Shown here: positions 1 to 64,000 of the stretch, one piece after another
Position numbering within the stretch: position 1 is the first letter of the stretch
How the letters are laid out: each line of letters starts with the position of its first letter
NCBI RefSeq assembly: GCF_036365525.1
Contig: NC_090404.1
Coordinates: 3,596,001 to 3,660,000 of the forward strand
Length of the DNA stretch: 64,000 bases
From: Heterodontus francisci
Lineage: Eukaryota
Direction of reading: 5' to 3'
Notes under the pieces: generated by a model
Told to the model about the DNA's origin: nothing
The model's input: only the letters and a program-made list of their open reading frames with translations
Databases searched by the model: none
Translations under genes and position numbers: made by a program

Positions 1-5
1 TTTTT

Positions 6-3000
6 AGAACATTACAGCGCAGTACAGGCCCTTCGGCCCTCGATGTTGCGCCGACCTGTGAAACCATCTGACCTACACTATTCCATTTTCATCCATGTGT
101 CTATCCAATGTCCACTTAAATGCCCTTAAAGTTGGCGAATCTACTACTGCTGCAGGCAGGGCGTTCCACGCCCTTACTACTCTCTGAGTAAAGAAACTAC
201 CTCTCACATCTGTCCGATATCTATCACCCCTCAACTTGAAGCTATGTCCCCTCGTGTTTGCCATCACCATCCGAGGAAAAAGACGCTCACTATCCACCCT
301 ATCTAACCCTCTGATTATCTTATATGTCTCTATTAAGTCACCTCTCCTCCTCCTTCTCTCCAACGAAAACAACCTCAAGTCCCTCAGCCTTTCCTCGTAA
401 GACCTTCCCTCCATACCAGGCAACATCCTAGTAAATCTCCTCTGCACCCTTTCCATAGCTTCCACATCCTTCCTATAATGCGGTGACCAGAACTGCACGC
501 AATACTCCAGGTGCGGTCTCACCAGAGTTTTGTACAGCTGCAGCATGACCTCGTGGCTCCGAAACTCGACCCCCCTACTAATAAAAGCTAACACACCATA
601 TGCCTTCTTAACAGCCCTATTAACCTGGTTAGCAACCTTCAGGGATTTATGCACCTGGACACCAAGATCTCTCTGTTCATCTACACTACCAAGAATCTTC
701 CCATTAGCCCAGTACTCTGCATTCCTGTTACTCCTTCCAAAGTGAATCACCTCACACTTTTCCGCATTAAACTCCATTTGCCATCTCTCAGCCCAGCTCT
801 GCAGCCTATCTATGTCTCTCTGTACCCTACAACATCCTTCGGCACTATCCACAACTCCACCGACCTTAGTGTCATCTGCAAATTTACTAACCTACCCTTC
901 TACACCCTCATCCAGGTCATTTATAAAAATGACAAACAGCAGTGGCCCCAAAACAGATCCTTGCGGTACACCACTAGTAACTAAACTCCAGGATGAACAT
1001 TTGCCATCAACCACCACCCTCTGTCTTCTTTCAGCTAGCCAATTTCTGATCCAAAGCTCTAAATCACCTTCAACCCCATACTTCCGTATTTTCTGCAATA
1101 GCCTACCGTGGAGAACCTTATCAAACGCCTTACTGAAATCCATATACACCACATCCACTGCTTTACCCTCATCCACCTGTTTGGTCACCTTCTCGAAAAA
1201 CTCAATAAGGTTTGTGAGGCACGACCTACCCGTCACAAAACCGTGCTGACTATCTCGAATGTACTTATTCTTTTCAAGATGATTATAAATCCTGTCTCTT
1301 ATAACCTTTTCCAACATTTTACCCACAACCGAAGTAAGGCTCACAGGTCTATAATTACCAGGGCTGTCTCTACTCCCCTTCTTGAACAAGGGGACAACAT
1401 TTGCAATCCTCCAGTCTTCCGGCACTATTCCTGTCGACAATGACGACATAAAGATCAAGGACAAAGGCTCTGCAATCTCCTCCCTAGCTTCCCAGAGAAT
1501 CCTAGGATAAATCCCATCTGGCCCAGGGGACTTATCTATTTTCACACTTTCCAAAATTGCTAACACCTCCTCCTTGTGAACCTCAATCCCATCTAGCCTC
1601 GTGGCCTGAATCTCAGTATTCTCAACAACATTTTCTTTCTCTACTGTAAATACTGACGCAAAATATTCATTTAACACTTCCCCTATCTCCTCTGATTCCA
1701 CACACAACTTCCCACGACTATCCTTGATTGGCCCTAATCTAACTCCAGTCATTCTTTTATTCCTGATATACCTATAGAAAGCCTTAGGGTTTTCCCTGAT
1801 CCGATCCACCAATGACTTCTCGTGTCCTCTCCTTGCTCTTCTTAGCTCTCCCTTTAGATCCTTCCTGGCTAGCTTGTAGCTCTCAAGCGCCCTAACTGAG
1901 CCTTCACGTCTCATCCTAACATCAGCCTTCTTCTTCCTCTTGACAAGCGCTTCAACTTCTTTAGTAAACCACGGCTCCCTCGCTCGACAACTTCCTCCCT
2001 GCCTCACAGGTACATACTTATCAAGGACACGCAGTAGCTGCTCCTTGAATAAGCTCCACATTTCGATTGTTCCCATCCCCTGCAGTTTCCTTCCCCATCC
2101 TACGCATCCTAAATCTTGCCTAATCGCATCATAATTTCCTTTCCCCCAGTTATAATTCTTGCCCTGCGGTATATACCTGTCCCTGCCCATCGCTAAAGTA
2201 AACCTAACCGAATTGTGATCACTATCACCAAAGTGCTCACCTACATGTAAATCTAACACCTGGCCGGGTTCATTACCCAGTACCAAATCCAATGTGGCAT
2301 CGCCCCTGGTTGGCCTGTCTACATACTGTGTCAGAAAACCCTCCTGCACACACTGGACAAAAACTGACCCATCTAAAGTACTCGAACTATAGTATTTCCA
2401 GTCGATATTTGGAAAGTTAAAGTCCCCCATAACAACTACCCTGTTACTCTCGCCCCTGTCGAGAATCATCTTCGCTATCCTTTCCTCTACATCTCTGGAA
2501 CTATTCGGAGGTCTATAAAAGACTCCCAACAGGGTAACCTCACCTCTCCTGTTTCTAACCTCAGCCCATACTACCTCAGTAGACGAGTCCTCAAACGTCC
2601 TTTCTGTCGCTGTAATACTCTCCTTGATTAACAATGCCACCCACCCCCCCCCCCCCCCCCCCTCTTTTACCATCTTCTCTGTTCTTACTGAAACATCTAA
2701 ATCCCGGAATCTGCAACATCCATTCCTGCCCCTGCTCTACCCATGTCTCCGAAATGGCCACTACATCGAGATCCCAGGTACCAACCCATGCTGCAAGCTC
2801 ACCCACCTTATTCCGGATGCTCCTGGCGTTGAAATAGACACACTTTAAACCAGGTTCTTGCTTGCCAGTGCCCTCTTGCGTCCTTGTAACCATATCCCTG
2901 ACCTCACTACTCTCAACATCCTGTACACTGGCACTACAATTTAGGTTCCCATTCCCCTGCTGAATTAGTTTAAACCCCCCCCCCCCCCGAAGAGCACTAG

Positions 3001-3935
3001 CAAACCTCCCCCCCAGGATATTGGTACCCCTCTGGTTCAGGTGAAGACCATCCTGTTTGTAGAGGTCCCACCTACCCCAGAAAGAGCCCCAATGATCCAG
3101 GAAACTAAAACCCTCCCTCCTGCACCATCCCTGCAGCCACGTGTTCAACTCCTCTCTCTCCATATTCCTCGCTTCGCTATCACGTGGCACGGGCAACAAC
3201 CCAGAGATAACAACTCTGTTTGTTCTCACTGTAAGCTTCCACCCTAGCTCCCTAAATTTCTGTCTTAAATCCCCATCTCTCTTCCTACCTATGTCGTTGG
3301 TGCCTATGTGGACCACGACTTGGGGCTGCTCCCCCTCCCCATTAAGGATCCCAAAAACACGATCCGAGGCATCACGAACCCTGGCACCTGGGAGGCAACA
3401 TACCAACCGTGAGTCTCTCTCGTTCCCACAGAACCTCCTATCTGTTCCCCTAACTATGGAGTCCCCAATGACTAATGTTCTGCTCCTCTTCCCCCTTCCC
3501 TTCTGAGCAACAGGGACAGACTCTGCGCCAGATATCTGTACCCCATTGCTTAGCCCTGGTAAGTCGTCCCCCGCAACAGTATCCAAAACGGTATACCTGT
3601 TGTTGAGGGAAACGGCCACAGGGGATCCCTGCACTGCCTGCTGGTTCCCTCTCCTTCCCCTGACGGTAACCCATCTACCGACTTCTTTTACCTGAGGTGT
3701 GCCTACCTCCCCATAACTCCTCTCAATAACCTCCTCCGCCTCCCGAATGATCCGAAGTTCATCCAGCTCCAGCTCCAGTTCCCTAACGCAGTTCTCGAGG
3801 AGCTGGAGTTGGGTGCACTTCCCACAGATGCAGTCAGCAGGGACACTCTTGGCGACCCTTACCTCCCACATTCTGCAGGAGGAACATACAACTGCCTTAA
3901 CCTGCATTCTCACTATTCCAAATTCCCAACAAATC
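6..3935 (-). mobile_element. CR1-clade LINE, near full-length: ORF1 (Zn-finger/coiled-coil plus SGNH esterase) and ORF2 (APE endonuclease plus RT), disrupted
   Basis: ORF 2591-3913 has CxxC motifs, GDSIVRG, HIGTND, DGLHL and runs into the ORF2 start (CVYFNARSI..SETW). ORF 892-2673 has [37 protein letters not shown] 73-852 is the ORF2 C-terminus. Breaks occur at poly-C tracts 2641-2662 and 2975-2988 and at a stop at 892-894. Shark LINE-type 3' end near position 6-60. Confidence 0.95.
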
Positions 3936-4659
3936 TAGCTGAAATTGACTTCACAGCTGTAAGCCCGTTTACTCACCTCCGTTGCTATCCAAGCTGTCTT
4001 GTATTTGACATGATAGTGTTTTCCCCGTGGTGTTCTAAAAATTGTAACCTGCATCTAACTGATAGGTATGTGTCTCGATCCAGATGTCTAAAAAAATAAA
4101 TTGTTCCCTTGCCCAGATAAGAGGCTCATGAATTGATTTTAAAATTCTTCTGAAAAATGAATATGTCCAAACTTTAATGAATTAATGAGGGTTAAATATT
4201 TTGAATATCCGATAATCATTGAATGATATTGTTCTGGTCTTGAACGCACTTTCAGAACAAATAATGTCAGGAAGTGACTGCAGTCCTTCTAAAAACAGCT
4301 CCTGTTCTGATCTGATGGGAGACTGGGAACTACCATTGACAATTTAAACGGGGAATGTCGAGACTTCCGCTCCAAATAACCATCATGGAAACCTTATGTT
4401 GAATCCATTGTTTCGTTCATTTAAAAAAAAACGATAACTCGGGTGAGGTGCAGCAATTGGACTGGGTCACAACACAGGGCACAAAGTCACTGAACTACAT
4501 TTCTGTGAAACATTTAAAGTGATGCAGTCAGCCTGCAATCAGTTGCCATTCACAATAATCTTTAACTGTCTATCAGTATTCCATTAACTCATTTGCGTCA
4601 AATTCCTCAGTTTTAATTTCAAATATCCCCATTGGTTATAACAAGCAATAGAAAATATG

Positions 4660-5930
4660 TCTTATTAAGGTGTTCAAAATTTTGAAGCTTTTCTTTTCAT
4701 TAAATCAGGAAGAACTTGTTCTGCGAAGGCTTATGGATTTATAAAATCTTATAACATAGAAGGAAGACATTCGACCAGATCTGTCAGTGTCAGTTCTGAA
4801 ACAGCTGTACAAGTTAGACTCACAACCCAGTTTTTTCCTTGTAAACCGGTAGATTTCTTCCCTTCGAGTCCATGTCCAGTTGCCTTGCGCATTCTATATG
4901 GTCTTGCAGAGGGCCAACATGAACTCGACGGGTCGAAGGGCTTCCTTCTGTGCTGCAACAATTGCATATGCGTGGTAAAATAAACCTCCTTCTTCACCTC
5001 CCCCTTAGTTATTTTGCCAATTATTGCAAATCTGTGACTTTTTGTTCCCGACCCACTTGCCAGAGGAAACAATTTCTCCGTATCTGTTACACCAAAGCAT
5101 CCCATAATTTTGAATATATCTATTCAGTAACTGCTTAACTTTCGCCGCACTAAGGATAACAATTCAGCTTGTACAATCTCTCTACATAACTGAACTCCTC
5201 ATCCCTGACATAATCCTGGTAAATCTCCTCTCTGCTCTCCCGATAGCCTTCAGATCCTTCCTAAAGTGTGGAGGCCAGAATTGTGCAATAAATGCTCCAG
5301 AATAATCCATAATTTGTAAGGCTTAAAAGGGCTTCTTAGTTTTTGTGTTCAGTAGTATCCAGTGCTCCTTTATACAAGACTAAGTGTTCCATTCACTTTC
5401 TTAACTGTCTTATCAACTTAACCTGTCGCCTTCAAAACAATTGTGAATATGCACCTCAGATCCATCTACTTTTCACGCCCTTCAAAATGGCGCAATTTAG
5501 ATTACATTAACTTTCCATGTCGTTCCTCCAAAAGCGCGTCACTTCACACGTATCTGCATTCGATTACATCTGCTATGTGTCTGCACCTTTCACCGATCTT
5601 CTACGTCTTCCTGAACCTGTTACGATACTCATAACTATTTGTTTTGTACATCCTGCAACTAAGTCTACGTCATTATATTTATCAAAAAAGGCAACGGCCC
5701 TAATGCCAACCCAAGGGGAATCACAATGCTTAATTCATTCCAGTCAGCAAAGCATTGGTTGACGGTTATAAGCTGCTTCCTATACCTCAGCAAATACTAC
5801 CCAATTTACCACTATTCCTTTAATCCCTACATGCTTCTATTTTCGGAATAAGGCTCAAGTAGCTGTTATCTAATGCCATTTAAAAGTCCATATGTACAAT
5901 TATTCTGCCGTCTACATCAGAAATCTCTTT
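4660..5930 (-). mobile_element. Degenerate CR1 LINE 3' fragments in the J-C intron
   Basis: ORF remnants such as EKLFPLASGSGTKSHRF, typical of the CR1 ORF2 C-terminus; many stops. Boundaries approximate. Confidence 0.6.
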
Positions 5931-7548
5931 CACTTCATACTATAGATCGATTTTTCAGTAAGCCTCTGATGTTTGAATTATCCACACAAACCAGAAGTGA
6001 GAGTTGACCATGTTAGTTATTTGTGTCCTTCTTAAGTGGAACCCACTGATATTCACTCGATATTTTAATGTTCCAGCAATGCCAATATTCGATATTTATA
6101 GAATAAGTCTGTCCTGATGTTCACATTATTTTCGCTGCAAACAGCAACAAAAGGTGACTGCAACGACACAGTTAGCAACATCAGTTCTTACAGGTGGGAA
6201 GTGGGAAGATACTTTGGGAAATGAAATGGACCATTTAAATCATCAGTTTTGAGAATAGTAGTTATTTCGGATTATTAATTGAATTGGAGGGAGGAGGAAT
6301 CTCAGGAGAGATCTATTGGATCGAGCAGAAGTCACAATGCAGTGGAGTGCATCACTCTTCCTCAAGTACTGAGAAGGCAGCCTAGAGTCAACGCTGATTC
6401 CTCTGACACTTTCAATCCAGAGCAGGTTGTGTAAAAATCACCAATGAGCTCTGTCGACTAAAGTCATTCGGTCAATTTTTAAGGAGATTTCAGCTGTATA
6501 TTGTAAAAGCCCTTTATTGTCTTGGAAACAAACAAGAACAGTGTGAGGTTTGATCGAGGAATTTGGAATTATATTTCCTCAGTCAGGTGAGTTGCTAAAT
6601 TGAAGGCGCTGATTTTAAATCCGCAGCAGATGGCTAACTCAAAAGAATGTGAATCTAAATTTATACACAGGAAGTTGGTAATACATGGAATGTCCGAGTG
6701 GAAAGAATTTTGCGAGCAGAATCCAAAATATCTTGATGTAATGAAGCTTTTTAAAAGAAGATGGGAATTAGAACGTGGACAGGATTGCTACAGCAAGTTT
6801 TTAAGGGGTGTGATGGGCCGAATGGCCTCCGCCTGTGTTCTAAAGTTCTGCCATTTTATCACTCGGTGCCATTCTTTATAAAGACGCTCGTTTTAAAATT
6901 AGCAGTAGGAGTCGTGTGATTAAGAGACTGAGCCCTGCTGCAATTCATGAAATGCATCCTCTGAAAACAACAAAAACTTGATCTATGTAGCATCTTTAAA
7001 CATAGTAAAACGGCCCCAGACGATTCATAGGAGCGAAGCGAGACAAAAACAGACGCTGAGACACCTGAGGCGATTTCAGGACCGTTCATCAAAAGCTTGG
7101 TCAAAAGGTATGTTTTAAGGTCTCAAAAATTAGAGCTGACCAACCTTTGAAATCATGGAATGGTCCGAATGTATACAGATCATAAGTGGCTGATAGAAAA
7201 AGGATGTCAGAAGGATCTCAGTAGATGTAGTGTCGAAGAATCCAAAGTTGTTGAGTTGTGCTCCTCAACAGGGCAGCAAATATCTGGAGGTAGCCCACCA
7301 TACAATATTCACTTGGTCTAAAAGGGCCTCGTGGCCAGAATGCTCCTTTAAGACTCGTGCCTTCCCTTATGAACGAGACTGGTGTTACAGGAAGGCATCA
7401 AACGGCAGGTCTATCAATTCTAAAAAGTAGGTTTGGATCGGGAAACGTTGCATGTAGATTATACCAGTAGTCAAACTTCGACTTCTTTCATCATTTTATA
7501 AGCACGGCTCTCAGATTCTAACTTCTTCCATTGGTTATTCATTCCTAG

Positions 7549-7848
7549 CGCCACCGTCCTCCCCTATCCTCTATGCCGTCCTCTCCTCCTGTGAACAACC
7601 CAACACCAAAGGTTCCGTGACCTATGGCTGTTTGGCGATGGACTACATCCCCGATATCGCCACCGTTTCCTGGAAGAAAGATAAAGAGCCGATCACCACT
7701 GGACTGAAGACTTACCCGTCAGTGCTGAACACGAAGGGAACCTACACCCTGAGCAGCCAGTTAACTATAACCGAGTCAGAGGTGGGAAGCAGCAAAATCT
7801 ATTGCGAGGTTCGACACAAACGGTCAGACAAGATTATCGAAATGCCAG
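7549..7848 (+). CDS. IGHM: IgM heavy chain constant exon CH1 (Cmu1)
   Basis: Acceptor ttcctag|, donor |gttagt, phase 1/1. Encodes [99 protein letters not shown]: a C1-set domain with C-W-C, closely resembling shark Cmu1. Confidence 0.96.
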
Positions 7849-8590
7849 GTTAGTGCTGTGGGATAGAGAGGTCGTCAGTAGGCGGGGGAATGGGATCTGT
7901 GATAAGCCAAGAATATATGTTCAAATTGCAGAGATATTTGATTAAACAAGTCTTCGACTTGTGTCTTCAGGTCTTCATATCACACGTAGCATACTGAGCA
8001 TATTTCTGGTCCCTGTGTCACACTTATTGTTATGCACGCCGTTCTGCTTTCCATGTCACTCTTGGAGCAATGTAAACAGTTCTGCCCTCCATATTAAGAG
8101 AATCATACGGGGCAGTGGAGAAAGAGCAACAACTGTTTACAAGAACTAAACCAGAAATGAGAGGCCATAACTATCAAGAAAGATTGAATAGTCTTTTCTC
8201 TCCAAAAATGAAGGCTGAGGTGAGACAGAATATAGCTCTTTAGAATTATGAAGCAGATTGATAGGTCATGTATATAACACAGTCACTAGAAAAAAAAATC
8301 CAATGAGAAATTCAGGAGAAGCTTCTGTGCCCACAGAGAGACTAGAATGTGGAACTTGCCATAGTTGAGGCGAATAGCATAGGTGCCTTTAAAGGGATGC
8401 GGGATAAGTACATGGGGGAAAAGGAACAAAAGGTTCTTTTGATATGGCGAGATGAAATGGGGCGAGAGGATGCTCGTGTGGAGCAGCAACTCCGGCATCG
8501 AATGGCCTGTTTCTATTTTGCACATCCTGCAGTTGTCAATTGCTTGAATTTCAACAAATTTAAATCCCAATGATATGTATTTTCCTGTAG

Positions 8591-8902
8591 ATCGTGTGGT
8601 ACATCCTCCAACTGTTATCCTTACCCGGAGTTCCAGTGAAAAAATCACAAGCAGCAGATTTGCAACTGCCGTGTGTTCAGTAATCGATTTCCGTCCAAAG
8701 TCAATAACTGTGAGTTGGTTGAAGGATGGACAACCCATGGATTCGGGCTTTGTCACTTCTCCAGTCTTTGAAGTGAACGGGAACTTCTCAGCCACCAGTC
8801 GGCTTACAGTTCCCGCTGGGGAATGGTTCACCAACACGGTCTTTACTTGCCAGGTCTCTCATCAAGCGATTACCCAAAGTCAAAACATCACCGGATTTCT
8901 GG
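8591..8902 (+). CDS. IGHM: IgM heavy chain constant exon CH2 (Cmu2)
   Basis: Acceptor ttcctgtag|, donor |gtaaga, phase 1/1. Encodes [47 protein letters not shown]...[26 protein letters not shown]. Confidence 0.96.
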
Positions 8903-9049
8903 GTAAGAGACATAACCTAGGACAGTTTCAGGTCATTCTGAGCGTCAATCTTAAAAAGAGTTAAGAATGTTTTTGGACTTATCACAGAGTCCATAATTAT
9001 TTCTATTTTCCTATCATGCCGTTTGTGTTTCCTTCCAATTTAAAAGCAA

Positions 9050-9430
9050 AATACTTTCCTTTATACAGCGCCTTTAGTGACCTCCGATTGTCCTAAAACA
9101 CTTGACAGTCAATGGGATTACTTATGAAATGTGATCACTGTCGTAATGTACAAAGTTTTGTAGCCAGTTACTGCACATCAAGCTCTTAGGAACAGCAACA
9201 TGGTTTCATATTTGTTGAGGGATACATGTTGACCAGGAATCAGAGGCACCTGCTGAGTATTTCCAGCATTTTCTGTTTTTATTTAGATAGGCCCTCGGCT
9301 TAACATATCCCAAAGTTGTCACCTCCCACAATGCATTGCTCACTCGCCACTACATTGCGCATGTCAGCTCATGCTGGTGTTCAAATATCTGGAGTGGGAA
9401 TTGACCCCCCAATTCCTACCGAATCAGAAT
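9050..9430 (-). mobile_element. Degenerate Deu-domain SINE (SacSINE1-like) in the CH2-CH3 intron
   Basis: Patchy similarity to the better-preserved copy at 44248-44690 (tttatacagcgcc..., ggccctcggcttaacat..., ctggagtgggaattgaccc). Confidence 0.5.
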
Positions 9431-10539
9431 TCCTCAGGGTTTCGGATTCCATAACCTCGCAAAATAAGGTGTCCTTTTGTTCTGATGCTGGACAATGAGT
9501 GAGGAGTCATTGGCTTCAGTTTTACCCGAAATTGGCTGATCATATTCAAAGTGGCAGTAGGTATCTGCAAAGGTTTACTGGTAGTTGCCCAGCACCATAC
9601 TGCCAACAAATAACTTATTTAGGTTACTGCGTTCGTTTGAGCAGCGCTGAGGACTGGTTTCAGACTAGGCTTGCAAGCTTTTCAGTGTAGAAGATTAAGT
9701 GGTGATCCAATTGATGTGTTTAGGTTGATTAATGGGATTGATTCCAGAGATAGAGAGGAAATATTTCCTTTCGAGTGTTAGTCCAGAACATAACACTGTA
9801 GCCTTAAAATTACAAATAAGATATTCAAGGGTAATGTCAGGAAGGACGTCTTCATACAGGGGGCAGTTTAAAGTTGGAACTTTCATTACCAAAAATGGTG
9901 AAGTTGGGCTTCAAATGAAATATTTAAATATGATATTAATAGAGTTTCCTTAGGCAAGGGTATCAAGGATTACGGAACCCAGGAAGATAATTGGAGTTAA
10001 TATATAGATCACATATGGTCTAATTTATTTGCGGAATAAGCTCGAAGGGCGGAATGACCGCTTGTTTCTATTTACCTCACACTGCCCTGCTGTCACATCT
10101 CCTTCTGAATCTTTTTTTCACCAGCCTGACACATGAGAAACGATCACTAATGACAGATTGAGAAATTCCTTCACTCCGGCATTACAAACTATTCTGCAAC
10201 ACAAAAGATCCCTTGGAAATCCATTTTCCCGACCTTTCACCTCTCCCCTGACTGAGGCTGCGACGAGTTCCTGTACATTTCCATCGTCACAAAAATCCCA
10301 AAAGGCACTAAAGAATTAAAGTTGCCTCATGTTGCGTCTAAAATTCTGTATTTCCTTTGCTACCTGTTTTGAACCAGCGTAATTTGCTTGTAGATCTCTT
10401 GAGAGAAAGAGCGAACACATTGTGATCAACGGAGATGCGTGTAACATAAGAATCGATCGATAGGTATAAATGTGCAGCATGAATGACCGAGACTTGGCTG
10501 TGCAGGGCACAATTTCAAAAATTTTCGGACGACACTCAA

Positions 10540-11210
10540 CTTGGAAGTATTGTGAACTGTGAGAAGGATAGTGATAGACTTGACCAGGACATAGACAGGC
10601 TGGTGAGATAGGCGGGCACATGGGAGATGGAATTTAATGCAGAGAAGTGTGAACTGATACATTTTGGTGGGAAGAATGAGAAAAGGCAATATCAAATAAA
10701 GGATACAATTGTAGAGAAGGTGCAGGAGTGAGCTGAGGGGTATATGAGTACAAATTGCTGAATGTGGCAGGGCGCATTTGAAAGTAATTAATAAGTCAGA
10801 CGGGATACTGGACTTTATAAATCGATGCATAGACTACAAAAGCAAGAAAGCTATGGTGAACAATTATATAACACTAGTTCGGCCTCAACTGGAACATTGT
10901 GCCCAGTTCTGGGCAGCACATTTTAGAAAGGAAATAAAAGCGTTTGAGAAGGTGCAGAAATAAAATACAAGAATGGTTCCCGGGGTGAGGGACTCCAGTT
11001 ACATGGATAAATTGGAGAAGCTGTGGCTGTACTCCTTAGAGAAGAGAAGGCTGAGAGAAGATTTGAGGGAGATGTTCAAAATCATGACGGGTATAGGCAT
11101 AGTAAATAGGGGGAAACTGTTCCCATCGGCGAAAGGGTCGAGCACAACAGGCCACGGAATTAGGGTGAATCGCAATGTGTTGTTAGGCTCGGGAATGGAC
11201 TGCCTGAGAG
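10540..11210 (+). mobile_element. CR1 LINE 3' fragment
   Basis: ORFs 10778-10963 (LVRPQLEHCAQFWAAHF) and 10973-11221 (LYSLEKRRLREDL). Confidence 0.85.
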
Positions 11211-11339
11211 TGTTTTGTTAATTCGTTTGTGGGATGTGGGCATCGCTGGCGAGGGCAGCATTTATTGTACATACCTAATTGCTCTTGACAAGCTGGTGAT
11301 GAGATGCCTTCTTGAGCTGCTGAAGTCCATGAGGTGTGT

Positions 11340-13024
11340 CATAGAGTCCTAAAGTCATAGAGTTATACAGCACAGAAAGAGGACCTTCGGCCCATCGTGT
11401 CTGTGCCGGCCATCCAGCACGCAACTATTCTAATCCCATTTTACTGCACTTGGCCCGTAGCCTTGTATGCTGTGGCGTTTCAAGTGCTCATCTAAATACT
11501 TCTTAACTGTTGTGAGGGTTCATGCCTCCACCACCTCTTCAGGCATGCGTTCCAGATTCCAACCACCAGCTGAGTGATTTTGTTTTCCTCATATTCCTGC
11601 AAACCTCCTTCCCCTTACCCTAAATGTATGCAGCTGGTTCTTGACCCCTCCGCTAAGGGAAAAAAGAGGTTTCTTCCTATCTAACCTATCAGTGGCCCTC
11701 ATAATCTTGTACGTCAATCATGTCCCCCCTCAGTCTTCACTGCTCCAAGGAAAACAACGCTAGCCTTTTCAGTCTCTCTTCATAGCTGAAATCCTCCAGC
11801 CCAGGCAACTTCCTGGTGAATCTCCTCTGCACCCTCTCCAGCGCAATCACATCCTTCCTACAGTGTGGTGCCCAGAACTGTACATAGTACTCCAGCTGTT
11901 GCCTAACCAGCGTTTTATATAGCTCCATCATAACCTCCCTCTTATATTCTAAGCCTCAGCTAATAAAGGCAAGTATCCCATATGCCTTCCTAACCACCTT
12001 ATCAACCTGTGCTGCTGCCTCAGTAATCTATGGACAAGTACACCAAGGTACCTCTGACCTTCTGTGCTTCATAGGGTCCTACCATGCATTGTATATTCCC
12101 TTGTCTTGTTCGTCGCCCAGAATGCACTACTTCACACTTTTCAGGATTAGATTCCATTTGCCACTGTTCCACCCTTCTTACCAACCCAAAGATATCGTCC
12201 TGGAATCTAAGGATTTCCTCCTCACTATTTACAACACCACCAATTTTCGTGTCATCTGCGAACTTACTGATCATACCTCCTATATTCATGTCTAAATCAT
12301 TGATGTACACTAAAAACAGCAAGGGTCCCAGCACCGATCCCAGTTGTACACCACTGGTCACAGGCTTCCAATCACAAAAACAGCCCTCGACCATCACCCT
12401 CTGTCTCCTGCCACTAAGCCAATTTTGGATCCAATTTGCCAAATTGCCCTGGATCCCATGGGATCTTACCTTCTTAACCAATCTCCCATGCGGGATCTTA
12501 TCAAAAGCCTTACTGAAATCCATGTATACTACATCTACTGCTTTACCCCCGTCTTCACATCCAGTCACCTCCTCGAAAAATTCAATCAAGTTAGTTAGAC
12601 ACGATCTCCTCCTAGCAAAGTCATGCTGACTATCCCTGATTAATCCCTGCCTCTCCAAGTGGAGATTAATCCTGTCTGTCAGAATGTTTTCCAATAGTTT
12701 CCCAAACACTGATGTGAGACTCATTGGCCTGAAAGTACCTGGTTTATTCCTGTTACCCTTCTTGAATAATGGTACCACATTCGCTGTCCTCCAGTCCTCT
12801 GGTACCTCTCCTGTGGCCAGAGAGGAATTGAAAATTTGTGTCAAAGCCCCTGCTATTTCCTCCCTTGCCTCACATAACAGCTTGGGATACATATCATCTG
12901 GGCCTGGGGATTTATCCACTTTTATGCGCGCTAAAACAGCTAATACTTCCTCCCTTTCAATGCTAATATGTCCAAGTATATCATAGTCCCCCTCCCTGAC
13001 CTCTACACCTACATCGCCCTTCAA
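11340..13024 (-). mobile_element. CR1 LINE, 5'-truncated (RT domain to 3' tail)
   Basis: ORF 12020-13024 ([26 protein letters not shown]), ORF 11737-11931, and tail repeats at ~11340-11370. Confidence 0.93.
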
Positions 13025-13497
13025 TCGTCGCTTTCAAAAGGGAATTGGATAATTTCCTAAAGATAAAAAAAATGCCTATCTGCGGGGAAAACGCAAGGGA
13101 GTGGGACGAACTGATTTACTCTTGCAGTGAGCTGGCGCTGTCATGAAGGGCCGAATGACTTCATTCTGTGCTGTTAACATTCTCTGATTTTCTGATTCCA
13201 TGATCTGGACGATGTTATCCAGTGCGTAATACAACTGCGCCTGAATTTATTCAAAATATTATGCTGAGAATTTACTTCACAGTCATTACATCGGACTCAG
13301 GGTGAAAATACATAGGAAATGTTCGAGTTTTCTGGAATCGTTGTCTAGCCTTTTCCCTGCCAATAACGATGGCGTTAACGCAGCACAGGGATTGATATCT
13401 TAAAGGTGATATATTTTCCTTGAGGGAGTGAAGGCTGAATACTGGTGTCCTGATACTGAAGATGAAACTTTGATTGTCTCGAATTTCTGTTACACAG

Positions 13498-13806
13498 TTG
13501 GTCCCGCATGCACCGATCCAGTGATCATCCTGCCACAACCTTCAATAGAACAGGTCTTACTGGAAGCGACGGTGACCTTAACCTGCGTTGTGTCTAATGC
13601 TCCTTATGGAGTCAACATAACCTGGATACAAGAAAATAAGCCTTTGAAATCAGAGATTGCTGTCCAACCCGGAGAGGATCCCAACAGCGTGATCACCACC
13701 GTAAACATCTCGACACAAGCCTGGCTGAGTGGGGCTGAGTTCTACTGCGTGGTGAGCCATCAGGATCTGCCGACTCCTCTCAGAGATTCCATCCACAAGG
13801 AAGAAG
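13498..13806 (+). CDS. IGHM: IgM heavy chain constant exon CH3 (Cmu3)
   Basis: Acceptor tacacag|, donor |gtaagc, phase 1/1. Encodes [46 protein letters not shown]...[29 protein letters not shown]. Confidence 0.96.
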
Positions 13807-14255
13807 GTAAGCGGTAAGATTGAAGTAATAAGTAAGAGGCTGTGCCTATTTCTGGTGTCTGTGCAAGGCCCAATTCGTCCTATTGAGTAGTCTAATGGAC
13901 AACTCTGATAATGTAATTGTACTTACACTCAGGAACCCCTCTGGAAGTCTCGGTGATACGTTTAAGGGGAAGCTAGGCAAGTGGATGAGGGAGAAAGGTA
14001 ATACAAGGAGAGGAAGTAAGGTTTACGGAGGTTCGTGTGCAACAAAAACACCAGCACAGAGAAAATGGCCCGGATGGCCTGTTCTTGTGCGGTAAATTGT
14101 ACGCAATGTCTTTTTACGTTCTCAGCGAGATGGATTGCATCCATCTCTGCTCCAGGCTGGAAGACAGAACAGGCTCCAAAGGGGAACATTCACATCTAAC
14201 CACCGGAATTCTGGAATTCTCCAGTTTTTTTACACTTATTTTAATTTTTCTGCAG

Positions 14256-14647
14256 TTGAGAATCTGCGGGAACCGTCCGTGTCTGTCCTCCTGCCCCCGG
14301 CAGAAGAAGTCTCCGCTCAGAGGTTCCTCTCCCTCACCTGCTTAGTGAGAGGTTTCTCCCCCCGAGAGATCTTCGTCAAGTGGACCGTCAATGACAAGTC
14401 GGTGAATCCCGGCAACTACAAGAACACCGAGGTGATGGCAGAGAACGACAATAGCTCCTTCTTCATCTACAGCCTGTTATCCATTGCAGCAGAGGAGTGG
14501 GCCAGCGGCGCTTCTTACTCCTGTGTGGTGGGACATGAAGCGATCCCCTTGAAGATCATCAACAGAACGGTTAATAAATCCAGCGGTAAACCGAGTTTTG
14601 TGAACATTTCCCTTGCACTGTTGGACACCGTTAATTCATGTCAATGA
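14256..14647 (+). CDS. IGHM: IgM heavy chain exon CH4 plus secretory tailpiece
   Basis: Acceptor tttctgcag|. Encodes [43 protein letters not shown]...[24 protein letters not shown] followed by the tailpiece [20 protein letters not shown] (N-glycosylation site, penultimate Cys). Internal donor G|GTAAAC after 14585 serves the membrane form. Confidence 0.97.
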
Positions 14648-14675
14648 GAATCTCTCGATTGCATTTCAATTCTTA

Positions 14676-14681
14676 AATAAA
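14676..14681 (+). promoter_or_regulatory. PolyA signal, secreted IgM mRNA
   Basis: AATAAA about 30 nt after the tailpiece stop codon. Confidence 0.85.
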
Positions 14682-15169
14682 AAGAAAATACAGACCTTTT
14701 CTTCCAATCGCGATTTAAATACACAAAAGCTCAATTAATTTTGCTTCCCACATTTGATAAGGGCAGGTCTATTCAGCTAAGGTAAGACATTTGCAGGTCT
14801 CACGCCTCAGTCTGCGCTCCCAGCTCAAATGCACCATAGGTTAGCGACAGAGTGAAGCTAATTCATTACTGGATTCCACAAATTAACCTTCCTCCTGCTG
14901 GAGGGAAATCTGAAAATTTCCCATTTCTAACCAACAAACGCAGTGCATTTAGATCTCTGTGTCCCTCCTTGTCGTGTTGTCCATCCGTTCAGATTTGGGC
15001 TCAGCTTTAAGTTGCAGCATCGCAACCACAAGTCGCAATGTTGCATTCATTGATGTCATATTGCATATCGCACAGAATTTCGTTATACACAGAACGCTGA
15101 ACAATATTCTCCATAATGCACATTGTCAGGGCCAGACCAAGTTCTCTGTGAAACACTAAACAATAATAA

Positions 15170-15880
15170 AAATGCACAGGCGCACGGACACAAACAGACA
15201 TAAACACACTTACATGCACAGCGACGCACATATAACTACACAGGAACAGACCCAAATGCTGATATCAAGATTCCCACAGGCACACACGCAATCATTAACA
15301 TAAATACACACATTGGTACAGTTTCACGAACAGAGAAACAGAGACAAATAGCCTACACTATCATACACGTTAACACACGCACATTTGAACACCATGGGGA
15401 TACAAGCACACAAAAACAGACATATTAACACTCATATACACACACATGTACACATAAATACGCACCAAAACATAGGGAAACATAAACACATCCATCAACA
15501 CATAAACACACGGATTAACTCGCATAGGGGCACAAACACATACATACACAACCATTATTATGCTCATACACACACATGAACAGATAAAAACAACATACAA
15601 ACACACACAGGCGGCCACTTGAATGCACAAATCAATGCACATTGGGACATTAATACACATTAACATACAGGGGCACATACACAACGCCATTAACATATAA
15701 ACATGCGCATTGACACACGCACATTTGGGCACACAAGCAAACACATTAGCACGCACATTAACACAGACACGCTGACATGGATACACAAACACAGAGCAAT
15801 GCAAAGCAAAGGATACTCAAACACACGTGCACACACACTAAAGCACACAAACAAAAACACCGTCTACAGACGAAAGTAGA
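15170..15880. repeat. Degenerate CA-rich low-complexity tract
   Basis: Imperfect (CA)n/(CATA)n run; produces spurious CV/HT-rich ORFs. Confidence 0.85.
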
Positions 15881-16039
15881 ATTCAAATGTACAATTTGTA
15901 CAGACACAGTCTCCAAGATTTTCCCGAACACATGTTGGATTCTCAAACACAATTAAGCAATGTTCTCACTTAGAAGCTGAGATAGGTTAATGATTTGCCA
16001 ACCATTTTCTTTATAAATAAACAAACACGATTGAGACTC

Positions 16040-17900
16040 ATAAGAACATAAGAAATAGCAGTGGGAGTGAACATTCAGCCATTCAGTGAGATCATGGCTG
16101 ATCGTCTACTGCAACATCATTTTCCTGCACTATCCACTTCACCCTTGATGTTTTTAATATGTAGAAATCTATCGATCTCAGTCTTGAACATACTCAACGA
16201 ATGAGTCCCACAGCCCTCTGGGGCAGAGAATTCCAAGGATTAACTACCCTATGAGTGAAGACATTCCTCCTCATCTCAGTCCTAAATGGCCTTCCCTTAT
16301 TCTGCGACTGTGTCCCCTGCTTCTATGCTCCCCATTCAGGGGAAATATCTTTTATGCATCTGCCCAGTCGAGACCTGCAAGAATTTTGTATGTTTGAGTG
16401 AGATCACCTCTCATTATTCTAAACTCCAGAGAATAACGGCCCAGTCTATTTAATGTTTCCACATTGTGCAATCCCTGCATCCCAGGAATTAGTTTGGTAA
16501 ACCTTCGTTGCACTTCCTCTATGGCAAGTATATTTTTCCTTAGTTAAGAAGACCAAAACTGCACACAATCCTCCAGGTGCGGTCTCACCAAGGCTATGTA
16601 TAATTGCAGTAAGACATCTTTTACTCCTGTACTCAATAAAGGTCAACATACCATTTGCCTTCTTCATTGCTTGCTGTACTTGTATGTTAACTTTCAGTAA
16701 CTCGTGAACAAGGGTACCAAGTCTCTTTGAAGTTTAACACTTCCCAGCCTCTCACATTTCTCCATATTGTATTCCATCTGCCAATTTCTTCTCCACTCGC
16801 TTGGCCTCTCCAAATCCCCATGAAGCGTTTTTGCATCCTCCTCACAACTCACACTTCCACCTAGCTTTGTATCATCTGTAAATTTGGAAATGTTACATTT
16901 AATCCCCACATCCAAATCATTGATATAGATTGTGAATGGCTGGGGCTCAAGCACTGATTCTTGTGGTATCCCACTAGTCACAGCTTGCAAACCCGAAAAT
17001 GACCTATTTATTCCTCTTCTATGCTTTCTGTCCGTTACCCAATTCTCTTCAATGAAAGTATCTTCGCCCAATCCCATCTGCTCTAATTTTGCTTAGTAAC
17101 TTCCTTTGTGGGATCTTATTAAAAGATGTATGAAAATCTAAATGTACCACATCCACCTGTTCATCCCTTATCTATTCTTTTAGTTACATCCTCAAAAAAA
17201 CTCCAATAGATTTGATAAACTTGATTTCCCTTTCATAAATCCATGTTGACGAAGACCAATCCTTCCATTATTTTCTAAGTGTCCTGTTATCACATCCTTT
17301 ATTGTAGATTATAGCAATTTTCCTACGACTGATGTCAAACTAGCAAGTTTGTAGTTCCCTGTTCTCTTCGTCCCTCCTTTCTTAAATAGTGACGTTACAA
17401 TTGCCACCTTCCAGTCTGCAGGAACCATTCCAGAGTCTATAGAATTTTGAAAGATGACCACCAATGCATTTATTAGCTCCAGAGCCACCTCTTCCAGCAC
17501 TCTGGTATGTAGATCATCAAGTCCAAGTGATTTATCTACTTTACGTCACATTACTTTCTATAGTATTTTTAAACTGCTAATAATATCTTGCAGTTTCTTA
17601 TTTACACTGGTGCCTTGATTCGCCATTATTTCTGGGAGGTTTTGTTTTATCATTTCCTCTGTGAAGACCGACACAGTGTATTTGTTTAGTTTCTTTGCCA
17701 TTTCTTATTCACCATTATAAATTCTCCTGACTCTGCTCGTAACGGACCCACATTTGATTTTGCTAATACATTATTACATACAGACCGAAACTTTTATAGT
17801 CCGTCTTCCTGCTTCTTGCTAGTTTACTCTTAGAATGTATTCTGCCTTTCTTGATCCTTTTCTTGGTCTTCCTTTGCAGAATTCTAAAATATTCCCAATC
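16040..17900 (-). mobile_element. Degenerate CR1 LINE in the CH4-TM intron
   Basis: ORF remnants 16694-17077 (GIPQESVLEP, KFTDDTKLGG) and 17309-17500 (PADWKVA, GNYK); tail cataagaacataagaa at ~16039. Confidence 0.88.
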
Positions 17901-18270
17901 CTCAGGCTTTCCTTTTTATTGATCTCTTACCCAGCACCATTGGTAATCCCCAAATCAGTTGCTATCTGAACCTATCTTCAAAATAATTGCTATCGATCGG
18001 GAAACCTCCGACGATAACTGACCATAAGATTCTCTAATGATAGAACGAAATCGATCCAAAATAAAATAGCGGCTGGCAATGAAGAAGGACGAACGGCTGT
18101 CAAATTAGTAACTGAGATAGATTCCTGCGTGTGATTCAATTAACAATAAATGTGCATTGAAAAATAAATTGGAGAACAAAATACTAGCTTAAGTAAGAGA
18201 AATGCGAACGCAAATTATATCCTAGATTAATAAACGATATAAATACATTTCCTCCTTTACAACCCCGTAG

Positions 18271-18398
18271 ATTCCCCAGACCACATCTGGATTGAAGGCA
18301 ATGAGGAAGAGAGCGGCAACATCTGGACAACCGCTTCCACATTCATCATCCTGTTCTTCCTAAGCATCTTCTACAACGCTGCCGTCACTCTGGTGAAG
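18271..18398 (+). CDS. IGHM: IgM transmembrane exon TM1
   Basis: Acceptor ccccgtag|, donor |gtggga, in frame with the CH4 internal donor. Encodes DSPDHIWIEGNEEESGNIWTTASTFIILFFLSIFYNAAVTLVK (acidic spacer plus CART-type TM). Not in the ORF track. Confidence 0.95.
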
Positions 18399-18535
18399 GT
18401 GGGAATATTTAATCAACTCAGACTTCAATTTGACTGAAGCTGTTTAACAATTGTCTAAAAGTTTCATAGACTTAAAAAAAACTGAATGCCCCAGACCAGA
18501 AAAGCTCTTCTTCATTATTTCCCGCTCTTTTACAG

Positions 18536-18544
18536 GTCAAATGA
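18536..18544 (+). CDS. IGHM: IgM TM2 exon, coding part VK-stop (KVK cytoplasmic tail)
   Basis: ctcttttacag|GTC AAA TGA. Confidence 0.92.
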   Translation, partial: VK

Positions 18545-18971
18545 TCGGTTGACTTTCGGCCGCCCAAGATTTTCTTCATTTGTAACATCTCTGTATTACG
18601 GAGAAAAAACCGCTGAAAGTTAAATGTCTTCACTTTATGGTTCCGAATCAGTAGCTGAGAAAATCATAAACAGTATTTTAGTTTTTCTCGTTGAACTGTG
18701 TAAGATCACCGTGGCTATAATGTAAATGAAGCTTCGTGTTTCACCCTTGTTTGAATATCGTGTGTAAATCTGTAACTATTCTTTCGTCACAATTTTTTTC
18801 TGTTGCTTTATGTTGAGCCCCTGTTTTCTGTCTCTGGTCTGTTACAGTTTTACGGATAACTGGCAGCTCAGACCACATGTGTTCTGTTCTCAATGTGACA
18901 CAGGGCTGTTGTATTCATTTTTTACCTTTTTTATAAAAACATCTTCTATGTAAATTCTTCTTGGAATTGTG

Positions 18972-18977
18972 AATAAA
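18972..18977 (+). promoter_or_regulatory. PolyA signal, membrane IgM mRNA
   Basis: AATAAA about 430 nt after the TM2 stop; also retained in the paralogous relic at 55386-55391. Confidence 0.75.
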
Positions 18978-19312
18978 TCTTGAATAACAATTGTGCTAAC
19001 TTTGACTATGCCGAATTCCTTGCCCCAAGACCCTTCCACACTGCTCCATTTTCTCTATTACATGCTTCCACGCTTTCCTGACAGCTATTTTGCGCCAGTC
19101 CTGTATGGGTTGCGTTTAATCCCATCTGAGTAAAGACACCATTCCCCCTGCCTGATTATGTCACTCTCCATCGGCACAATGACTGCACAGCGACCAGCAA
19201 CACATTACTGACTTCTCTCATCTTATGGTTTGTCACAGTCACATGGCAGGTTATATTCAAGAGCAGCATTCTGCTCCATCAGAGCCTCATAGAAAATAGT
19301 ACATGGAAGATT

Positions 19313-19636
19313 ACTGTCCCATCAAACGTTTCCAGGGCAGGCACGATGCAGGTTATATGTGCTGTAAAGCTCCCTCTACACTATCCCACCAAACACTCCC
19401 TGGATATGTAGTGCATGGATTAGATAAAGAGTATATTTACCTCTCCACTGTCCCTTCAAATACACCTCGGGCAGGGACAGAATGAGTTATGTACAGAGAA
19501 AAATTTGCCTCTACACTGTCCCATCAAAGACTTGAAGGGCAGGCATGGCCTAGGCTAGATATAGGCCTGAGGAATAAAGGCCCCAAAAAAAGAAAAAAAA
19601 AATAGGCTAGATATAGAGCAAAGCTCCCACGACAGT
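19313..19636. repeat. Degenerate ~60-65 bp tandem repeat
   Basis: Recurring ctccctctacactgtcccatcaaac..agggcagg..ttagata.agag units, about 5 copies. Confidence 0.65.
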
Positions 19637-19998
19637 TACTTTGGCCACGCCCCCTGCATTCGCCACCAAGATCCAGAAGAAGCTCGTCGATTTCTTCTGG
19701 GGCAAGAGGAAACACTGGATTTCTGCCTCTGTCCTGAGTCTCCTGATCGAGGAGGGCGGCAAGTCGCTGGTGTGCATCCGCACCCAGGCTGCGAATCTCC
19801 ATCTTCAGATTCTGCAGAGATACCTGTATGTTGAGCATCCTCCCAGATGGTGCGCGCTGGCAACATATTTTTGTCCGCCAGGGGCACTGCCTTAATGACG
19901 ACACGCAGCTCCTGGTGGAGAATGTTAGCTGCGCTTCTTTGAAGGAGTTGCCTGTCGTTTACCAGGATCTATTCAGAGTCTGGAACATGGTCGCATGA
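19637..19998 (+). mobile_element. Tx1/L1-clade non-LTR retrotransposon ORF2 fragment
   Basis: KIQKKLVDFFWGKRKHWISASVLSLLIEEGGKSLVCI matches the post-RT region of Tx1-like ORF2. Confidence 0.75.
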
Positions 19999-21730
19999 GT
20001 GTGGAGCCAGAGGACATGGGTGAGGTTTTAAATGATTACTTTGCATCTGTGTTCAGTATGGAGAAGGACGACGTAGGAGGAGAGATCAGGAGGGGGATTG
20101 TGATATACTTGAACACATTAGCATTGAAAAGGAGTAAGTATTTGCTGTTGTAGTGGGCTTAGAAATGGCCCAGATGAGATGTATCCCAGGCTGCTATGTG
20201 AGGAAAAGGAGGAGAGAGCAGGGGCTCTGAGACAAATTTTCAAAGCCTCGCTGGCAACAGGAGAGGTGCCAGAGGACTGGAGGACACTGAATGTGGTGCT
20301 ACTATTCAAGAAGGGTAGCAGAGATAAACCAGGTAATGACAGGCCGGTGAGTCTACATCAGTGGCTGGGAAAATAGTGGAAAACATTCTGACGGACAGGA
20401 TTGGTCTCCACTTGAAGAGGCAGGGATTAATCAGGGATGGTCAGCAGAGCTTCGTCGGGGGAGATCGTGTCTAACTAAATTAATTGAATTTTTTGAGGAG
20501 GTGACTAGATGTGCAGATGAGGGTAAATCAGTTGATGTAGTGTACATGGACTTCAGTGAGACTTTTGATAAAGTCCCGCATGGGGGATTGGTTAAGAAGG
20601 TAAGAGCCCATGGGATCCAGGGCAATTTGGCAAATTGGATCCAAAATTGGCTTAGTGGCAGGAGGCAGAGGGTGATGGTCGAGGGTTGTTTTTATGAGTG
20701 GAAGCCTGTGACCAGTGGTGTACCGCAGGCATCGGTGCTGGGACCCTTGCTGTTTGTAGTGTACATTAATGAATTAGACGTGAATATCGGAAGTATGATA
20801 AGTAAGTTCGCAGATCTCACGAAAACTGGTGGTGTCGCAAATAGTGAGGAAGAAAGCCTTAGATTCCAGGACGATATAAATGGGCTGGTAAGATGGGCAG
20901 AGCAGCGGGAAATGGAATTTAATCCTGAGAAGTGTGCGATGATGCATTTTGGGAGGACTGACAAGGCTAGGGAATATACAATGGATGGTAGGACCCGAGG
21001 AAGTACAGAGTGTCAGAGGGACCTTGGGGTGCTTGTCCACAGATCACTGAAGGCAGCAACACAGATAGATAAGGTGGTCAGGATGGCATATGGGATACTT
21101 GCCTTTATCAGCCAAGACATAAAATATAAGAGCAGGGAGGTTATGATGGAGCTGTATGAAACGCTAGTTAGGCCACAGCTGGAGTACTGTCTACAGTTCT
21201 GGGCACCACACTATCGAAAAGATGTGATTGTACTGGAGAGGGTGCAAAGGAGTTCACCAGGATTCTGCCTGGGCTGGAGCTTTTTCAGCTATGAACAGAG
21301 ACTGAAAAGGTGAGGGTTGTTTTCCTTGGAGGAAACAAGGCTGAGAGGGGACATGATTGAGGAAGACAAAACTATGAAGGGCATTGATAGTTTAGAAAGG
21401 AAGACACTTTTTCCCTTTATGGAGGGGTCAATAACAAGTGGGCATAGATTTAAGGTAAGGGGCAGGAGATTCAGAGGTGATTTGAGGAAAGATTTTTTCA
21501 CCCAGAGGGTGGTGGGAATCTGGAAAGCACTGCCTGAAGAGATGGTAGAGGCAGGAACCCTCACAACATTTAAGAAGTATTTCGATGAGCACTTGAAACG
21601 CCATAGCACACAAGGCTACGAGTCAAGTGCTGGAAAATGGGATTAGAATAGTTAGGTGCTTGATGGCCGGCGCGGACAGGGTGGGCCGAAAGGCCTGTTT
21701 CTGTGCTGTATAACTCTGTGACTGTATGAC
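19999..21730 (+). mobile_element. CR1 LINE, 5'-truncated
   Basis: ORFs 20179-20376, 20501-21313 and 21317-21646; tail aactctgtgactgtatgac. Same subfamily as 11340-13024. Confidence 0.93.
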
Positions 21731-22445
21731 GCACACTTACCCCATTCCTGATCGTTAAACAGGTCATCTTGGTAGTTTCACAATCAGTGAAGTCAGAATT
21801 CCACTTTACTATCCCTGCAACAATGTAAAACACGTACTTTGGAGGCTTCCGGGATGCTGACTGTACTAGAACACATAAGGACTCCTGTTGCTTATTTTTA
21901 AGGTACAGGATAATGTGGCATTACTTTCCTCTTCATCTGCCATTTCAGGAAGCGGCTGCTCCACTGAGTCTTGGTGGCTCCATTCTAGCAGAAAATAATA
22001 GTAATCATCAACATCATCATCATCACGTAATCTCAACCAACCTAATTAGCATAATTTCACCAATAATAATATCCGGGTTGCAGCAATCAGGGGGATAATG
22101 GATTTTTTTTTTACTAGGAAGGAAATACTTTCTCAGAAGTGACATAATGATGAGGAGCGGTGTGAGGCGGTTGCACATGATGCTCAGTGAGTTTGTAATT
22201 TTTAAGTACTGGAAATCCTTTGTCGGAACAGAAATACAGGTACCCCCCTCATTCTGCACTGCTGATCCGACTAGTGCCAAACAGGGAACAGCAGCAGCGA
22301 TTTTCCCAGTAACACAATGAGGGGAAGGCGGGTCAGAGCGAGAACAGTAATTGGAAGTTGTGGGTGGTACGGCCTCAGGCAATGATACCGCTAAGTTTGT
22401 CTCTATAATTTCCAGTCGACATGCAGCGAGAAACGTGTGACAATG

Positions 22446-22459
22446 GCGCCCTCTGGCGG
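22446..22459 (-). promoter_or_regulatory. Candidate CTCF binding site
   Basis: Minus strand reads CCGCCAGAGGGCGC, a close match to the CTCF core, in unique DNA 3' of IgM. Confidence 0.7.
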
Positions 22460-22488
22460 TGAGTCTGAGCACTTTACACTGTCAGGAT

Positions 22489-24123
22489 CTTCTTCTTTGG
22501 CCTCCTTATCTCGAGAGACAATGGGTAAGCGCCTGGAGGTGGTCAGTGGTGTGTGGAGCAGCGCCTGGAGTGGCTATAAAGGTCAATTCTAGAGTGGCAT
22601 GCTCTTCCACAGGTGCTGCAGACAAATATGTTTGGCGGGGCTGTTACACAGTTGGCTCTCCCCTTGCGCTTTTGTCTTTTTTCCTGCCAACTGCTAAGTC
22701 TCTTCGACTCGCCACACTTTAGCCCCGCCTTTATGGCTGCCCGCCAGCTCTGGCGATCACTGGCAACTGACTCACACGACTTGTGATTAATGTCACAGGA
22801 CTTCATGTCGCATTTGTCTTTAAAGCGGAGACATGGACAGCCAGTGGGTCTGAAACCAATGGCGAGCTCACTGTACAATGTGTCTTTGGGGATCCTGCCA
22901 TCTTCCATGTGGCTCACATGGCCAAGCCATCTCAAGCGCCGCTGACTCAATAGTGTGTATAAGCTGGGGATGTTGGTCGCCTCGAGGACTTCTGTGTTGA
23001 AGATACGGTCTTGCCACCTGATGCCAAGTATTCTCCGAGGGCAGCGAAGATGGAATGAATTGAGACATCGCTCTTGGATGACATACGTTGTCCAGGCCTC
23101 GCTGCCATAGAGCAAGGTACTGAGGACACAGGCTTGATACACTCGGAATTTTGTGTTCCTTGTCAGTGCGACATTTTCCCACACTCTCTTGGCCAGTCTG
23201 GACATAGCAGTGGAAGCCTTTCCCATGCGCTTGTTGATTTCTGCATCTAGAGACAGGTTACTGGTGATAGTTGAGCCGAGGTAGATGAACTCTTGAACCA
23301 CTCCCAGAGCGTGGTCGCCAATATTGATGGATGGAGCATTTCTGACGTCCTGCCCCACAATGTTCGTTTTCTTGAGGCTGATGGTTAGGCAAATTCATTG
23401 CAGGCAGCCACAAACCTGTAGATGAGACTCTGCAGGCACTCTTCAGTGTGGGATGTTAAAGCAGCATCATCAGCAAAGAGGAGTTCCCTGATGAGAACTT
23501 TCCGTACTTTGGTCTTCGCTCTTAGACGGGCAAGGTTAAACAACCTGCCTCCTGATCTTGTGTGGAGGAAAATTCCTTCTTCAGAAGACTTGAATGCATG
23601 TGAGAGCAGCAGGGAGAAGAAAATCCCAAAAAGTGTGGGTGCGAGAACACAGCCCTGTTTCACGCCACTCAGGATAGGAAAGGGGTCTGATGAGGTGCTG
23701 CCATGTTGAATTGTGCCTTTCATATTGTCATGGAATGAGGTGATGATACTTAGTAGCTTTGGTGGACATCCAATCTTTTCTAGTCGTCTGAAGAGACCAC
23801 GTCTGCTGACGAGGTCAAAGGCTTTGGTGAGATCAATGAAAGCAATGTGGAGGGGCATCTGTTGTTCGCGGCATTTCTCCTGTACCTGACGAAGGGAGAA
23901 CAGCATGTCAACGGTCGATCTCTCTGCAGGAAAGCCGCATTGTGCCTCAGGGTAGAGTCGCTCGGCCAGCTTCTGGAGCCTGTTTAGAGCGACTCGAGCA
24001 AAGACCTTCCCTACTATGCTGAGCAGGGAGATTCCACAGTAGTTGTTGCAGTCACCACGGTCACCTTTGTTTTATAGAGGGTGATGATATTGGCATCGCG
24101 CATGTCCTGAGGTACTGCTCCCT
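22489..24123 (-). mobile_element. RTE-clade LINE, 5'-truncated, with 19-bp target-site duplication
   Basis: ORFs 23385-23906 (FIDLTKAFD, GVKQGCVLAP, LFADD) and 22543-23358 (YLGS, LLYGSEAW, RLRWLGH, C-terminal CxxC..H). (AAG)n tail. TSD cactttacactgtcaggat at 22470-22488 and 24124-24142. Confidence 0.93.
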
Positions 24124-24612
24124 CACTTTACACTGTCAGGATAATGGGCAAAGTTAAGTGAGTTTAACTATTTGGCAGTTTTCAGCTTTCTTCTATCGGG
24201 AAACGAATTTCAAACATTACGACTGTGTAAATAAGAGTGAAGGAAAACATGAGTGAGATTAAAGGAAAGTTCATTTTACTTTATTTCTGTGACATTCTCC
24301 TCCCTTTAACATTTTAACTTTGTGTTTCTCGCTCATTATTTCTCACTTTCTTTCATTTGTCTTTCATTATTTTCCTATTTTCCTGTCGTCTACATAAATT
24401 AGGAAAGAGTTTTCCCTTTCTGGCTCTCATTCTTATTTTCGTGCTTTCTCTGTCTGTGTTTCAAATTCTCTTTGTTCCTCAATTTTTGAACACTTATTCT
24501 CTATTTACTTGTTGATCTCATTCTCCATCACCCGGCACCCCAATTATATTTACCAGGTCACTCGCAATGTTGTTACGACAAATACAGTAGAGTGGCTCTT
24601 TCCCTCGGTGCA

Positions 24613-24651
24613 GGTTACTGTATGGACTCGCTATCTGTTTGTGACACTGTG
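24613..24651 (-). other. 23-spacer RSS of the TCR V pseudogene
   Basis: Minus strand CACAGTG (24651-24645), 23-nt spacer, ACAGTAACC (24621-24613). Confidence 0.9.
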
Positions 24652-24974
24652 GTTCTTACTGCAGAGATAAGTGACTGTGTCTGTCACTTCCGCTTCTCTC
24701 ACAGTCAGGGTACTGAGCTGATTACCTCCGCCGATTGAAACACTGATCCTCCCGTTTTGATCAGTCCCGCGTGTGGCCATCACCAAATGCTGGAGGGGCT
24801 GATTGGGGCCCTCTCGGTACCAGCGCAAGATGTTAAATGCAGCGATAGCATGGATACCGTTCCCACTTCATTAACAACTACCAGCCGAAGGAGCTGCACC
24901 ACCCCATCTTCACCGGTCACATAAGTGCAGATCAGAGTGTAAAACAGCAAGACAACTCTGTAGATCGAGAGCAT
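24652..24974 (-). pseudogene. TCR alpha/delta-type V pseudogene with leader contiguous with V (no intron)
   Basis: MLSIYRVVLLFYTLICTYVTG-EDGVVQ..VNEVGTVSML, then a frameshift with the first Cys missing, then AFNILRWYREGPNQPLQHL...GRISVSI..STLTVREAEVTDTVTYLCSKN, directly followed by a 23-RSS. Confidence 0.85.
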
Positions 24975-25319
24975 TATCTGATCTGATGAAACAGAGTCTG
25001 AAGATATTGTACACAGCAGTCAGATAAGAACAAGGACACGAATATTACGTGCGGGAGAATTAACACGAAGCTAAACTCCCGCTTCAGTTCCAACTCAGGG
25101 GCTTCTTCTTGTCAAAGAAAGGAAACAAGCTGAATGTCGAAGTTTACGCACCCAGGAGTACCCACTCTATGTTTCTCACTGACACCACCTCACCCTGTCT
25201 CTGACCTCACACCGCACCTCCCACCCTCAATGTTTCTCACCTACACCAGCTCGCACACCCTCCCAGTTCGCAGCAGCCGCCCACGCTGCTTTTTTTGTGG
25301 TTAACGCTGTCCTCTTATT

Positions 25320-25775
25320 GAGGGAACCGCCAAATCCGCCTTTGCACCGCTTCACAAGGTCATTCGGAATGAGGGTAACCATTCGGCCCGTGTTTTCTCA
25401 TCCATTTTGAAAGATCCTAACACACTCCTACACTATGGCCTCAAATCTGTTCGTACAACAATTTGCTGTTTCGTTCCTCCACAAAATTTGTGACAGCCAT
25501 TCGCTGGGTCATTCCTCAGGGCAATGCCTTGACCAATCAGAGTCAAGCTGCCTGGTCTAAATTTCAAACGAAGCTTGGCAATTATCTGTCAGTCACCATA
25601 AACTGGTGCATTCTCCATGGCAACACCTCTACCGATCAGAGTTCACTTGCCGACCAATCGGCACTTTCTTTTAATGCAGTATAAGTTGTTGTTTTCCCTT
25701 ACATTGGGTTATTCTCGCAATGGTCCTGATGAATGCAGGACGAAAAGCTTTGACAACATGTCTCTATTTGCAGCC
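25320..25775 (+). mobile_element. Putative Penelope-like element 3'/LTR fragment with minimal hammerhead motif
   Basis: gtc-CTGATGA-atgcaggac-GAAA-agct-tt-gac at ~25723-25754, with repeated ccaatc boxes upstream. Family assignment is inferred. Confidence 0.45.
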
Positions 25776-25777
25776 GC

Positions 25778-28700
25778 TTATTCGGAAGCAGAGAGTGCGA
25801 GCGAGTGATCAGCTGGGAAGGTCAATTTCAACTGAAACTTAAATTCCGTTTGTTTTCGGCGGACCAGGGGGCTTCTGGCAGTTTATTCGGAAGCAGAGAG
25901 TGCCAGCGAGTGATCAGCTGGGAAGGTCACTTCAACTGAATCTTAATTTCCTTTTGTTTACGGCGGACCAGGGGTCTTCTGGGTAAGTAAACACCTATAT
26001 ATTTGGGCCGTTTCTGAATTGGTCACACCACAGATTAGGATTGCTGAGGGAGATAGGGAATGGGTGACCAAAAGGCAGAGAAAGAGCAGGAAGGCAGCGC
26101 AGGTGTCCCCTGCGGTCATCTCCATCCAAAACAGGTATACCATTTTGGATGCTGTTGAGGGAGATGGCTCACCAGGAGAAGGCAGCAGTAGCCAGGTTCA
26201 TGGCACCGTGGCTGGATCTGCTGTGCGGAAGGGCGAGAAAAAGAGTGGAAGGGCTATAGTCATCGGGGATTCGATTGTAAGGGGAGTAGATAGGAGGTTC
26301 TGTGGTCGAAACGAGACTCCCGAATGGTATGTTGCATCCCAGGTGCACGGGTCAGGGATGTCTCAGATCGGCTGCAGAACATTCTGAAGGGGGAGGGTGA
26401 ACAGACAGTTGTCGTTGTGCACATAGGCACCAATGATATAGGTAAAAAACGGGATGAGGTCCTACAAGCAGAATTTAGGGAGTTAGGCGCCAAATTAAAA
26501 AGTAGGACCTCAGAGGTAGTAATCTCAGGATTGCTACCAGTGCCACGTGATAGTCAGAGTAGAAATGAAAGAATAGTCAGGATGAATGTGTGGCTTGAGA
26601 GATGGCGCAGGAGGGAGGGGTTCAGATTTTTGGGACATTGGGACCGGTTCTGGGGGAGGTGGGACTATTACAAATTGCACGGTCTACACCTTGGCCGGAC
26701 TGGAACCAATGTCCTTGGGGGTGCTTTTGCTAACGCTGTTGGGGAGGGTTTAAACTAATGTGGCAGGGGGATGGGAACCAAATGAGGAGGTCAGTGGATA
26801 GTAAGGAGGTAGTAACTAAAGCCTGTAAGGAACTAGATAATGAAGTCAGAGTGACTAAGGGAAAGAGTAGGCAGGGAGCAGATGATGTACGCAAAGGGAC
26901 TGGTGGTCTGAGGTGCATTTGTTTGAATGCAATAAGTGTAGTAGGTAAGGCAGATGAACTTAGGGCTTGGATTAGTACCTGGGAGTATATTGTTATTGCT
27001 ATTAATGAGACTTGGTTGAGGGAAGGGCATGATTGGCAACTAAATATCCCAGGATATCGATGCTTCAGGCGGGATAGAGAGGGAGGTAAAAGGGGTGGAG
27101 GAGTTGCATTACTGGTCAAAGAGGATATCACAGCTGTGCTGAAGGAGGGCACTATGGAGGACACGAGCAGTGAGGCAATATGGGCAGAACTCAGAAATAG
27201 GAAGGATGCGGTCACAATGTTGGGGCTGTACTACAGGCCTCCCAACAGCGAGCGTGAGATAGAGGTACAAATATGCAAACAGATTATGGAAAGATGTAGG
27301 AGCAACAGGGTGGTGGTGATAGGAGATTTTAATTTTCCCAACATTGACTGGGATTCACTTAGTGTTAGAGGTCTAGATGCAGCAGAATTTGTAACGAGCA
27401 TCCAGGAGGGTTTTCGAGAGCAGTATGTAAATAGTCCAACTCGGGAAGGGGCCATACTGGACCTGGTGTTGGGAAATGAGCCCGGTCAGGTGGTTGAAGC
27501 TTCAGTAGGGGACTACTTTGGGAATAGTGATCACAATTCCGTAAGTTTTAGAATACTCATGGACAAAGACGAGAGTGGTCCTAAAGGAGGAGTGCTAAAT
27601 TGGGGGAAGGCCAACTATACCAAAATTCGGCAGGAGCTGGGAAATGTAGATTGGGAGCAGCTGTTGGAAGGTAAATCCACATTTGATATGTGGGAGGCTT
27701 TTAAAGAGAGGTTGATTAGCGTGCAGGAGAGACATGTTCCTGTGAAAATGAGGGATAGAAATGGCTAGACTAGGGAACCATGGATGACAGGTGAAATTGT
27801 GAGACTAGCTAAGAGGAAAAAGGAAGCATACATAAGGTCGAGAAGGCTGAAGAAAGACGAAGCTTTGAAAGAATATCGGGAATGTAGGACCAATCTGAAA
27901 CGAGGAATTAAGAGGGCTAAAAGGGGTCATGAAATATCTTTAACAAACAGGGTTAAGGAAAATCCCAAAGCCTTTTATTCATACATAAGGAGCAAGAGGG
28001 TAACTAGAGAAAGGATTGGCCCACTCAAGGACAAAGGAGGAAAGTTATGCGTGGAGTCAGGGAAAATGGGTGAGATTCTAAATGAGTACTTTGCATCGGT
28101 ATTCACCGAGGAGAGGGACATGACGGATGTTGAGGTTAGGGACAGATGTTTGATTACTCTAGGTCAAGTCGGCATAAGGAGGGAGGAAGTGTTGGGTATT
28201 CTAAAAGGCATTAAGGTGGACAAGTCCCCAGGTCCGGATGGGATCTATCCCAGGTTACTGAGGGAAGTGAGAGAGGAAATAGCTGGGGCCTTAACAGATA
28301 TCTTTGCAGCATCCTTAAACACGGGTGAGGTCCCGGAGGACTGGAGAATTGCTAATGTTGTCCCCTTGTTTAAGAAGGGTAGCAAGGAAAATCCAGGTAA
28401 TTATAGACCGGTGAGCCTGACGTCAGTGGTAGGGAAGCTGCTGGAGAAGATACTGAGGGATAGGATCTATTCCCATTTGGAAGAAAATGGGCTTATCAGT
28501 GATAGGCAACATGGTTTTGTGCAGGGAAGGTCATGTCTTACCAACTTAATAGAATTCTTTAAGGAAGTGACAAAGTTGATTGATGAGGGAAGGGCTGTAG
28601 ACGTCATATACATGGACTTCAGTAAGGCGTTTGATAAGGTTCCCCATGGTAGGCTGCTGGAGAAAGTGAAGTCGCATGGGATCCAGGGTGTACTAGCTAG

Positions 28701-29794
28701 ATGGATAAAGAACTGGCTGGGCAACAGGAGACAGTGAGTAGCTGTGGAAAGGAGTTTCTCAAAATGGAGACGTGTGACCAGTGGTGTTCCACAGGAATCC
28801 CTGCTGGGACCACTGTTGTTTGTGATATACATAAATGATTTGGAGGAAAGTATAGGTGGTCTGATTAGCAAGTTTGCAGACGACACTAAGATTGGTGGAG
28901 TAGCAGATAGTCAAGGGGACTGTCAGAGAATACAGCAGAATATAGATAGATTGGAGAGTTGGGCAGAGAAATGGCAGATGGAGTTCAATCAGGGCAAATG
29001 CGAGCTGATGCATTTTGGAAGAGCCAATTCAAGAGTCAACTATACAGTAAATGGAAAAGTCCTGGGGAAAATTGATGTCCAGAGAGATTTGGGTGTTCAG
29101 GTCCATTGTTTCCTGAAGGTGGCAACGCAGGTCAATAGAGTGGTCAAGAAGGCATACGGCATGCTTTCCTTCATCGGACGGGGTATTGAGTGCAAGGGTT
29201 GTCAGGTCATGTTACAGTTGTATAAGACTTTGGTTCGGCCACATTTGGAATACTGCTTCCAGTTCTGGTCGCCACATGACCAAAAGGATGTAGATGCTTT
29301 GGAGAGGGTGCAGAGGACGTTCACCAGGATGTTGCCTGGTATGGAGGGCGCTAGCTATGTAGAGAGGTTGAGTAGATTAGGATTATTTTCATTAGAAATA
29401 CGGAGGTTGAGGGGGGACCTGATTGAGGTGTACAAAATCATGAGCGGCTTTGACAGGGTGGATAGCAAGAAGCTTTTTCCCAGAGTGGTGGATTCAATTA
29501 CTAGGGGTCACGAGTTCAAAGTGAGAGGGGAAAAGTTTCGGGGGATATGCGTGGAAAGTTCTTTACGCAGAGGGTGGTGGGTGCCTGGAACGCATTGCCA
29601 GCGGAGGTGGTAGACGCGGGCACGATAGCATCTTTTAAGATGTATCGAGACAGATACATGAATGGGCAGGAAGCAAAGAGATACAGACCCTTAGAAAATA
29701 GGCGACATGTTTAGATAGAGGATCTGGATCGGTGCAGGCTTGGAGGGCCGAAGGGCCTGTTCCTGTGCTGTAATTTTCCTTGTTCTTTGTTCTA
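25778..29794 (+). mobile_element. CR1 LINE, near full-length: two 105-bp 5' monomers, partly deleted ORF1 (esterase), ORF2 with few lesions
   Basis: Tandem monomers start at 25778 and 25883. ORF1 has GDSIVRG, HIGTND, GLHL and ends at 26758. ORF2 26758-~29700 is interrupted by stops at 27766-68 and 28735-37 and a frameshift near 29540. (TTTGTTC)n-type tail. Confidence 0.95.
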
Positions 29795-30348
29795 ATACTC
29801 AAATTAACTGATTCCTGAGGGAAATCTGAATGGAGTCCCAATTATCAGCTTCCTGGTGATAAGTCTAACAGAATTCTAGAAAACGAATTGCCGGCCTGCA
29901 ACTGGGATAGGCGTGAAGCCCCGAATAAGAGGTCAGAGGCCTCGTGTTTACCCCATGGTCACTGGCCGCCATTTTGGGAAGAGCAGCATCTTCACGCAGG
30001 CGCAGTCATCTTGGTGACGGCACAGAGAATGGGCGCTTTCAGTGTGCCGTTGAACAGGAGGGTAAATCATTGACTCGTTGATTTTGCGATGATCTGCACA
30101 CATGGGCTGGAAAACTGAACCGAGCCAGAGTGGATGGAGGGAGAAAACTAGCAATGGCGGCAAGAACTGATGCAGATGTTGCGATTGGATTGGATTTCAG
30201 CACAGGGAGGAGTGAGAGAGTGTGAGGGGCGGCGATTTACAGCTTTGGGGGAACAAGAGAGAAAAAATGTTCCGTAGAATCTGGAATTGTCTGTTATGAA
30301 TTTCTATCCTGTACTTACAGTGAGGACATTTGCCAACCCCTTTTACAG

Positions 30349-31438
30349 GGCAGTAGAAGGGAAGGATTTGTGGACAGGAAACTCAAACCAAACATTGCGT
30401 CAAGATCGAACAGAGTCACTCAATCCATCAGGACCTGAAAATCATCGGCCTTTGAATGCGGAAGAAATGTTTGTCTGTTCAGTCTGTGGGAAAGGAGTTC
30501 AAACATCAGTGTGACTGAAAAAGCACAGAGACACACACACTGAGTGAGAGCGTTCCAGTGCACTGACTGTGGAAAGAGCTTTAACCAGTTACACAGACTG
30601 AAAAACCACTGCACCACTCACAGCGTGGAGAAACTGCATAACTTATTATCTAACCTAGTGTGGCACAAGTACACCCGCACCGTGGAGAAACCGTGGAGAT
30701 GTGGGAATTTTGGGAAGGGATTCAATTGCCCATCTCAGCTGGAAATTCATCGATGCAGTCACACCAGGGAGAGACTATTCATCTGCTCCCTGATTGGGAA
30801 GGGATTCACCTATTCATATAAACTCTGACAAACCAGCAGCATAACACTGTGGAGAGGCCGTTCACCTGCTCTGCGTGTGGGAAGGGATTCACTCGATCAT
30901 CCCACATTGTGACACACCAACTTGTTTACAATGATAAGAAATCGTTTGCATGTTCTGACTGTGAGAAGAGTTTTAAATGCAAAATAATCTGCTGACACAC
31001 CAACGTATTGTCACTGGGGAGAGGCCGTTTACAAGCTCCATGTGTGGCAAGGAATTCACTCAGTCATTCCACCTTCTGACACATCAACTTGTTCACTCTA
31101 ATACCAAACGTTTTAATTGTTCTGAAAGTAAGAAGAGCTTTTTTTAAAAAAAGCATCTGCTAATACTTCATTATTCGCACACGAGGGAGAGACATTTTAT
31201 GTGCTCTGAGTGTGTGAAGGGATTCACCCGTTCATCCGCCCTATTGAATCACCAGCGAGTTCACACTCGAGAGGAGCCATTCACCTGCCCTGACTGTGGG
31301 AAGGGATTCATGAATTCATCCAGCCTTCTGATACACCAGCAGGTTCACACTGAGGAGAGGCTGTTCACCTGCTCCGTCTGTGGGAGGAGATTCACTCGGT
31401 CATCCAACCTGCGAACACACCGGCCAGTTCGCAAGTGA
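30349..31438 (+). pseudogene. Multi-C2H2 zinc-finger gene remnant (about 11-12 degenerate fingers)
   Basis: Acceptor ttttacag| at 30348. Fingers [51 protein letters not shown] with HTGERPF-like linkers; several stops and frameshifts. Confidence 0.88.
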
Positions 31439-32519
31439 CTGGATTCTGCTCTTATTGCTGCTCTCAATCACATCCAGACTGAACCATATTCATTCTGACA
31501 GTCATAATTTGTTGCTGAGGTTTAATATTCCAGAGCTTTAAACATGGCCTCAGGGCCATAATTAGAAAGCACAGCAACTCAAAGTGTTTGTCCCCCAGAG
31601 ACAGGGGAATGAGGTAACTGGAGCCCAACTTGCTGCAAATGATTTGAAATAAAGCTGATTTATTAGAGAGTTTCTTTATTCTCGGGAAGTTGTACATCGG
31701 ATTGTCCCCTGTCAATACAGAGCTGCATTTTAGGGCCGGCAGCATCTTTAAAGGAGCTACCAATTAGTCCCACTCCCTTGGCCTTTCCTCAAAGCCCCGC
31801 AAACTCTTCCTTTTAAATATTTATCCAATTCCCTTTGGAAAGTTATTATTGAAACTGCTTCCACCTTCCTTTCAGGCCATTCTAGATCACAGCAACTCGC
31901 TGAGTATTTTGTCAATTATTTGTAACGTTCGTCTGTTGTTAAATACATTTGCTCAGAAGACATAAGTTGAAATTTAAATCGGGCATACAGGGGTGATGCT
32001 GTGGGACACACACTAAGTCCAGTAGCTGGAAATGATTTACCGACTGGGTTTTGTGTTTAGTGATCCTGGTCATGTTACCAATACCCTCCCTTGATGCCAA
32101 GGCTAGGAGAGGCATTCTGTAACGTATGGGGAGCTGGGACTTGTCCATAAGAGTAACCGAAGGTATCAGAACTGAAATAATCTAGAGTTAGAAAGGAGAA
32201 AAAGCCCCAAAATGGAACAGCTGGTAACAGGACATCAATTAGTTTCTTCCTGTACTGGAGAAATCCAGAACTGGACAAGCGTTTGAAACAAATCTGATTG
32301 ATTTGGAAAATATCTAAATTAAACTCCAGCCCAGTTGTAGGGGTTACTAACATCAGCAGAAACAAACTCCACTTTCAGAATGAACCTGATTCAGTCCTGG
32401 ACGTGAGTAACAGCTAAATCCAACCACCAAAACAACAACGTGCCTTTAGCTTCAACATAATAAAACGTTCCAAGATGCTTTACAAGAGAATTATAAAACA
32501 AAATATGATACCAAACAGT

Positions 32520-33000
32520 CTAGTGTAATATAAACTGCGACAGGGTCTTGTGTAATATAAACAGATGCAGGGACCAGTGTCATATAAACAGAGACAGGGT
32601 CTAATGTAATTTAAACAGAGACAGGGTCTAGTATAACATAAAGAGACAGGGCCTAGTGTAATATAAACAGAAACTGGGCCTAATGTAATATAAATAGCGA
32701 CAGGACCTCAGTGTAACAGAAGCAGAGACAGTGTCCGATGAAATATAAACAGAGGCAGCCTAGTGCAATGTATAGAGAGACCGGGCCTATTACAGTGTAA
32801 TTGAGAATAAACCGAATGTAATATTAGCAGAGGTATGGTCTAGCATCGTATTAACAAAGATGGGACCCGATATGATATAAATAGAGGCGTTGTCTGGTGT
32901 AATAACAGAGACAGAGCCTTGTGTAATACAAACAGAGAGATGTTCGACATTTCTAATAAGCACAGGTCCTACAGTAATATTAACAGAGAAATGTCTACAA
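32520..33000 (+). repeat. 27-bp satellite (AGTGTAATATAAACAGAGACAGGGTCT)n, degenerate
   Basis: Direct tandem units visible. Confidence 0.85.
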
Positions 33001-33279
33001 CAACAATAACAACCTGTATTTATAAAGAGCTTTTAACTCAATGAAATCTCCCATCAGCAGGTAATAACAATGATCTTATTGAAACATCAACGATGCAGAG
33101 GTTGATGTTGCTGAGCATGTAAGTCATCGTCTGCAGTGTCAGAGGAAGGAAGATTATTGGTATAAGTATTAATAATGCTCAGATTATTGCACAGCTCAAT
33201 GTTCAGAGACCAGGTATCTTTATAAATAATCTGAAGGTGAAATAATGGTTGAATTTATTTCAATTAACACTTCAGGTAG

Positions 33280-33720
33280 GAATTCAAGGCCTTGGAGAGG
33301 GTGCAGAAGGGATTTAATAGAATTGGACCAGGGATGAGGGACTTCAGTTCCAAGGAGAGATTAGAAAAGTGGGAATCATTTCCTTTAGAGCAGAGGGGTT
33401 TAAAGGGATATTGAATTATGCTAATGGATTATGAATGCTTTTGATAGTGTTGATAGTGAGATACTGTTTCCACTGGCCGGAAGGACGCGAACCAGAGGGC
33501 ACAAATTTAAGATAATTGGTAAAGGAAGAAGATGGGAAGATGTTTTAATGCAGCGAGTTTTTATGAGTTGGAATGAATGACCTGAAAGGGTAGTGTGAAA
33601 GCATTCAATTATAACGTTCAAAAGGGAATTCAATAATTAGTTGAAAAGGAAAGATTTTCAGGGCTTTGGAGAAAGACTGGCAGAGTGGAACTGATTGGAT
33701 AGCTCTTTCAAAGAACCGCC
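33280..33720 (+). mobile_element. Degenerate CR1 3' fragment
   Basis: ggccttggagagggtgcagaag..ctgtttccactggc..accagagggcacaaatttaag. Confidence 0.75.
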
Positions 33721-34244
33721 AGTGGCAGCTTGGGTAATGTTACTTGACTCTGATTTCAGAATCAGTAAATTGTGGATTTCACATCAGCTTCAGAAACTGA
33801 GTATATTATATAGGCTTTCAATTGGTGCATTGCTGAAAGGGCACAATCTTTCCAGGGACAATCTGAAATAATAATCTCTCCCCCATCCCTTTTCTGGTGA
33901 GACGGCCATTAAAGCTCCCATGGTTTCACACTGTTTCTTGGTCAACACTCCTCCCTTTAATCAAGATCAACAAAAATACATTAACAGCAATTGAAACACT
34001 TTGCTCTATTCCTGATGTATCTGTGCACAAATCGGCCACGTTCATCTCGAATTAGTTAGACTTTAAAGTCTTTGGCACCTCCCACAGTAGGTGATGAGCT
34101 GGTACATCACTGCAAGTTGTTTCTTGATACGTTACCATCAGAAACAGTAACTGACATCGACATTTTCACAATAGGAGCAATGGCAATGTCTGGCAGTGAA
34201 AGCCTAATTCTTGACACGAAACAAGCGCTGCCTCACCGCACTGG

Positions 34245-36790
34245 AGTCTCTCTGTTTATATTACACTTCGACCCTGCCGCTGTTTATATTACACTGGATC
34301 TTGTCTCTGTTTATATTAAACTAGACCCGTCTCTGTTTATGTTACTCTTAGACCTTGTCTCTGTTTATATTACTCGAGATCATGTCTCTGATTATATTAC
34401 ACTAGACGCTGTCTCTGTTTATATTATACTTCGACCCTGTCTCTGTCTATATCACACTGGACCCTGTCTCTGTTTATATTAGTCTAGACACTGTCTGTTT
34501 ATATGACACTCGACCATGTCTTGGTTTATTTTAATATAGACCCCATCTCTGTTTATATTACACTGGACCCTGTCTCTGTTTATATTAAAACGGACCCTGT
34601 CTCTATTTATATTACGCTAGACCCCGTCAGTGTTTACATTACACTGGACCCCAGCTCATAGGAACATTGTAAATAGGAGCAGAAGTAGGCAATTCGGCCC
34701 CTCGAGCCTGCTTCGCCATTCAAATAGATCATGTCTGATCTTCCGCCTCAACAACATTTTCCGGCACTATTCTCACATCCCTTGATACATTTAATATCGA
34801 TAAATCTATCGATCTCTATCTTGAACATTTTAAGAAAATTCCAAGGATTCACCATTTCCTCCTCATCCCAGTCCTAAATGGCTTACTTCTTATTTTGAGA
34901 CTGTGTCTCCTGGTTCTCGGCCCCTCAGCCGGGGGTGGGTTGGGGGGGGGGGGGGGGGGGGAGGGGTCATCCTTCCTTGTCGAGTCCTATGTTGTATGCT
35001 TCAATAAGATCACGCTCATTTTTCTGAACTTTAGAGAATATAGGCCCAGTCTCCTCAATCTTTCCTCATTGGACAATCCCGCCATACCAGGGATCAGTCT
35101 GGTGAAGCTTCGTCAGACTCCCTCTATGGCAAGTACATCCGTCCTTAGGTAAGGAACGCAAAACTGTACACAATACTCGAGATGCTGCCTCAACAAGGCT
35201 CTATACAATTGCAGCAAGACTTCTCTACTTCTGTACTCAAACCCTCTTGTAATAGAGGCCAACATGCCATTTCCTTCCTAATTGCTTGCTGCATCTGCAT
35301 GTTAGCTTTCACTGACTTATCAACAGGAGACCTCGGTCCCTTTGGACATCAACACTTCCCAATCCCACACCATTTAATAAATACTTTGTATTTCTGTTTT
35401 TCTACCAAAGTGGATAACTACATAATTTTCCACATATTATTCCATCGGCCATGTTTTTGCCTACTCACTTAGTCTGCCTAAATCCCTTGAAGCCTCTTTT
35501 CATCCTCCTCACAACTCACATTCCCACCTAGTTTTGTGTCATTAGCAAAGTTGGAAATATTATATTTGGTCCCCACATCCCAATTATTGATATAGATTGT
35601 GACTAGCCAGGGCCCAAGCACTGATCCTTGTGGTACCCCACTAGTCACAGCCTGCCAACCTGAGAATGATCTGCTTATTCCTACTTTCTATGTTCTGTGT
35701 GTTAACTAATTCTCAAGCAATTCGTGTATATTACCACTAATCCCACGTACTCTAATTTTGCTTACTAATCTCCTGTGTAGGACCTATCAAAAGCCTTCTG
35801 AAGTTCCAAATACACAACATCCACTGGTTCCCCTTATCCATTCTGCTCGCCACACCCTCAGAAAACTCTAACAGCTTTGACCAACTTGATTGCCCTTTCA
35901 TAATTCCGTGTTGACTAAGCCAAATTCTACAATATGTTGTGGGTCCAGTTATCACATCATGTAGAATAGATTCCAGCACTTACCCTGCCACTGTTGTCAG
36001 ATTAACAGGTCTGTAGTTCCCCATTTTCTCCCTCCTTCCTTTCTTAAATATTGCACTAGACCAGGTTTCAGTTTAAATAGAACTAGACCCTGTTTCCATG
36101 TATATTAAAATAGACTCCGTCTCTGTTCATATTACACTATACCCTGTCTCTGTTTATATTACACTATATCCTGCCTCTGTTCATATTACACTATACCCTG
36201 CCTCTGTTTATATTACACTAGACGCTGATTCAGTTGATTTTAATCTAAACCCTATGTCAGTAATCAATGCACTAGGCCATATCTCACTTTTTATTATTCT
36301 AGATCCTATATCAATAATTCATGCACTAGGCCTTGTCTCAGTTGATATTAATCGAGTTCCTGTATCAGTAATCACTTGACTATGCCCTGTTTCAGTTTAT
36401 TTTATTCCAGGTCCTGTAGCTCTATTAGCTTCACTTGGCCCTGTCCCAGTTAATGCTGCACTAGCCAGTGTTTCTGTTTACCATAGAATAAACCATTTCT
36501 GTTCATCTTACTCTGGACCCTGTCTCTGTTTATATTACACTCAACCCTCGTTCACTTCATTTTGACATTACCATGTTTTTATTTAATGTTGCACTCGGCC
36601 ACCTCCAGTCCTAGATTATGTTACTGGAGAACATGTCTAGACCATGTCTCTGTTTATTTTACATTTGGCATTGTTTCAGTTATTACTGCACAAGACCCAG
36701 TCTCAAGTTATATTAAATGCAGCTAGTCTAAGTCCAGCGTGCATCCTATCCTGTCTCTTTTATATTACACTAGGTCGTATCGTATTAATT
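34245..36790 (-). repeat. 27-bp satellite array in reverse orientation, interrupted by a CR1 fragment
   Basis: (ccctgtctctgtttatattacactaga)n at 34245-34655 and 36050-36790; produces spurious VSVYITLDP ORFs. Confidence 0.88.
34658..36050 (-). mobile_element. CR1 fragment inserted in satellite
   Basis: RT remnants (gggcccaagcactgatccttgtggtacccc; ORF 35752-35979) and a 3' tail at ~34658. Confidence 0.85.
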
Positions 36791-36811
36791 GCTGCACTGT
36801 AAAACATCTCT

Positions 36812-36878
36812 TAGATAGACAGACAGCTAGCTAGATAGCTCGATAGACAGACAGATAGGTAGGATGTAGTGAGGTATG

Positions 36879-36928
<50 letters not shown>

Positions 36929-36929
36929 T
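36812..36929. repeat. (GATA)n microsatellite
   Basis: Perfect GATA run at ~36880-36927; its GATA/GACA continuation resumes at 41022-41100. Confidence 0.9.
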
Positions 36930-36934
36930 CATTT

Positions 36935-39900
36935 GAGAGACAGTGAGGATGATGTCAATCAACTGCAACAGGACATAGATAGGCTGGCAGAATGGGAAGA
37001 AAAGTGGCAGATGAAAGTTAATACAGGGAAATGTGAGGTGGTGCATTATGGCAAGGGATAAAAAGAGGCAATCTAGACTAAATGGTACAGTTCTAAAGAG
37101 TCACCTGGAGATTCATGTGCATAGATCGTTAAAGGTGGCAGGACATATTGAGCGAATAGTTAGCAAAGCATATGGGTTCTTGGGCTTCAGTAATAGAGGT
37201 AAAGAGTACAAAAGCAGGGACGTTATGCTGAGTCTTCATAGAGTACTGGTTAGACTACAACTAAAGTATTGCATCAAGTTCTGGTCACCACACTTTAGGA
37301 AGTATGTGAGGGTGCAGAAGTGATTTACCAGAATACCCAGGGATGAGGGATTTTAGCGCCATGCTTAGGTTGGAGAAGCTAAGGTTGTTCTCCTTTGAGC
37401 ACAGAAGATAGAGAGGAGATTTGATCGAGGTGTCCAAGATTATGACTGGTTTGGGTAAGGTCGACAAAGAAAAGCTGGTCCCATTAGCAGATGGTGCACG
37501 GACTATGGGATACAGAGCTAAGGTTTTGGGTAAGCGAAGCAGTGGGTATATGAGAAAAAAAACTTCTTTACACATCGAGTGGTAATGACCAGGAAATTGC
37601 TGCCTATGAGAGTGGTGGAAGGAAAGTTGAGGAATGATTTTAAATGGAAGTTGGATGGACACGGGAGGGAACTAAATTTTCAGGGCTATGGCTGGTTTAT
37701 AGGATTGATAGGATTAGGAACATAGGAGCAGGAGTAGGCCATTCAGCTCATCGAGCCTACCCTGCCATTCAATATGATCATGGCTGATTATCCACGACAA
37801 TGCCTTTTCCCCACACTATCCTTATATCCCCTTATGTCATTTGTATTTGGAAATCTGTCAATCTCTGCTTTAAACATACTCAATGACTGAGCTTCGACAG
37901 CATTCTGGGATAAAGAATTTCAAAGGTTCACAGCTCTCTGAGTAAAGAAATATCTCCTCATCTCTGACCTAAGTGGCTTCCTCCTTATTTTGAAATTGTG
38001 TCCCCTGGTTCAAGGCTCCCCAAACAGGGGAAGCGTCTTACTTGCCTTTGCCCTGTCTATCCCTTCAAGTATTTTGTAGGTTTCAATTAGATCACCTCTA
38101 ATTCTTTAAAACTCTAGAGAATACAGGCCCAGTTTCCCCAATCTGTCTTCATAGGACAGTCCTGCCATCCCAAGAACAAGTTTGGTGAACCTTCATTGCA
38201 CTCCCTCTGTGGCAATAATATCCTTCCTAAGGTAAGGAGACCAAAACTGCACACAATACTCCAAGTGCGGTCTAACCAAGGTTCTATACAATTGAAACAG
38301 GACTTCACTACTCCTGTATGCAATTCCTCTTTCGATCAAGGCTACCATACCATTAGCCTTCCTAATTGCTTGCTGCACCAGCATGTTAACTTTCAGTGAC
38401 TTATTGAAAAGGACACCCAGGTCTCTTTGTACATCTACACTTTAGAGTCATAGAGTTATACAGCACAGAAACAGGCCCTTCGGCCCATCGTGTCTGTGCC
38501 AGCCATCAAGCACCTATCTATTCTAATCCCATTTTCCAGCACTTGGCCCGTAGCCTTGTATGCTATGGCGTTTCAAGTGCACATCTAAATACTTCTTAAA
38601 TGTTGTGAGTGTTCCTGCCTCTACCTCCTCTCAGGCAGTCTGTTCCAGATTCCAACCACCCTCTGGGTGAAAATTGTTTTCCTCCAATCCCCTCTAAACC
38701 ACCTGCCCCTTACCTTAAATCTATTTCCCCTGGTTATTGATCCCTCTGCTCAGGGAAAACGTTTCTTCCTTTCTAGCCTATCAATGCCCCCTCATAATTT
38801 TGTTAACCTCAATCATGTCCCCCCTCACCATTCTCTGCTCTAAGAAAACAACCCGAGGCTATCCATTCTTTCTTCATAGCTGAAATTGTCCAGACCAGGC
38901 AACATCCTGGTGAATCTCCTCTGCACCCTCTGTGGTGCAATCACATCCTTCCTATAGTGTGGTGACCAAAACTGTACACAGTACTCCAGCTGTGGCCTAA
39001 CTAGCGTTTTATACAGCTCCATCATAACCTCCTTACCATTTAAGAAATACTCTGCCTATCTATTCCTCCTACCAAAGTGGATAACCTCACGTTTTTCCAC
39101 ATTATATTCCATCTGCCACATCTTGCCCACTCAATAAGTCTGTCCAAATCTCCTGGAAGCCACTTTGCATCTTCCTCACAACATACATTCCCACCAAGTT
39201 TTGTATCATCTGCGAACGTGGAAATAACTTTGGTCCCCACATTCAAATAATTGATGTATACTGTGAACAGCTGGGGCCGAAGCACTGAACCCTGCGGTAC
39301 CCCACTAGTCACAGCCTGTCAACGTGAGAATGACCCTACTCTCTACTTTATGCCACTTAACCAATCCTTAATCCATGCCAATATGTTACCTCCTATCCCA
39401 TGTGCTTTAATTTGGCTAACCAGTCTCCTGTGGAGGAGTTTATCGAAAGCCTTCTGAAAATCCAAGTATACCACCTCCACCGACTTCCCTATATCAATTC
39501 TGTTAGTAACAGCCTAAAAATAAAACTCCAACAGGATCGTCAAACATGATTTCCCTACAGGAATTGCTCTACAGAGAGACGGCATGGGCTCAATGGGCTG
39601 AATGGCCTCCTTCTATGTCATTATAACTCTATGACTTTATCATGCAATCAGGCAGAGCCAACATGGTTTATGAAAAGGAAAGAAACAAGAAATGCTGGAA
39701 CCACTCGGCAGGTCTAGCAGCATCTGTGGAAAGAAAAGCAGAGTTAACGTTTAGGGTCAGTGATCCTTCTTAAATCGTGTTTGACAAATTTATTACAGTT
39801 CTCTGAAGATGTAACCAGCAGGGTGGATAAAAGCTAACTGTAGGTGTCATGCATTTAGATTTCCAAAAGCTGCCACATAAAAGTTTGCTATGCAAGATAA

Positions 39901-41020
39901 GAGCTCATGGTGTTGAGGTAATATATTAGAATGCATAGAGGATTGGCTAACAATCAGGAATCAGAGAGTGGGGATAAATGGGTCATTTTCTGGTTGGCAA
40001 ACTGTAACTAATGGAGTGCCACAGGGATCAGTGCTGGGGCCTCAACTATTTACAATCTATATTAATGACATGGATGCACGAACTAAGTGTATCGGAGCCA
40101 GATTTGTGGACAATACGAAAATAGGTAGCAAAGCTAGTTGCAAGGATGACACAACCAGTCTGCAAAGAGAATAGATAGGTAAAGTGAGTGGGGGAAAAAT
40201 TGCAAATGGAGGAAAATGTGGGAAAGTGTGAGGTTGTCCACTTTGGCAGGAAGGATAGAAAAGCAGAATATTATTTACATGGAGACAGACTGCAGAATGC
40301 TGTGGTACAGAGGGATCTGGGTGTCCTAGTACATGAATCAGTAAAAGTTAGCATGCATGTGCAATAAGGAAGGCAAAGTGAACGTTGGTGTTTATTACAA
40401 GGGGGATGGAGCATAAAAGTGGGGAACTCCTGCTACAACTGCACAGGGCATTGGTAAGACTGCACCTGGAGCACCGGATACAGTTTTGGTCTCCTTGCAT
40501 AAGGAGGGATATACTTACCGTGGAAGCAGTTCAGAGAACTTTCACTAGGCTGATTTTCTGGGATGAAAGGGTTCTCGTATGACAAAAGGCTGAGCAGGTT
40601 GGGCCTATACTCACTGGAGTGCAGAAGGATGAGAAATTATCTTATTGAAATATATAAGTTTCTGAGCAGGTTTGAAAGCGTGGATGCTGAGAGGATGTTC
40701 CCCCTCATGAGGAAATCTAGAACAAGCGGGCACAATTTCAAAATAAGGGGTCTCCCATTTAAGAAAGAGGTGAAGAGGAATTTCTTCTCTAAGAAAGTCG
40801 TTAGTGGTTGGAATTCTCTTCCCCAGAGGGCAGTGGAAGCTCGGCACTGTATATATTCAAAGGTGAGTTAGAATTTTGATCTACAAGAGAGTCAAGGGCT
40901 ATGGTGGGCAAGCAGGAAAGTGGAGTTAAGGTCACGAGCAGATCAGCCATAACCTTATTGAATGGCGGAGCTGGCTCGAGGGGCTGAATGACCGACTCCT
41001 GCACCTATTTCTTATGTTCT
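36935..41020. mobile_element. Nested cluster of CR1 3' fragments in both orientations
   Basis: + strand 36935-37700; - strand 37715-39560 with a nested copy at 38445-39030; + strand 39640-41020. Repeated LVRPHLEYCVQFWSP and GVPQGSVL motifs. Confidence 0.88.
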
Positions 41021-41129
41021 TATAGATAGATAGACAGACAGACAGCCAAACAGACAGGCAGACGAATAGATCGACAAATAGCTAGATATGCAGACAGTGA
41101 CAGTCATATATTAATATAAATAAAGATAT

Positions 41130-41560
41130 ACGTTTGTGCGTGAGGATTTAATCATTTTAGTTAGAAAATGCGTTTAATCTGGTGAATAACTATCAGCAGC
41201 TGTGTGCAATTTCTAATTGCTCCGGTATTATGTGGGTAATATTTGTGTCGAAAGGATAGGGTGAATCTTGGAACAATCTCCCAGAGATGACCTGGATTAA
41301 GGGCCAGGACTAAAGGCAGGCAACAGTACATTGTATTTTACACTACTTAGTGAGAAACACTGCTGTGTTAACGTTTACTCATTCATATTTGTGTTGTGCA
41401 GTTTTTATTCATGTTAAGATTTTTGTATTTCCCCTGCAGGATTTTCTATTTAATTTTCACCTGACTCACTGCTTGTGTTGGACAGAGTCTGGAACTGTGT
41501 CCTCATAGCACCACAAGATGGGCTGCCGTAGGGCCCAAATGCCCACCCGATTTATTTCAC
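41130..41560 (-). repeat. Left arm of an inverted duplication (partner at 46300-46710)
   Basis: The reverse complement shares long blocks with 46300-46710, e.g. cacaaatattacccacataatac, tctctgggagattgtt, cggcagcccatc. Confidence 0.85.
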
Positions 41561-41571
41561 TCAATTGGTTA

Positions 41572-42072
41572 ACATAGAACATAGAACAGTACAGCACAGT
41601 ACAGGCCCTTCGGCCCACGATGTTGTGCCGAACCTTTAACCTACTCTAAGATCAAACTACCTACATACCCTTCATTCTACTATCATCCATGTACTTATCC
41701 AAGAGTCGCTTAAATGTCCCTAATGTATTTGCTTCTACTACCACCGCTGGCAGCGCATTCCACGCACCTACCACTCTCTGTATAAAGAACCTACCTCTGA
41801 TATCTCCCCGAAACCTTCCCCCAATCACCTTAAAATTATGCCCCCTAGTGATAGCCCTGGCTATCCACTCTATCTATGCCTCTCATCATCTTGTGCCGCT
41901 CTATCAAGTCACCTCTCATCCTTCTTCGTTCCAAGGGGAAAAGCCCTAGTTCCCTCAACCTTTCTTCATAAGACATGCCCTCCAGTCCAGGCAGCATCCG
42001 GTAAATCTCCTCTGCACCCTCTCTAAAGCTTCCACATCCTTCCTATAATGAGGCGACCAGAACTGAACACAA
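41572..42072 (-). mobile_element. Short CR1 3' fragment
   Basis: Tail catagaacatagaac; flanked by short direct repeat gttaaca. Confidence 0.85.
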
Positions 42073-44009
42073 GTTAACACAGAACTGGTTAAGAGGTGCG
42101 ACTGAAAACGGCTTACACAAAATTCTTTCTATGTGTGTGCGTCTGTGTGTGTGGGTGAGTCTGGGGTGGGGGGAGGTCGGGGAAGGTGGGGGGGCAGGTG
42201 TGTGTGTGTGTGTGCGTGTGTGGTTCCGTGGGCGGGGGTGCGGGGTGGTGTTGTGTGTTTGTGTGTGTATTTGTGTGTGGGTACGGCGTGCCTAGATCGC
42301 ATAACTCTTAATGCTTGTAATGCATTGCAGCAAGATAAGTGATTATATCCACCGAACGTTTTTCAGCATTTTATTCAATTCTGATTTATTCAAAATGTAA
42401 TAACATTGCAAATAGTTTAATACTAATTATTCGCACCCCATTCTGCTGTGTGTTCTTGTTCACAAAGTGATCTGATGAGGGCGATTGCATTTCCAAGGCT
42501 AGCACGTCGCTCACCGAACTCACTAACCCTCTCTCTCAGATTACACTGAACACAATGAACCTCTCTCCTCTCTCTGACACCACCGACCTCACTGAACCTC
42601 TCTCCTCTGTGGCAGATTGAACTCAGTGAACTTCTCACCTCTCTCTTTTTCTCTCTCTTTTTCTCTCTCTCCCTCCCTCTCTCTCTCACAGACCCAGACT
42701 CACTTAAAATCTCCTATTTTCTAATAATTGTCTTTGGGAAAAAAATTATTTGTTGATTTCCCCTGATTTATCCCAGTAATCATTCTCAATCCATCTCCCC
42801 CTTCGGTGAATACAATAAACCCCAAATAAACTCATGCGTTTTATCCTTTAAATAAGAATGGAGGTAAACGTAATGCAGAGAGCAGAGGCATTCTGTGTGC
42901 TGGTTCTTGGTGCTCAGAGTGAATCCACCCTCACAGGCAGGAAGGCTGTTCATGGTGATTACATGAAACTGACACCTGCTGTTTCATTCTCAGGCAACAC
43001 AACTTCCTGTTTCTCTGCTGCCGGTTTCAAACCACGCAAATCACTTCTGTGCAGCAAATAAATCCAGGGGGCCCAATCTGGTGGAAACATCTGCCAAGGT
43101 GGCTTATATCTGGGCACAGAGTCATTGCGGAGTCACACAGATCACATTGTGGTGACATTTACAAATGAACCTGTTGTTTCTGTTTCTAGTCTCTATTCCC
43201 GGACATAACTGGCAGTGTCTGTGGATCAATCACTGAGTTGCCTCTGCTCTCTGAACCTGGGAGCTGGCAGTTTGCTCCCTTTCATTTTATACCATTCTCT
43301 CTGTGTATTCCTTGTTCCCTCTATTTCTCAGCTTTTATCTCACCGCCTCGTGTTGCTGCCTTTTTTTAAGTCTCTCGTAGTTTGACACTCAGGCTTTTTC
43401 TCTCTCGTTCTCTCGTATCTTTCTCCATTGTGTGTTTTTATTTCATAGAGATGTTCAAACTAATGACGTTTTTTAATAGATTGTTTCAGGAGAAAAAATG
43501 ATTGCCCTCCTTAGAGCAGGGAAGGTTGATGGGAGACTTAATAGAGGTGTGCAAAATCAGGAATGATTTTTGATAGAGTAGATAGGGAGAAACTGTTTAC
43601 AATAGCAGGAGGTTTGTAACCAGAGGGCACATAGATTTAACATATTTGGCAAAAGAACCAGAGGGAGATATGAGGAGAATGCTGTTTATATACAGCGATT
43701 TGTTGCCATCTGGAATTCACACCCTGAAAGGGTGCTCGAAGCAGATTGAATAGTAACTTTCAAATGGAACTGGGTAAATAGCTGAAGGGGAGCAAATAGG
43801 CAGCGTGATGAGGAATGGGGCTAATGGGACAGCTCACTCATTTTTGCAGTGCTCTGAAATTTCTCTGGTGAGTTTTTGAAATTCGATTTTTTTCAGTCAT
43901 CCTGTGCCTTTAACAGAAGATTGAAAACATTTGTTCCTACAAACTGTCAGTCCACCGCCCACCACCACCCCCCCCCCCCCCCACCCCCCTCCCCTCCCCT
44001 TGTATCTTT

Positions 44010-44212
44010 TTTTTAGAGATACAGCACTGAAACAGGCCCTTCGGCCCACCGAGTATGTGCTGACCATCAACCACCAATTTTTTTTAATACTAATCCTACA
44101 CTAATCCCATATTCCTACCACATCCCCACATATCCCTATATTTCCCTACCACCTACCTGTACTAGTGGAAATTTATAATGGCCAATTTACCTACCAACAT
44201 GCAAGTCTTTTG
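44010..44212 (-). mobile_element. HE1-like V-SINE, 5'-truncated
   Basis: Near-identical to the 3' part of 48628-48982. Confidence 0.85.
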
Positions 44213-44247
44213 CATTTTGGCATGGTGACTGCAATAAAGAAAAAGAA

Positions 44248-44690
44248 ATACTTGCATTTGTATCATGCTTTTCACGACCACCGGACATCTCAAAGCACTT
44301 TACAGCCAATGAAGTACTTTTGAAGTGTCGTCAGTGTTGTAATGTAGGAGGTACAGCAGCTAATTTGCAAACAACAAGCTCCCAGAAAGAGCAATGTGAT
44401 AATGACCGGAAAATCTGTTTTTGTGATGTTGATTGAGGGATAAACATTGGCAAGGACAATAAGGATAACTCCCTTGCTCTTATTCCAGATAGTACCATGG
44501 GATCTTTTACATCCACCTGAGCAAGCAGACGGGGCCTCGGTGTAACATCTCATCTGAAAGACGGCACCTCCGGCAGTGCAGCGCTCCCTCAGTATTGCAC
44601 TACAGTGTCAGATTTCATTTTTGTAATCAAGCCCTGGATTGGGTCTTGAATCCAGAAGCTTGTGAGTCAGAGGCGATATTTCCACTCCTG
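44248..44690 (-). mobile_element. Deu-domain SINE (SacSINE1-like)
   Basis: Deu-like core gggatcttttacatccacctgag..cagacggggcctcggt.taacatctcatctgaaagacggcacctcc, tRNA-like head, and aatgcaagt-type tail on the - strand. Confidence 0.75.
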
Positions 44691-45280
44691 TTTTATCACA
44701 CAACTCTCTGTTTCATTCACCATAATACAGAAGCCTGCACTAGGCGCAAAACATCATTGCTCCCCCTGCACCTTCTTTTCCTGTTACAATCGGGTGTTTA
44801 TTAGGCTCCCTGCCTCCCCCACTGTAACAGTTCCTGCAGTAAAAGCGGCCTCTGTTATTGAAACACTGGATCCGGCCTCTGTGAGTATTATTATATCAGG
44901 TCCCAGTCTGCACCGAGCCCTACAGTCATAACTCCCTTCACAAATCCAAGGGGGGGAAGAGGTTTCTTTTTAGAAGTGGGCGGGCACATCAAACCTGCAA
45001 TTATGTCCCAGGAACCCCTGCTTCGCTGGATGGAGAAACTGCCAGAGTTGCTCCGTCTGCCACTCCTCTCACTCCTACTGAGTCTATGAAAATAGTGGGC
45101 AGAAGAACAGAAAGATTTGCACTTATACTGGCCCCGGGAGCATCGGCCTAGACTTTGTGGTCTCGTCTCTGGAGTGGGGCTTGACCCCACAACCTTCTGA
45201 CTCAGGGTGAGAGTGTCACCAATTAGTTAATGCTGACATGATCTTGTTCCAGTTACCATTACACTATACAGTGCTTGTGT

Positions 45281-45447
45281 GTCAACAGCCCCAACAAACA
45301 AATTTCTCTGCAGCACCTGTGGAAGAGCCTGTCACTCCAGAATTGGCCTTTATAGCCACTCCAGGCGCTGCTTCACAAACCACTGACCACCTCCAGGCGC
45401 GTATCCATTGTCTCTCGAGATAAGGAGGCCCAAAAGAAGAAAAGAAG
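45281..45447 (+). mobile_element. RTE LINE 3'-terminal fragment with 15-bp TSD
   Basis: Same 3' end as 22489-22650 (reverse complement), (AAG) tail, TSD atacagtgcttgtgt at 45266-45280 and 45448-45462. Confidence 0.9.
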
Positions 45448-46299
45448 ATACAGTGCTTGTGTTATAGCACTAAGCCCATCTCATTCAGACTGCAGTGGTC
45501 ACTGACTCTGTTATCAGGCATGAGGCAAAGCATTTGCTATTATCTCAATAGATTCTGACTCACATGCACTTTTATCTGAGACCAAAACTTTGGTTTTGAT
45601 GCACTAGATACTGACTGTATTATCATCGCATTAGATCTAGTGATGTGTTCAGTAATACACTGCAGCCTGCCCCTGTTATTATTGGATTGAACACTGTCTT
45701 TGTTATACTGAAAGTAAGCCACGTCTTTGCTGTTATGCATGGCTTCTGCCTGCACTCTTATTGTATTCGGCACTGTCACTTTAATTGTTCCACTTAGATC
45801 CTGTCACTGTTATTTTTGGAAACATAACCTGCCTGTTATTCCAATTTGAGTGCACGTCTCCATTATTATTACTGGAAACTTTGTCTCTTGTCAGTTTTCA
45901 ATAGGAACCTGTTTCTAGTATTGTTAAAGTTGACCCTGCTTCTGTTAGTCTTACACTATAACCACTTTCAATTATTATTGTAAAAAGTATTGTTTCATTA
46001 TTATTACATAAATACATGTTTCTTATGGTTTCACCTGAGGTCCAGTCTCTGTTATTATTGCACGAGCCCATATCTCTGTTTATATCACATGGTATTAAAC
46101 AATCTGCAATTACTGTTGGAATGAAAGGAAAAAAACACAGAAAACATCTGGTGAAATAGGTTATACACCTTTGTAGAACCACTTTGCAATCACTAAGGAT
46201 GATTTATTTGGTACACTCACACACATACGCACACACGCATATTTAACACATTGTGTGTTCTCATTTCAGGTTTCCCTTTTGATCAGACGAGAATCAATT

Positions 46300-46710
46300 T
46301 CGAGGACACTAGGACCCTGCGGCAGCCCATCCGCCGTTACTGTGTCGTCACTGTCACACAATCACTAGGCCAGGTGAAAGCTAAATTGAAAATCTTGAAG
46401 GGCCAAAAAAAAACCCTTTAACATAAAAATCGAGCAATTGTCACAGTGCAACAAGTGTGACTTAGTAAACTAGCACAACAGAGTTTGTCACCAAGTAATG
46501 TGAGGTGCAGACCTTTAGTCTGGTCCTTTAATCACAGTCCGTCTCTGGGAGATTGTTGGAAGATTCACCTCATCCTTTCAGCACAAATATTACCCACATA
46601 ATACAAGAGCAATTAGTAATTTCACACAGCTACTGATGGCTATTAACAAGATTAAACATATTCTTCCATAAAGGAAATGATTACAGCCTCCGACACAAAC
46701 AAATATATGA
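46300..46710 (+). repeat. Right arm of an inverted duplication (partner at 41130-41560)
   Basis: See left arm. Confidence 0.85.
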
Positions 46711-46914
46711 GATGGAAATTGGTCTCAGGCAGTGGAGCAGAATGCACCGTGTACGCAGCAATTCCGTTGACTGCAATAAAATTTAATATCAGGTCCTGGG
46801 TGGAACGGGCGAACAAGCCCGTTGGACTGGTATCTGAAACCAATTTCCAGTCAAACATCTTTATTTAGAAAAAAAAACTCTTCATCCCATAGAAATATGA
46901 ACAGAGATGGGGTT

Positions 46915-49900
46915 TGGTGTAATATAAACAGAGACAGGGTCTAGTGCAATACAAACAGATGCAGGTATCAGTGTAATATAAACAGAGACAGGGTCTAGTG
47001 TGGCATAAACATAGAGAGGGTCTAGTGCAGTAAGAACAGAGATATCGTCCAGTGTAATATAAACAATGATGCGACGAAGTCCAGTGATAACTGAGACATG
47101 GTGTAATGTAATATAAACAGAGACAGGGTCTAGTATAGTATAAACAGAGAAAGGGTCTAGTGGAATATAAACAGAGACAGGGTCTTGTATAATATAAACA
47201 GTGGGTTGTGAATCTTTGGAATTCGCTACCCCGAGTTCTGTGGAATCTCAGTTACTGAGTATGTTTAAAGCAGAGATAGATTTCTAAATACAAATGACAT
47301 AAGAGGATATAAGGATAGTGTGGGGAAAAAGGCATTGAAGTGGATGATCAGCCATGATCATACAGATGGCGCGACAGGCTTGATGGGTGGAATCGCTTAC
47401 TCCCGCTCTTATGTTTCTATGTTTCTAACCCGAGATAGGGTCTTGTGTATTAAAATGGAGAGATGGTCTAGTGTAGTAAGAACAGAGATAAGGCAAAGTG
47501 TAACATAAACAGAGACATGGCGAAGTCCATTGATAACTGAGAGAGGGTCCAGAGTAATATAAACAGAGATAAGGCCTAGCACAATGTTATCAGTGAGAAA
47601 GGGCCTCGTTTAATATAAAGAAACACATGTTTCAGTGGAGTAATTACAGGGGCATGGTCTAGTAGAATATGAAAAGAGCAACAGCCTGGTGTAACATAAA
47701 CAGAGAAAGAGCCAAGAGTAATATAAACAGAGAGAGAGAGAGAAACTAGTATAACATAGCAGACAGAGGGTCGAATGTATTAGAAACAGGTCGGGTCTAG
47801 GATAATATAAACAGGTGTAATATAGATAGAGACAGGATCTAGTTTAATATGAGCAGAGACAGGCTCCAATGTAATTGAATCTAAGATAGGGACTAGTGTC
47901 ATATAAATAGAAAAAGGGTCCTGTGAAATATAAATAGAGACGGGGTCCAGTCTAAGATAAAACGACACAATGCCGAGTGTAATATAAACAGAGGCAGAGT
48001 CTAGTATCATATACAGAGATAGGGCTTAGTTTAAAACAAACAAAGGCAGGGTCCAGTGTAATGTAAACAGAAACATGCTCCAATGTAATATAAAGAGAGA
48101 AAAGGTCCACAATAATGTGAACAGAGACGGGGTCTAGTGTAATGTAAACAGAGACGGGTCTGGTGTAACATAAACAGAGAAAGAGGATTCTAGTGAAATA
48201 TAAACAGAGAAAGAGGATTCTAGTGAAATATAAACAGAGAAAGGGGCTTGTCGAATATAAACAGAGACAGGGGCTCTTGGAATATAAACATAGACAGGGT
48301 CTTGTGCATTGCAAACAGTTACAGGGTCTTGTGGAATATAAATAGAGACAGGGTCTCGTGTAATATGAACAGAGTGAGGGCATTGTGCAGTAAGAACAGA
48401 GATAGGGCAAAATACAATATAAACAGAGACATGGCGAAGTTCATTGAGAACTAAGACAGGGTCCAGAATAATATAAACAGAGATGGGGCCTAGCACAATA
48501 TTACCAGAGAGAAAGAGCCTCGTTTAATATAAGGAGACATGTTTCAATGGAGTAATAACAGGGGCATGGTCTAGTATAATATAAACAGAGAATGCGCCTA
48601 ATGTAATATAAGCAGAGACTGGGCCTAGTTTAGATTTAGTTTAGAGATACAGCACTGAAACAGGCCCTTCGGCCCACCGAGTCTGTGCCGACCATCAACC
48701 ACCCATTTCTACTAATCCTACACTAATCCCATATTCCTACCACATCCCCACCTGTCCCTATATTTCCCTACCACCTACCTATACTAGGGGCAATTTATAA
48801 TGGCCAATTAACCTATCAACCTGCAAGTCTTTGGCATGTGGGAGGAAACCGGAGCACCCGGAGGAAACCCACGCAGACACAGGGAGAACTTGCAAACTCC
48901 ACACAGGCAGCACCCAGAATTGAACCCGGGTCCCTGGAGCTGTGAGGCTGCGATGCTAACCACTGCGCCACTGTGCCGCCCCAAATATAATTTAATATAA
49001 ACAGAGACAGGCTCCAGTGTAATAGAATATGAGATAGGGGCCAGTGTAATATAAACAGAGACAGGGTTCAGTCTAAGACAAAAGGACACAATGCCGAGTG
49101 TAATGTAAACAGACACATGCTCTCACGTAATACAAACAGAGACAGGGTCCAGTGTAATATAACCAGACACATGGTCTAGTGTAATATAAACAGAGAAAAG
49201 GTCCAGAGTAATATGAACAGAGACGGGGTCTAGTGTAATATAAACAGAGACAGCGCCTCGTGTAATATAAGCAGAGAAAGGGCGTAGTGTAATATAAACT
49301 GAGACAGGGCCTAGTGTAATATAAACTGAGGCAGAGCCTAGTGTAATATAAACTGAGAAAGGGTCTAGTGTAATATAAACAGAGTCAGAGTCTAGTGTAA
49401 TATAAACTGAGATAAGGCCGAGTGTGATATAAAGGGAGATAGTGTCTAGTGTAATATAAATAGTGACAGGGCCCAGTGCAGTAAGAACAGAGACAGGGTT
49501 TCGTGTAATATAGACAGAGACACGGTGAAGTCAAGGGACAACTGAGACAGTGTCAAGTGTAATTTAAACAGAGAAAGGGTCTAGTGTATTATAAACAGAG
49601 ACACGGTGAAGTCGAGTGATAACTGAGACAGTGCCTAGTGTAATATAAACAGAGACAGGGTCGAGTGTAATATAAACAGAGAAAGGGTCCAGTGGAATAT
49701 AAGCAGATACTGGACCTGGTGTAATATATAGAGAGACAGGGCCTAGTGGAATTTAAACAGAGACTGGGTCTGTTGTGAAATAAGTAGAGACAGGGCCTTG
49801 TGCAGTAAGAACTAAGATAGGGTCTCATGTAATATAAACAAAGGCAGGGTCTAGCAAATATTAATGGAGAGACAGGATCTGTTTGATTTAAAGCGACATG

Positions 49901-50380
49901 TTTCAGTCAAGTAGTAGCAGGGGCATGGTCTAATATAATATAAGCAGAGAAAGAGCCTAATGTAGTATAAACAGAGCAAGAGCATACTGCATCATCAACA
50001 GAGAAAGCACCTAGTATAATATTGCAGATACAGGTTTTAGTGTAATATAAACAGAAACGGGGTCAGCGTAATATAATGAGATAAGGAGCTTGATGTAATT
50101 TAAACAGAGAAAGGGCATGCGTAATACAAAAAGAGATAGGGTCTTGCTTAATATAAACAGAGACACGGCCTAGTTTAATATAAACAGAGACAGGGTCTAG
50201 TGTAATATAAACTGATACGGGGTCTATTTTAATGTAAACAGAGACAGGGCGTAGTGCAATATAAACTGAGACAGGATCTAGTGTAATATAAACTGATACG
50301 GGGTCTATTTTAATGTAAACAGAGACAGGGCGTAGTGCAATATAAACTGAGACAGTGTATCGTGTCACATAAACAGAGAT
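46915..50380 (+). repeat. Large 27-bp satellite array, interrupted by a CR1 tail (47200-47430) and a SINE
   Basis: (AGTGTAATATAAACAGAGACAGGGTCT)n with higher-order variant blocks. Confidence 0.93.
48628..48982 (-). mobile_element. HE1-like tRNA-derived V-SINE, full length
   Basis: Minus strand GGGGCGGCACAGTGGCGCAGTGG (A box), GGTTCAATTC (B box), V-domain GCGTGGGTTTCCTCCGGGTGCTCCGGTTTCCTCCCACA, and a CR1-derived 3' tail. Confidence 0.92.
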
Positions 50381-51176
50381 AAAGGCTAGCATACCATTCG
50401 CCTTCTTAATTGTTTGCTGCATCTGCATGTTAGCTTTCAGTGACTTATTGACAAGGACATCCAGGTCCCTTTGTACATCTACACTTTCTAATGTATTACC
50501 ATTTAAGAAATACACTGCACATCTATTCCTCCTACCAAAGTGGACAACCTCACATTTTTCCACATTATATTCCATCTGCCACGTTCTTGCCCACTCACTA
50601 GGTCTGTCCAAATCCCCTAGAAGCCACTTTGCATATTCCTCACAACGTACATTTCCACCTAGTTTTGTGTCATCCGCAAACTTGGAAATATTACATTTGG
50701 TCTCTGCATCCAAATCATTGATATATATTGTGAACAGCTGGGGCCCAAGCACTGATCCTTGTGGTACCCCACTAGTCATAGTCTGACAAAGCGAGAATGA
50801 CCCGTTTATTTTACTCTTTGCTTTCTGCCTGTTAACTAATCCTTAAACCATGCCAGTATGTACTTTAGTTTTGCTGACCAACCTTCTGTGGGGCATCTTA
50901 TCAAAGCCTTCTGAAAATCCAAGTATTCCACGTCCACTTACTCCCCTTTATCAATTTTGTTAGTGATATCCTCAAAAAACTCCAACAGGTTCATCAAACA
51001 TGATTTCCTATTCATAGATCGATGTTGACTATGCTCGATCAGATCATTATTATCCAAGTTTCCATTTATCACATCCTTTAGAATAGATTCTAGCATTTCT
51101 CCAACGACTGATGCAAAGTTAACCAGTCTGTAATTCCCTGTTTCCTCTCCCCCCAGCACACCGCCGCGCCCCCACC

Positions 51177-51212
<36 letters not shown>

Positions 51213-51320
51213 ACCCACCCCAACCCCCACACACATACACACACTTCTTAAATAGTGGGGTGACATTTGCGGCCTTCAAATCTGCAGGAATCGCTCTAGA
51301 AACTACAGAATTTTGGAAGG
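50380..51320 (-). mobile_element. CR1 RT fragment
   Basis: ORF 50063-50779 ([14 protein letters not shown]) and ORF 50938-51279. Confidence 0.88.
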
Positions 51321-51586
51321 AATGTTGACCAGGGCACAGTGTGGGGACTATGGGAGCTTTAATGCCTACCTCAACAGGAAAGGGGAAGGGGAGAGATTAT
51401 TGGTTCCTGATATCACCTGAAAGATCGTGGGTCGATTTTCAAGCCCGGTAGTTTAAATGCTAAAGTTCCTCCAGTGGAGCCAAGGTGGGATCTTAAGCTG
51501 AAGCATTGGTTTAGTCTGTGTTTAACGGAAGATGCCATCTTGGTTAAAAAAAAGAGTCGGCACTTGCGCTCGGATCATCTACCCGG

Positions 51587-51765
51587 AGGATCAGCGCGGG
51601 GGCCGGGGAGATCAGCGCGGGGGCCGGGGAGATCAGCGCGGGGGCCGGGGACAGCACAGCAGCGCGGGGGCCGGGGAGAGCAGCGCGGGGGCCGGGGAGA
51701 TCAGCGCGGGGGCCGGGGACAGCACAGCAGCGCGGGGGCCGGGGAGAGCAGCGCGGGGAGACCAG
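51587..51765. repeat. GC-rich 21-bp minisatellite (GATCAGCGCGGGGGCCGGGGA)n
   Basis: About 8 units, some with an acagcaca variant. Confidence 0.9.
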
Positions 51766-51777
51766 CGGTAGCGGTGC

Positions 51778-52150
51778 CGGGGAGGGGGGGGGGGAGAAAG
51801 AGGGAGAGGGAAGGGGGGAGAAAGAGGGAGGGGAGGAGAAAGAGGGAGAGAAAGAGAGAGGGGGGAGAAAGAGGGAGGGGAGAGGGGGAGAAAGAGGGAG
51901 AGGTAAGGAAGGGGGGAGGGGGAGAAAGAGGGAGAGGGAGGGGGAGAAAGAGGGAGAGGGAGGGGGGAGAGAGAGGGAGGGGGGAGAAAGAGGGAGAGGG
52001 GAGAAAGAGGGAGAGGGGGAGAAAGAGGGAGAGAAAGGGGGAGGGGGGGGTGAAAGAGGGAGAGGGAGGGGTAAGGAAGGGGGGAGGGGGAGAGCTGGGG
52101 GGAGAGGGAGGAAGGGAAGAGAGTGGGGGAGCAGCGGAACGGAAGAGGAG
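51778..52150. repeat. Polypurine (G/A) tract, about 370 bp
   Basis: Almost pure G/A on the + strand. Confidence 0.92.
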
Positions 52151-53769
52151 TGCCTTTTTCTGTGCATGCGCCATAAACACAACAGCAAAAGACTTACTGG
52201 CCAGTCCCTGGACCCGGTGACACCAAGGTCTTCGCACGCTCGCTCCCCGCGGCTCTCTACGGCCTCTCGCTTCCGGCCCTCTCCATTCAGCCGTTCCCTC
52301 CAGCTGCGGATGCCCAATCCAGTTGCTTTCTCCCCTACCCAGTTGCTTTCTCTACTTCTCCTCAGTACTTCAGGCATTGCAACTGTTTGGTCCCTGCATT
52401 TTGCATGCTCCCTCTCCCCACCCCTCCCTGCACTCCCCACCCCTCCCCCTCTTCACCCACCCCTCCCTCTACCCCCCCACCATAGTTGAATATCTGAAGT
52501 GCAGTTGCAAAGTCGGGGAAATAGCATGCAAAACAAAACCTCAACAATTCTGGGTTTAATTATTGAAAAGTTTTATTAAGTTCATTAAGTATCTGAGGAA
52601 CTGCTGTGCATGGATACATGAGTGTTGTGTCCAGCATTCCCGTTAGACAGACAGGCCGAGTCTCTGCGATGCACAGCTAAAGAGATTGTTCCTGGAGAGC
52701 CTTGTGGTGAATAAAAGCTTGGCTCTCTATTCCACTACTGTATTGTCCATGTGAAGAAGGCAAAGTCACAAGAGTCTGAGCTCAGTCTATTCTTGGTGAA
52801 TTTTCCCCAAGCGCATCCCAATGTGCATTCCCAATTCATCCATAAATGCAATGTTCCTTTCCACATCGTGATGAGCTCCGCAGCATGATCCAGTTACCTT
52901 CGTTGCTTGAATGCTGACCTTAAGTCTCAAGGATTGTTTTCTCGACGGCATGTTTTACATGAAAAGAAATAAAGCAAATCAGAGTCAGAGCTGCCTCCCT
53001 CCATCCACTGAAATTACTGTTGCGCACACCTTTTTAAGTTCTGCAGTGAAGGCACCAATTGATAACGTCGCCAATGAAGCACTTATTACCCACCTCAGAT
53101 GCAGGAATCATCACATCCTTGCGTCATCTCCTGCACTGCCTCCTTTGCTTGAATGCCATCCTTAAGTGTCAAGGATGGTTTTCTCAAGGGCACGTTTTAC
53201 ATGAAAGAAAATAAGGAAAGAACATCAGTGTCAGAGCTTCCCTCCCTTCAATGGAATTACTGTTGAGCATGCTTTGTGTTCTGCGGTAAAGGCATGTACT
53301 GATAACACCGCCAATGAATCACTTAGTACCCACCTCAGCTGTAGGAGGCAGGATGATGTTATTGTCCCTATCTCGTGATGGTTCAATGCTGCTCTCAGGG
53401 AAAACATGAATGATGTGAGGGTGCTGGAAAAGAAGCACATTTCTTTTGGGCTATGAACATAAAGCTGTCCATTTAGCCCAGCAGTTCCCTGCTAGTGGTT
53501 ATGTTACTCGTGCATCTTCCCATCCATTCCCATTTAATCCTGCCTACTACTATCACCAGTTGTGTTCACAGCAAGAGCATTCACATTGCTGCTACCACTG
53601 GACACGGCATGCTTGTTTCTTTTAGTGCTCAGTCTCTTCTTGCTGAATGTTCCCCAAGTGCTTGACCCCTTTGGACGCCCTCTCTGCTTGACAGGCAGCA
53701 ACTGGCAATTGCGGAGTCTCACAAGGCTCTGCATGGTTGTTTCAACGTCGGATGGGGAAACAGGTGGCT

Positions 53770-54090
53770 GTGTGTCCATGAGCACTGCCCTGATGGGTGT
53801 AGGAGCAGGTAACTGTGTGCCCATGAGCACTGCCCTGATGGGTGTAGGAGCAGGTAACTGTGCAACTGAGCACTGCCCTGATGGGTGTAGGAGCAGGTAA
53901 CTGTGTGTCCATGTGCACTGCCCTGATGGGTGTAGGAGCAGGTGACTGTGTGCCCATGAGCACTGCCCTGATGGGTGTAGGAGCAGGTAACTGTGTGCCC
54001 ATGAGCACTGCCCTGATGGGTGTAGGAGCTGGTAACTGTGTGTCCATGTGCACTGCACTGATGGGTGTAGGAGCAGGTGACTGTGTAACT
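53770..54090. repeat. 45-bp tandem repeat, about 7 copies
   Basis: gagcactgccctgatgggtgtaggagcaggtaactgtgtgcccat units. Confidence 0.92.
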
Positions 54091-54697
54091 GAGCAGCAAG
54101 GAGAGGGTACCGTAGGTAGGGGAAGTGGAGATTTGAACAGGCAGGCATATGTATGGTCCATCAGATCATTAGGCCAGGGGGTGAGACGCTCAGGATCCAG
54201 GGTTTGTGACACGTGACTGATGTCCAGCGCGTGGCCACCTCCATCCGAAGGTGCTTCCGGGCAATTGTTGGGCATAGTAAATGGCTCCATCTCATCAGCC
54301 AGTCCTTGCTGCCAGCGGAGAGTCTGTTGCCGCAGCCAGTCCAGTCTCCTCATGAATGCTGCCGTTCCACTCTGCAGAACGGCCTGTTGTAGCTGGTACA
54401 ATTGATCTGAAAGCAAGCGGTATTTTTCATTGTGGCTGAGGGGCCTTGGCTGTTCCTCTGTAATCACAATGGCAGCAGCCATACCTGTCGTCGTTGGTGT
54501 CTGAGATGCACGCCAGCGACAATTGGGGGCGAGCCTGTCCAAAGGCAGACCCAGATGCCTCTGCACAACAACAGCATGTTTGCAGGGCAACAAAGTCTGA
54601 ATGGAGAAGATGCAGCTGCAGGTAGCCTGGCCATCATGTATCTGCAGTGTGTACTGTTTGGCGCCAGAAATCACAGTCACTGTGTCTTCATCCTGGT

Positions 54698-54920
54698 ACA
54701 TGCGGTGGCCAAGACAATGGAAATGTTTTCAGAGCAATTTACAACAGGGACTGGAGAACATGCGGTGGCCCAGACAATGGAAATGTTTTCAGAGCAACTT
54801 ACAACAGGGACTGGAGAACATGCGGTGGCCCAGATAATGGAAATGTTTTCAGAGCAACCCACAACAGGGACTGGAGAACATGCGGTGGCCCAGACAATGG
54901 AAATGTTTTCAGAGCAACTT
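54698..54920. repeat. 60-bp tandem repeat, about 3.7 copies
   Basis: acatgcggtggcccagacaatggaaatgttttcagagcaacttacaacagggactggaga units. Confidence 0.93.
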
Positions 54921-55275
54921 GCAAAGGCAGAGCAACTTACCTTGGAACAATCTCCTGTGTCAAATAAAAATGAAGCAAGCCTCCAAAACGAATACATAAT
55001 TCAGATAAAATGCCCGACGAAACCTCCCCTCCTTCCACTTTTAAAAAGTCGCGCTGAAGCTTTGACGCATGCGCAGAGGCCAAACTGGCGCGTCGGCGAG
55101 AAAGACGAAATAACGCGATGACGTCATCTGCGCATGCGCACGACCGTACCGGCAGGTCGGACCGCAGCGCATGCGCAGGGATGAGGAGACTGGGTGCGCA
55201 TGCGCGGACCGCGGCGCATCCTGATGACGTTTTCCGATGAAGTAGCGTTGTCATGAATTACTTTGCACAGAGAGA

Positions 55276-55770
55276 TGGAAGCTCAGACCGCGTGCATTCT
55301 GTTCTCAATGTGACGCTCATTTGTTACATTCACTTTGTGTTAACTTTTAAATTTTTCTCTCTCGATTGTTCTCTGTCAAATTGTTAATAAATCTCGAATA
55401 GCAAATGGGCAACGTTCGATTTTGCGGATTTTTTTTTCTCCAAGGCGCCTCCTCACGGTTCCATTTTCCCATTCATTTTATTTCTCTGGCAAGTATTTTT
55501 CTCCTGCTTTGTCTGAGTAAGGTTTGAACACAAGTCCCTATTGTTCAAGGAACCAGTGCGCCATTCAATGACACATCAAAGCAAACACACCTTTTCCTTC
55601 ATGGCTCAGAGGCTGAATGGCTGCATAGCCACTAGGTGCACCTCCCAGTCTACTCTGAGACTATAAACAGTAGCAGTCAGATTCCAGGTTCCATTAATGA
55701 GCGGGGCTCTGCTCCAACACAGCCTTATATAATACAGCACATTGCTGATTACATTTCCATTTAAACAGCG
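55276..55770 (+). pseudogene. Relic of a second IgH gene end: TM 3'UTR, polyA site and downstream flank
   Basis: Collinear similarity to 18861-19330: gctcagacc..ttctgttctcaatgtgac; aattgt.aataaatct.gaata.caa; tctgctcca....agcct.ata.aa. Confidence 0.75.
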
Positions 55771-56049
55771 CCATCAAATATTCACAAGGCATGCACAGCA
55801 CAGTTTAGGTGTCGGACACAGACACAACGGGAAGCACAAAACCTTGGAATGATTCACAGAGCCTGGGGCCCAGGGACACAACAAAAAGCATAAACCCTGA
55901 AAATTATTCCCATGGACTGGGGCTTATTGGACACATCAAGGAACAGAAGCTCTCAGAAGGATTTGACATTGTAGCACTTCGCCTCAACCCATAAACACAA
56001 ACACTCTATCTCCATCTTTTTTCTGTTATACCCATTAACCCTGCACAGA

Positions 56050-56565
56050 ATGTACTGGCACTGGAGAGGGGGCAGAGGAGGTTCGCTCGGTTGATTCTGG
56101 AGTTGAGGGGGTTGGCTTATGTGGAAAGACTGAGTAGATTGGGATTATATTCATTGGAATTCAGATGAATGAGGGGGGATCTTATAGAAACATATAACAT
56201 TATGAAGGGAATAGATAAGGTACAAGTAGAGAGGATGTTTCCACTGGCAGGTGAAGCTAGGACAAGAGGGCATAGCCTCAAGATTAGAGGGAGCAGATTT
56301 AGGACTGAATTAAGAAGGAACTTCTTCACCCAGAGGGTTGTTAATCTATGGAATTCCTTGCCCAGTGAAGTAGTTGACGCTTCTTCAGCAAACGTTTTTA
56401 AACCTAAGGCAGATATCTTTTTGAACAATAAAGGAATTAAGGGATACGGTGAGAGCGCGGGTAAGTGGATCTGAGTCCACGAAACGATCAGCCATGATCT
56501 GATTGAATGGCGGAGCAGGCTCGAGGGGCCGGACGGCCGACTCCTGCTCCAAGTTCCTATGATTA
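56050..56565 (+). mobile_element. CR1 3' fragment
   Basis: ORF 56169-56474 (RGDLIETY..FFTQRVVNLWNSLP). Confidence 0.9.
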
Positions 56566-57238
56566 AAGCAGTTGGGGTAGTGCGCATGTGCGTCCCGTTA
56601 TCCCAGAGAGCAGGTCGGCCCAGCCCACAGAGAAGGGCCTTTCCCAGCTGCTGTGAATTGTGGGAGCAGCAACGCTCAATGGCCCAGTCATTGACTGAGT
56701 GAATCCAAACGCAGAATAAAAACAGAAAATACTGGAAATACTCAGCATGTGGCAGCAACTGTGAAGAGAAAAACAGTGTTAACTGTTCAGGTCTGTGACC
56801 TTTCATCCTCCTTACAATCGGGACCTGACGGGTTGTTGGTCCCGAAAAACTGCGGATGTCCTGTTGAGTGGAGAATCTCTGATCGGAGAATGAAGCCGGG
56901 AAATCCCAGGAGGTGTTCACCAACGCAATCGGGAAAGACGGATTCAAACAAAGAAAAAGAGAGAAAACTTCACTGCTCCTCATGGAAACCGGCGTAAATA
57001 AATTTAACCTCTATGGTGATAAACGACTAAGCAGAATATGCATTTTTATGGAAAGACTCACATTGTGTACACAGAATGAAGTGAGAAGTGGGGTAAATGC
57101 AGAAGTAATTAAATAGAGGAATCGAACTGAACATCAGAAAAGAGCAATGCTGAAGGGCATGAGCAGGAAAATGAAAGTGAAAACTTGATGAGCTCAGTGA
57201 AGATTTATGCACGATAAATTCTACGATTAATTGCAATT

Positions 57239-57467
57239 GAAGATTTCTACACTTTCCCCGTGCTTTATATCCTTGGGTCTCTGCAAATCACAGAATGTTC
57301 AGGTCTTATGTACAGCTCTGTCCGTGCTCTGTACCACTGTGTTTTGCTTTATGCCACCGTGCTCAGGTTTCTGTACAGTTGTCTCCGTGCTCTGTATCAC
57401 TGTGTGTCTGTAATCCCCACCACGTTCAGGTTTTTGTACAGCCCTCTCCGTGCTCTGTATCACTGTG
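57239..57467 (-). other. Tandem array of 23-spacer RSSs (3 complete, 1 decayed), period ~63 bp
   Basis: Heptamers CACAGTG at 57467-61, 57404-398, 57341-35. Nonamers ACAAAAACC 57437-29, ACAGAAACC 57374-66, ACATAAGAC 57311-03. All spacers are 23 nt. Decayed fourth copy at ~57239-57277. Confidence 0.92.
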
Positions 57468-57775
57468 AGCTATGCGCCGACTCAGTGCACAGTAATACAC
57501 AGCAGAGTCACTCATTTGGAGTTTGGCGATGTTTAACCGGCTGATTTTCTCGGCAGGATCAATAAAAGCAGAAATTCGTCCCCCAGCAGCGTTTTCTTTA
57601 TTCTCCTGTCCTGAAGTTTGTCTCTGAAGCAGGTATTTCGGAGCCTGCCCTGGGGACTGACGGTACCAGTGTACTGTGTACTGACAGAACCCTGAATATT
57701 CACAGCTTAAAGTAACAGTCTCACCGACAGCAGAGGTTTGCAGAGGCGCACTCCGGGACACCAGCGAACTGGAAT
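57468..57775 (-). CDS. TCR delta-type V exon with extra CDR1 cysteine (NAR-TCR supporting-Vdelta-like), open frame
   Basis: Acceptor ttcataccacag|, phase 1. Encodes DSSSLVSRSAPLQTSAVGETVTLSCEYSGFCQYTVHWYRQSPGQAPKYLL...GRISAFIDPAEKISRLNIAKLQMSDSAVYYCALSRRIA, followed by a perfect 23-RSS. No intact leader exon found. Confidence 0.9.
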
Positions 57776-59509
57776 CTGTGGTATGAAAATATGATATTAT
57801 TATGTCTTTAGTTGCTGTTTCCTTGGAGACACATGTGAATCACATAGTGCGGCCTTTTGCGACAATGCCTCTGAAGCCCTTTCGAACTTGATTCACTTTC
57901 ATTGGCAAAGAAGCAAGCCGGGAGCTTCCAATGACATTGATACTTTATTTATTTAGGCAGCGAGCTGTTCTGAAAGGGTGGTGGATCAGTTTCAATGATA
58001 ACTTTAAACAGGCAATGGGATATATATTGTGGGGAAAGAGCAGGGCGCGTGGGACCAACTGAATAGCTCTTTCAAAGGGCCGGCACAGACAAAATGGGTC
58101 GAATGGTTTAATTCTGTGCTATATCTTTCTATAATTTCTATTAAATACCTGTTTCCTTTTTGGTGTGTGTGAAAGTCTACCAAAAGAAACATTTCAATAG
58201 TGTATTCTGATCCTGTTGGAGACGATCACCTTGCAAAGGTGTTTGACCGCGCGGAACCCGTGTGTTGGTCAAAGGTGCACAGCCAGATCTAACAGAAAGC
58301 AACGATTGAGCAAAGTTGACTCAGAACTCCTGTGTGTTGACGATCAGGGTTTAACTGCAGGTTAACATTCACGGGAGCGCCTACCTGCCTCTTGCTTTAT
58401 TTGTTCCTCTTTTTTTCATTAATGAGGCCCGTTTTAATCCGTTCCACTTGAATCTGAGATGCATGCAGTTACTTTCATTTTATTTCTAGATCTGGGTCGC
58501 TCATGTTGTTCTGTTATTTGTCACCATGGGAACTTGTCCCGATGTCTCTCAGTTGTCGGTTGGATTCAGTCTGTGCAGTTTCCGCAGTGGTTTTACTGTT
58601 ACTCTCTGGGAAATGGCTCTTCCCGCTTTCTGGCAATTTCTATAACTGCAGCCCATTCGTTGATTCTCTTCCGTGTTCTCCGAGAGTAGTTTTCTCTTTT
58701 TTAATATTATCCAGAATCTGCAGAACAGGAATAGACCATTCCACCCAGCTGGTCTATGCCGGTTTTAATGTTCAGCATCCTGCCATATGAATTCCCTCTT
58801 CCCACCCCGAGCCCTGTGTTCCTCCATTCCTTTCTCTCTCCTGTATTTTTCAAGCCTCCATTAAACTACGCAATGTTGTTTGCTCCAACCATTACATATT
58901 CTATACTCCATAATAAGTGTGTCCTAACGTCTTTATTTTTTTTCTCAGTGACTATTTTATATTGATGGCCTCTTGTTCTGGATTCAATAACAAGTGGAAA
59001 CTGTTTCTCCTCCTGTACCCTATCCAACCACATTACAATATTAATGACATCGATCTAGTCTCCTCATTGTCTTCTCTTTTCCAATGAAAAGAGCCCCAGC
59101 CTCTTCGATCTTTCCACATGATGTAGATTGCTGCTGCTCTCTGTTCACAAGAATATAAGAAATCCAAAACTGCGGAAAGGACCAGAGCTCATTCGTAGCC
59201 CGTCCCTCCAATAAAGCTCATTGCCTCGATGTCAGATTGTCCTTTCACTGGCTTTGAGATTGTTTTCTCCACACTCGCGCCTGGCCGATGAATCCGATCT
59301 TTGTCTCCCGTTCCGTGAATTATTTCTTGCTTGCTGTAAATGGACTCTCTTCCAGTCTGCATTTGTTCCCTGGGGTGTTCCTCTTCTCGTTCATAACAAT
59401 TTGAGAAGCTCGCACTCACGAGCGCACTGAACAGTATTGTTTCAAGAATCAATAAATAGGGATGCAGTTAAATTACTGTAATCCAAATTCTCAGACACGG
59501 ATAGGAAAT

Positions 59510-60830
59510 ATTAGAATTATCATAGAATGTTATAACGCAGAAGGAGGCGATTCACCCTGTCGTGTCTGTGAAGGTTCTCTGCAAAAGAAATTTCACTACT
59601 CTCACTCTCCGCCCTTCTCCGGCCGTCCTGATTTTTTCCCCCTTTCAGCTGCGTATCCAATTGCGTTTTAAAAAGCACGGTTAAATCAGCCTTGACCACA
59701 CTCTCAGCCAATGAATTCCAGAATGTATTCCAACTCGCTGTGTGGTGAGGTTTTTCCTCATGTCGCCTTTAGTTCTTTTCCTATTCACTTTAAACCCTTG
59801 TCCTCTGCTTCTCGATACTTCTTCAAATGGGAACAATTTCTGTCTATTTAGATCTCTCATGATTTTGTACACCTCGATCAAATCTCCTCTCAACCTCCTC
59901 TTTTCTAAGGAGAACATCCCCAGTTTCTCCAATCAATCCTCGAAACCGAAGTACCTGAAATCTGGAATAGTTTTCATAAATCTGTCCTGCACCCTCTCTA
60001 AAACATTTAGATTCTTACTAAAGTACTATCGCAGAATTCGACACAATACTCGAGCTGAGGCCGAAACGGTGTTTTATAAAGGTTCATCATAACTTCCATG
60101 TTTGTGTGCTCAATGGCTCTATTTATTACACCCAGGATTCAGTATGTCTTTTTTCACTGCATTCTCAACCTGCTCTGCCACCTTCAACAATTTGTCGCCA
60201 GATCCTTCTTTTCCTGCACCCCCTAAGAATTGCACTCTCTAATTTATATTGCCTCTCCTTATACTTCCTACCAAAAATATATCGCTTCACACTTCTCTTG
60301 TTAAATTTAATCTGCCACATCTTCGTCTATTCCACTGTCCTGTCCATGTTCTCTTGAACTTTATGACTGTCCTTCTCAGAGTTCGCAATCGTTCCAAGTT
60401 TTGCGTCAGCTGAAAATTTGGAAATTGTGTCTTGCGCACTCAGATCTAGGTTATTAATATGGATCAAGAAATGAAGTGGTCGTAATACCGACCAATGGTG
60501 AACGCCACTCCATAGCTTCCTCCAGGCTGTGAAACAATCGTTCATCTCCACACTCCTGTCACCCAGCTAACTTCGTATCCATGCTGTCATGGCTTGAACT
60601 TGGCTGGCGAGCCTATTATGTAGCATTTTATCAAACGTATTTTGGAAGTTCATATGCACCACAAATATCGTATTATCCACATCAACCCTCTGTTACCTCA
60701 CCAAAAATACTATATCAAGTTAGTTCAACACGATTTGTCTTTAACAAATCCGTGATCACTTTCCTTAATTAATCCCCACTTGTCCACTTGTCTGTTAATT
60801 TTGTCCCCAATTATATGTATCAACCACTTA
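59510..60830 (-). mobile_element. Degenerate CR1 fragment
   Basis: ORFs 59681-59932 and 60327-60551. Confidence 0.82.
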
Positions 60831-63255
60831 AGGAGAAATTGCATAACTCTCAACAAATATATATCCATTGAGAATGAAAAAACACTACGAAAGGATGAAC
60901 CATCTGTCGCTAACGAAGGAAGTTAAGAATGGCATCAAATTGAAAGAAAAGCCATACAATGGTGTGAAGATTAGTGAGAGGTCAGAAGTTTGGGAAAATT
61001 TTAGAAACTAGATGACTGAAAAGAAATAAAAAGGAAGAAATTAGTATATCAGAGTAAACGAGCGAAAAATAGAAAAACAAAGTAAGAGCTTCTCCAAGTA
61101 TCTAAAATGGAAGTAAAGTAAACCTTGATCCCTGAGAGGTTGAGATTGGGGAATCAATAATAGGAAACAAGGAAATGGCAGAGACTTTGAACAATCATTT
61201 TGTATCTGCCTTTGTGGCAGAACACACTATAACAAGTCCCAGGAATAGTAGAAGATCAAAGGGCAAAGGGGAGGGATAAACTTGAAACTCACTATCACGA
61301 GAGAAAAATTACTGGGAAAACTAATGGGACTGAAGGATGTCAAGTTCCCTGGACCTGTTGGCCTGCATCCTAGGGTCTTAAAAGAAGTGGCTGCAGAAAT
61401 AGTGGATGCATTGGCTATAATATTCCAAAATATCTCGAGTCGGGCAAGGTCCAAATGGTTTAGAAAAAATGCAAATGTAGCAACACCCCTCCCCCCTCCC
61501 CCGCCCCCGCTCCACCTGTTCAAGAAAGGAAGGAGTCAGAAAGCAGGAAACTATAGGCTAGTTAGCCTAACGTCTGTCATTGGGAAAATACTGAAATCCA
61601 TTATTAAGGAAGTAATAGTAGGATATTTAGAAAACTCATAATACAATCAAGCAGAATTACCATGATTTCATGAAGGAAAGTTCAATGGGGAAGTGAAAAA
61701 AGAAATAAGAGCAGCAAAGAGAGAGTATGAGAAGAGACTGGCAGACAACATAAAAGGGAATCCAGAAGTCTTCCATCGGCATTTCATTGATTAAAAGGGT
61801 GGAATCAGGAAGAGTGGAGCCAATTAGAGGCCTAAAAGGTGAAAGTTGGCTGTGATGTGAAAAACAGAATAGTGGCGAATGGTCGTTTTTAGGACTAAAG
61901 GAAGGTAGATAGTGGGGTTAGAGCCATTGTTTTTCTTGATCTATATTAATAACAAGAATTTGAATGTGCAGGGTACAATTTTAAAATTTGTGGATGACGC
62001 AAAACCTGGAAGAATTTTGAACTGTGAGGGTGATAGGGATAAACTTCAAGAGAACATAGACAGGTTGATGGAATGGGCGGACATGTGGCAGATGAAATTC
62101 AATGCAGTGAAGTGTGAAGTGATACATTTTGGTAAGAACGAGGAGAGCCATATAAATTAGAGGATATTGTTCTAAAGGAAGTGCAGGAGCAGAGGGGCCT
62201 GGGGGTATATGTGCACAAATAATTGAAGGGGGCCGCACCGTTGGGCAGTGGTTAGCACCGCAGCCTCACAGCTCCAGCGACCCGGGTTCAATTCCGGGTA
62301 CGGCCTACGTGGAGTTTGCAAGTTCTCCCTGTGCCTGTGTGGGTTTCCTCCGGGTGCTCCAGTTTCCTCCCACATGCCAAAGACTTGCAGTTTGATAGGT
62401 AAATTGGCCATTATAAATTGCCCCTAGTATAGGTGGTAGGGAAATGTAGGGACAGGTGGGGATGTGGTAGGAATATGGAATTAGTGTAGGATTAGTATAA
62501 ATGGTTGGTTGATGGTCGGCACAGAGTCGGTGGGCCGAAGGGCCTGTTTCAGTGCAGTATCTCTAAACTAAACTAAAACTAAACTAAGGTTGAAGAGCAG
62601 GTTGAGAAAGCGGTTCATAATGCATACTGGATCCTGGGTTTTATAAGTCGAGGCATAGAGTGCAAAAGCAAGGAAGTTATGCTGCACCTCTATAAAACAG
62701 TGGTTCGGCCTTAACTGGAGTGTTATGTCCAATTCTGAGCACCCCACTTTATGAAGGATGTGAAAGCATTGGAAAATGTGCAGACAAGAATTGTAAGAAT
62801 GGTTTCAGGGATGAGGGAGTTCTGTCCTGAGGACAGATCAGAGAAGCTGGCGCCATTCTCCTTATAGAAGAGAAGTTTGAGAAGAGATTCGATAGAGTCG
62901 TTCAAAATCACGAGGGGTCTTGACAGACGACAAACTGTTCCCATTGGCAGAAAGATCGAGAACCAGAACACACTGATTTAAGGTGATTGGCAAAAGAACC
63001 ATAGGCAACCAAAGGGAAAACTTTTTTTATGTAACCAGTTATTAGGATATGGAATGCACTAACTGAGTGTGTGCTGCAGACAGATTCAAACATGGCTTTC
63101 AAAGGGGTATTGGATAATTATCGAAAGAGAAAAAAAATGGCAGGGCCACGGAGAAAAGGCGGGGGAATGGGACGAGGTGAGTTGCTCCTGCAGAGACCCA
63201 GGACGGACACGCGGACCGAATGACACCTCTTTGGGGTGTAACCATTCTATGATAT
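60830..63255 (+). mobile_element. Degenerate CR1 fragments interrupted by a SINE
   Basis: ORFs 61282-61641 (PGPVGLHPRVLKE, GNYRLVSLTS) and 61912-62160. Confidence 0.82.
62228..62587 (+). mobile_element. HE1-like V-SINE, full length
   Basis: tRNA-like head, V-domain and (TAAAC)n tail; homologous to 48628-48982. Confidence 0.9.
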
Positions 63256-63617
63256 GCCAATGAGATACAAATTCGGACCAATCTCTTTGTCGAGAAGATG
63301 CTCCCTTTTTTATTGCGTTAATATTAAGTTAATAATTTTCGACCATTGTGAATACTTTGTGTGCCCAGTGCAACTGCATGTGACAGACTGGCAGGTGTAG
63401 ATACCGAACGGGCCTTTGCCTTGTTAGGCTCACTCTCGTGGCACTTCATTCACACTGCCCGGATTGTACTGGCAGATTCTGCTCAGAAAGGAAATCGGTG
63501 GCCCCCTCCAATGCTCACACGGACAGGCAGAGCTCTCTCCGTTGCAGTTAACATCCAGAGCGGATGCTAGACTCTGAACAATTTGCGTTTCTTTAAAACT
63601 AACTGAGGATCAGAGGT

Positions 63618-64000
63618 TTTTTTAATTCATTTCTTGGGATGTCGGTGTCTCTGGCAAGGCCAGCATTTGTTTCCCATCCTTAATTGCCCAAGTGAAGGTA
63701 GTGCTGAGCTGCTTTCTTGAACCGCTTCAGCCCATCTGGTGTGGAAACAGCAAAAGTGCTGTTAGGGAGGGAGTGCCAGGAAGTTGACCATACGGCACTG
63801 AAGGATCTGCGATATAGTTCCAAGTCAGGATGGTGTGTGGCTTGGAGGGGCATTTGCAGGTCGTGGTGTTCCCATCCATGTGCTACGTTTGTCCTTCTAG
63901 GTGGTAGAGGTCGCGGGTTTGGAAGGTACTGTCGAAGGAGCATTGGTGAGTTGCTGCAGTGCATCTTGTTGATGGAACACACTGCTGCCACTGTTCATCG
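63618..64000 (-). mobile_element. 3' end of a second CR1/L2-group LINE family (runs off the window)
   Basis: ORF 63680-63991 (RSF....SWHSLP...RFKKAA). The same 3' end occurs at ~11218-11340. Confidence 0.7.

What the first reader, a model, noticed from the sequence alone, without database searches (positions are those of the whole stretch)
7549..57775. Intact IgM constant gene lying tail-to-tail with TCR delta-type V segments
Seen: all six Cmu exons are open with canonical splice sites on the + strand, and two TCR-type Vs on the - strand have 23-RSSs pointing towards the IgM gene. Established: sharks have clustered IgH miniloci, and IgH V-TCRdelta chimeric rearrangements and NAR-TCR are known from nurse shark. 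Inference: a complete, potentially expressible IgM cluster is embedded in or adjacent to the TCRalpha/delta V array. The geometry would allow inversional Vdelta(23)-to-IgH D(12) joins giving TCRV-D-J-Cmu. If Ddelta-Jdelta-Cdelta lies to the left on the - strand, Vdelta use would delete this IgM gene and its VH could join Ddelta by inversion. No TCR D, J or C and no VH-D-JH is visible in this window.
Basis: partly seen in the sequence, partly recalled or inferred. Interest (0 to 1): 0.75.

Follow-up and report, generated by a model that had tools for sequence, protein, structure and literature searches.

The report
Pre-joined IgM inside shark TCR locus

Summary
Observation confirmed; mechanism mostly wrong. 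The six Cmu exons are open. Leader and VH lie 2.1-2.7 kb left of the window as a germline-joined in-frame VDJ (603-aa membrane, 578-aa secreted chain). With no D and no RSS, the proposed Vdelta-to-IgH-D inversion and VH-to-Ddelta join cannot happen at this cluster. One TCR V is a pseudogene; the other is a leaderless NAR-TCR supporting Vdelta whose NAR V-D-J lies 9-11 kb to the right. The Vs are not orphons: Calpha, about 100 Jalpha and TCRdelta D-J-C lie 130-410 kb left, and 48 Cmu4 exons are interleaved with the V array over 10 Mb. IgM among TCRalpha/delta and NAR-TCR Vs is published for other elasmobranchs (PMC12227049), and the scan noted similar windows on other DNA. Not found in my searches for sharks: two opposed, open Ddelta-Jdelta-Cdelta units (62% identical) enclosing VH-like Vs, as known from frog, finch and newt. 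So Vdelta use need not delete the IgM gene. No expression or read data obtained. New variant of a known kind; interest 0.4.

The parts
7549..7848 (+). Cmu1 exon. Its leader and germline-joined VDJ exon lie outside the window, 2.1-2.7 kb to the left (C34:3593346-3593896; L010 7346-7391 and 7519-7896)
   Evidence: C1-set E 8e-15; Cys14, 27, 85. VDJ in frame, GT/AG ends, no RSS; the junction holds 12 nt identical to germline D1
8591..8902 (+). Cmu2 exon
13498..13806 (+). Cmu3 exon
14256..14648 (+). Cmu4 exon (internal donor after 14585) with secretory tail ending in a penultimate Cys; polyA signal 14676
18271..18398 (+). IgM TM1 exon
18536..18544 (+). IgM TM2 exon (VK-stop); polyA signal 18972
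24613..24974 (-). TCR V pseudogene (leader contiguous with V, frameshifted) with 23-RSS at 24613-24651
   Evidence: 78% identical to an intact paralogue at C34:3566.2-3566.6 kb, with two deletions
57468..57775 (-). NAR-TCR supporting Vdelta exon: open, leaderless, CDR1 Cys. Its NAR leader, V (22-RSS), D and J (23-RSS) lie outside the window to the right (C34:3662985-3664313; L011)
   Evidence: splices in frame to the NAR J; the NAR V's best PDB matches are VNARs; 63-85% matches to V domains in gene models of other elasmobranchs, those inspected being NAR-V+V type
57303..57467 (-). Ladder of three 63-bp units, each with a 23-RSS (heptamers at 57467, 57404, 57341; 0, 1 and 3 mismatches). Possible partners lie outside the window to the left: D of TCRdelta unit B (+ strand, C34:3443365-3461950) and D of unit A (- strand, C34:3301752-3343718)
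   Evidence: delta units

Best explanation
The window holds the constant exons of a complete, germline-joined IgM gene, the Ddelta-nearest of about 50 IgM miniclusters interleaved with the V genes of a shark TCRalpha/delta locus, and having no recombination signal it likely rides passively through TCR rearrangement instead of forming hybrids. Shown by sequence: the joined VDJ, the open Cmu, the absence of RSS, the NAR-TCR cassette to the right, and two opposed D-J-Cdelta units to the left. Inferred: in B cells the gene would be transcribed as a fixed-specificity heavy chain that needs no RAG step. In a T cell, the NAR V-D-J would rearrange inside its 1.3-kb cassette while the supporting Vdelta (23) joins a Ddelta (12). 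That join is either a 310-kb deletion to unit A, which removes the IgM gene and unit B, or a 210-kb inversion to unit B, which keeps both the IgM gene and unit A. The published IgH-V/TCRdelta 'trans' rearrangements would here be cis joins made by the 34 VH genes that keep a 23-RSS, not by this one.
For: Joined VDJ in frame with leader and Cmu. The RSS scan from -2700 to 24000 found only one weak hit, an 11-bp spacer at 17663. Germline D1 sequence lies in the junction. Three tandem duplicates share one identical VDD junction (L065, L069, L071), so joined clusters here are inherited. 48 full-length Cmu4 matches at 86-100% identity, all on C34 at 3.61-13.87 Mb, 22 + and 26 -, overlap 142 of 150 V-domain hits at 3.37-13.89 Mb (some of these are VH). 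25 of 25 supporting-type Vs have a same-strand NAR V 4-17 kb upstream. Both Cdelta genes have three open exons, hinge Cys and TM, and each has a 12/23 D and its own J set. The order IgM/NAR-TCR/V - VH-like V - Cdelta - Calpha matches the catshark and stingray sheets of PMC12227049 table S1, and the divergent IgH beyond Calpha matches the stingray sheet.
Against: No RNA, read or rearranged sequence was seen, so expression of the IgM gene, of either Cdelta, and use of the inversion route are all untested. The window's own junction is single-copy, so its germline status rests on analogy and on an assembly consensus. FR1 has an unusual extra Cys and no octamer-like promoter motif was found by the small motif scan, whose list was short. 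Accessibility, not RSS geometry, may forbid one of the two routes.
Confidence: 0.85

Rival explanations
1. One reading: TCR Vdelta inverts into this cluster's D segment to give TCRV-D-J-Cmu, and the VH joins Ddelta by inversion.
For: The orientation is as described. 26 other IgM clusters on the contig keep V23, a 12-RSS D and a J RSS, so the join is legal there. IgH-V/TCRdelta chimeras are reported in nurse shark (passages of PMC5931798, PMC3457774, PMC12227049).
Against: This cluster has no free D, no JH RSS and no VH RSS. One V is broken and the other lacks a leader. The passages read describe only IgH V on TCR D-J-C, not TCR V on Cmu.
Confidence: 0.03
2. The IgM gene is an intact but silent relic carried along by segmental duplication within the V array.
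For: The next cluster (3.87 Mb) is also joined and has a split, stop-bearing CH4. Many copies are near-identical tandem duplicates. The VH is divergent: best paralogue 84% aa, 90% nt.
Against: All 8 exons are open with canonical splice sites and both polyA signals despite about 10% nucleotide divergence from the nearest VH; both secreted and membrane forms are intact.
Confidence: 0.3
3. The juxtaposition, or the second Cdelta unit, is an assembly artefact (mis-join or haplotype echo).
For: The region is rich in LINE repeats and near-identical cluster copies; raw reads were not examined.
Against: No N in 3.296-3.760 Mb. The arms of the inverted duplication are only about 72-89% identical over most blocks and the Cdelta proteins 62%, too far apart for a haplotype echo. 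The gene order agrees with other elasmobranchs, and Heptranchias has two Cdelta-bearing models on a contig of one length.
Confidence: 0.05
4. Pre-joined clusters are kept next to Ddelta by selection, because an RSS-free IgM gene cannot be broken or captured by the nearby TCRdelta recombination centre.
For: The two clusters nearest Ddelta are both fully joined, against 4 of 50 overall; naive chance 0.005.
Against: The test was made after seeing the pattern and the copies are not independent. The second cluster is a pseudogene. Twelve unjoined clusters follow at 4.0-4.85 Mb, and VH-like Vs with perfect 23-RSSs lie right beside Ddelta.
Confidence: 0.12

Closest known systems
Elasmobranch antigen receptor complex (AgRC; Flajnik et al. 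2025, PMC12227049; parts 1-2 of 8, section 15 and all of table S1 read)
   Same: IgM clusters linked to TCRalpha/delta, with TCR V exons between them. The great white sheet lists IgM in both orientations among NARTCR and TCRa/d V; the catshark sheet lists 'IgM (gj)' and IgM-TAILV-TCRD-TCRA on one scaffold.
   Different: This species is not among the four tabulated (0 hits for its names in the supplements). The parts read work from gene models and give no RSS map. Table S1 shows no pair of opposed Cdelta genes. Here about 50 IgM clusters are resolved on one contig.
Germline-joined elasmobranch IgM clusters (VD-J, VD-DJ, VDJ; passage in PMC5192425)
   Same: Fully joined VDJ in front of a normal four-domain Cmu; partial joins in sister clusters.
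   Different: Unlike nurse shark IgM1gj (three C domains, same review) this gene keeps all four. Its position next to TCRdelta is not discussed in the passages read.
NAR-TCR (features from passages of PMC1845163; the 2006 original was not read)
   Same: NAR V with leader, A-B loop Cys and no WYRK Trp; own D and J; leaderless supporting Vdelta with CDR1 Cys.
   Different: A ladder of tandem 23-RSSs follows the supporting V; this is not in the passages read.
Duplicated D-J-Cdelta of frog and zebra finch (PMC3457774, passages and Fig. 5 legend) and opposed TRDC-J-V clusters of the newt Pleurodeles (PMC12698447, passages and part of the discussion)
   Same: Two Cdelta genes, each with its own J set; VH-type V genes associated in frog and finch; opposite orientation in newt, inversion in frog.
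   Different: Those are tetrapods. Here the two Cdelta group with each other (support 88/91, below the tool's star threshold) rather than each with a gene of another shark, and the locus also contains whole IgM clusters and NAR-TCR.

Membership tests
Shark IgM heavy chain gene | Four C1-set constant exons plus secretory tail with penultimate Cys and two TM exons | tested here: met
Shark IgM heavy chain gene | Own leader, VH, D, JH upstream as a minicluster | tested here: met
   Present but pre-joined, 9.7-10.2 kb upstream of CH1
Shark IgM heavy chain gene | Expression as mRNA or protein | not tested
Rearranging (unjoined) IgM minicluster V23-12D22-12D12-23J | RSS-flanked separate V, D1, D2, J | tested here: not met
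   No RSS at this cluster; the pattern is present at 25 other clusters, plus one with a single D
Germline-joined VDJ IgM | Contiguous in-frame V-D-J with recognisable germline D and no RSS | tested here: met
   D1 recognisable, D2 not
Germline-joined VDJ IgM | Join present in non-lymphoid (germline) DNA | not testable with these tools
   Only the assembly was seen; identical junctions in duplicated sister clusters are indirect support
NAR-TCR supporting Vdelta | No leader exon | tested here: met
   0 leader candidates in 1.5 kb upstream; the same scan found the VH and pseudo-V leaders
NAR-TCR supporting Vdelta | Non-canonical Cys in CDR1 | tested here: met
   Translation; feature as given in PMC1845163
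NAR-TCR supporting Vdelta | Upstream NAR V-D-J with A-B loop Cys and no WYRK Trp, splicing in frame | tested here: met
Functional TCR V (24.65-24.97 kb segment) | Open frame with both canonical Cys | tested here: not met
   Two deletions, first Cys lost
TCRdelta constant unit (A and B) | D with 12/23 RSS, J with 12-RSS and FGxG, C exon, hinge Cys, TM; lying 5' of Jalpha-Calpha | tested here: met
   The C exons match C1-set weakly (20.8 and 21.6 bits, cut-off 21). The delta label rests on the D, the position and 47-59% identity to the C of NAR-V-bearing models; the database names those models 'alpha chain-like'.
TAILV (TCRdelta-associated Ig-like V) | A distinct phylogenetic lineage of VH-like V used only with TCRdelta | not tested
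   The Vs between the two Ds are VH-like (43-60% to the window's VH) with 23-RSS and no D-J-C of their own; no nurse shark TAILV sequence was at hand, so I call them VH-like

The most novel reading that the evidence does not exclude
This shark's TCRdelta locus is a working mirror: two divergent D-J-Cdelta units face outwards from a core of VH-like V genes, each unit with its own set. Every minus-strand V in the 10-Mb array, including 19 of 25 NAR-TCR supporting Vs and the VH of unjoined IgM clusters, could first invert onto unit B, keeping all IgM clusters and unit A, and then be replaced by a second join to unit A. One allele would get two tries and two delta isotypes. The RSS-free IgM gene in this window would then be a buffer kept at the edge of the recombination centre.
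Probability: 0.3. Interest if true: 0.65.

Novelty: new variant of a known kind. Interest (0 to 1): 0.4.

Why it matters
The value is in the map. (1) All 48 full-length IgM Cmu4 matches share one 10-Mb stretch with the TCRalpha/delta V array. This makes the old 'trans-rearrangement' question a cis one with countable predictions: which VH, which Cdelta, deletion or inversion. (2) It sharpens an open problem: how B cells recombine inside miniclusters without touching the TCR segments around them, while T cells recombine across them. (3) Two opposed, open Cdelta units with VH-like Vs between them extend to a shark an arrangement that the papers read describe in frog, finch and newt. This bears on the model that D-J-Cdelta duplication plus VH insertion led to VHdelta and TCRmu, although the tree here favours separate duplications.

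Tried and rejected
Vdelta-to-IgH-D inversion and VH-to-Ddelta join at this cluster: rejected, no RSS. Orphon Vs: rejected. Pfam DUF1968 (TCR alpha C) search of the genome found nothing, and nothing in the controls either. V replacement through a cryptic heptamer in the joined VH: read by eye, the heptamer has mismatches and no nonamer follows; not supported. Other Ig domains between TM2 and the supporting V: the first 40 rows of the tblastn (list cut at 40, so the rest was not seen) showed only the pseudo-V and a LINE match; the motif scan found no other V in the window. Selection on the extra RSS copies: in 66 extra units, heptamer (0.065), spacer (0.069) and nonamer (0.064) mismatch rates are alike, and only the linker is higher (0.162, inflated by length slips in ungapped comparison), so no RSS-specific constraint is shown. 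Orthology of Cdelta A and B with the doubled genes of other sharks: not supported; the tree is mostly unresolved, 6 of 10 inner branches open. A search with Cdelta B returned only 3 proteins, all seen before. Expression and read support remain open. One search's J-to-V splice test was off by one base and was redone. One search's leader coordinates were off by one and were redone. One search's automatic J 'ok' count was mis-set and was not used. PMC7014580 was irrelevant.
Full report
Place. The window is G000:C34:3,596,001-3,660,000, on a 59.5-Mb contig of a 6.0-Gb genome. Five of the 62 relatives are labelled Heterodontus francisci and come from a contig of exactly that length, so the animal is very likely the horn shark. 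Coordinates below are window coordinates unless marked C34.

Observation. All have AG/GT ends and each CH passes the C1-set cut-off. An RSS scan of both strands gave five hits: a ladder of three 23-RSSs at 57467, 57404 and 57341, one 23-RSS at 24651, and one weak hit in a CA-rich repeat at 15380.

The IgM gene is pre-joined. The leader and V exon lie 2.1-2.7 kb left of the window (C34:3,593,346-3,593,896). The V exon runs straight from FR1 through the YYC-type motif, the CDR3 and WGQGT to a GT donor. Spliced, the gene gives 603 aa (membrane) and 578 aa (secreted) without a stop. Twelve bases of the junction are identical to the germline D1 of unjoined clusters; D2 is not recognisable. From 2.7 kb left of the window to position 24000 the only RSS-like hit is a weak one with an 11-bp spacer. 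So there is no D for a Vdelta to invert into and no RSS by which this VH could reach Ddelta.

The two TCR Vs. The V at 24.65-24.97 kb lacks about 10 nt including the first Cys and 2 nt at the YYC against an intact paralogue at C34:3,566 kb (78% identical); it is a pseudogene. The V at 57468-57775 is open, has a Cys in CDR1 and no leader within 1.5 kb, while the same scan found the leaders of the VH and the pseudo-V. Nine to eleven kb to the right (C34:3,662,985-3,664,313) lie a leader, a V with an A-B loop Cys and no WYRK Trp, a D and a J. The V's best PDB matches are VNARs and the J splices in frame to the window's V. These are the features given for NAR-TCR in PMC1845163 (passages). All 25 Vs of this type listed on the contig have a same-strand NAR V 4-17 kb upstream; 19 of the 25 are on the - strand.

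The locus. A Cmu4 search returned 48 full-length matches at 86-100% identity (one with a stop) and seven split or partial loci, all on C34 between 3.61 and 13.87 Mb, 22 on + and 26 on -. None of the 150 scored matches reached that level on another contig (counts are lower bounds). The V search put 142 of 150 hits on C34 at 3.37-13.89 Mb, some of them VH. IgM clusters and TCR Vs therefore share one 10-Mb interval, and the window's gene is the first IgM. Of 50 IgM-type VH examined (49 in L041-L088 plus this one; taken's list, which misses some clusters), 4 are VDJ-joined, 10 VDD-joined, 2 V-D1-joined and 34 keep a V 23-RSS. Of those 34, 25 show V, two Ds and a J RSS and one shows a single D (classified by eye from the printed RSS lists). 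The two clusters nearest Ddelta are both fully joined (naive chance 0.005; post hoc, copies not independent), and the second has a split CH4 with a stop.

Two delta units. A search with a Cdelta-type stretch of P0028 hit two C exons and three TM exons on C34 (the third TM also matches C1869). Reading 3.178-3.496 Mb gave this order: Calpha (3,184 kb, -); about 100 J motifs on - (about 20 + 35 + 44); Cdelta A (3,303,942-3,301,752, -); 21 J motifs; D (12/23) at 3,343.7 kb; VH-like Vs, most with 23-RSSs, - strand at 3,368-3,394 kb and + strand at 3,408-3,426 kb (5 and 3 open); D (12/23) at 3,443.4 kb; 11 J motifs; Cdelta B (3,460,184-3,461,950, +). Both C genes have three open exons, a hinge Cys and the same TM type, and are 62% identical. 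The arms align collinearly in inverse at about 72-89% over most blocks, so this is an old inverted duplication and not a haplotype echo. There is no N from 3.296 to 3.760 Mb. In a 14-row tree A and B are sisters (88/91, unstarred, long branches). Two Heptranchias models on a contig of one length form their own pair (83%), and seven Mustelus models on separate contigs are 82-100% alike. Cdelta doubling thus seems to recur in sharks, but orientation is known only here.

How it likely works (inference from RSS geometry and the 12/23 rule). The IgM gene needs no RAG step and would give a fixed heavy chain in B cells. Distal + strand Vs can stay on the chromosome only by inverting to unit A; a join to B would excise the whole V-D-J-C as a circle. 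VH genes with a 23-RSS follow the same rules, which would make the known IgH-V/TCRdelta chimeras cis events. A TCR V on Cmu is legal on paper at the 26 unjoined clusters, but I saw no report or sequence of it.

What is known. PMC12227049 (parts 1-2 of 8, section 15 and all of table S1 read) reports IgM, IgW and IgNAR linked to TCRalpha/delta in four elasmobranchs with TCR V exons between IgH clusters. Its table lists IgM among NARTCR and TCRa/d Vs in great white and a germline-joined IgM in catshark. Joined clusters are reviewed in PMC5192425 (passages). IgH-V/TCRdelta chimeras are stated in PMC5931798, PMC3457774 and PMC6795676 (passages). A second Cdelta with its own D and J is described for frog and zebra finch (PMC3457774, passages), and opposed TRD clusters for a newt (PMC12698447, passages and first part of the discussion). 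PMC12529555 (passages) added nothing. I found no paper on two Cdelta genes or on RSS ladders in a shark in searches (listings seen). These searches did not return the primary nurse shark locus papers and I read only some of the listed papers, so this is weak evidence of novelty. The scan's earlier notes on other genomes describe pre-joined IgM beside TCR Vs and the RSS ladder; none on a mirrored Cdelta came up.

Limits. No RNA or raw reads were seen, so expression, germline status of this single junction, and use of either route are untested. The mirrored delta units are the part worth a specialist's time.

Noticed in passing
window 57303-57467 (-) and 24 other loci (L012, L107-L109, L112-L131): A 62-63-bp tandem ladder of 23-RSSs follows NAR-TCR supporting Vdelta genes: two or more good RSSs at 19 of 25 loci, up to 14 units (L130), against single RSSs at all 10 conventional Vs in 9 control loci. 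In the window the V frame meets a stop in the first unit. A read-through of a like ladder is in P0055. The scan has noted this on other genomes.
   Followed up: yes
C34:3,301,752-3,461,950 (L021-L037): Old inverted duplication giving two open D-J-Cdelta units facing outwards around VH-like V genes.
   Followed up: yes
window 24652-24974 (-); C34:3,513 kb and 3,566 kb (L002, L008): A TCR V family whose leader is contiguous with the V exon (no leader intron), a possible mark of retroposition or intron loss.
   Followed up: no
C34:3,671.8 kb and 3,697.8 kb (L012, L014): A decayed TCR V without a clear RSS sits upstream of each of the two near-identical NAR-TCR cassettes, so a 25-28-kb block was probably duplicated in tandem.
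   Followed up: no
C34:6,699,801-6,730,897 (L059-L061): Four identical-scoring VH with D1 but no detected D2 or J RSS, in a double palindrome; may be a real nested inversion or an assembly artefact.
   Followed up: no
L072 (C34:7.377-7.380 Mb): An IgM cluster with a single D between V23 and J23, apparently a D1-D2 fusion.
   Followed up: no
C34:1.44-2.01 Mb and 33.8-43.6 Mb: Divergent IgH-like C exons (40-42% to Cmu4) on the same contig. The 1.4-2.0-Mb group has VH genes, one with three Ds (L089), and is probably IgW; the 33-43-Mb group has NAR-like Vs and is probably IgNAR. Labels are inferred from position and PMC12227049.
   Followed up: partly
G000:C1869:27426-27521: A copy of the Calpha TM exon with the same score as the C34 one on another contig, probably an alternate haplotype.
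   Followed up: no
P0023, P0028, P0035, P0043, P0054, P0063, P0064: Seven Mustelus asterias gene models with Cdelta-type domains 82-100% alike on separate contigs, several with their own NAR V, suggesting amplified TCRdelta clusters or haplotigs.
   Followed up: partly
window 76-3934, 12023-13033, 20351-21643, 22546-24071, 26294-29610: LINE-type reverse transcriptase remnants, one inside the Cmu2-Cmu3 intron; also C2H2 zinc-finger-like remnants near 30.2-30.8 kb and a transposase-like ORF at 53745-54728 (-) (labels from motifs, recalled).
   Followed up: no

Follow-up and report, generated by a model that had tools for sequence, protein, structure and literature searches.

How does a V gene segment come to be followed by several copies of its own recombination signal, and what, if anything, would the additional copies do? 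By the textbook rule of V(D)J recombination one segment goes with one signal, and a canonical V segment has a single RSS. In the window analyzed here, a stretch of 64,000 nucleotides from Heterodontus francisci (NC_090404.1:3596001-3660000, with positions counted from its first letter), a V segment on the minus strand is instead followed by three to four co-oriented RSS copies at a 63-bp period, the distal ones without a V of their own. The setting is the oldest living lineage with RAG-based immunity, in which the NAR-TCR chain rearranges doubly, and a V with several apparently competent, co-oriented signals amounts to a natural competition test of RAG choice and of locus scanning. As set out below, the most likely explanation is that the array is a mutational by-product, and one that recurs in related sharks.

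The V Exon and Its Neighborhood

The receptor-type features of the window that bear on the question are the following.

57468-57775, minus strand: V exon of the TCR alpha/delta type; open frame, cag acceptor, phase 1; Pfam V-set E = 7.9e-19
8575-14647, plus strand: IgM constant exons (heavy chain) coding for three C1-set domains plus a secretory tail that ends in DTVNSCQ
24613-24975, minus strand: second V segment, probably a pseudogene; single 23-RSS, CACAGTG-23-ACAGTAACC, no array

The V exon begins behind an acceptor at 57776-57780 (phase 1, minus strand) and has the 3' end TGTGCACTGAGTCGGCGCATAGCT, which gives the encoded C-terminus YYCALSRRIA. Its CDR1 holds a Cys (YSGFC) that is invariant in an alignment with the only two close relatives that turned up, P0001 (71% identical, from an environmental contig) and P0002 (Callorhinchus milii, 48-49% identical). 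No leader exon, sought as an ATG start with a hydrophobic peptide and a GT donor in the right phase, was found within 2.7 kb upstream of the V, and a search of solved structures with the V matched generic antibody V domains only. The lack of a leader peptide and a conserved CDR1 Cys are stated as features of supporting V segments, for the elephant shark survey genome, in the part of PMC1845163 drawn on here. Judged by its sequence, the V is a member of this described class, the leaderless NAR-TCR supporting TCR-delta V segments with a CDR1 Cys, a class whose V exon is joined by splicing to the NAR-TCR J; the likeness comprises the V-set exon of the alpha/delta type, the missing leader, the CDR1 Cys and an IgM/TCR neighborhood. 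Such NAR-TCR-associated ("supporting") TCR-delta V segments of cartilaginous fish were reportedly the subject of Criscitiello et al. 2006. More than one RSS behind a supporting V is not mentioned in that same part of PMC1845163, whereas the V studied here has three intact signals and one that is decayed.

Elasmobranch genomes have TCR V genes interspersed among their IgM clusters (PMC12227049), and the window, which combines IgM constant exons with a TCR-delta-type V, agrees with this layout. The best named relatives of the IgM exons are found in Chiloscyllium punctatum (76-88% identity) and in Callorhinchus (57-63%). A NAR-TCR V-D-J would be expected upstream of a supporting V. The 6.2 kb between the V and the end of the window show none, and no V-like ORF was found on the minus strand of this interval (57776-64000), which is all that the window covers on that side.

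The IgM exons, on the plus strand, are oriented opposite to the two minus-strand V segments of the window, and a LINE fragment (12020-13024) lies inside the intron between two of the IgM constant exons. The second V segment is V-like in its 3' half (WYREGPNQPLQHLV...TYLCSKN), and its 5' half is broken by stops and frame breaks. Upstream of the V of interest, contig depth over 58046-58133 and 58926-59189 is extreme, up to 1.5e5, in all four of the public runs and organisms introduced below; these two stretches are presumably widespread SINE/LINE-derived repeats common to sharks.

A 63-bp Array of Recombination Signals

Read in the direction of the V, the array is composed as follows.

57429-57467, minus strand: RSS1; CACAGTG, 23-nt spacer, nonamer ACAAAAACC; perfect consensus, abutting the V coding end
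57405-57428, minus strand: cassette 1; TGAACGTGGTGGGGATTACAGACA; opens with TGA in the V frame
57366-57404, minus strand: RSS2; perfect heptamer, 23-nt spacer, nonamer ACAGAAACC with one mismatch (position 4)
57342-57365, minus strand: cassette 2; TGAGCACGGTGGCATAAAGCAAAA; holds CACGGTG without a partner nonamer
57303-57341, minus strand: RSS3; perfect heptamer, 23-nt spacer, nonamer ACATAAGAC with three mismatches
57302 and 57278-57301, minus strand: inserted C and cassette 3; TGAACATTCTGTGATTTGCAGAGA; unit 3 is thus 1 nt longer
57239-57277, minus strand: decayed fourth RSS copy and end of the array; CCCAAGG...GAAATCTTC; heptamer lost

The 63-bp unit is made up of a 39-nt RSS and a 24-nt flank, and about 3.5 copies of it stand head to tail directly behind the V. 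A preliminary description, made from the sequence alone, had proposed a V followed by three co-oriented 23-RSSs and a decayed fourth, and this layout is borne out on the minus strand. The heptamers of RSS1, RSS2 and RSS3 are 7/7 each, all spacers are exactly 23 nt long, and all signals are co-oriented; a consensus scan (heptamer-23-nonamer, at most 3 mismatches, whole window) gave again the three intact heptamers, the spacer lengths and the nonamer mismatches of 0, 1 and 3 that had been reported. Nor is the array a product of chance: where 0.82 sites were expected in the 64 kb, the scan found five that are 23-RSS-like, and none of 100 shuffles reached five. Three of the five are the array signals, spaced exactly 63 bp apart. 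Tandem Repeats Finder describes the array with a period of 63, 2.7 copies, 81% matches and a score of 206. When the window was compared with itself by blastn, no further copies of the array were found within it, and the self-matches end near 57255. The only other good 23-RSS of the window (24613-24651, minus strand) is single, and no 12-RSS with 3 or fewer mismatches was found in the 64 kb.

RSS1 is like the canonical single 23-RSS of a V in that it is perfect and abuts the coding end, and it is presumed from these properties to be the working signal of this V. A functional 23-RSS needs the CAC of its heptamer directly at the border and a spacer of 23 +/- 1 nt; RSS2 and RSS3 share the heptamer and the spacer length of a canonical signal. 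Within the nonamer, the A-tract at positions 5-7 carries the most weight for RAG binding (PMC12711392). This tract is intact in RSS2, while one of the three mismatches of RSS3 falls inside it, at position 7; by the same rule RSS2 should still work and is probably RAG-competent, and RSS3 is probably a weak signal. Cassettes 1 and 2 each open with TGA in the V frame, and the V-frame ORF (57426-57761) ends at the TGA of cassette 1. An antisense ORF also runs through the array (57260-57541, plus strand); a word-indexed protein search with it gave no match, and HMMER returned only unrelated repetitive proteins.

Divergence among the Copies

Identities between the units, with the Fisher p for RSS identity versus cassette identity, are listed by pair.

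Units 1 and 2: RSS 35/39; heptamer 7/7; spacer 20/23; nonamer 8/9; cassette 12/24; p = 0.0008
Units 1 and 3: RSS 33/39; heptamer 7/7; spacer 20/23; nonamer 6/9; cassette 16/24; p = 0.12
Units 2 and 3: RSS 32/39; heptamer 7/7; spacer 19/23; nonamer 6/9; cassette 11/24; p = 0.005

The preliminary description spoke of variable 24-nt cassettes between similar signals, citing 4 differences in 39 nt between RSS1 and RSS2 and 12 matches in 24 between cassettes 1 and 2. These counts were reproduced, and cassette 2 is indeed divergent in both of its comparisons (p = 0.0008 and 0.005). The generalization to all cassettes does not stand: cassettes 1 and 3 agree at 16/24 with p = 0.12. The description had also passed over the 1-nt insertion in unit 3. 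The effect is thus mainly that of cassette 2, and mostly that of its 3' half, which matches cassette 1 at 3/12 positions, versus 9/12 for the 5' half (manual count).

Two properties of these copies bear on their origin in different ways. Heptamers that are 7/7 and spacers of 23 nt, yet a cassette 2 at only 12/24 and 11/24, are not what uniform neutral decay predicts. Among the RSS copies, however, the spacer (19-20/23) is conserved as well as the nonamer (6-8/9), and signal quality drops with distance from the V, from 0 through 1 to 3 nonamer mismatches and then to a dead copy. The equal keeping of spacer and nonamer, together with the stepwise decay of the nonamer, speaks against selection directed at the motifs that RAG contacts.

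Related Units in the Same and in Other Organisms

Contigs from four public runs (X1, X5, X6 and X9) were matched to the window at 85% likeness or more; only contigs were used. In X1, which comes from the same organism, one contig equals 57264-57408 with 0 differences and a second covers the same span with 8 differences. Because this run may derive from the sample of the assembly, the exact contig does not count as independent support. The depth in X1 is about 9, the unique level, over the distal units (57254-57341), and 267-386 (about 930 at single positions) in the bins of RSS2, cassette 1, RSS1 and the V end, compared with 137-189 over the V exon. Summed depth over the proximal bins is thus about twice that of the V exon, which indicates that proximal-like RSS-cassette units are multi-copy, although depth does not equal copy number. 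In X5, a run from the same sample that is guessed to be RNA, the V exon takes up most of the depth at the locus and the array little of it; unique sequence beside the V exon has almost no depth, the upstream repeat-derived stretches are covered, and one contig equals 57531-57638 exactly. The contigs of this run, if its guessed RNA origin is right, hint that this V is transcribed. Among the loose ends listed, which are ends of contigs rather than of reads, none falls at a heptamer border.

In another organism, C (X9), the depth of about 18 resembles single copy, and one contig joins a V to RSS units with a step that goes back 93, while a second contig goes back 114. The joints, 57464>57372, 57467>57354 and 57467>57478, show that in another species a related V is followed by at least two RSS units and probably by a third. 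The V end in organism C is 10 nt shorter, skipping 57468-57477, and is still followed by repeated RSS units. This bears on an observation in the preliminary description, that each cassette has the same length as the stretch of the V from its Cys codon to the heptamer. Both measure 24 nt, as was said; the length of the V end is not a fixed feature, as organism C shows, and the agreement is probably fortuitous. The V end studied here is unusually long, and its final 10 nt may be an insertion at the heptamer border, either a germline junctional footprint or a remnant of a germline-joined D. On the minus strand, these 10 nt read GCGCATAGCT.

A different picture is seen in organism B (X6), where the depth on 57342-57429 is 1.6e5, with single positions up to 3.8e5, and that on the V exon is 3e2-1e3. 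Many contigs run from 57382 to 57433, continue with 8-13 other letters and restart at 57382-57385, that is, they go back 49-52, and from the step and the additional letters together the repeat period in organism B is 57-60 bp. Most of these contigs lack one base each at 57437, 57439 and 57441, so that the distance from the heptamer to the nonamer-like TCACAAACC is about 20 nt, not 23. The satellite thus retains the heptamer and cassette-1-type sequence and loses the RSS geometry; its main variant lies at 57423. The cassette 1 type is conserved across species, being present in this V array and in the organism B satellite, and the spacer of about 20 nt in the latter means that the unit can amplify and persist without RSS geometry. 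The organism B repeat is homologous to the RSS heptamer, the spacer, cassette 1 and the first part of the nonamer, and it has the look of a satellite family that a V recombination signal has seeded.

Origin of the Array

Our preferred reading, to which we give somewhat better than even chances, is that the array is a minisatellite of the 23-RSS of the V and its 24-nt flank, with RSS1 doing the work. This simplest reading, a tandemly duplicated RSS-plus-flank unit, was absent from the options of the preliminary description. The array would have originated by slippage or unequal exchange, events in which the window, and apparently the genome, is rich. RSS1, abutting the coding end, would join the V to D-delta, and RAG cutting would still be possible at RSS2, poor at RSS3 and impossible at RSS4. 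Were the V joined at RSS2 or RSS3, the coding joint would still contain RSS1 and a TGA in frame; such a join would thus be non-productive with RSS1 left in place, and the extra signals would then be tolerated passengers rather than built-in devices. Youth or homogenization would keep the copies alike, and the equal conservation of spacer and nonamer fits recent copying or homogenization, where selection would predict better-kept nonamers. Other minisatellites are plentiful in the window (periods 27, 45, 60, 84 bp and longer) and take up about 7% of it by a rough sum. They favor the minisatellite reading, as do the decay with distance from the V, the good conservation of the spacer, the stops in the V frame and the 20-nt-spacer satellite of organism B.

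The array could, on the other hand, be a selected multi-RSS device of the supporting V-delta, which would raise RAG occupancy or capture in locus scanning or provide second-chance joins. By such means the leaderless V might compete against hundreds of ordinary V alpha/delta segments, or a join at a distal RSS might leave RSS1 free for a further D. Although cassette 2 is strongly diverged, three heptamers are perfect and their spacers measure exactly 23 nt, which is what such a device would display, as is the A-tract that is kept in the RSS2 nonamer; the doubled proximal depth in X1 reads as if V paralogs were generally multi-unit, and the tandem units behind the organism C V, recurring at single-copy depth, could reflect retention by selection. 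However, joins at RSS2 or RSS3 would be wasteful, with an in-frame TGA and an internal RSS, the nonamer is conserved no better than the spacer, RSS quality falls with distance from the V, and in organism B the homologous unit thrives as a satellite whose 20-nt spacer is non-functional. Recurrence among paralogs, too, may go back to one ancestral duplication. We therefore regard the device as unlikely, while keeping it as a serious competitor. The more inclusive proposal that tandem 23-RSS arrays are a conserved, selected trait of supporting V-delta segments across cartilaginous fish, as a RAG pad or a retry ladder, and that the unit also founded the high-copy satellite, is doubtful. A further account holds that germline RAG activity, by repeated cutting and re-sealing in open-and-shut or hybrid joints in which nucleotides were lost and added, rewrote the heptamer borders. 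In cartilaginous fish, germline RAG activity has yielded germline-joined Ig genes. The stretches that deviate most, namely the 3' half of cassette 2 (3/12) and the final 10 nt of the V, which this account would explain, each sit immediately 5' of a heptamer. These are two observations only, each open to other explanations (ordinary indels, paralog differences); moreover, the cassettes are constant in length (24, 24 and 24+1 nt), which is rarely the outcome of junctional processing, and the 63-bp register requires a duplication mechanism anyway. We consider this account improbable.

Two options of the preliminary description, in which the cassettes act as compact D-like segments or as CDR3 conversion donors, are more improbable still. 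Each cassette is followed 3' by a 23-RSS, as is a TCR-delta D, and has a GTG-ending motif 11-13 nt before the next heptamer, so that the core of 11-13 nt and the 23-RSS behind it recall the arrangement of a TCR-delta D (12-RSS, D, 23-RSS). The cassettes differ from a TCR-delta D in having no 5' 12-RSS, for which 24 nt leaves no room. The motifs CGTGGTG, CACGGTG and TTCTGTG had been noted to lack a good nonamer, and rightly so, with none at 12 or 23 nt; as heptamers they match at 4-6/7 positions, and with no nonamer 12 or 23 nt upstream of them, and no 12-RSS in the window at up to 3 mismatches, the D-like option fails. [quoted passage not shown] The donor option fares no better: the cassettes are identical to the V end at 7-10 of 24 positions, where 6 are expected by chance, and have no V framework homology and none of the flanking V homology that conversion needs, which led us to reject them as donors of the pseudo-V type. 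Cassette 1, in addition, is the conserved inter-RSS part of a repeat common to another species. Least credible of all is an assembly artefact in which a single RSS was artificially expanded. It is true that no single short-read contig crosses the whole array. Between copies, however, 4-7 of the 39 RSS positions and 8-13 of the 24 cassette positions differ, a divergence that collapse or expansion would not produce, the span 57264-57408 is represented in X1 by an exact and by a variant contig, and tandem RSS contigs are found in two other organisms; differing copies and the same arrangement elsewhere make an artefact very unlikely. An array unique to this copy, or made by assembly, had been named beforehand among the outcomes that would speak against the proposal, and it is not what the contigs indicate.

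Comparison with Known Systems and Wider Meaning

Secondary RSSs used for replacement or editing include the VH-replacement heptamers and the kappa RS/kde; they are single, usually consist of a heptamer only, and lie inside the V or far away from it. The array resembles them in offering extra RAG targets near a V, which could allow secondary rearrangement, and to our knowledge cryptic or secondary RSSs are never tandem copies of the full RSS of the V itself. In the literature searched, with partial coverage of NAR-TCR, we found neither tandem whole-RSS arrays behind a V nor satellites of an RSS plus its flank, and the statement in the preliminary description that no equivalent was known is to this extent confirmed. 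Minisatellites and satellite DNA can be born from a functional or mobile element. The array is similar to such element-born satellites in its units, which are some 60 bp long, stand head to tail and decay towards the edge, and in a low copy number in some species beside huge amplification in another; it differs in that the seed is an antigen-receptor recombination signal, of which we found no description in the literature searched. Metagenome contigs searched for the exact heptamer plus the conserved spacer core gave four chance matches (L001-L004), with no array or V in the surrounding 420 nt. Two of them, L002 and L004, have a high GC content and may come from a eukaryotic host.

Use of the additional signals would point to a new layer of control on V choice or to a means of repeating a rearrangement. 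Should they go unused, recombination signals can seed minisatellites and even large satellites, and shark genomes would then hold thousands of near-RSS motifs as potential off-target sites for RAG.

Other Minisatellites in the Window

Minisatellites of the window other than the RSS array are given by position.

32518-32789, 34249-34651, 36048-36415, 46894-47201, 47815-48407 and 48993-50379, both orientations: arrays of the 27-bp minisatellite
53761-54086: minisatellite with a 45-bp unit, 7.3 copies, 91%
54698-54924: minisatellite with a 60-bp unit, 3.8 copies, 94%

The 27-bp family has a consensus of approximately TAATATAAACAGAGACAGGGTCTAGTG and forms arrays of up to 52 copies in both orientations, one of which adjoins a LINE reverse-transcriptase fragment (50063-50779). 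The 45-bp and 60-bp minisatellites are well conserved and sit inside long ORFs on both strands.
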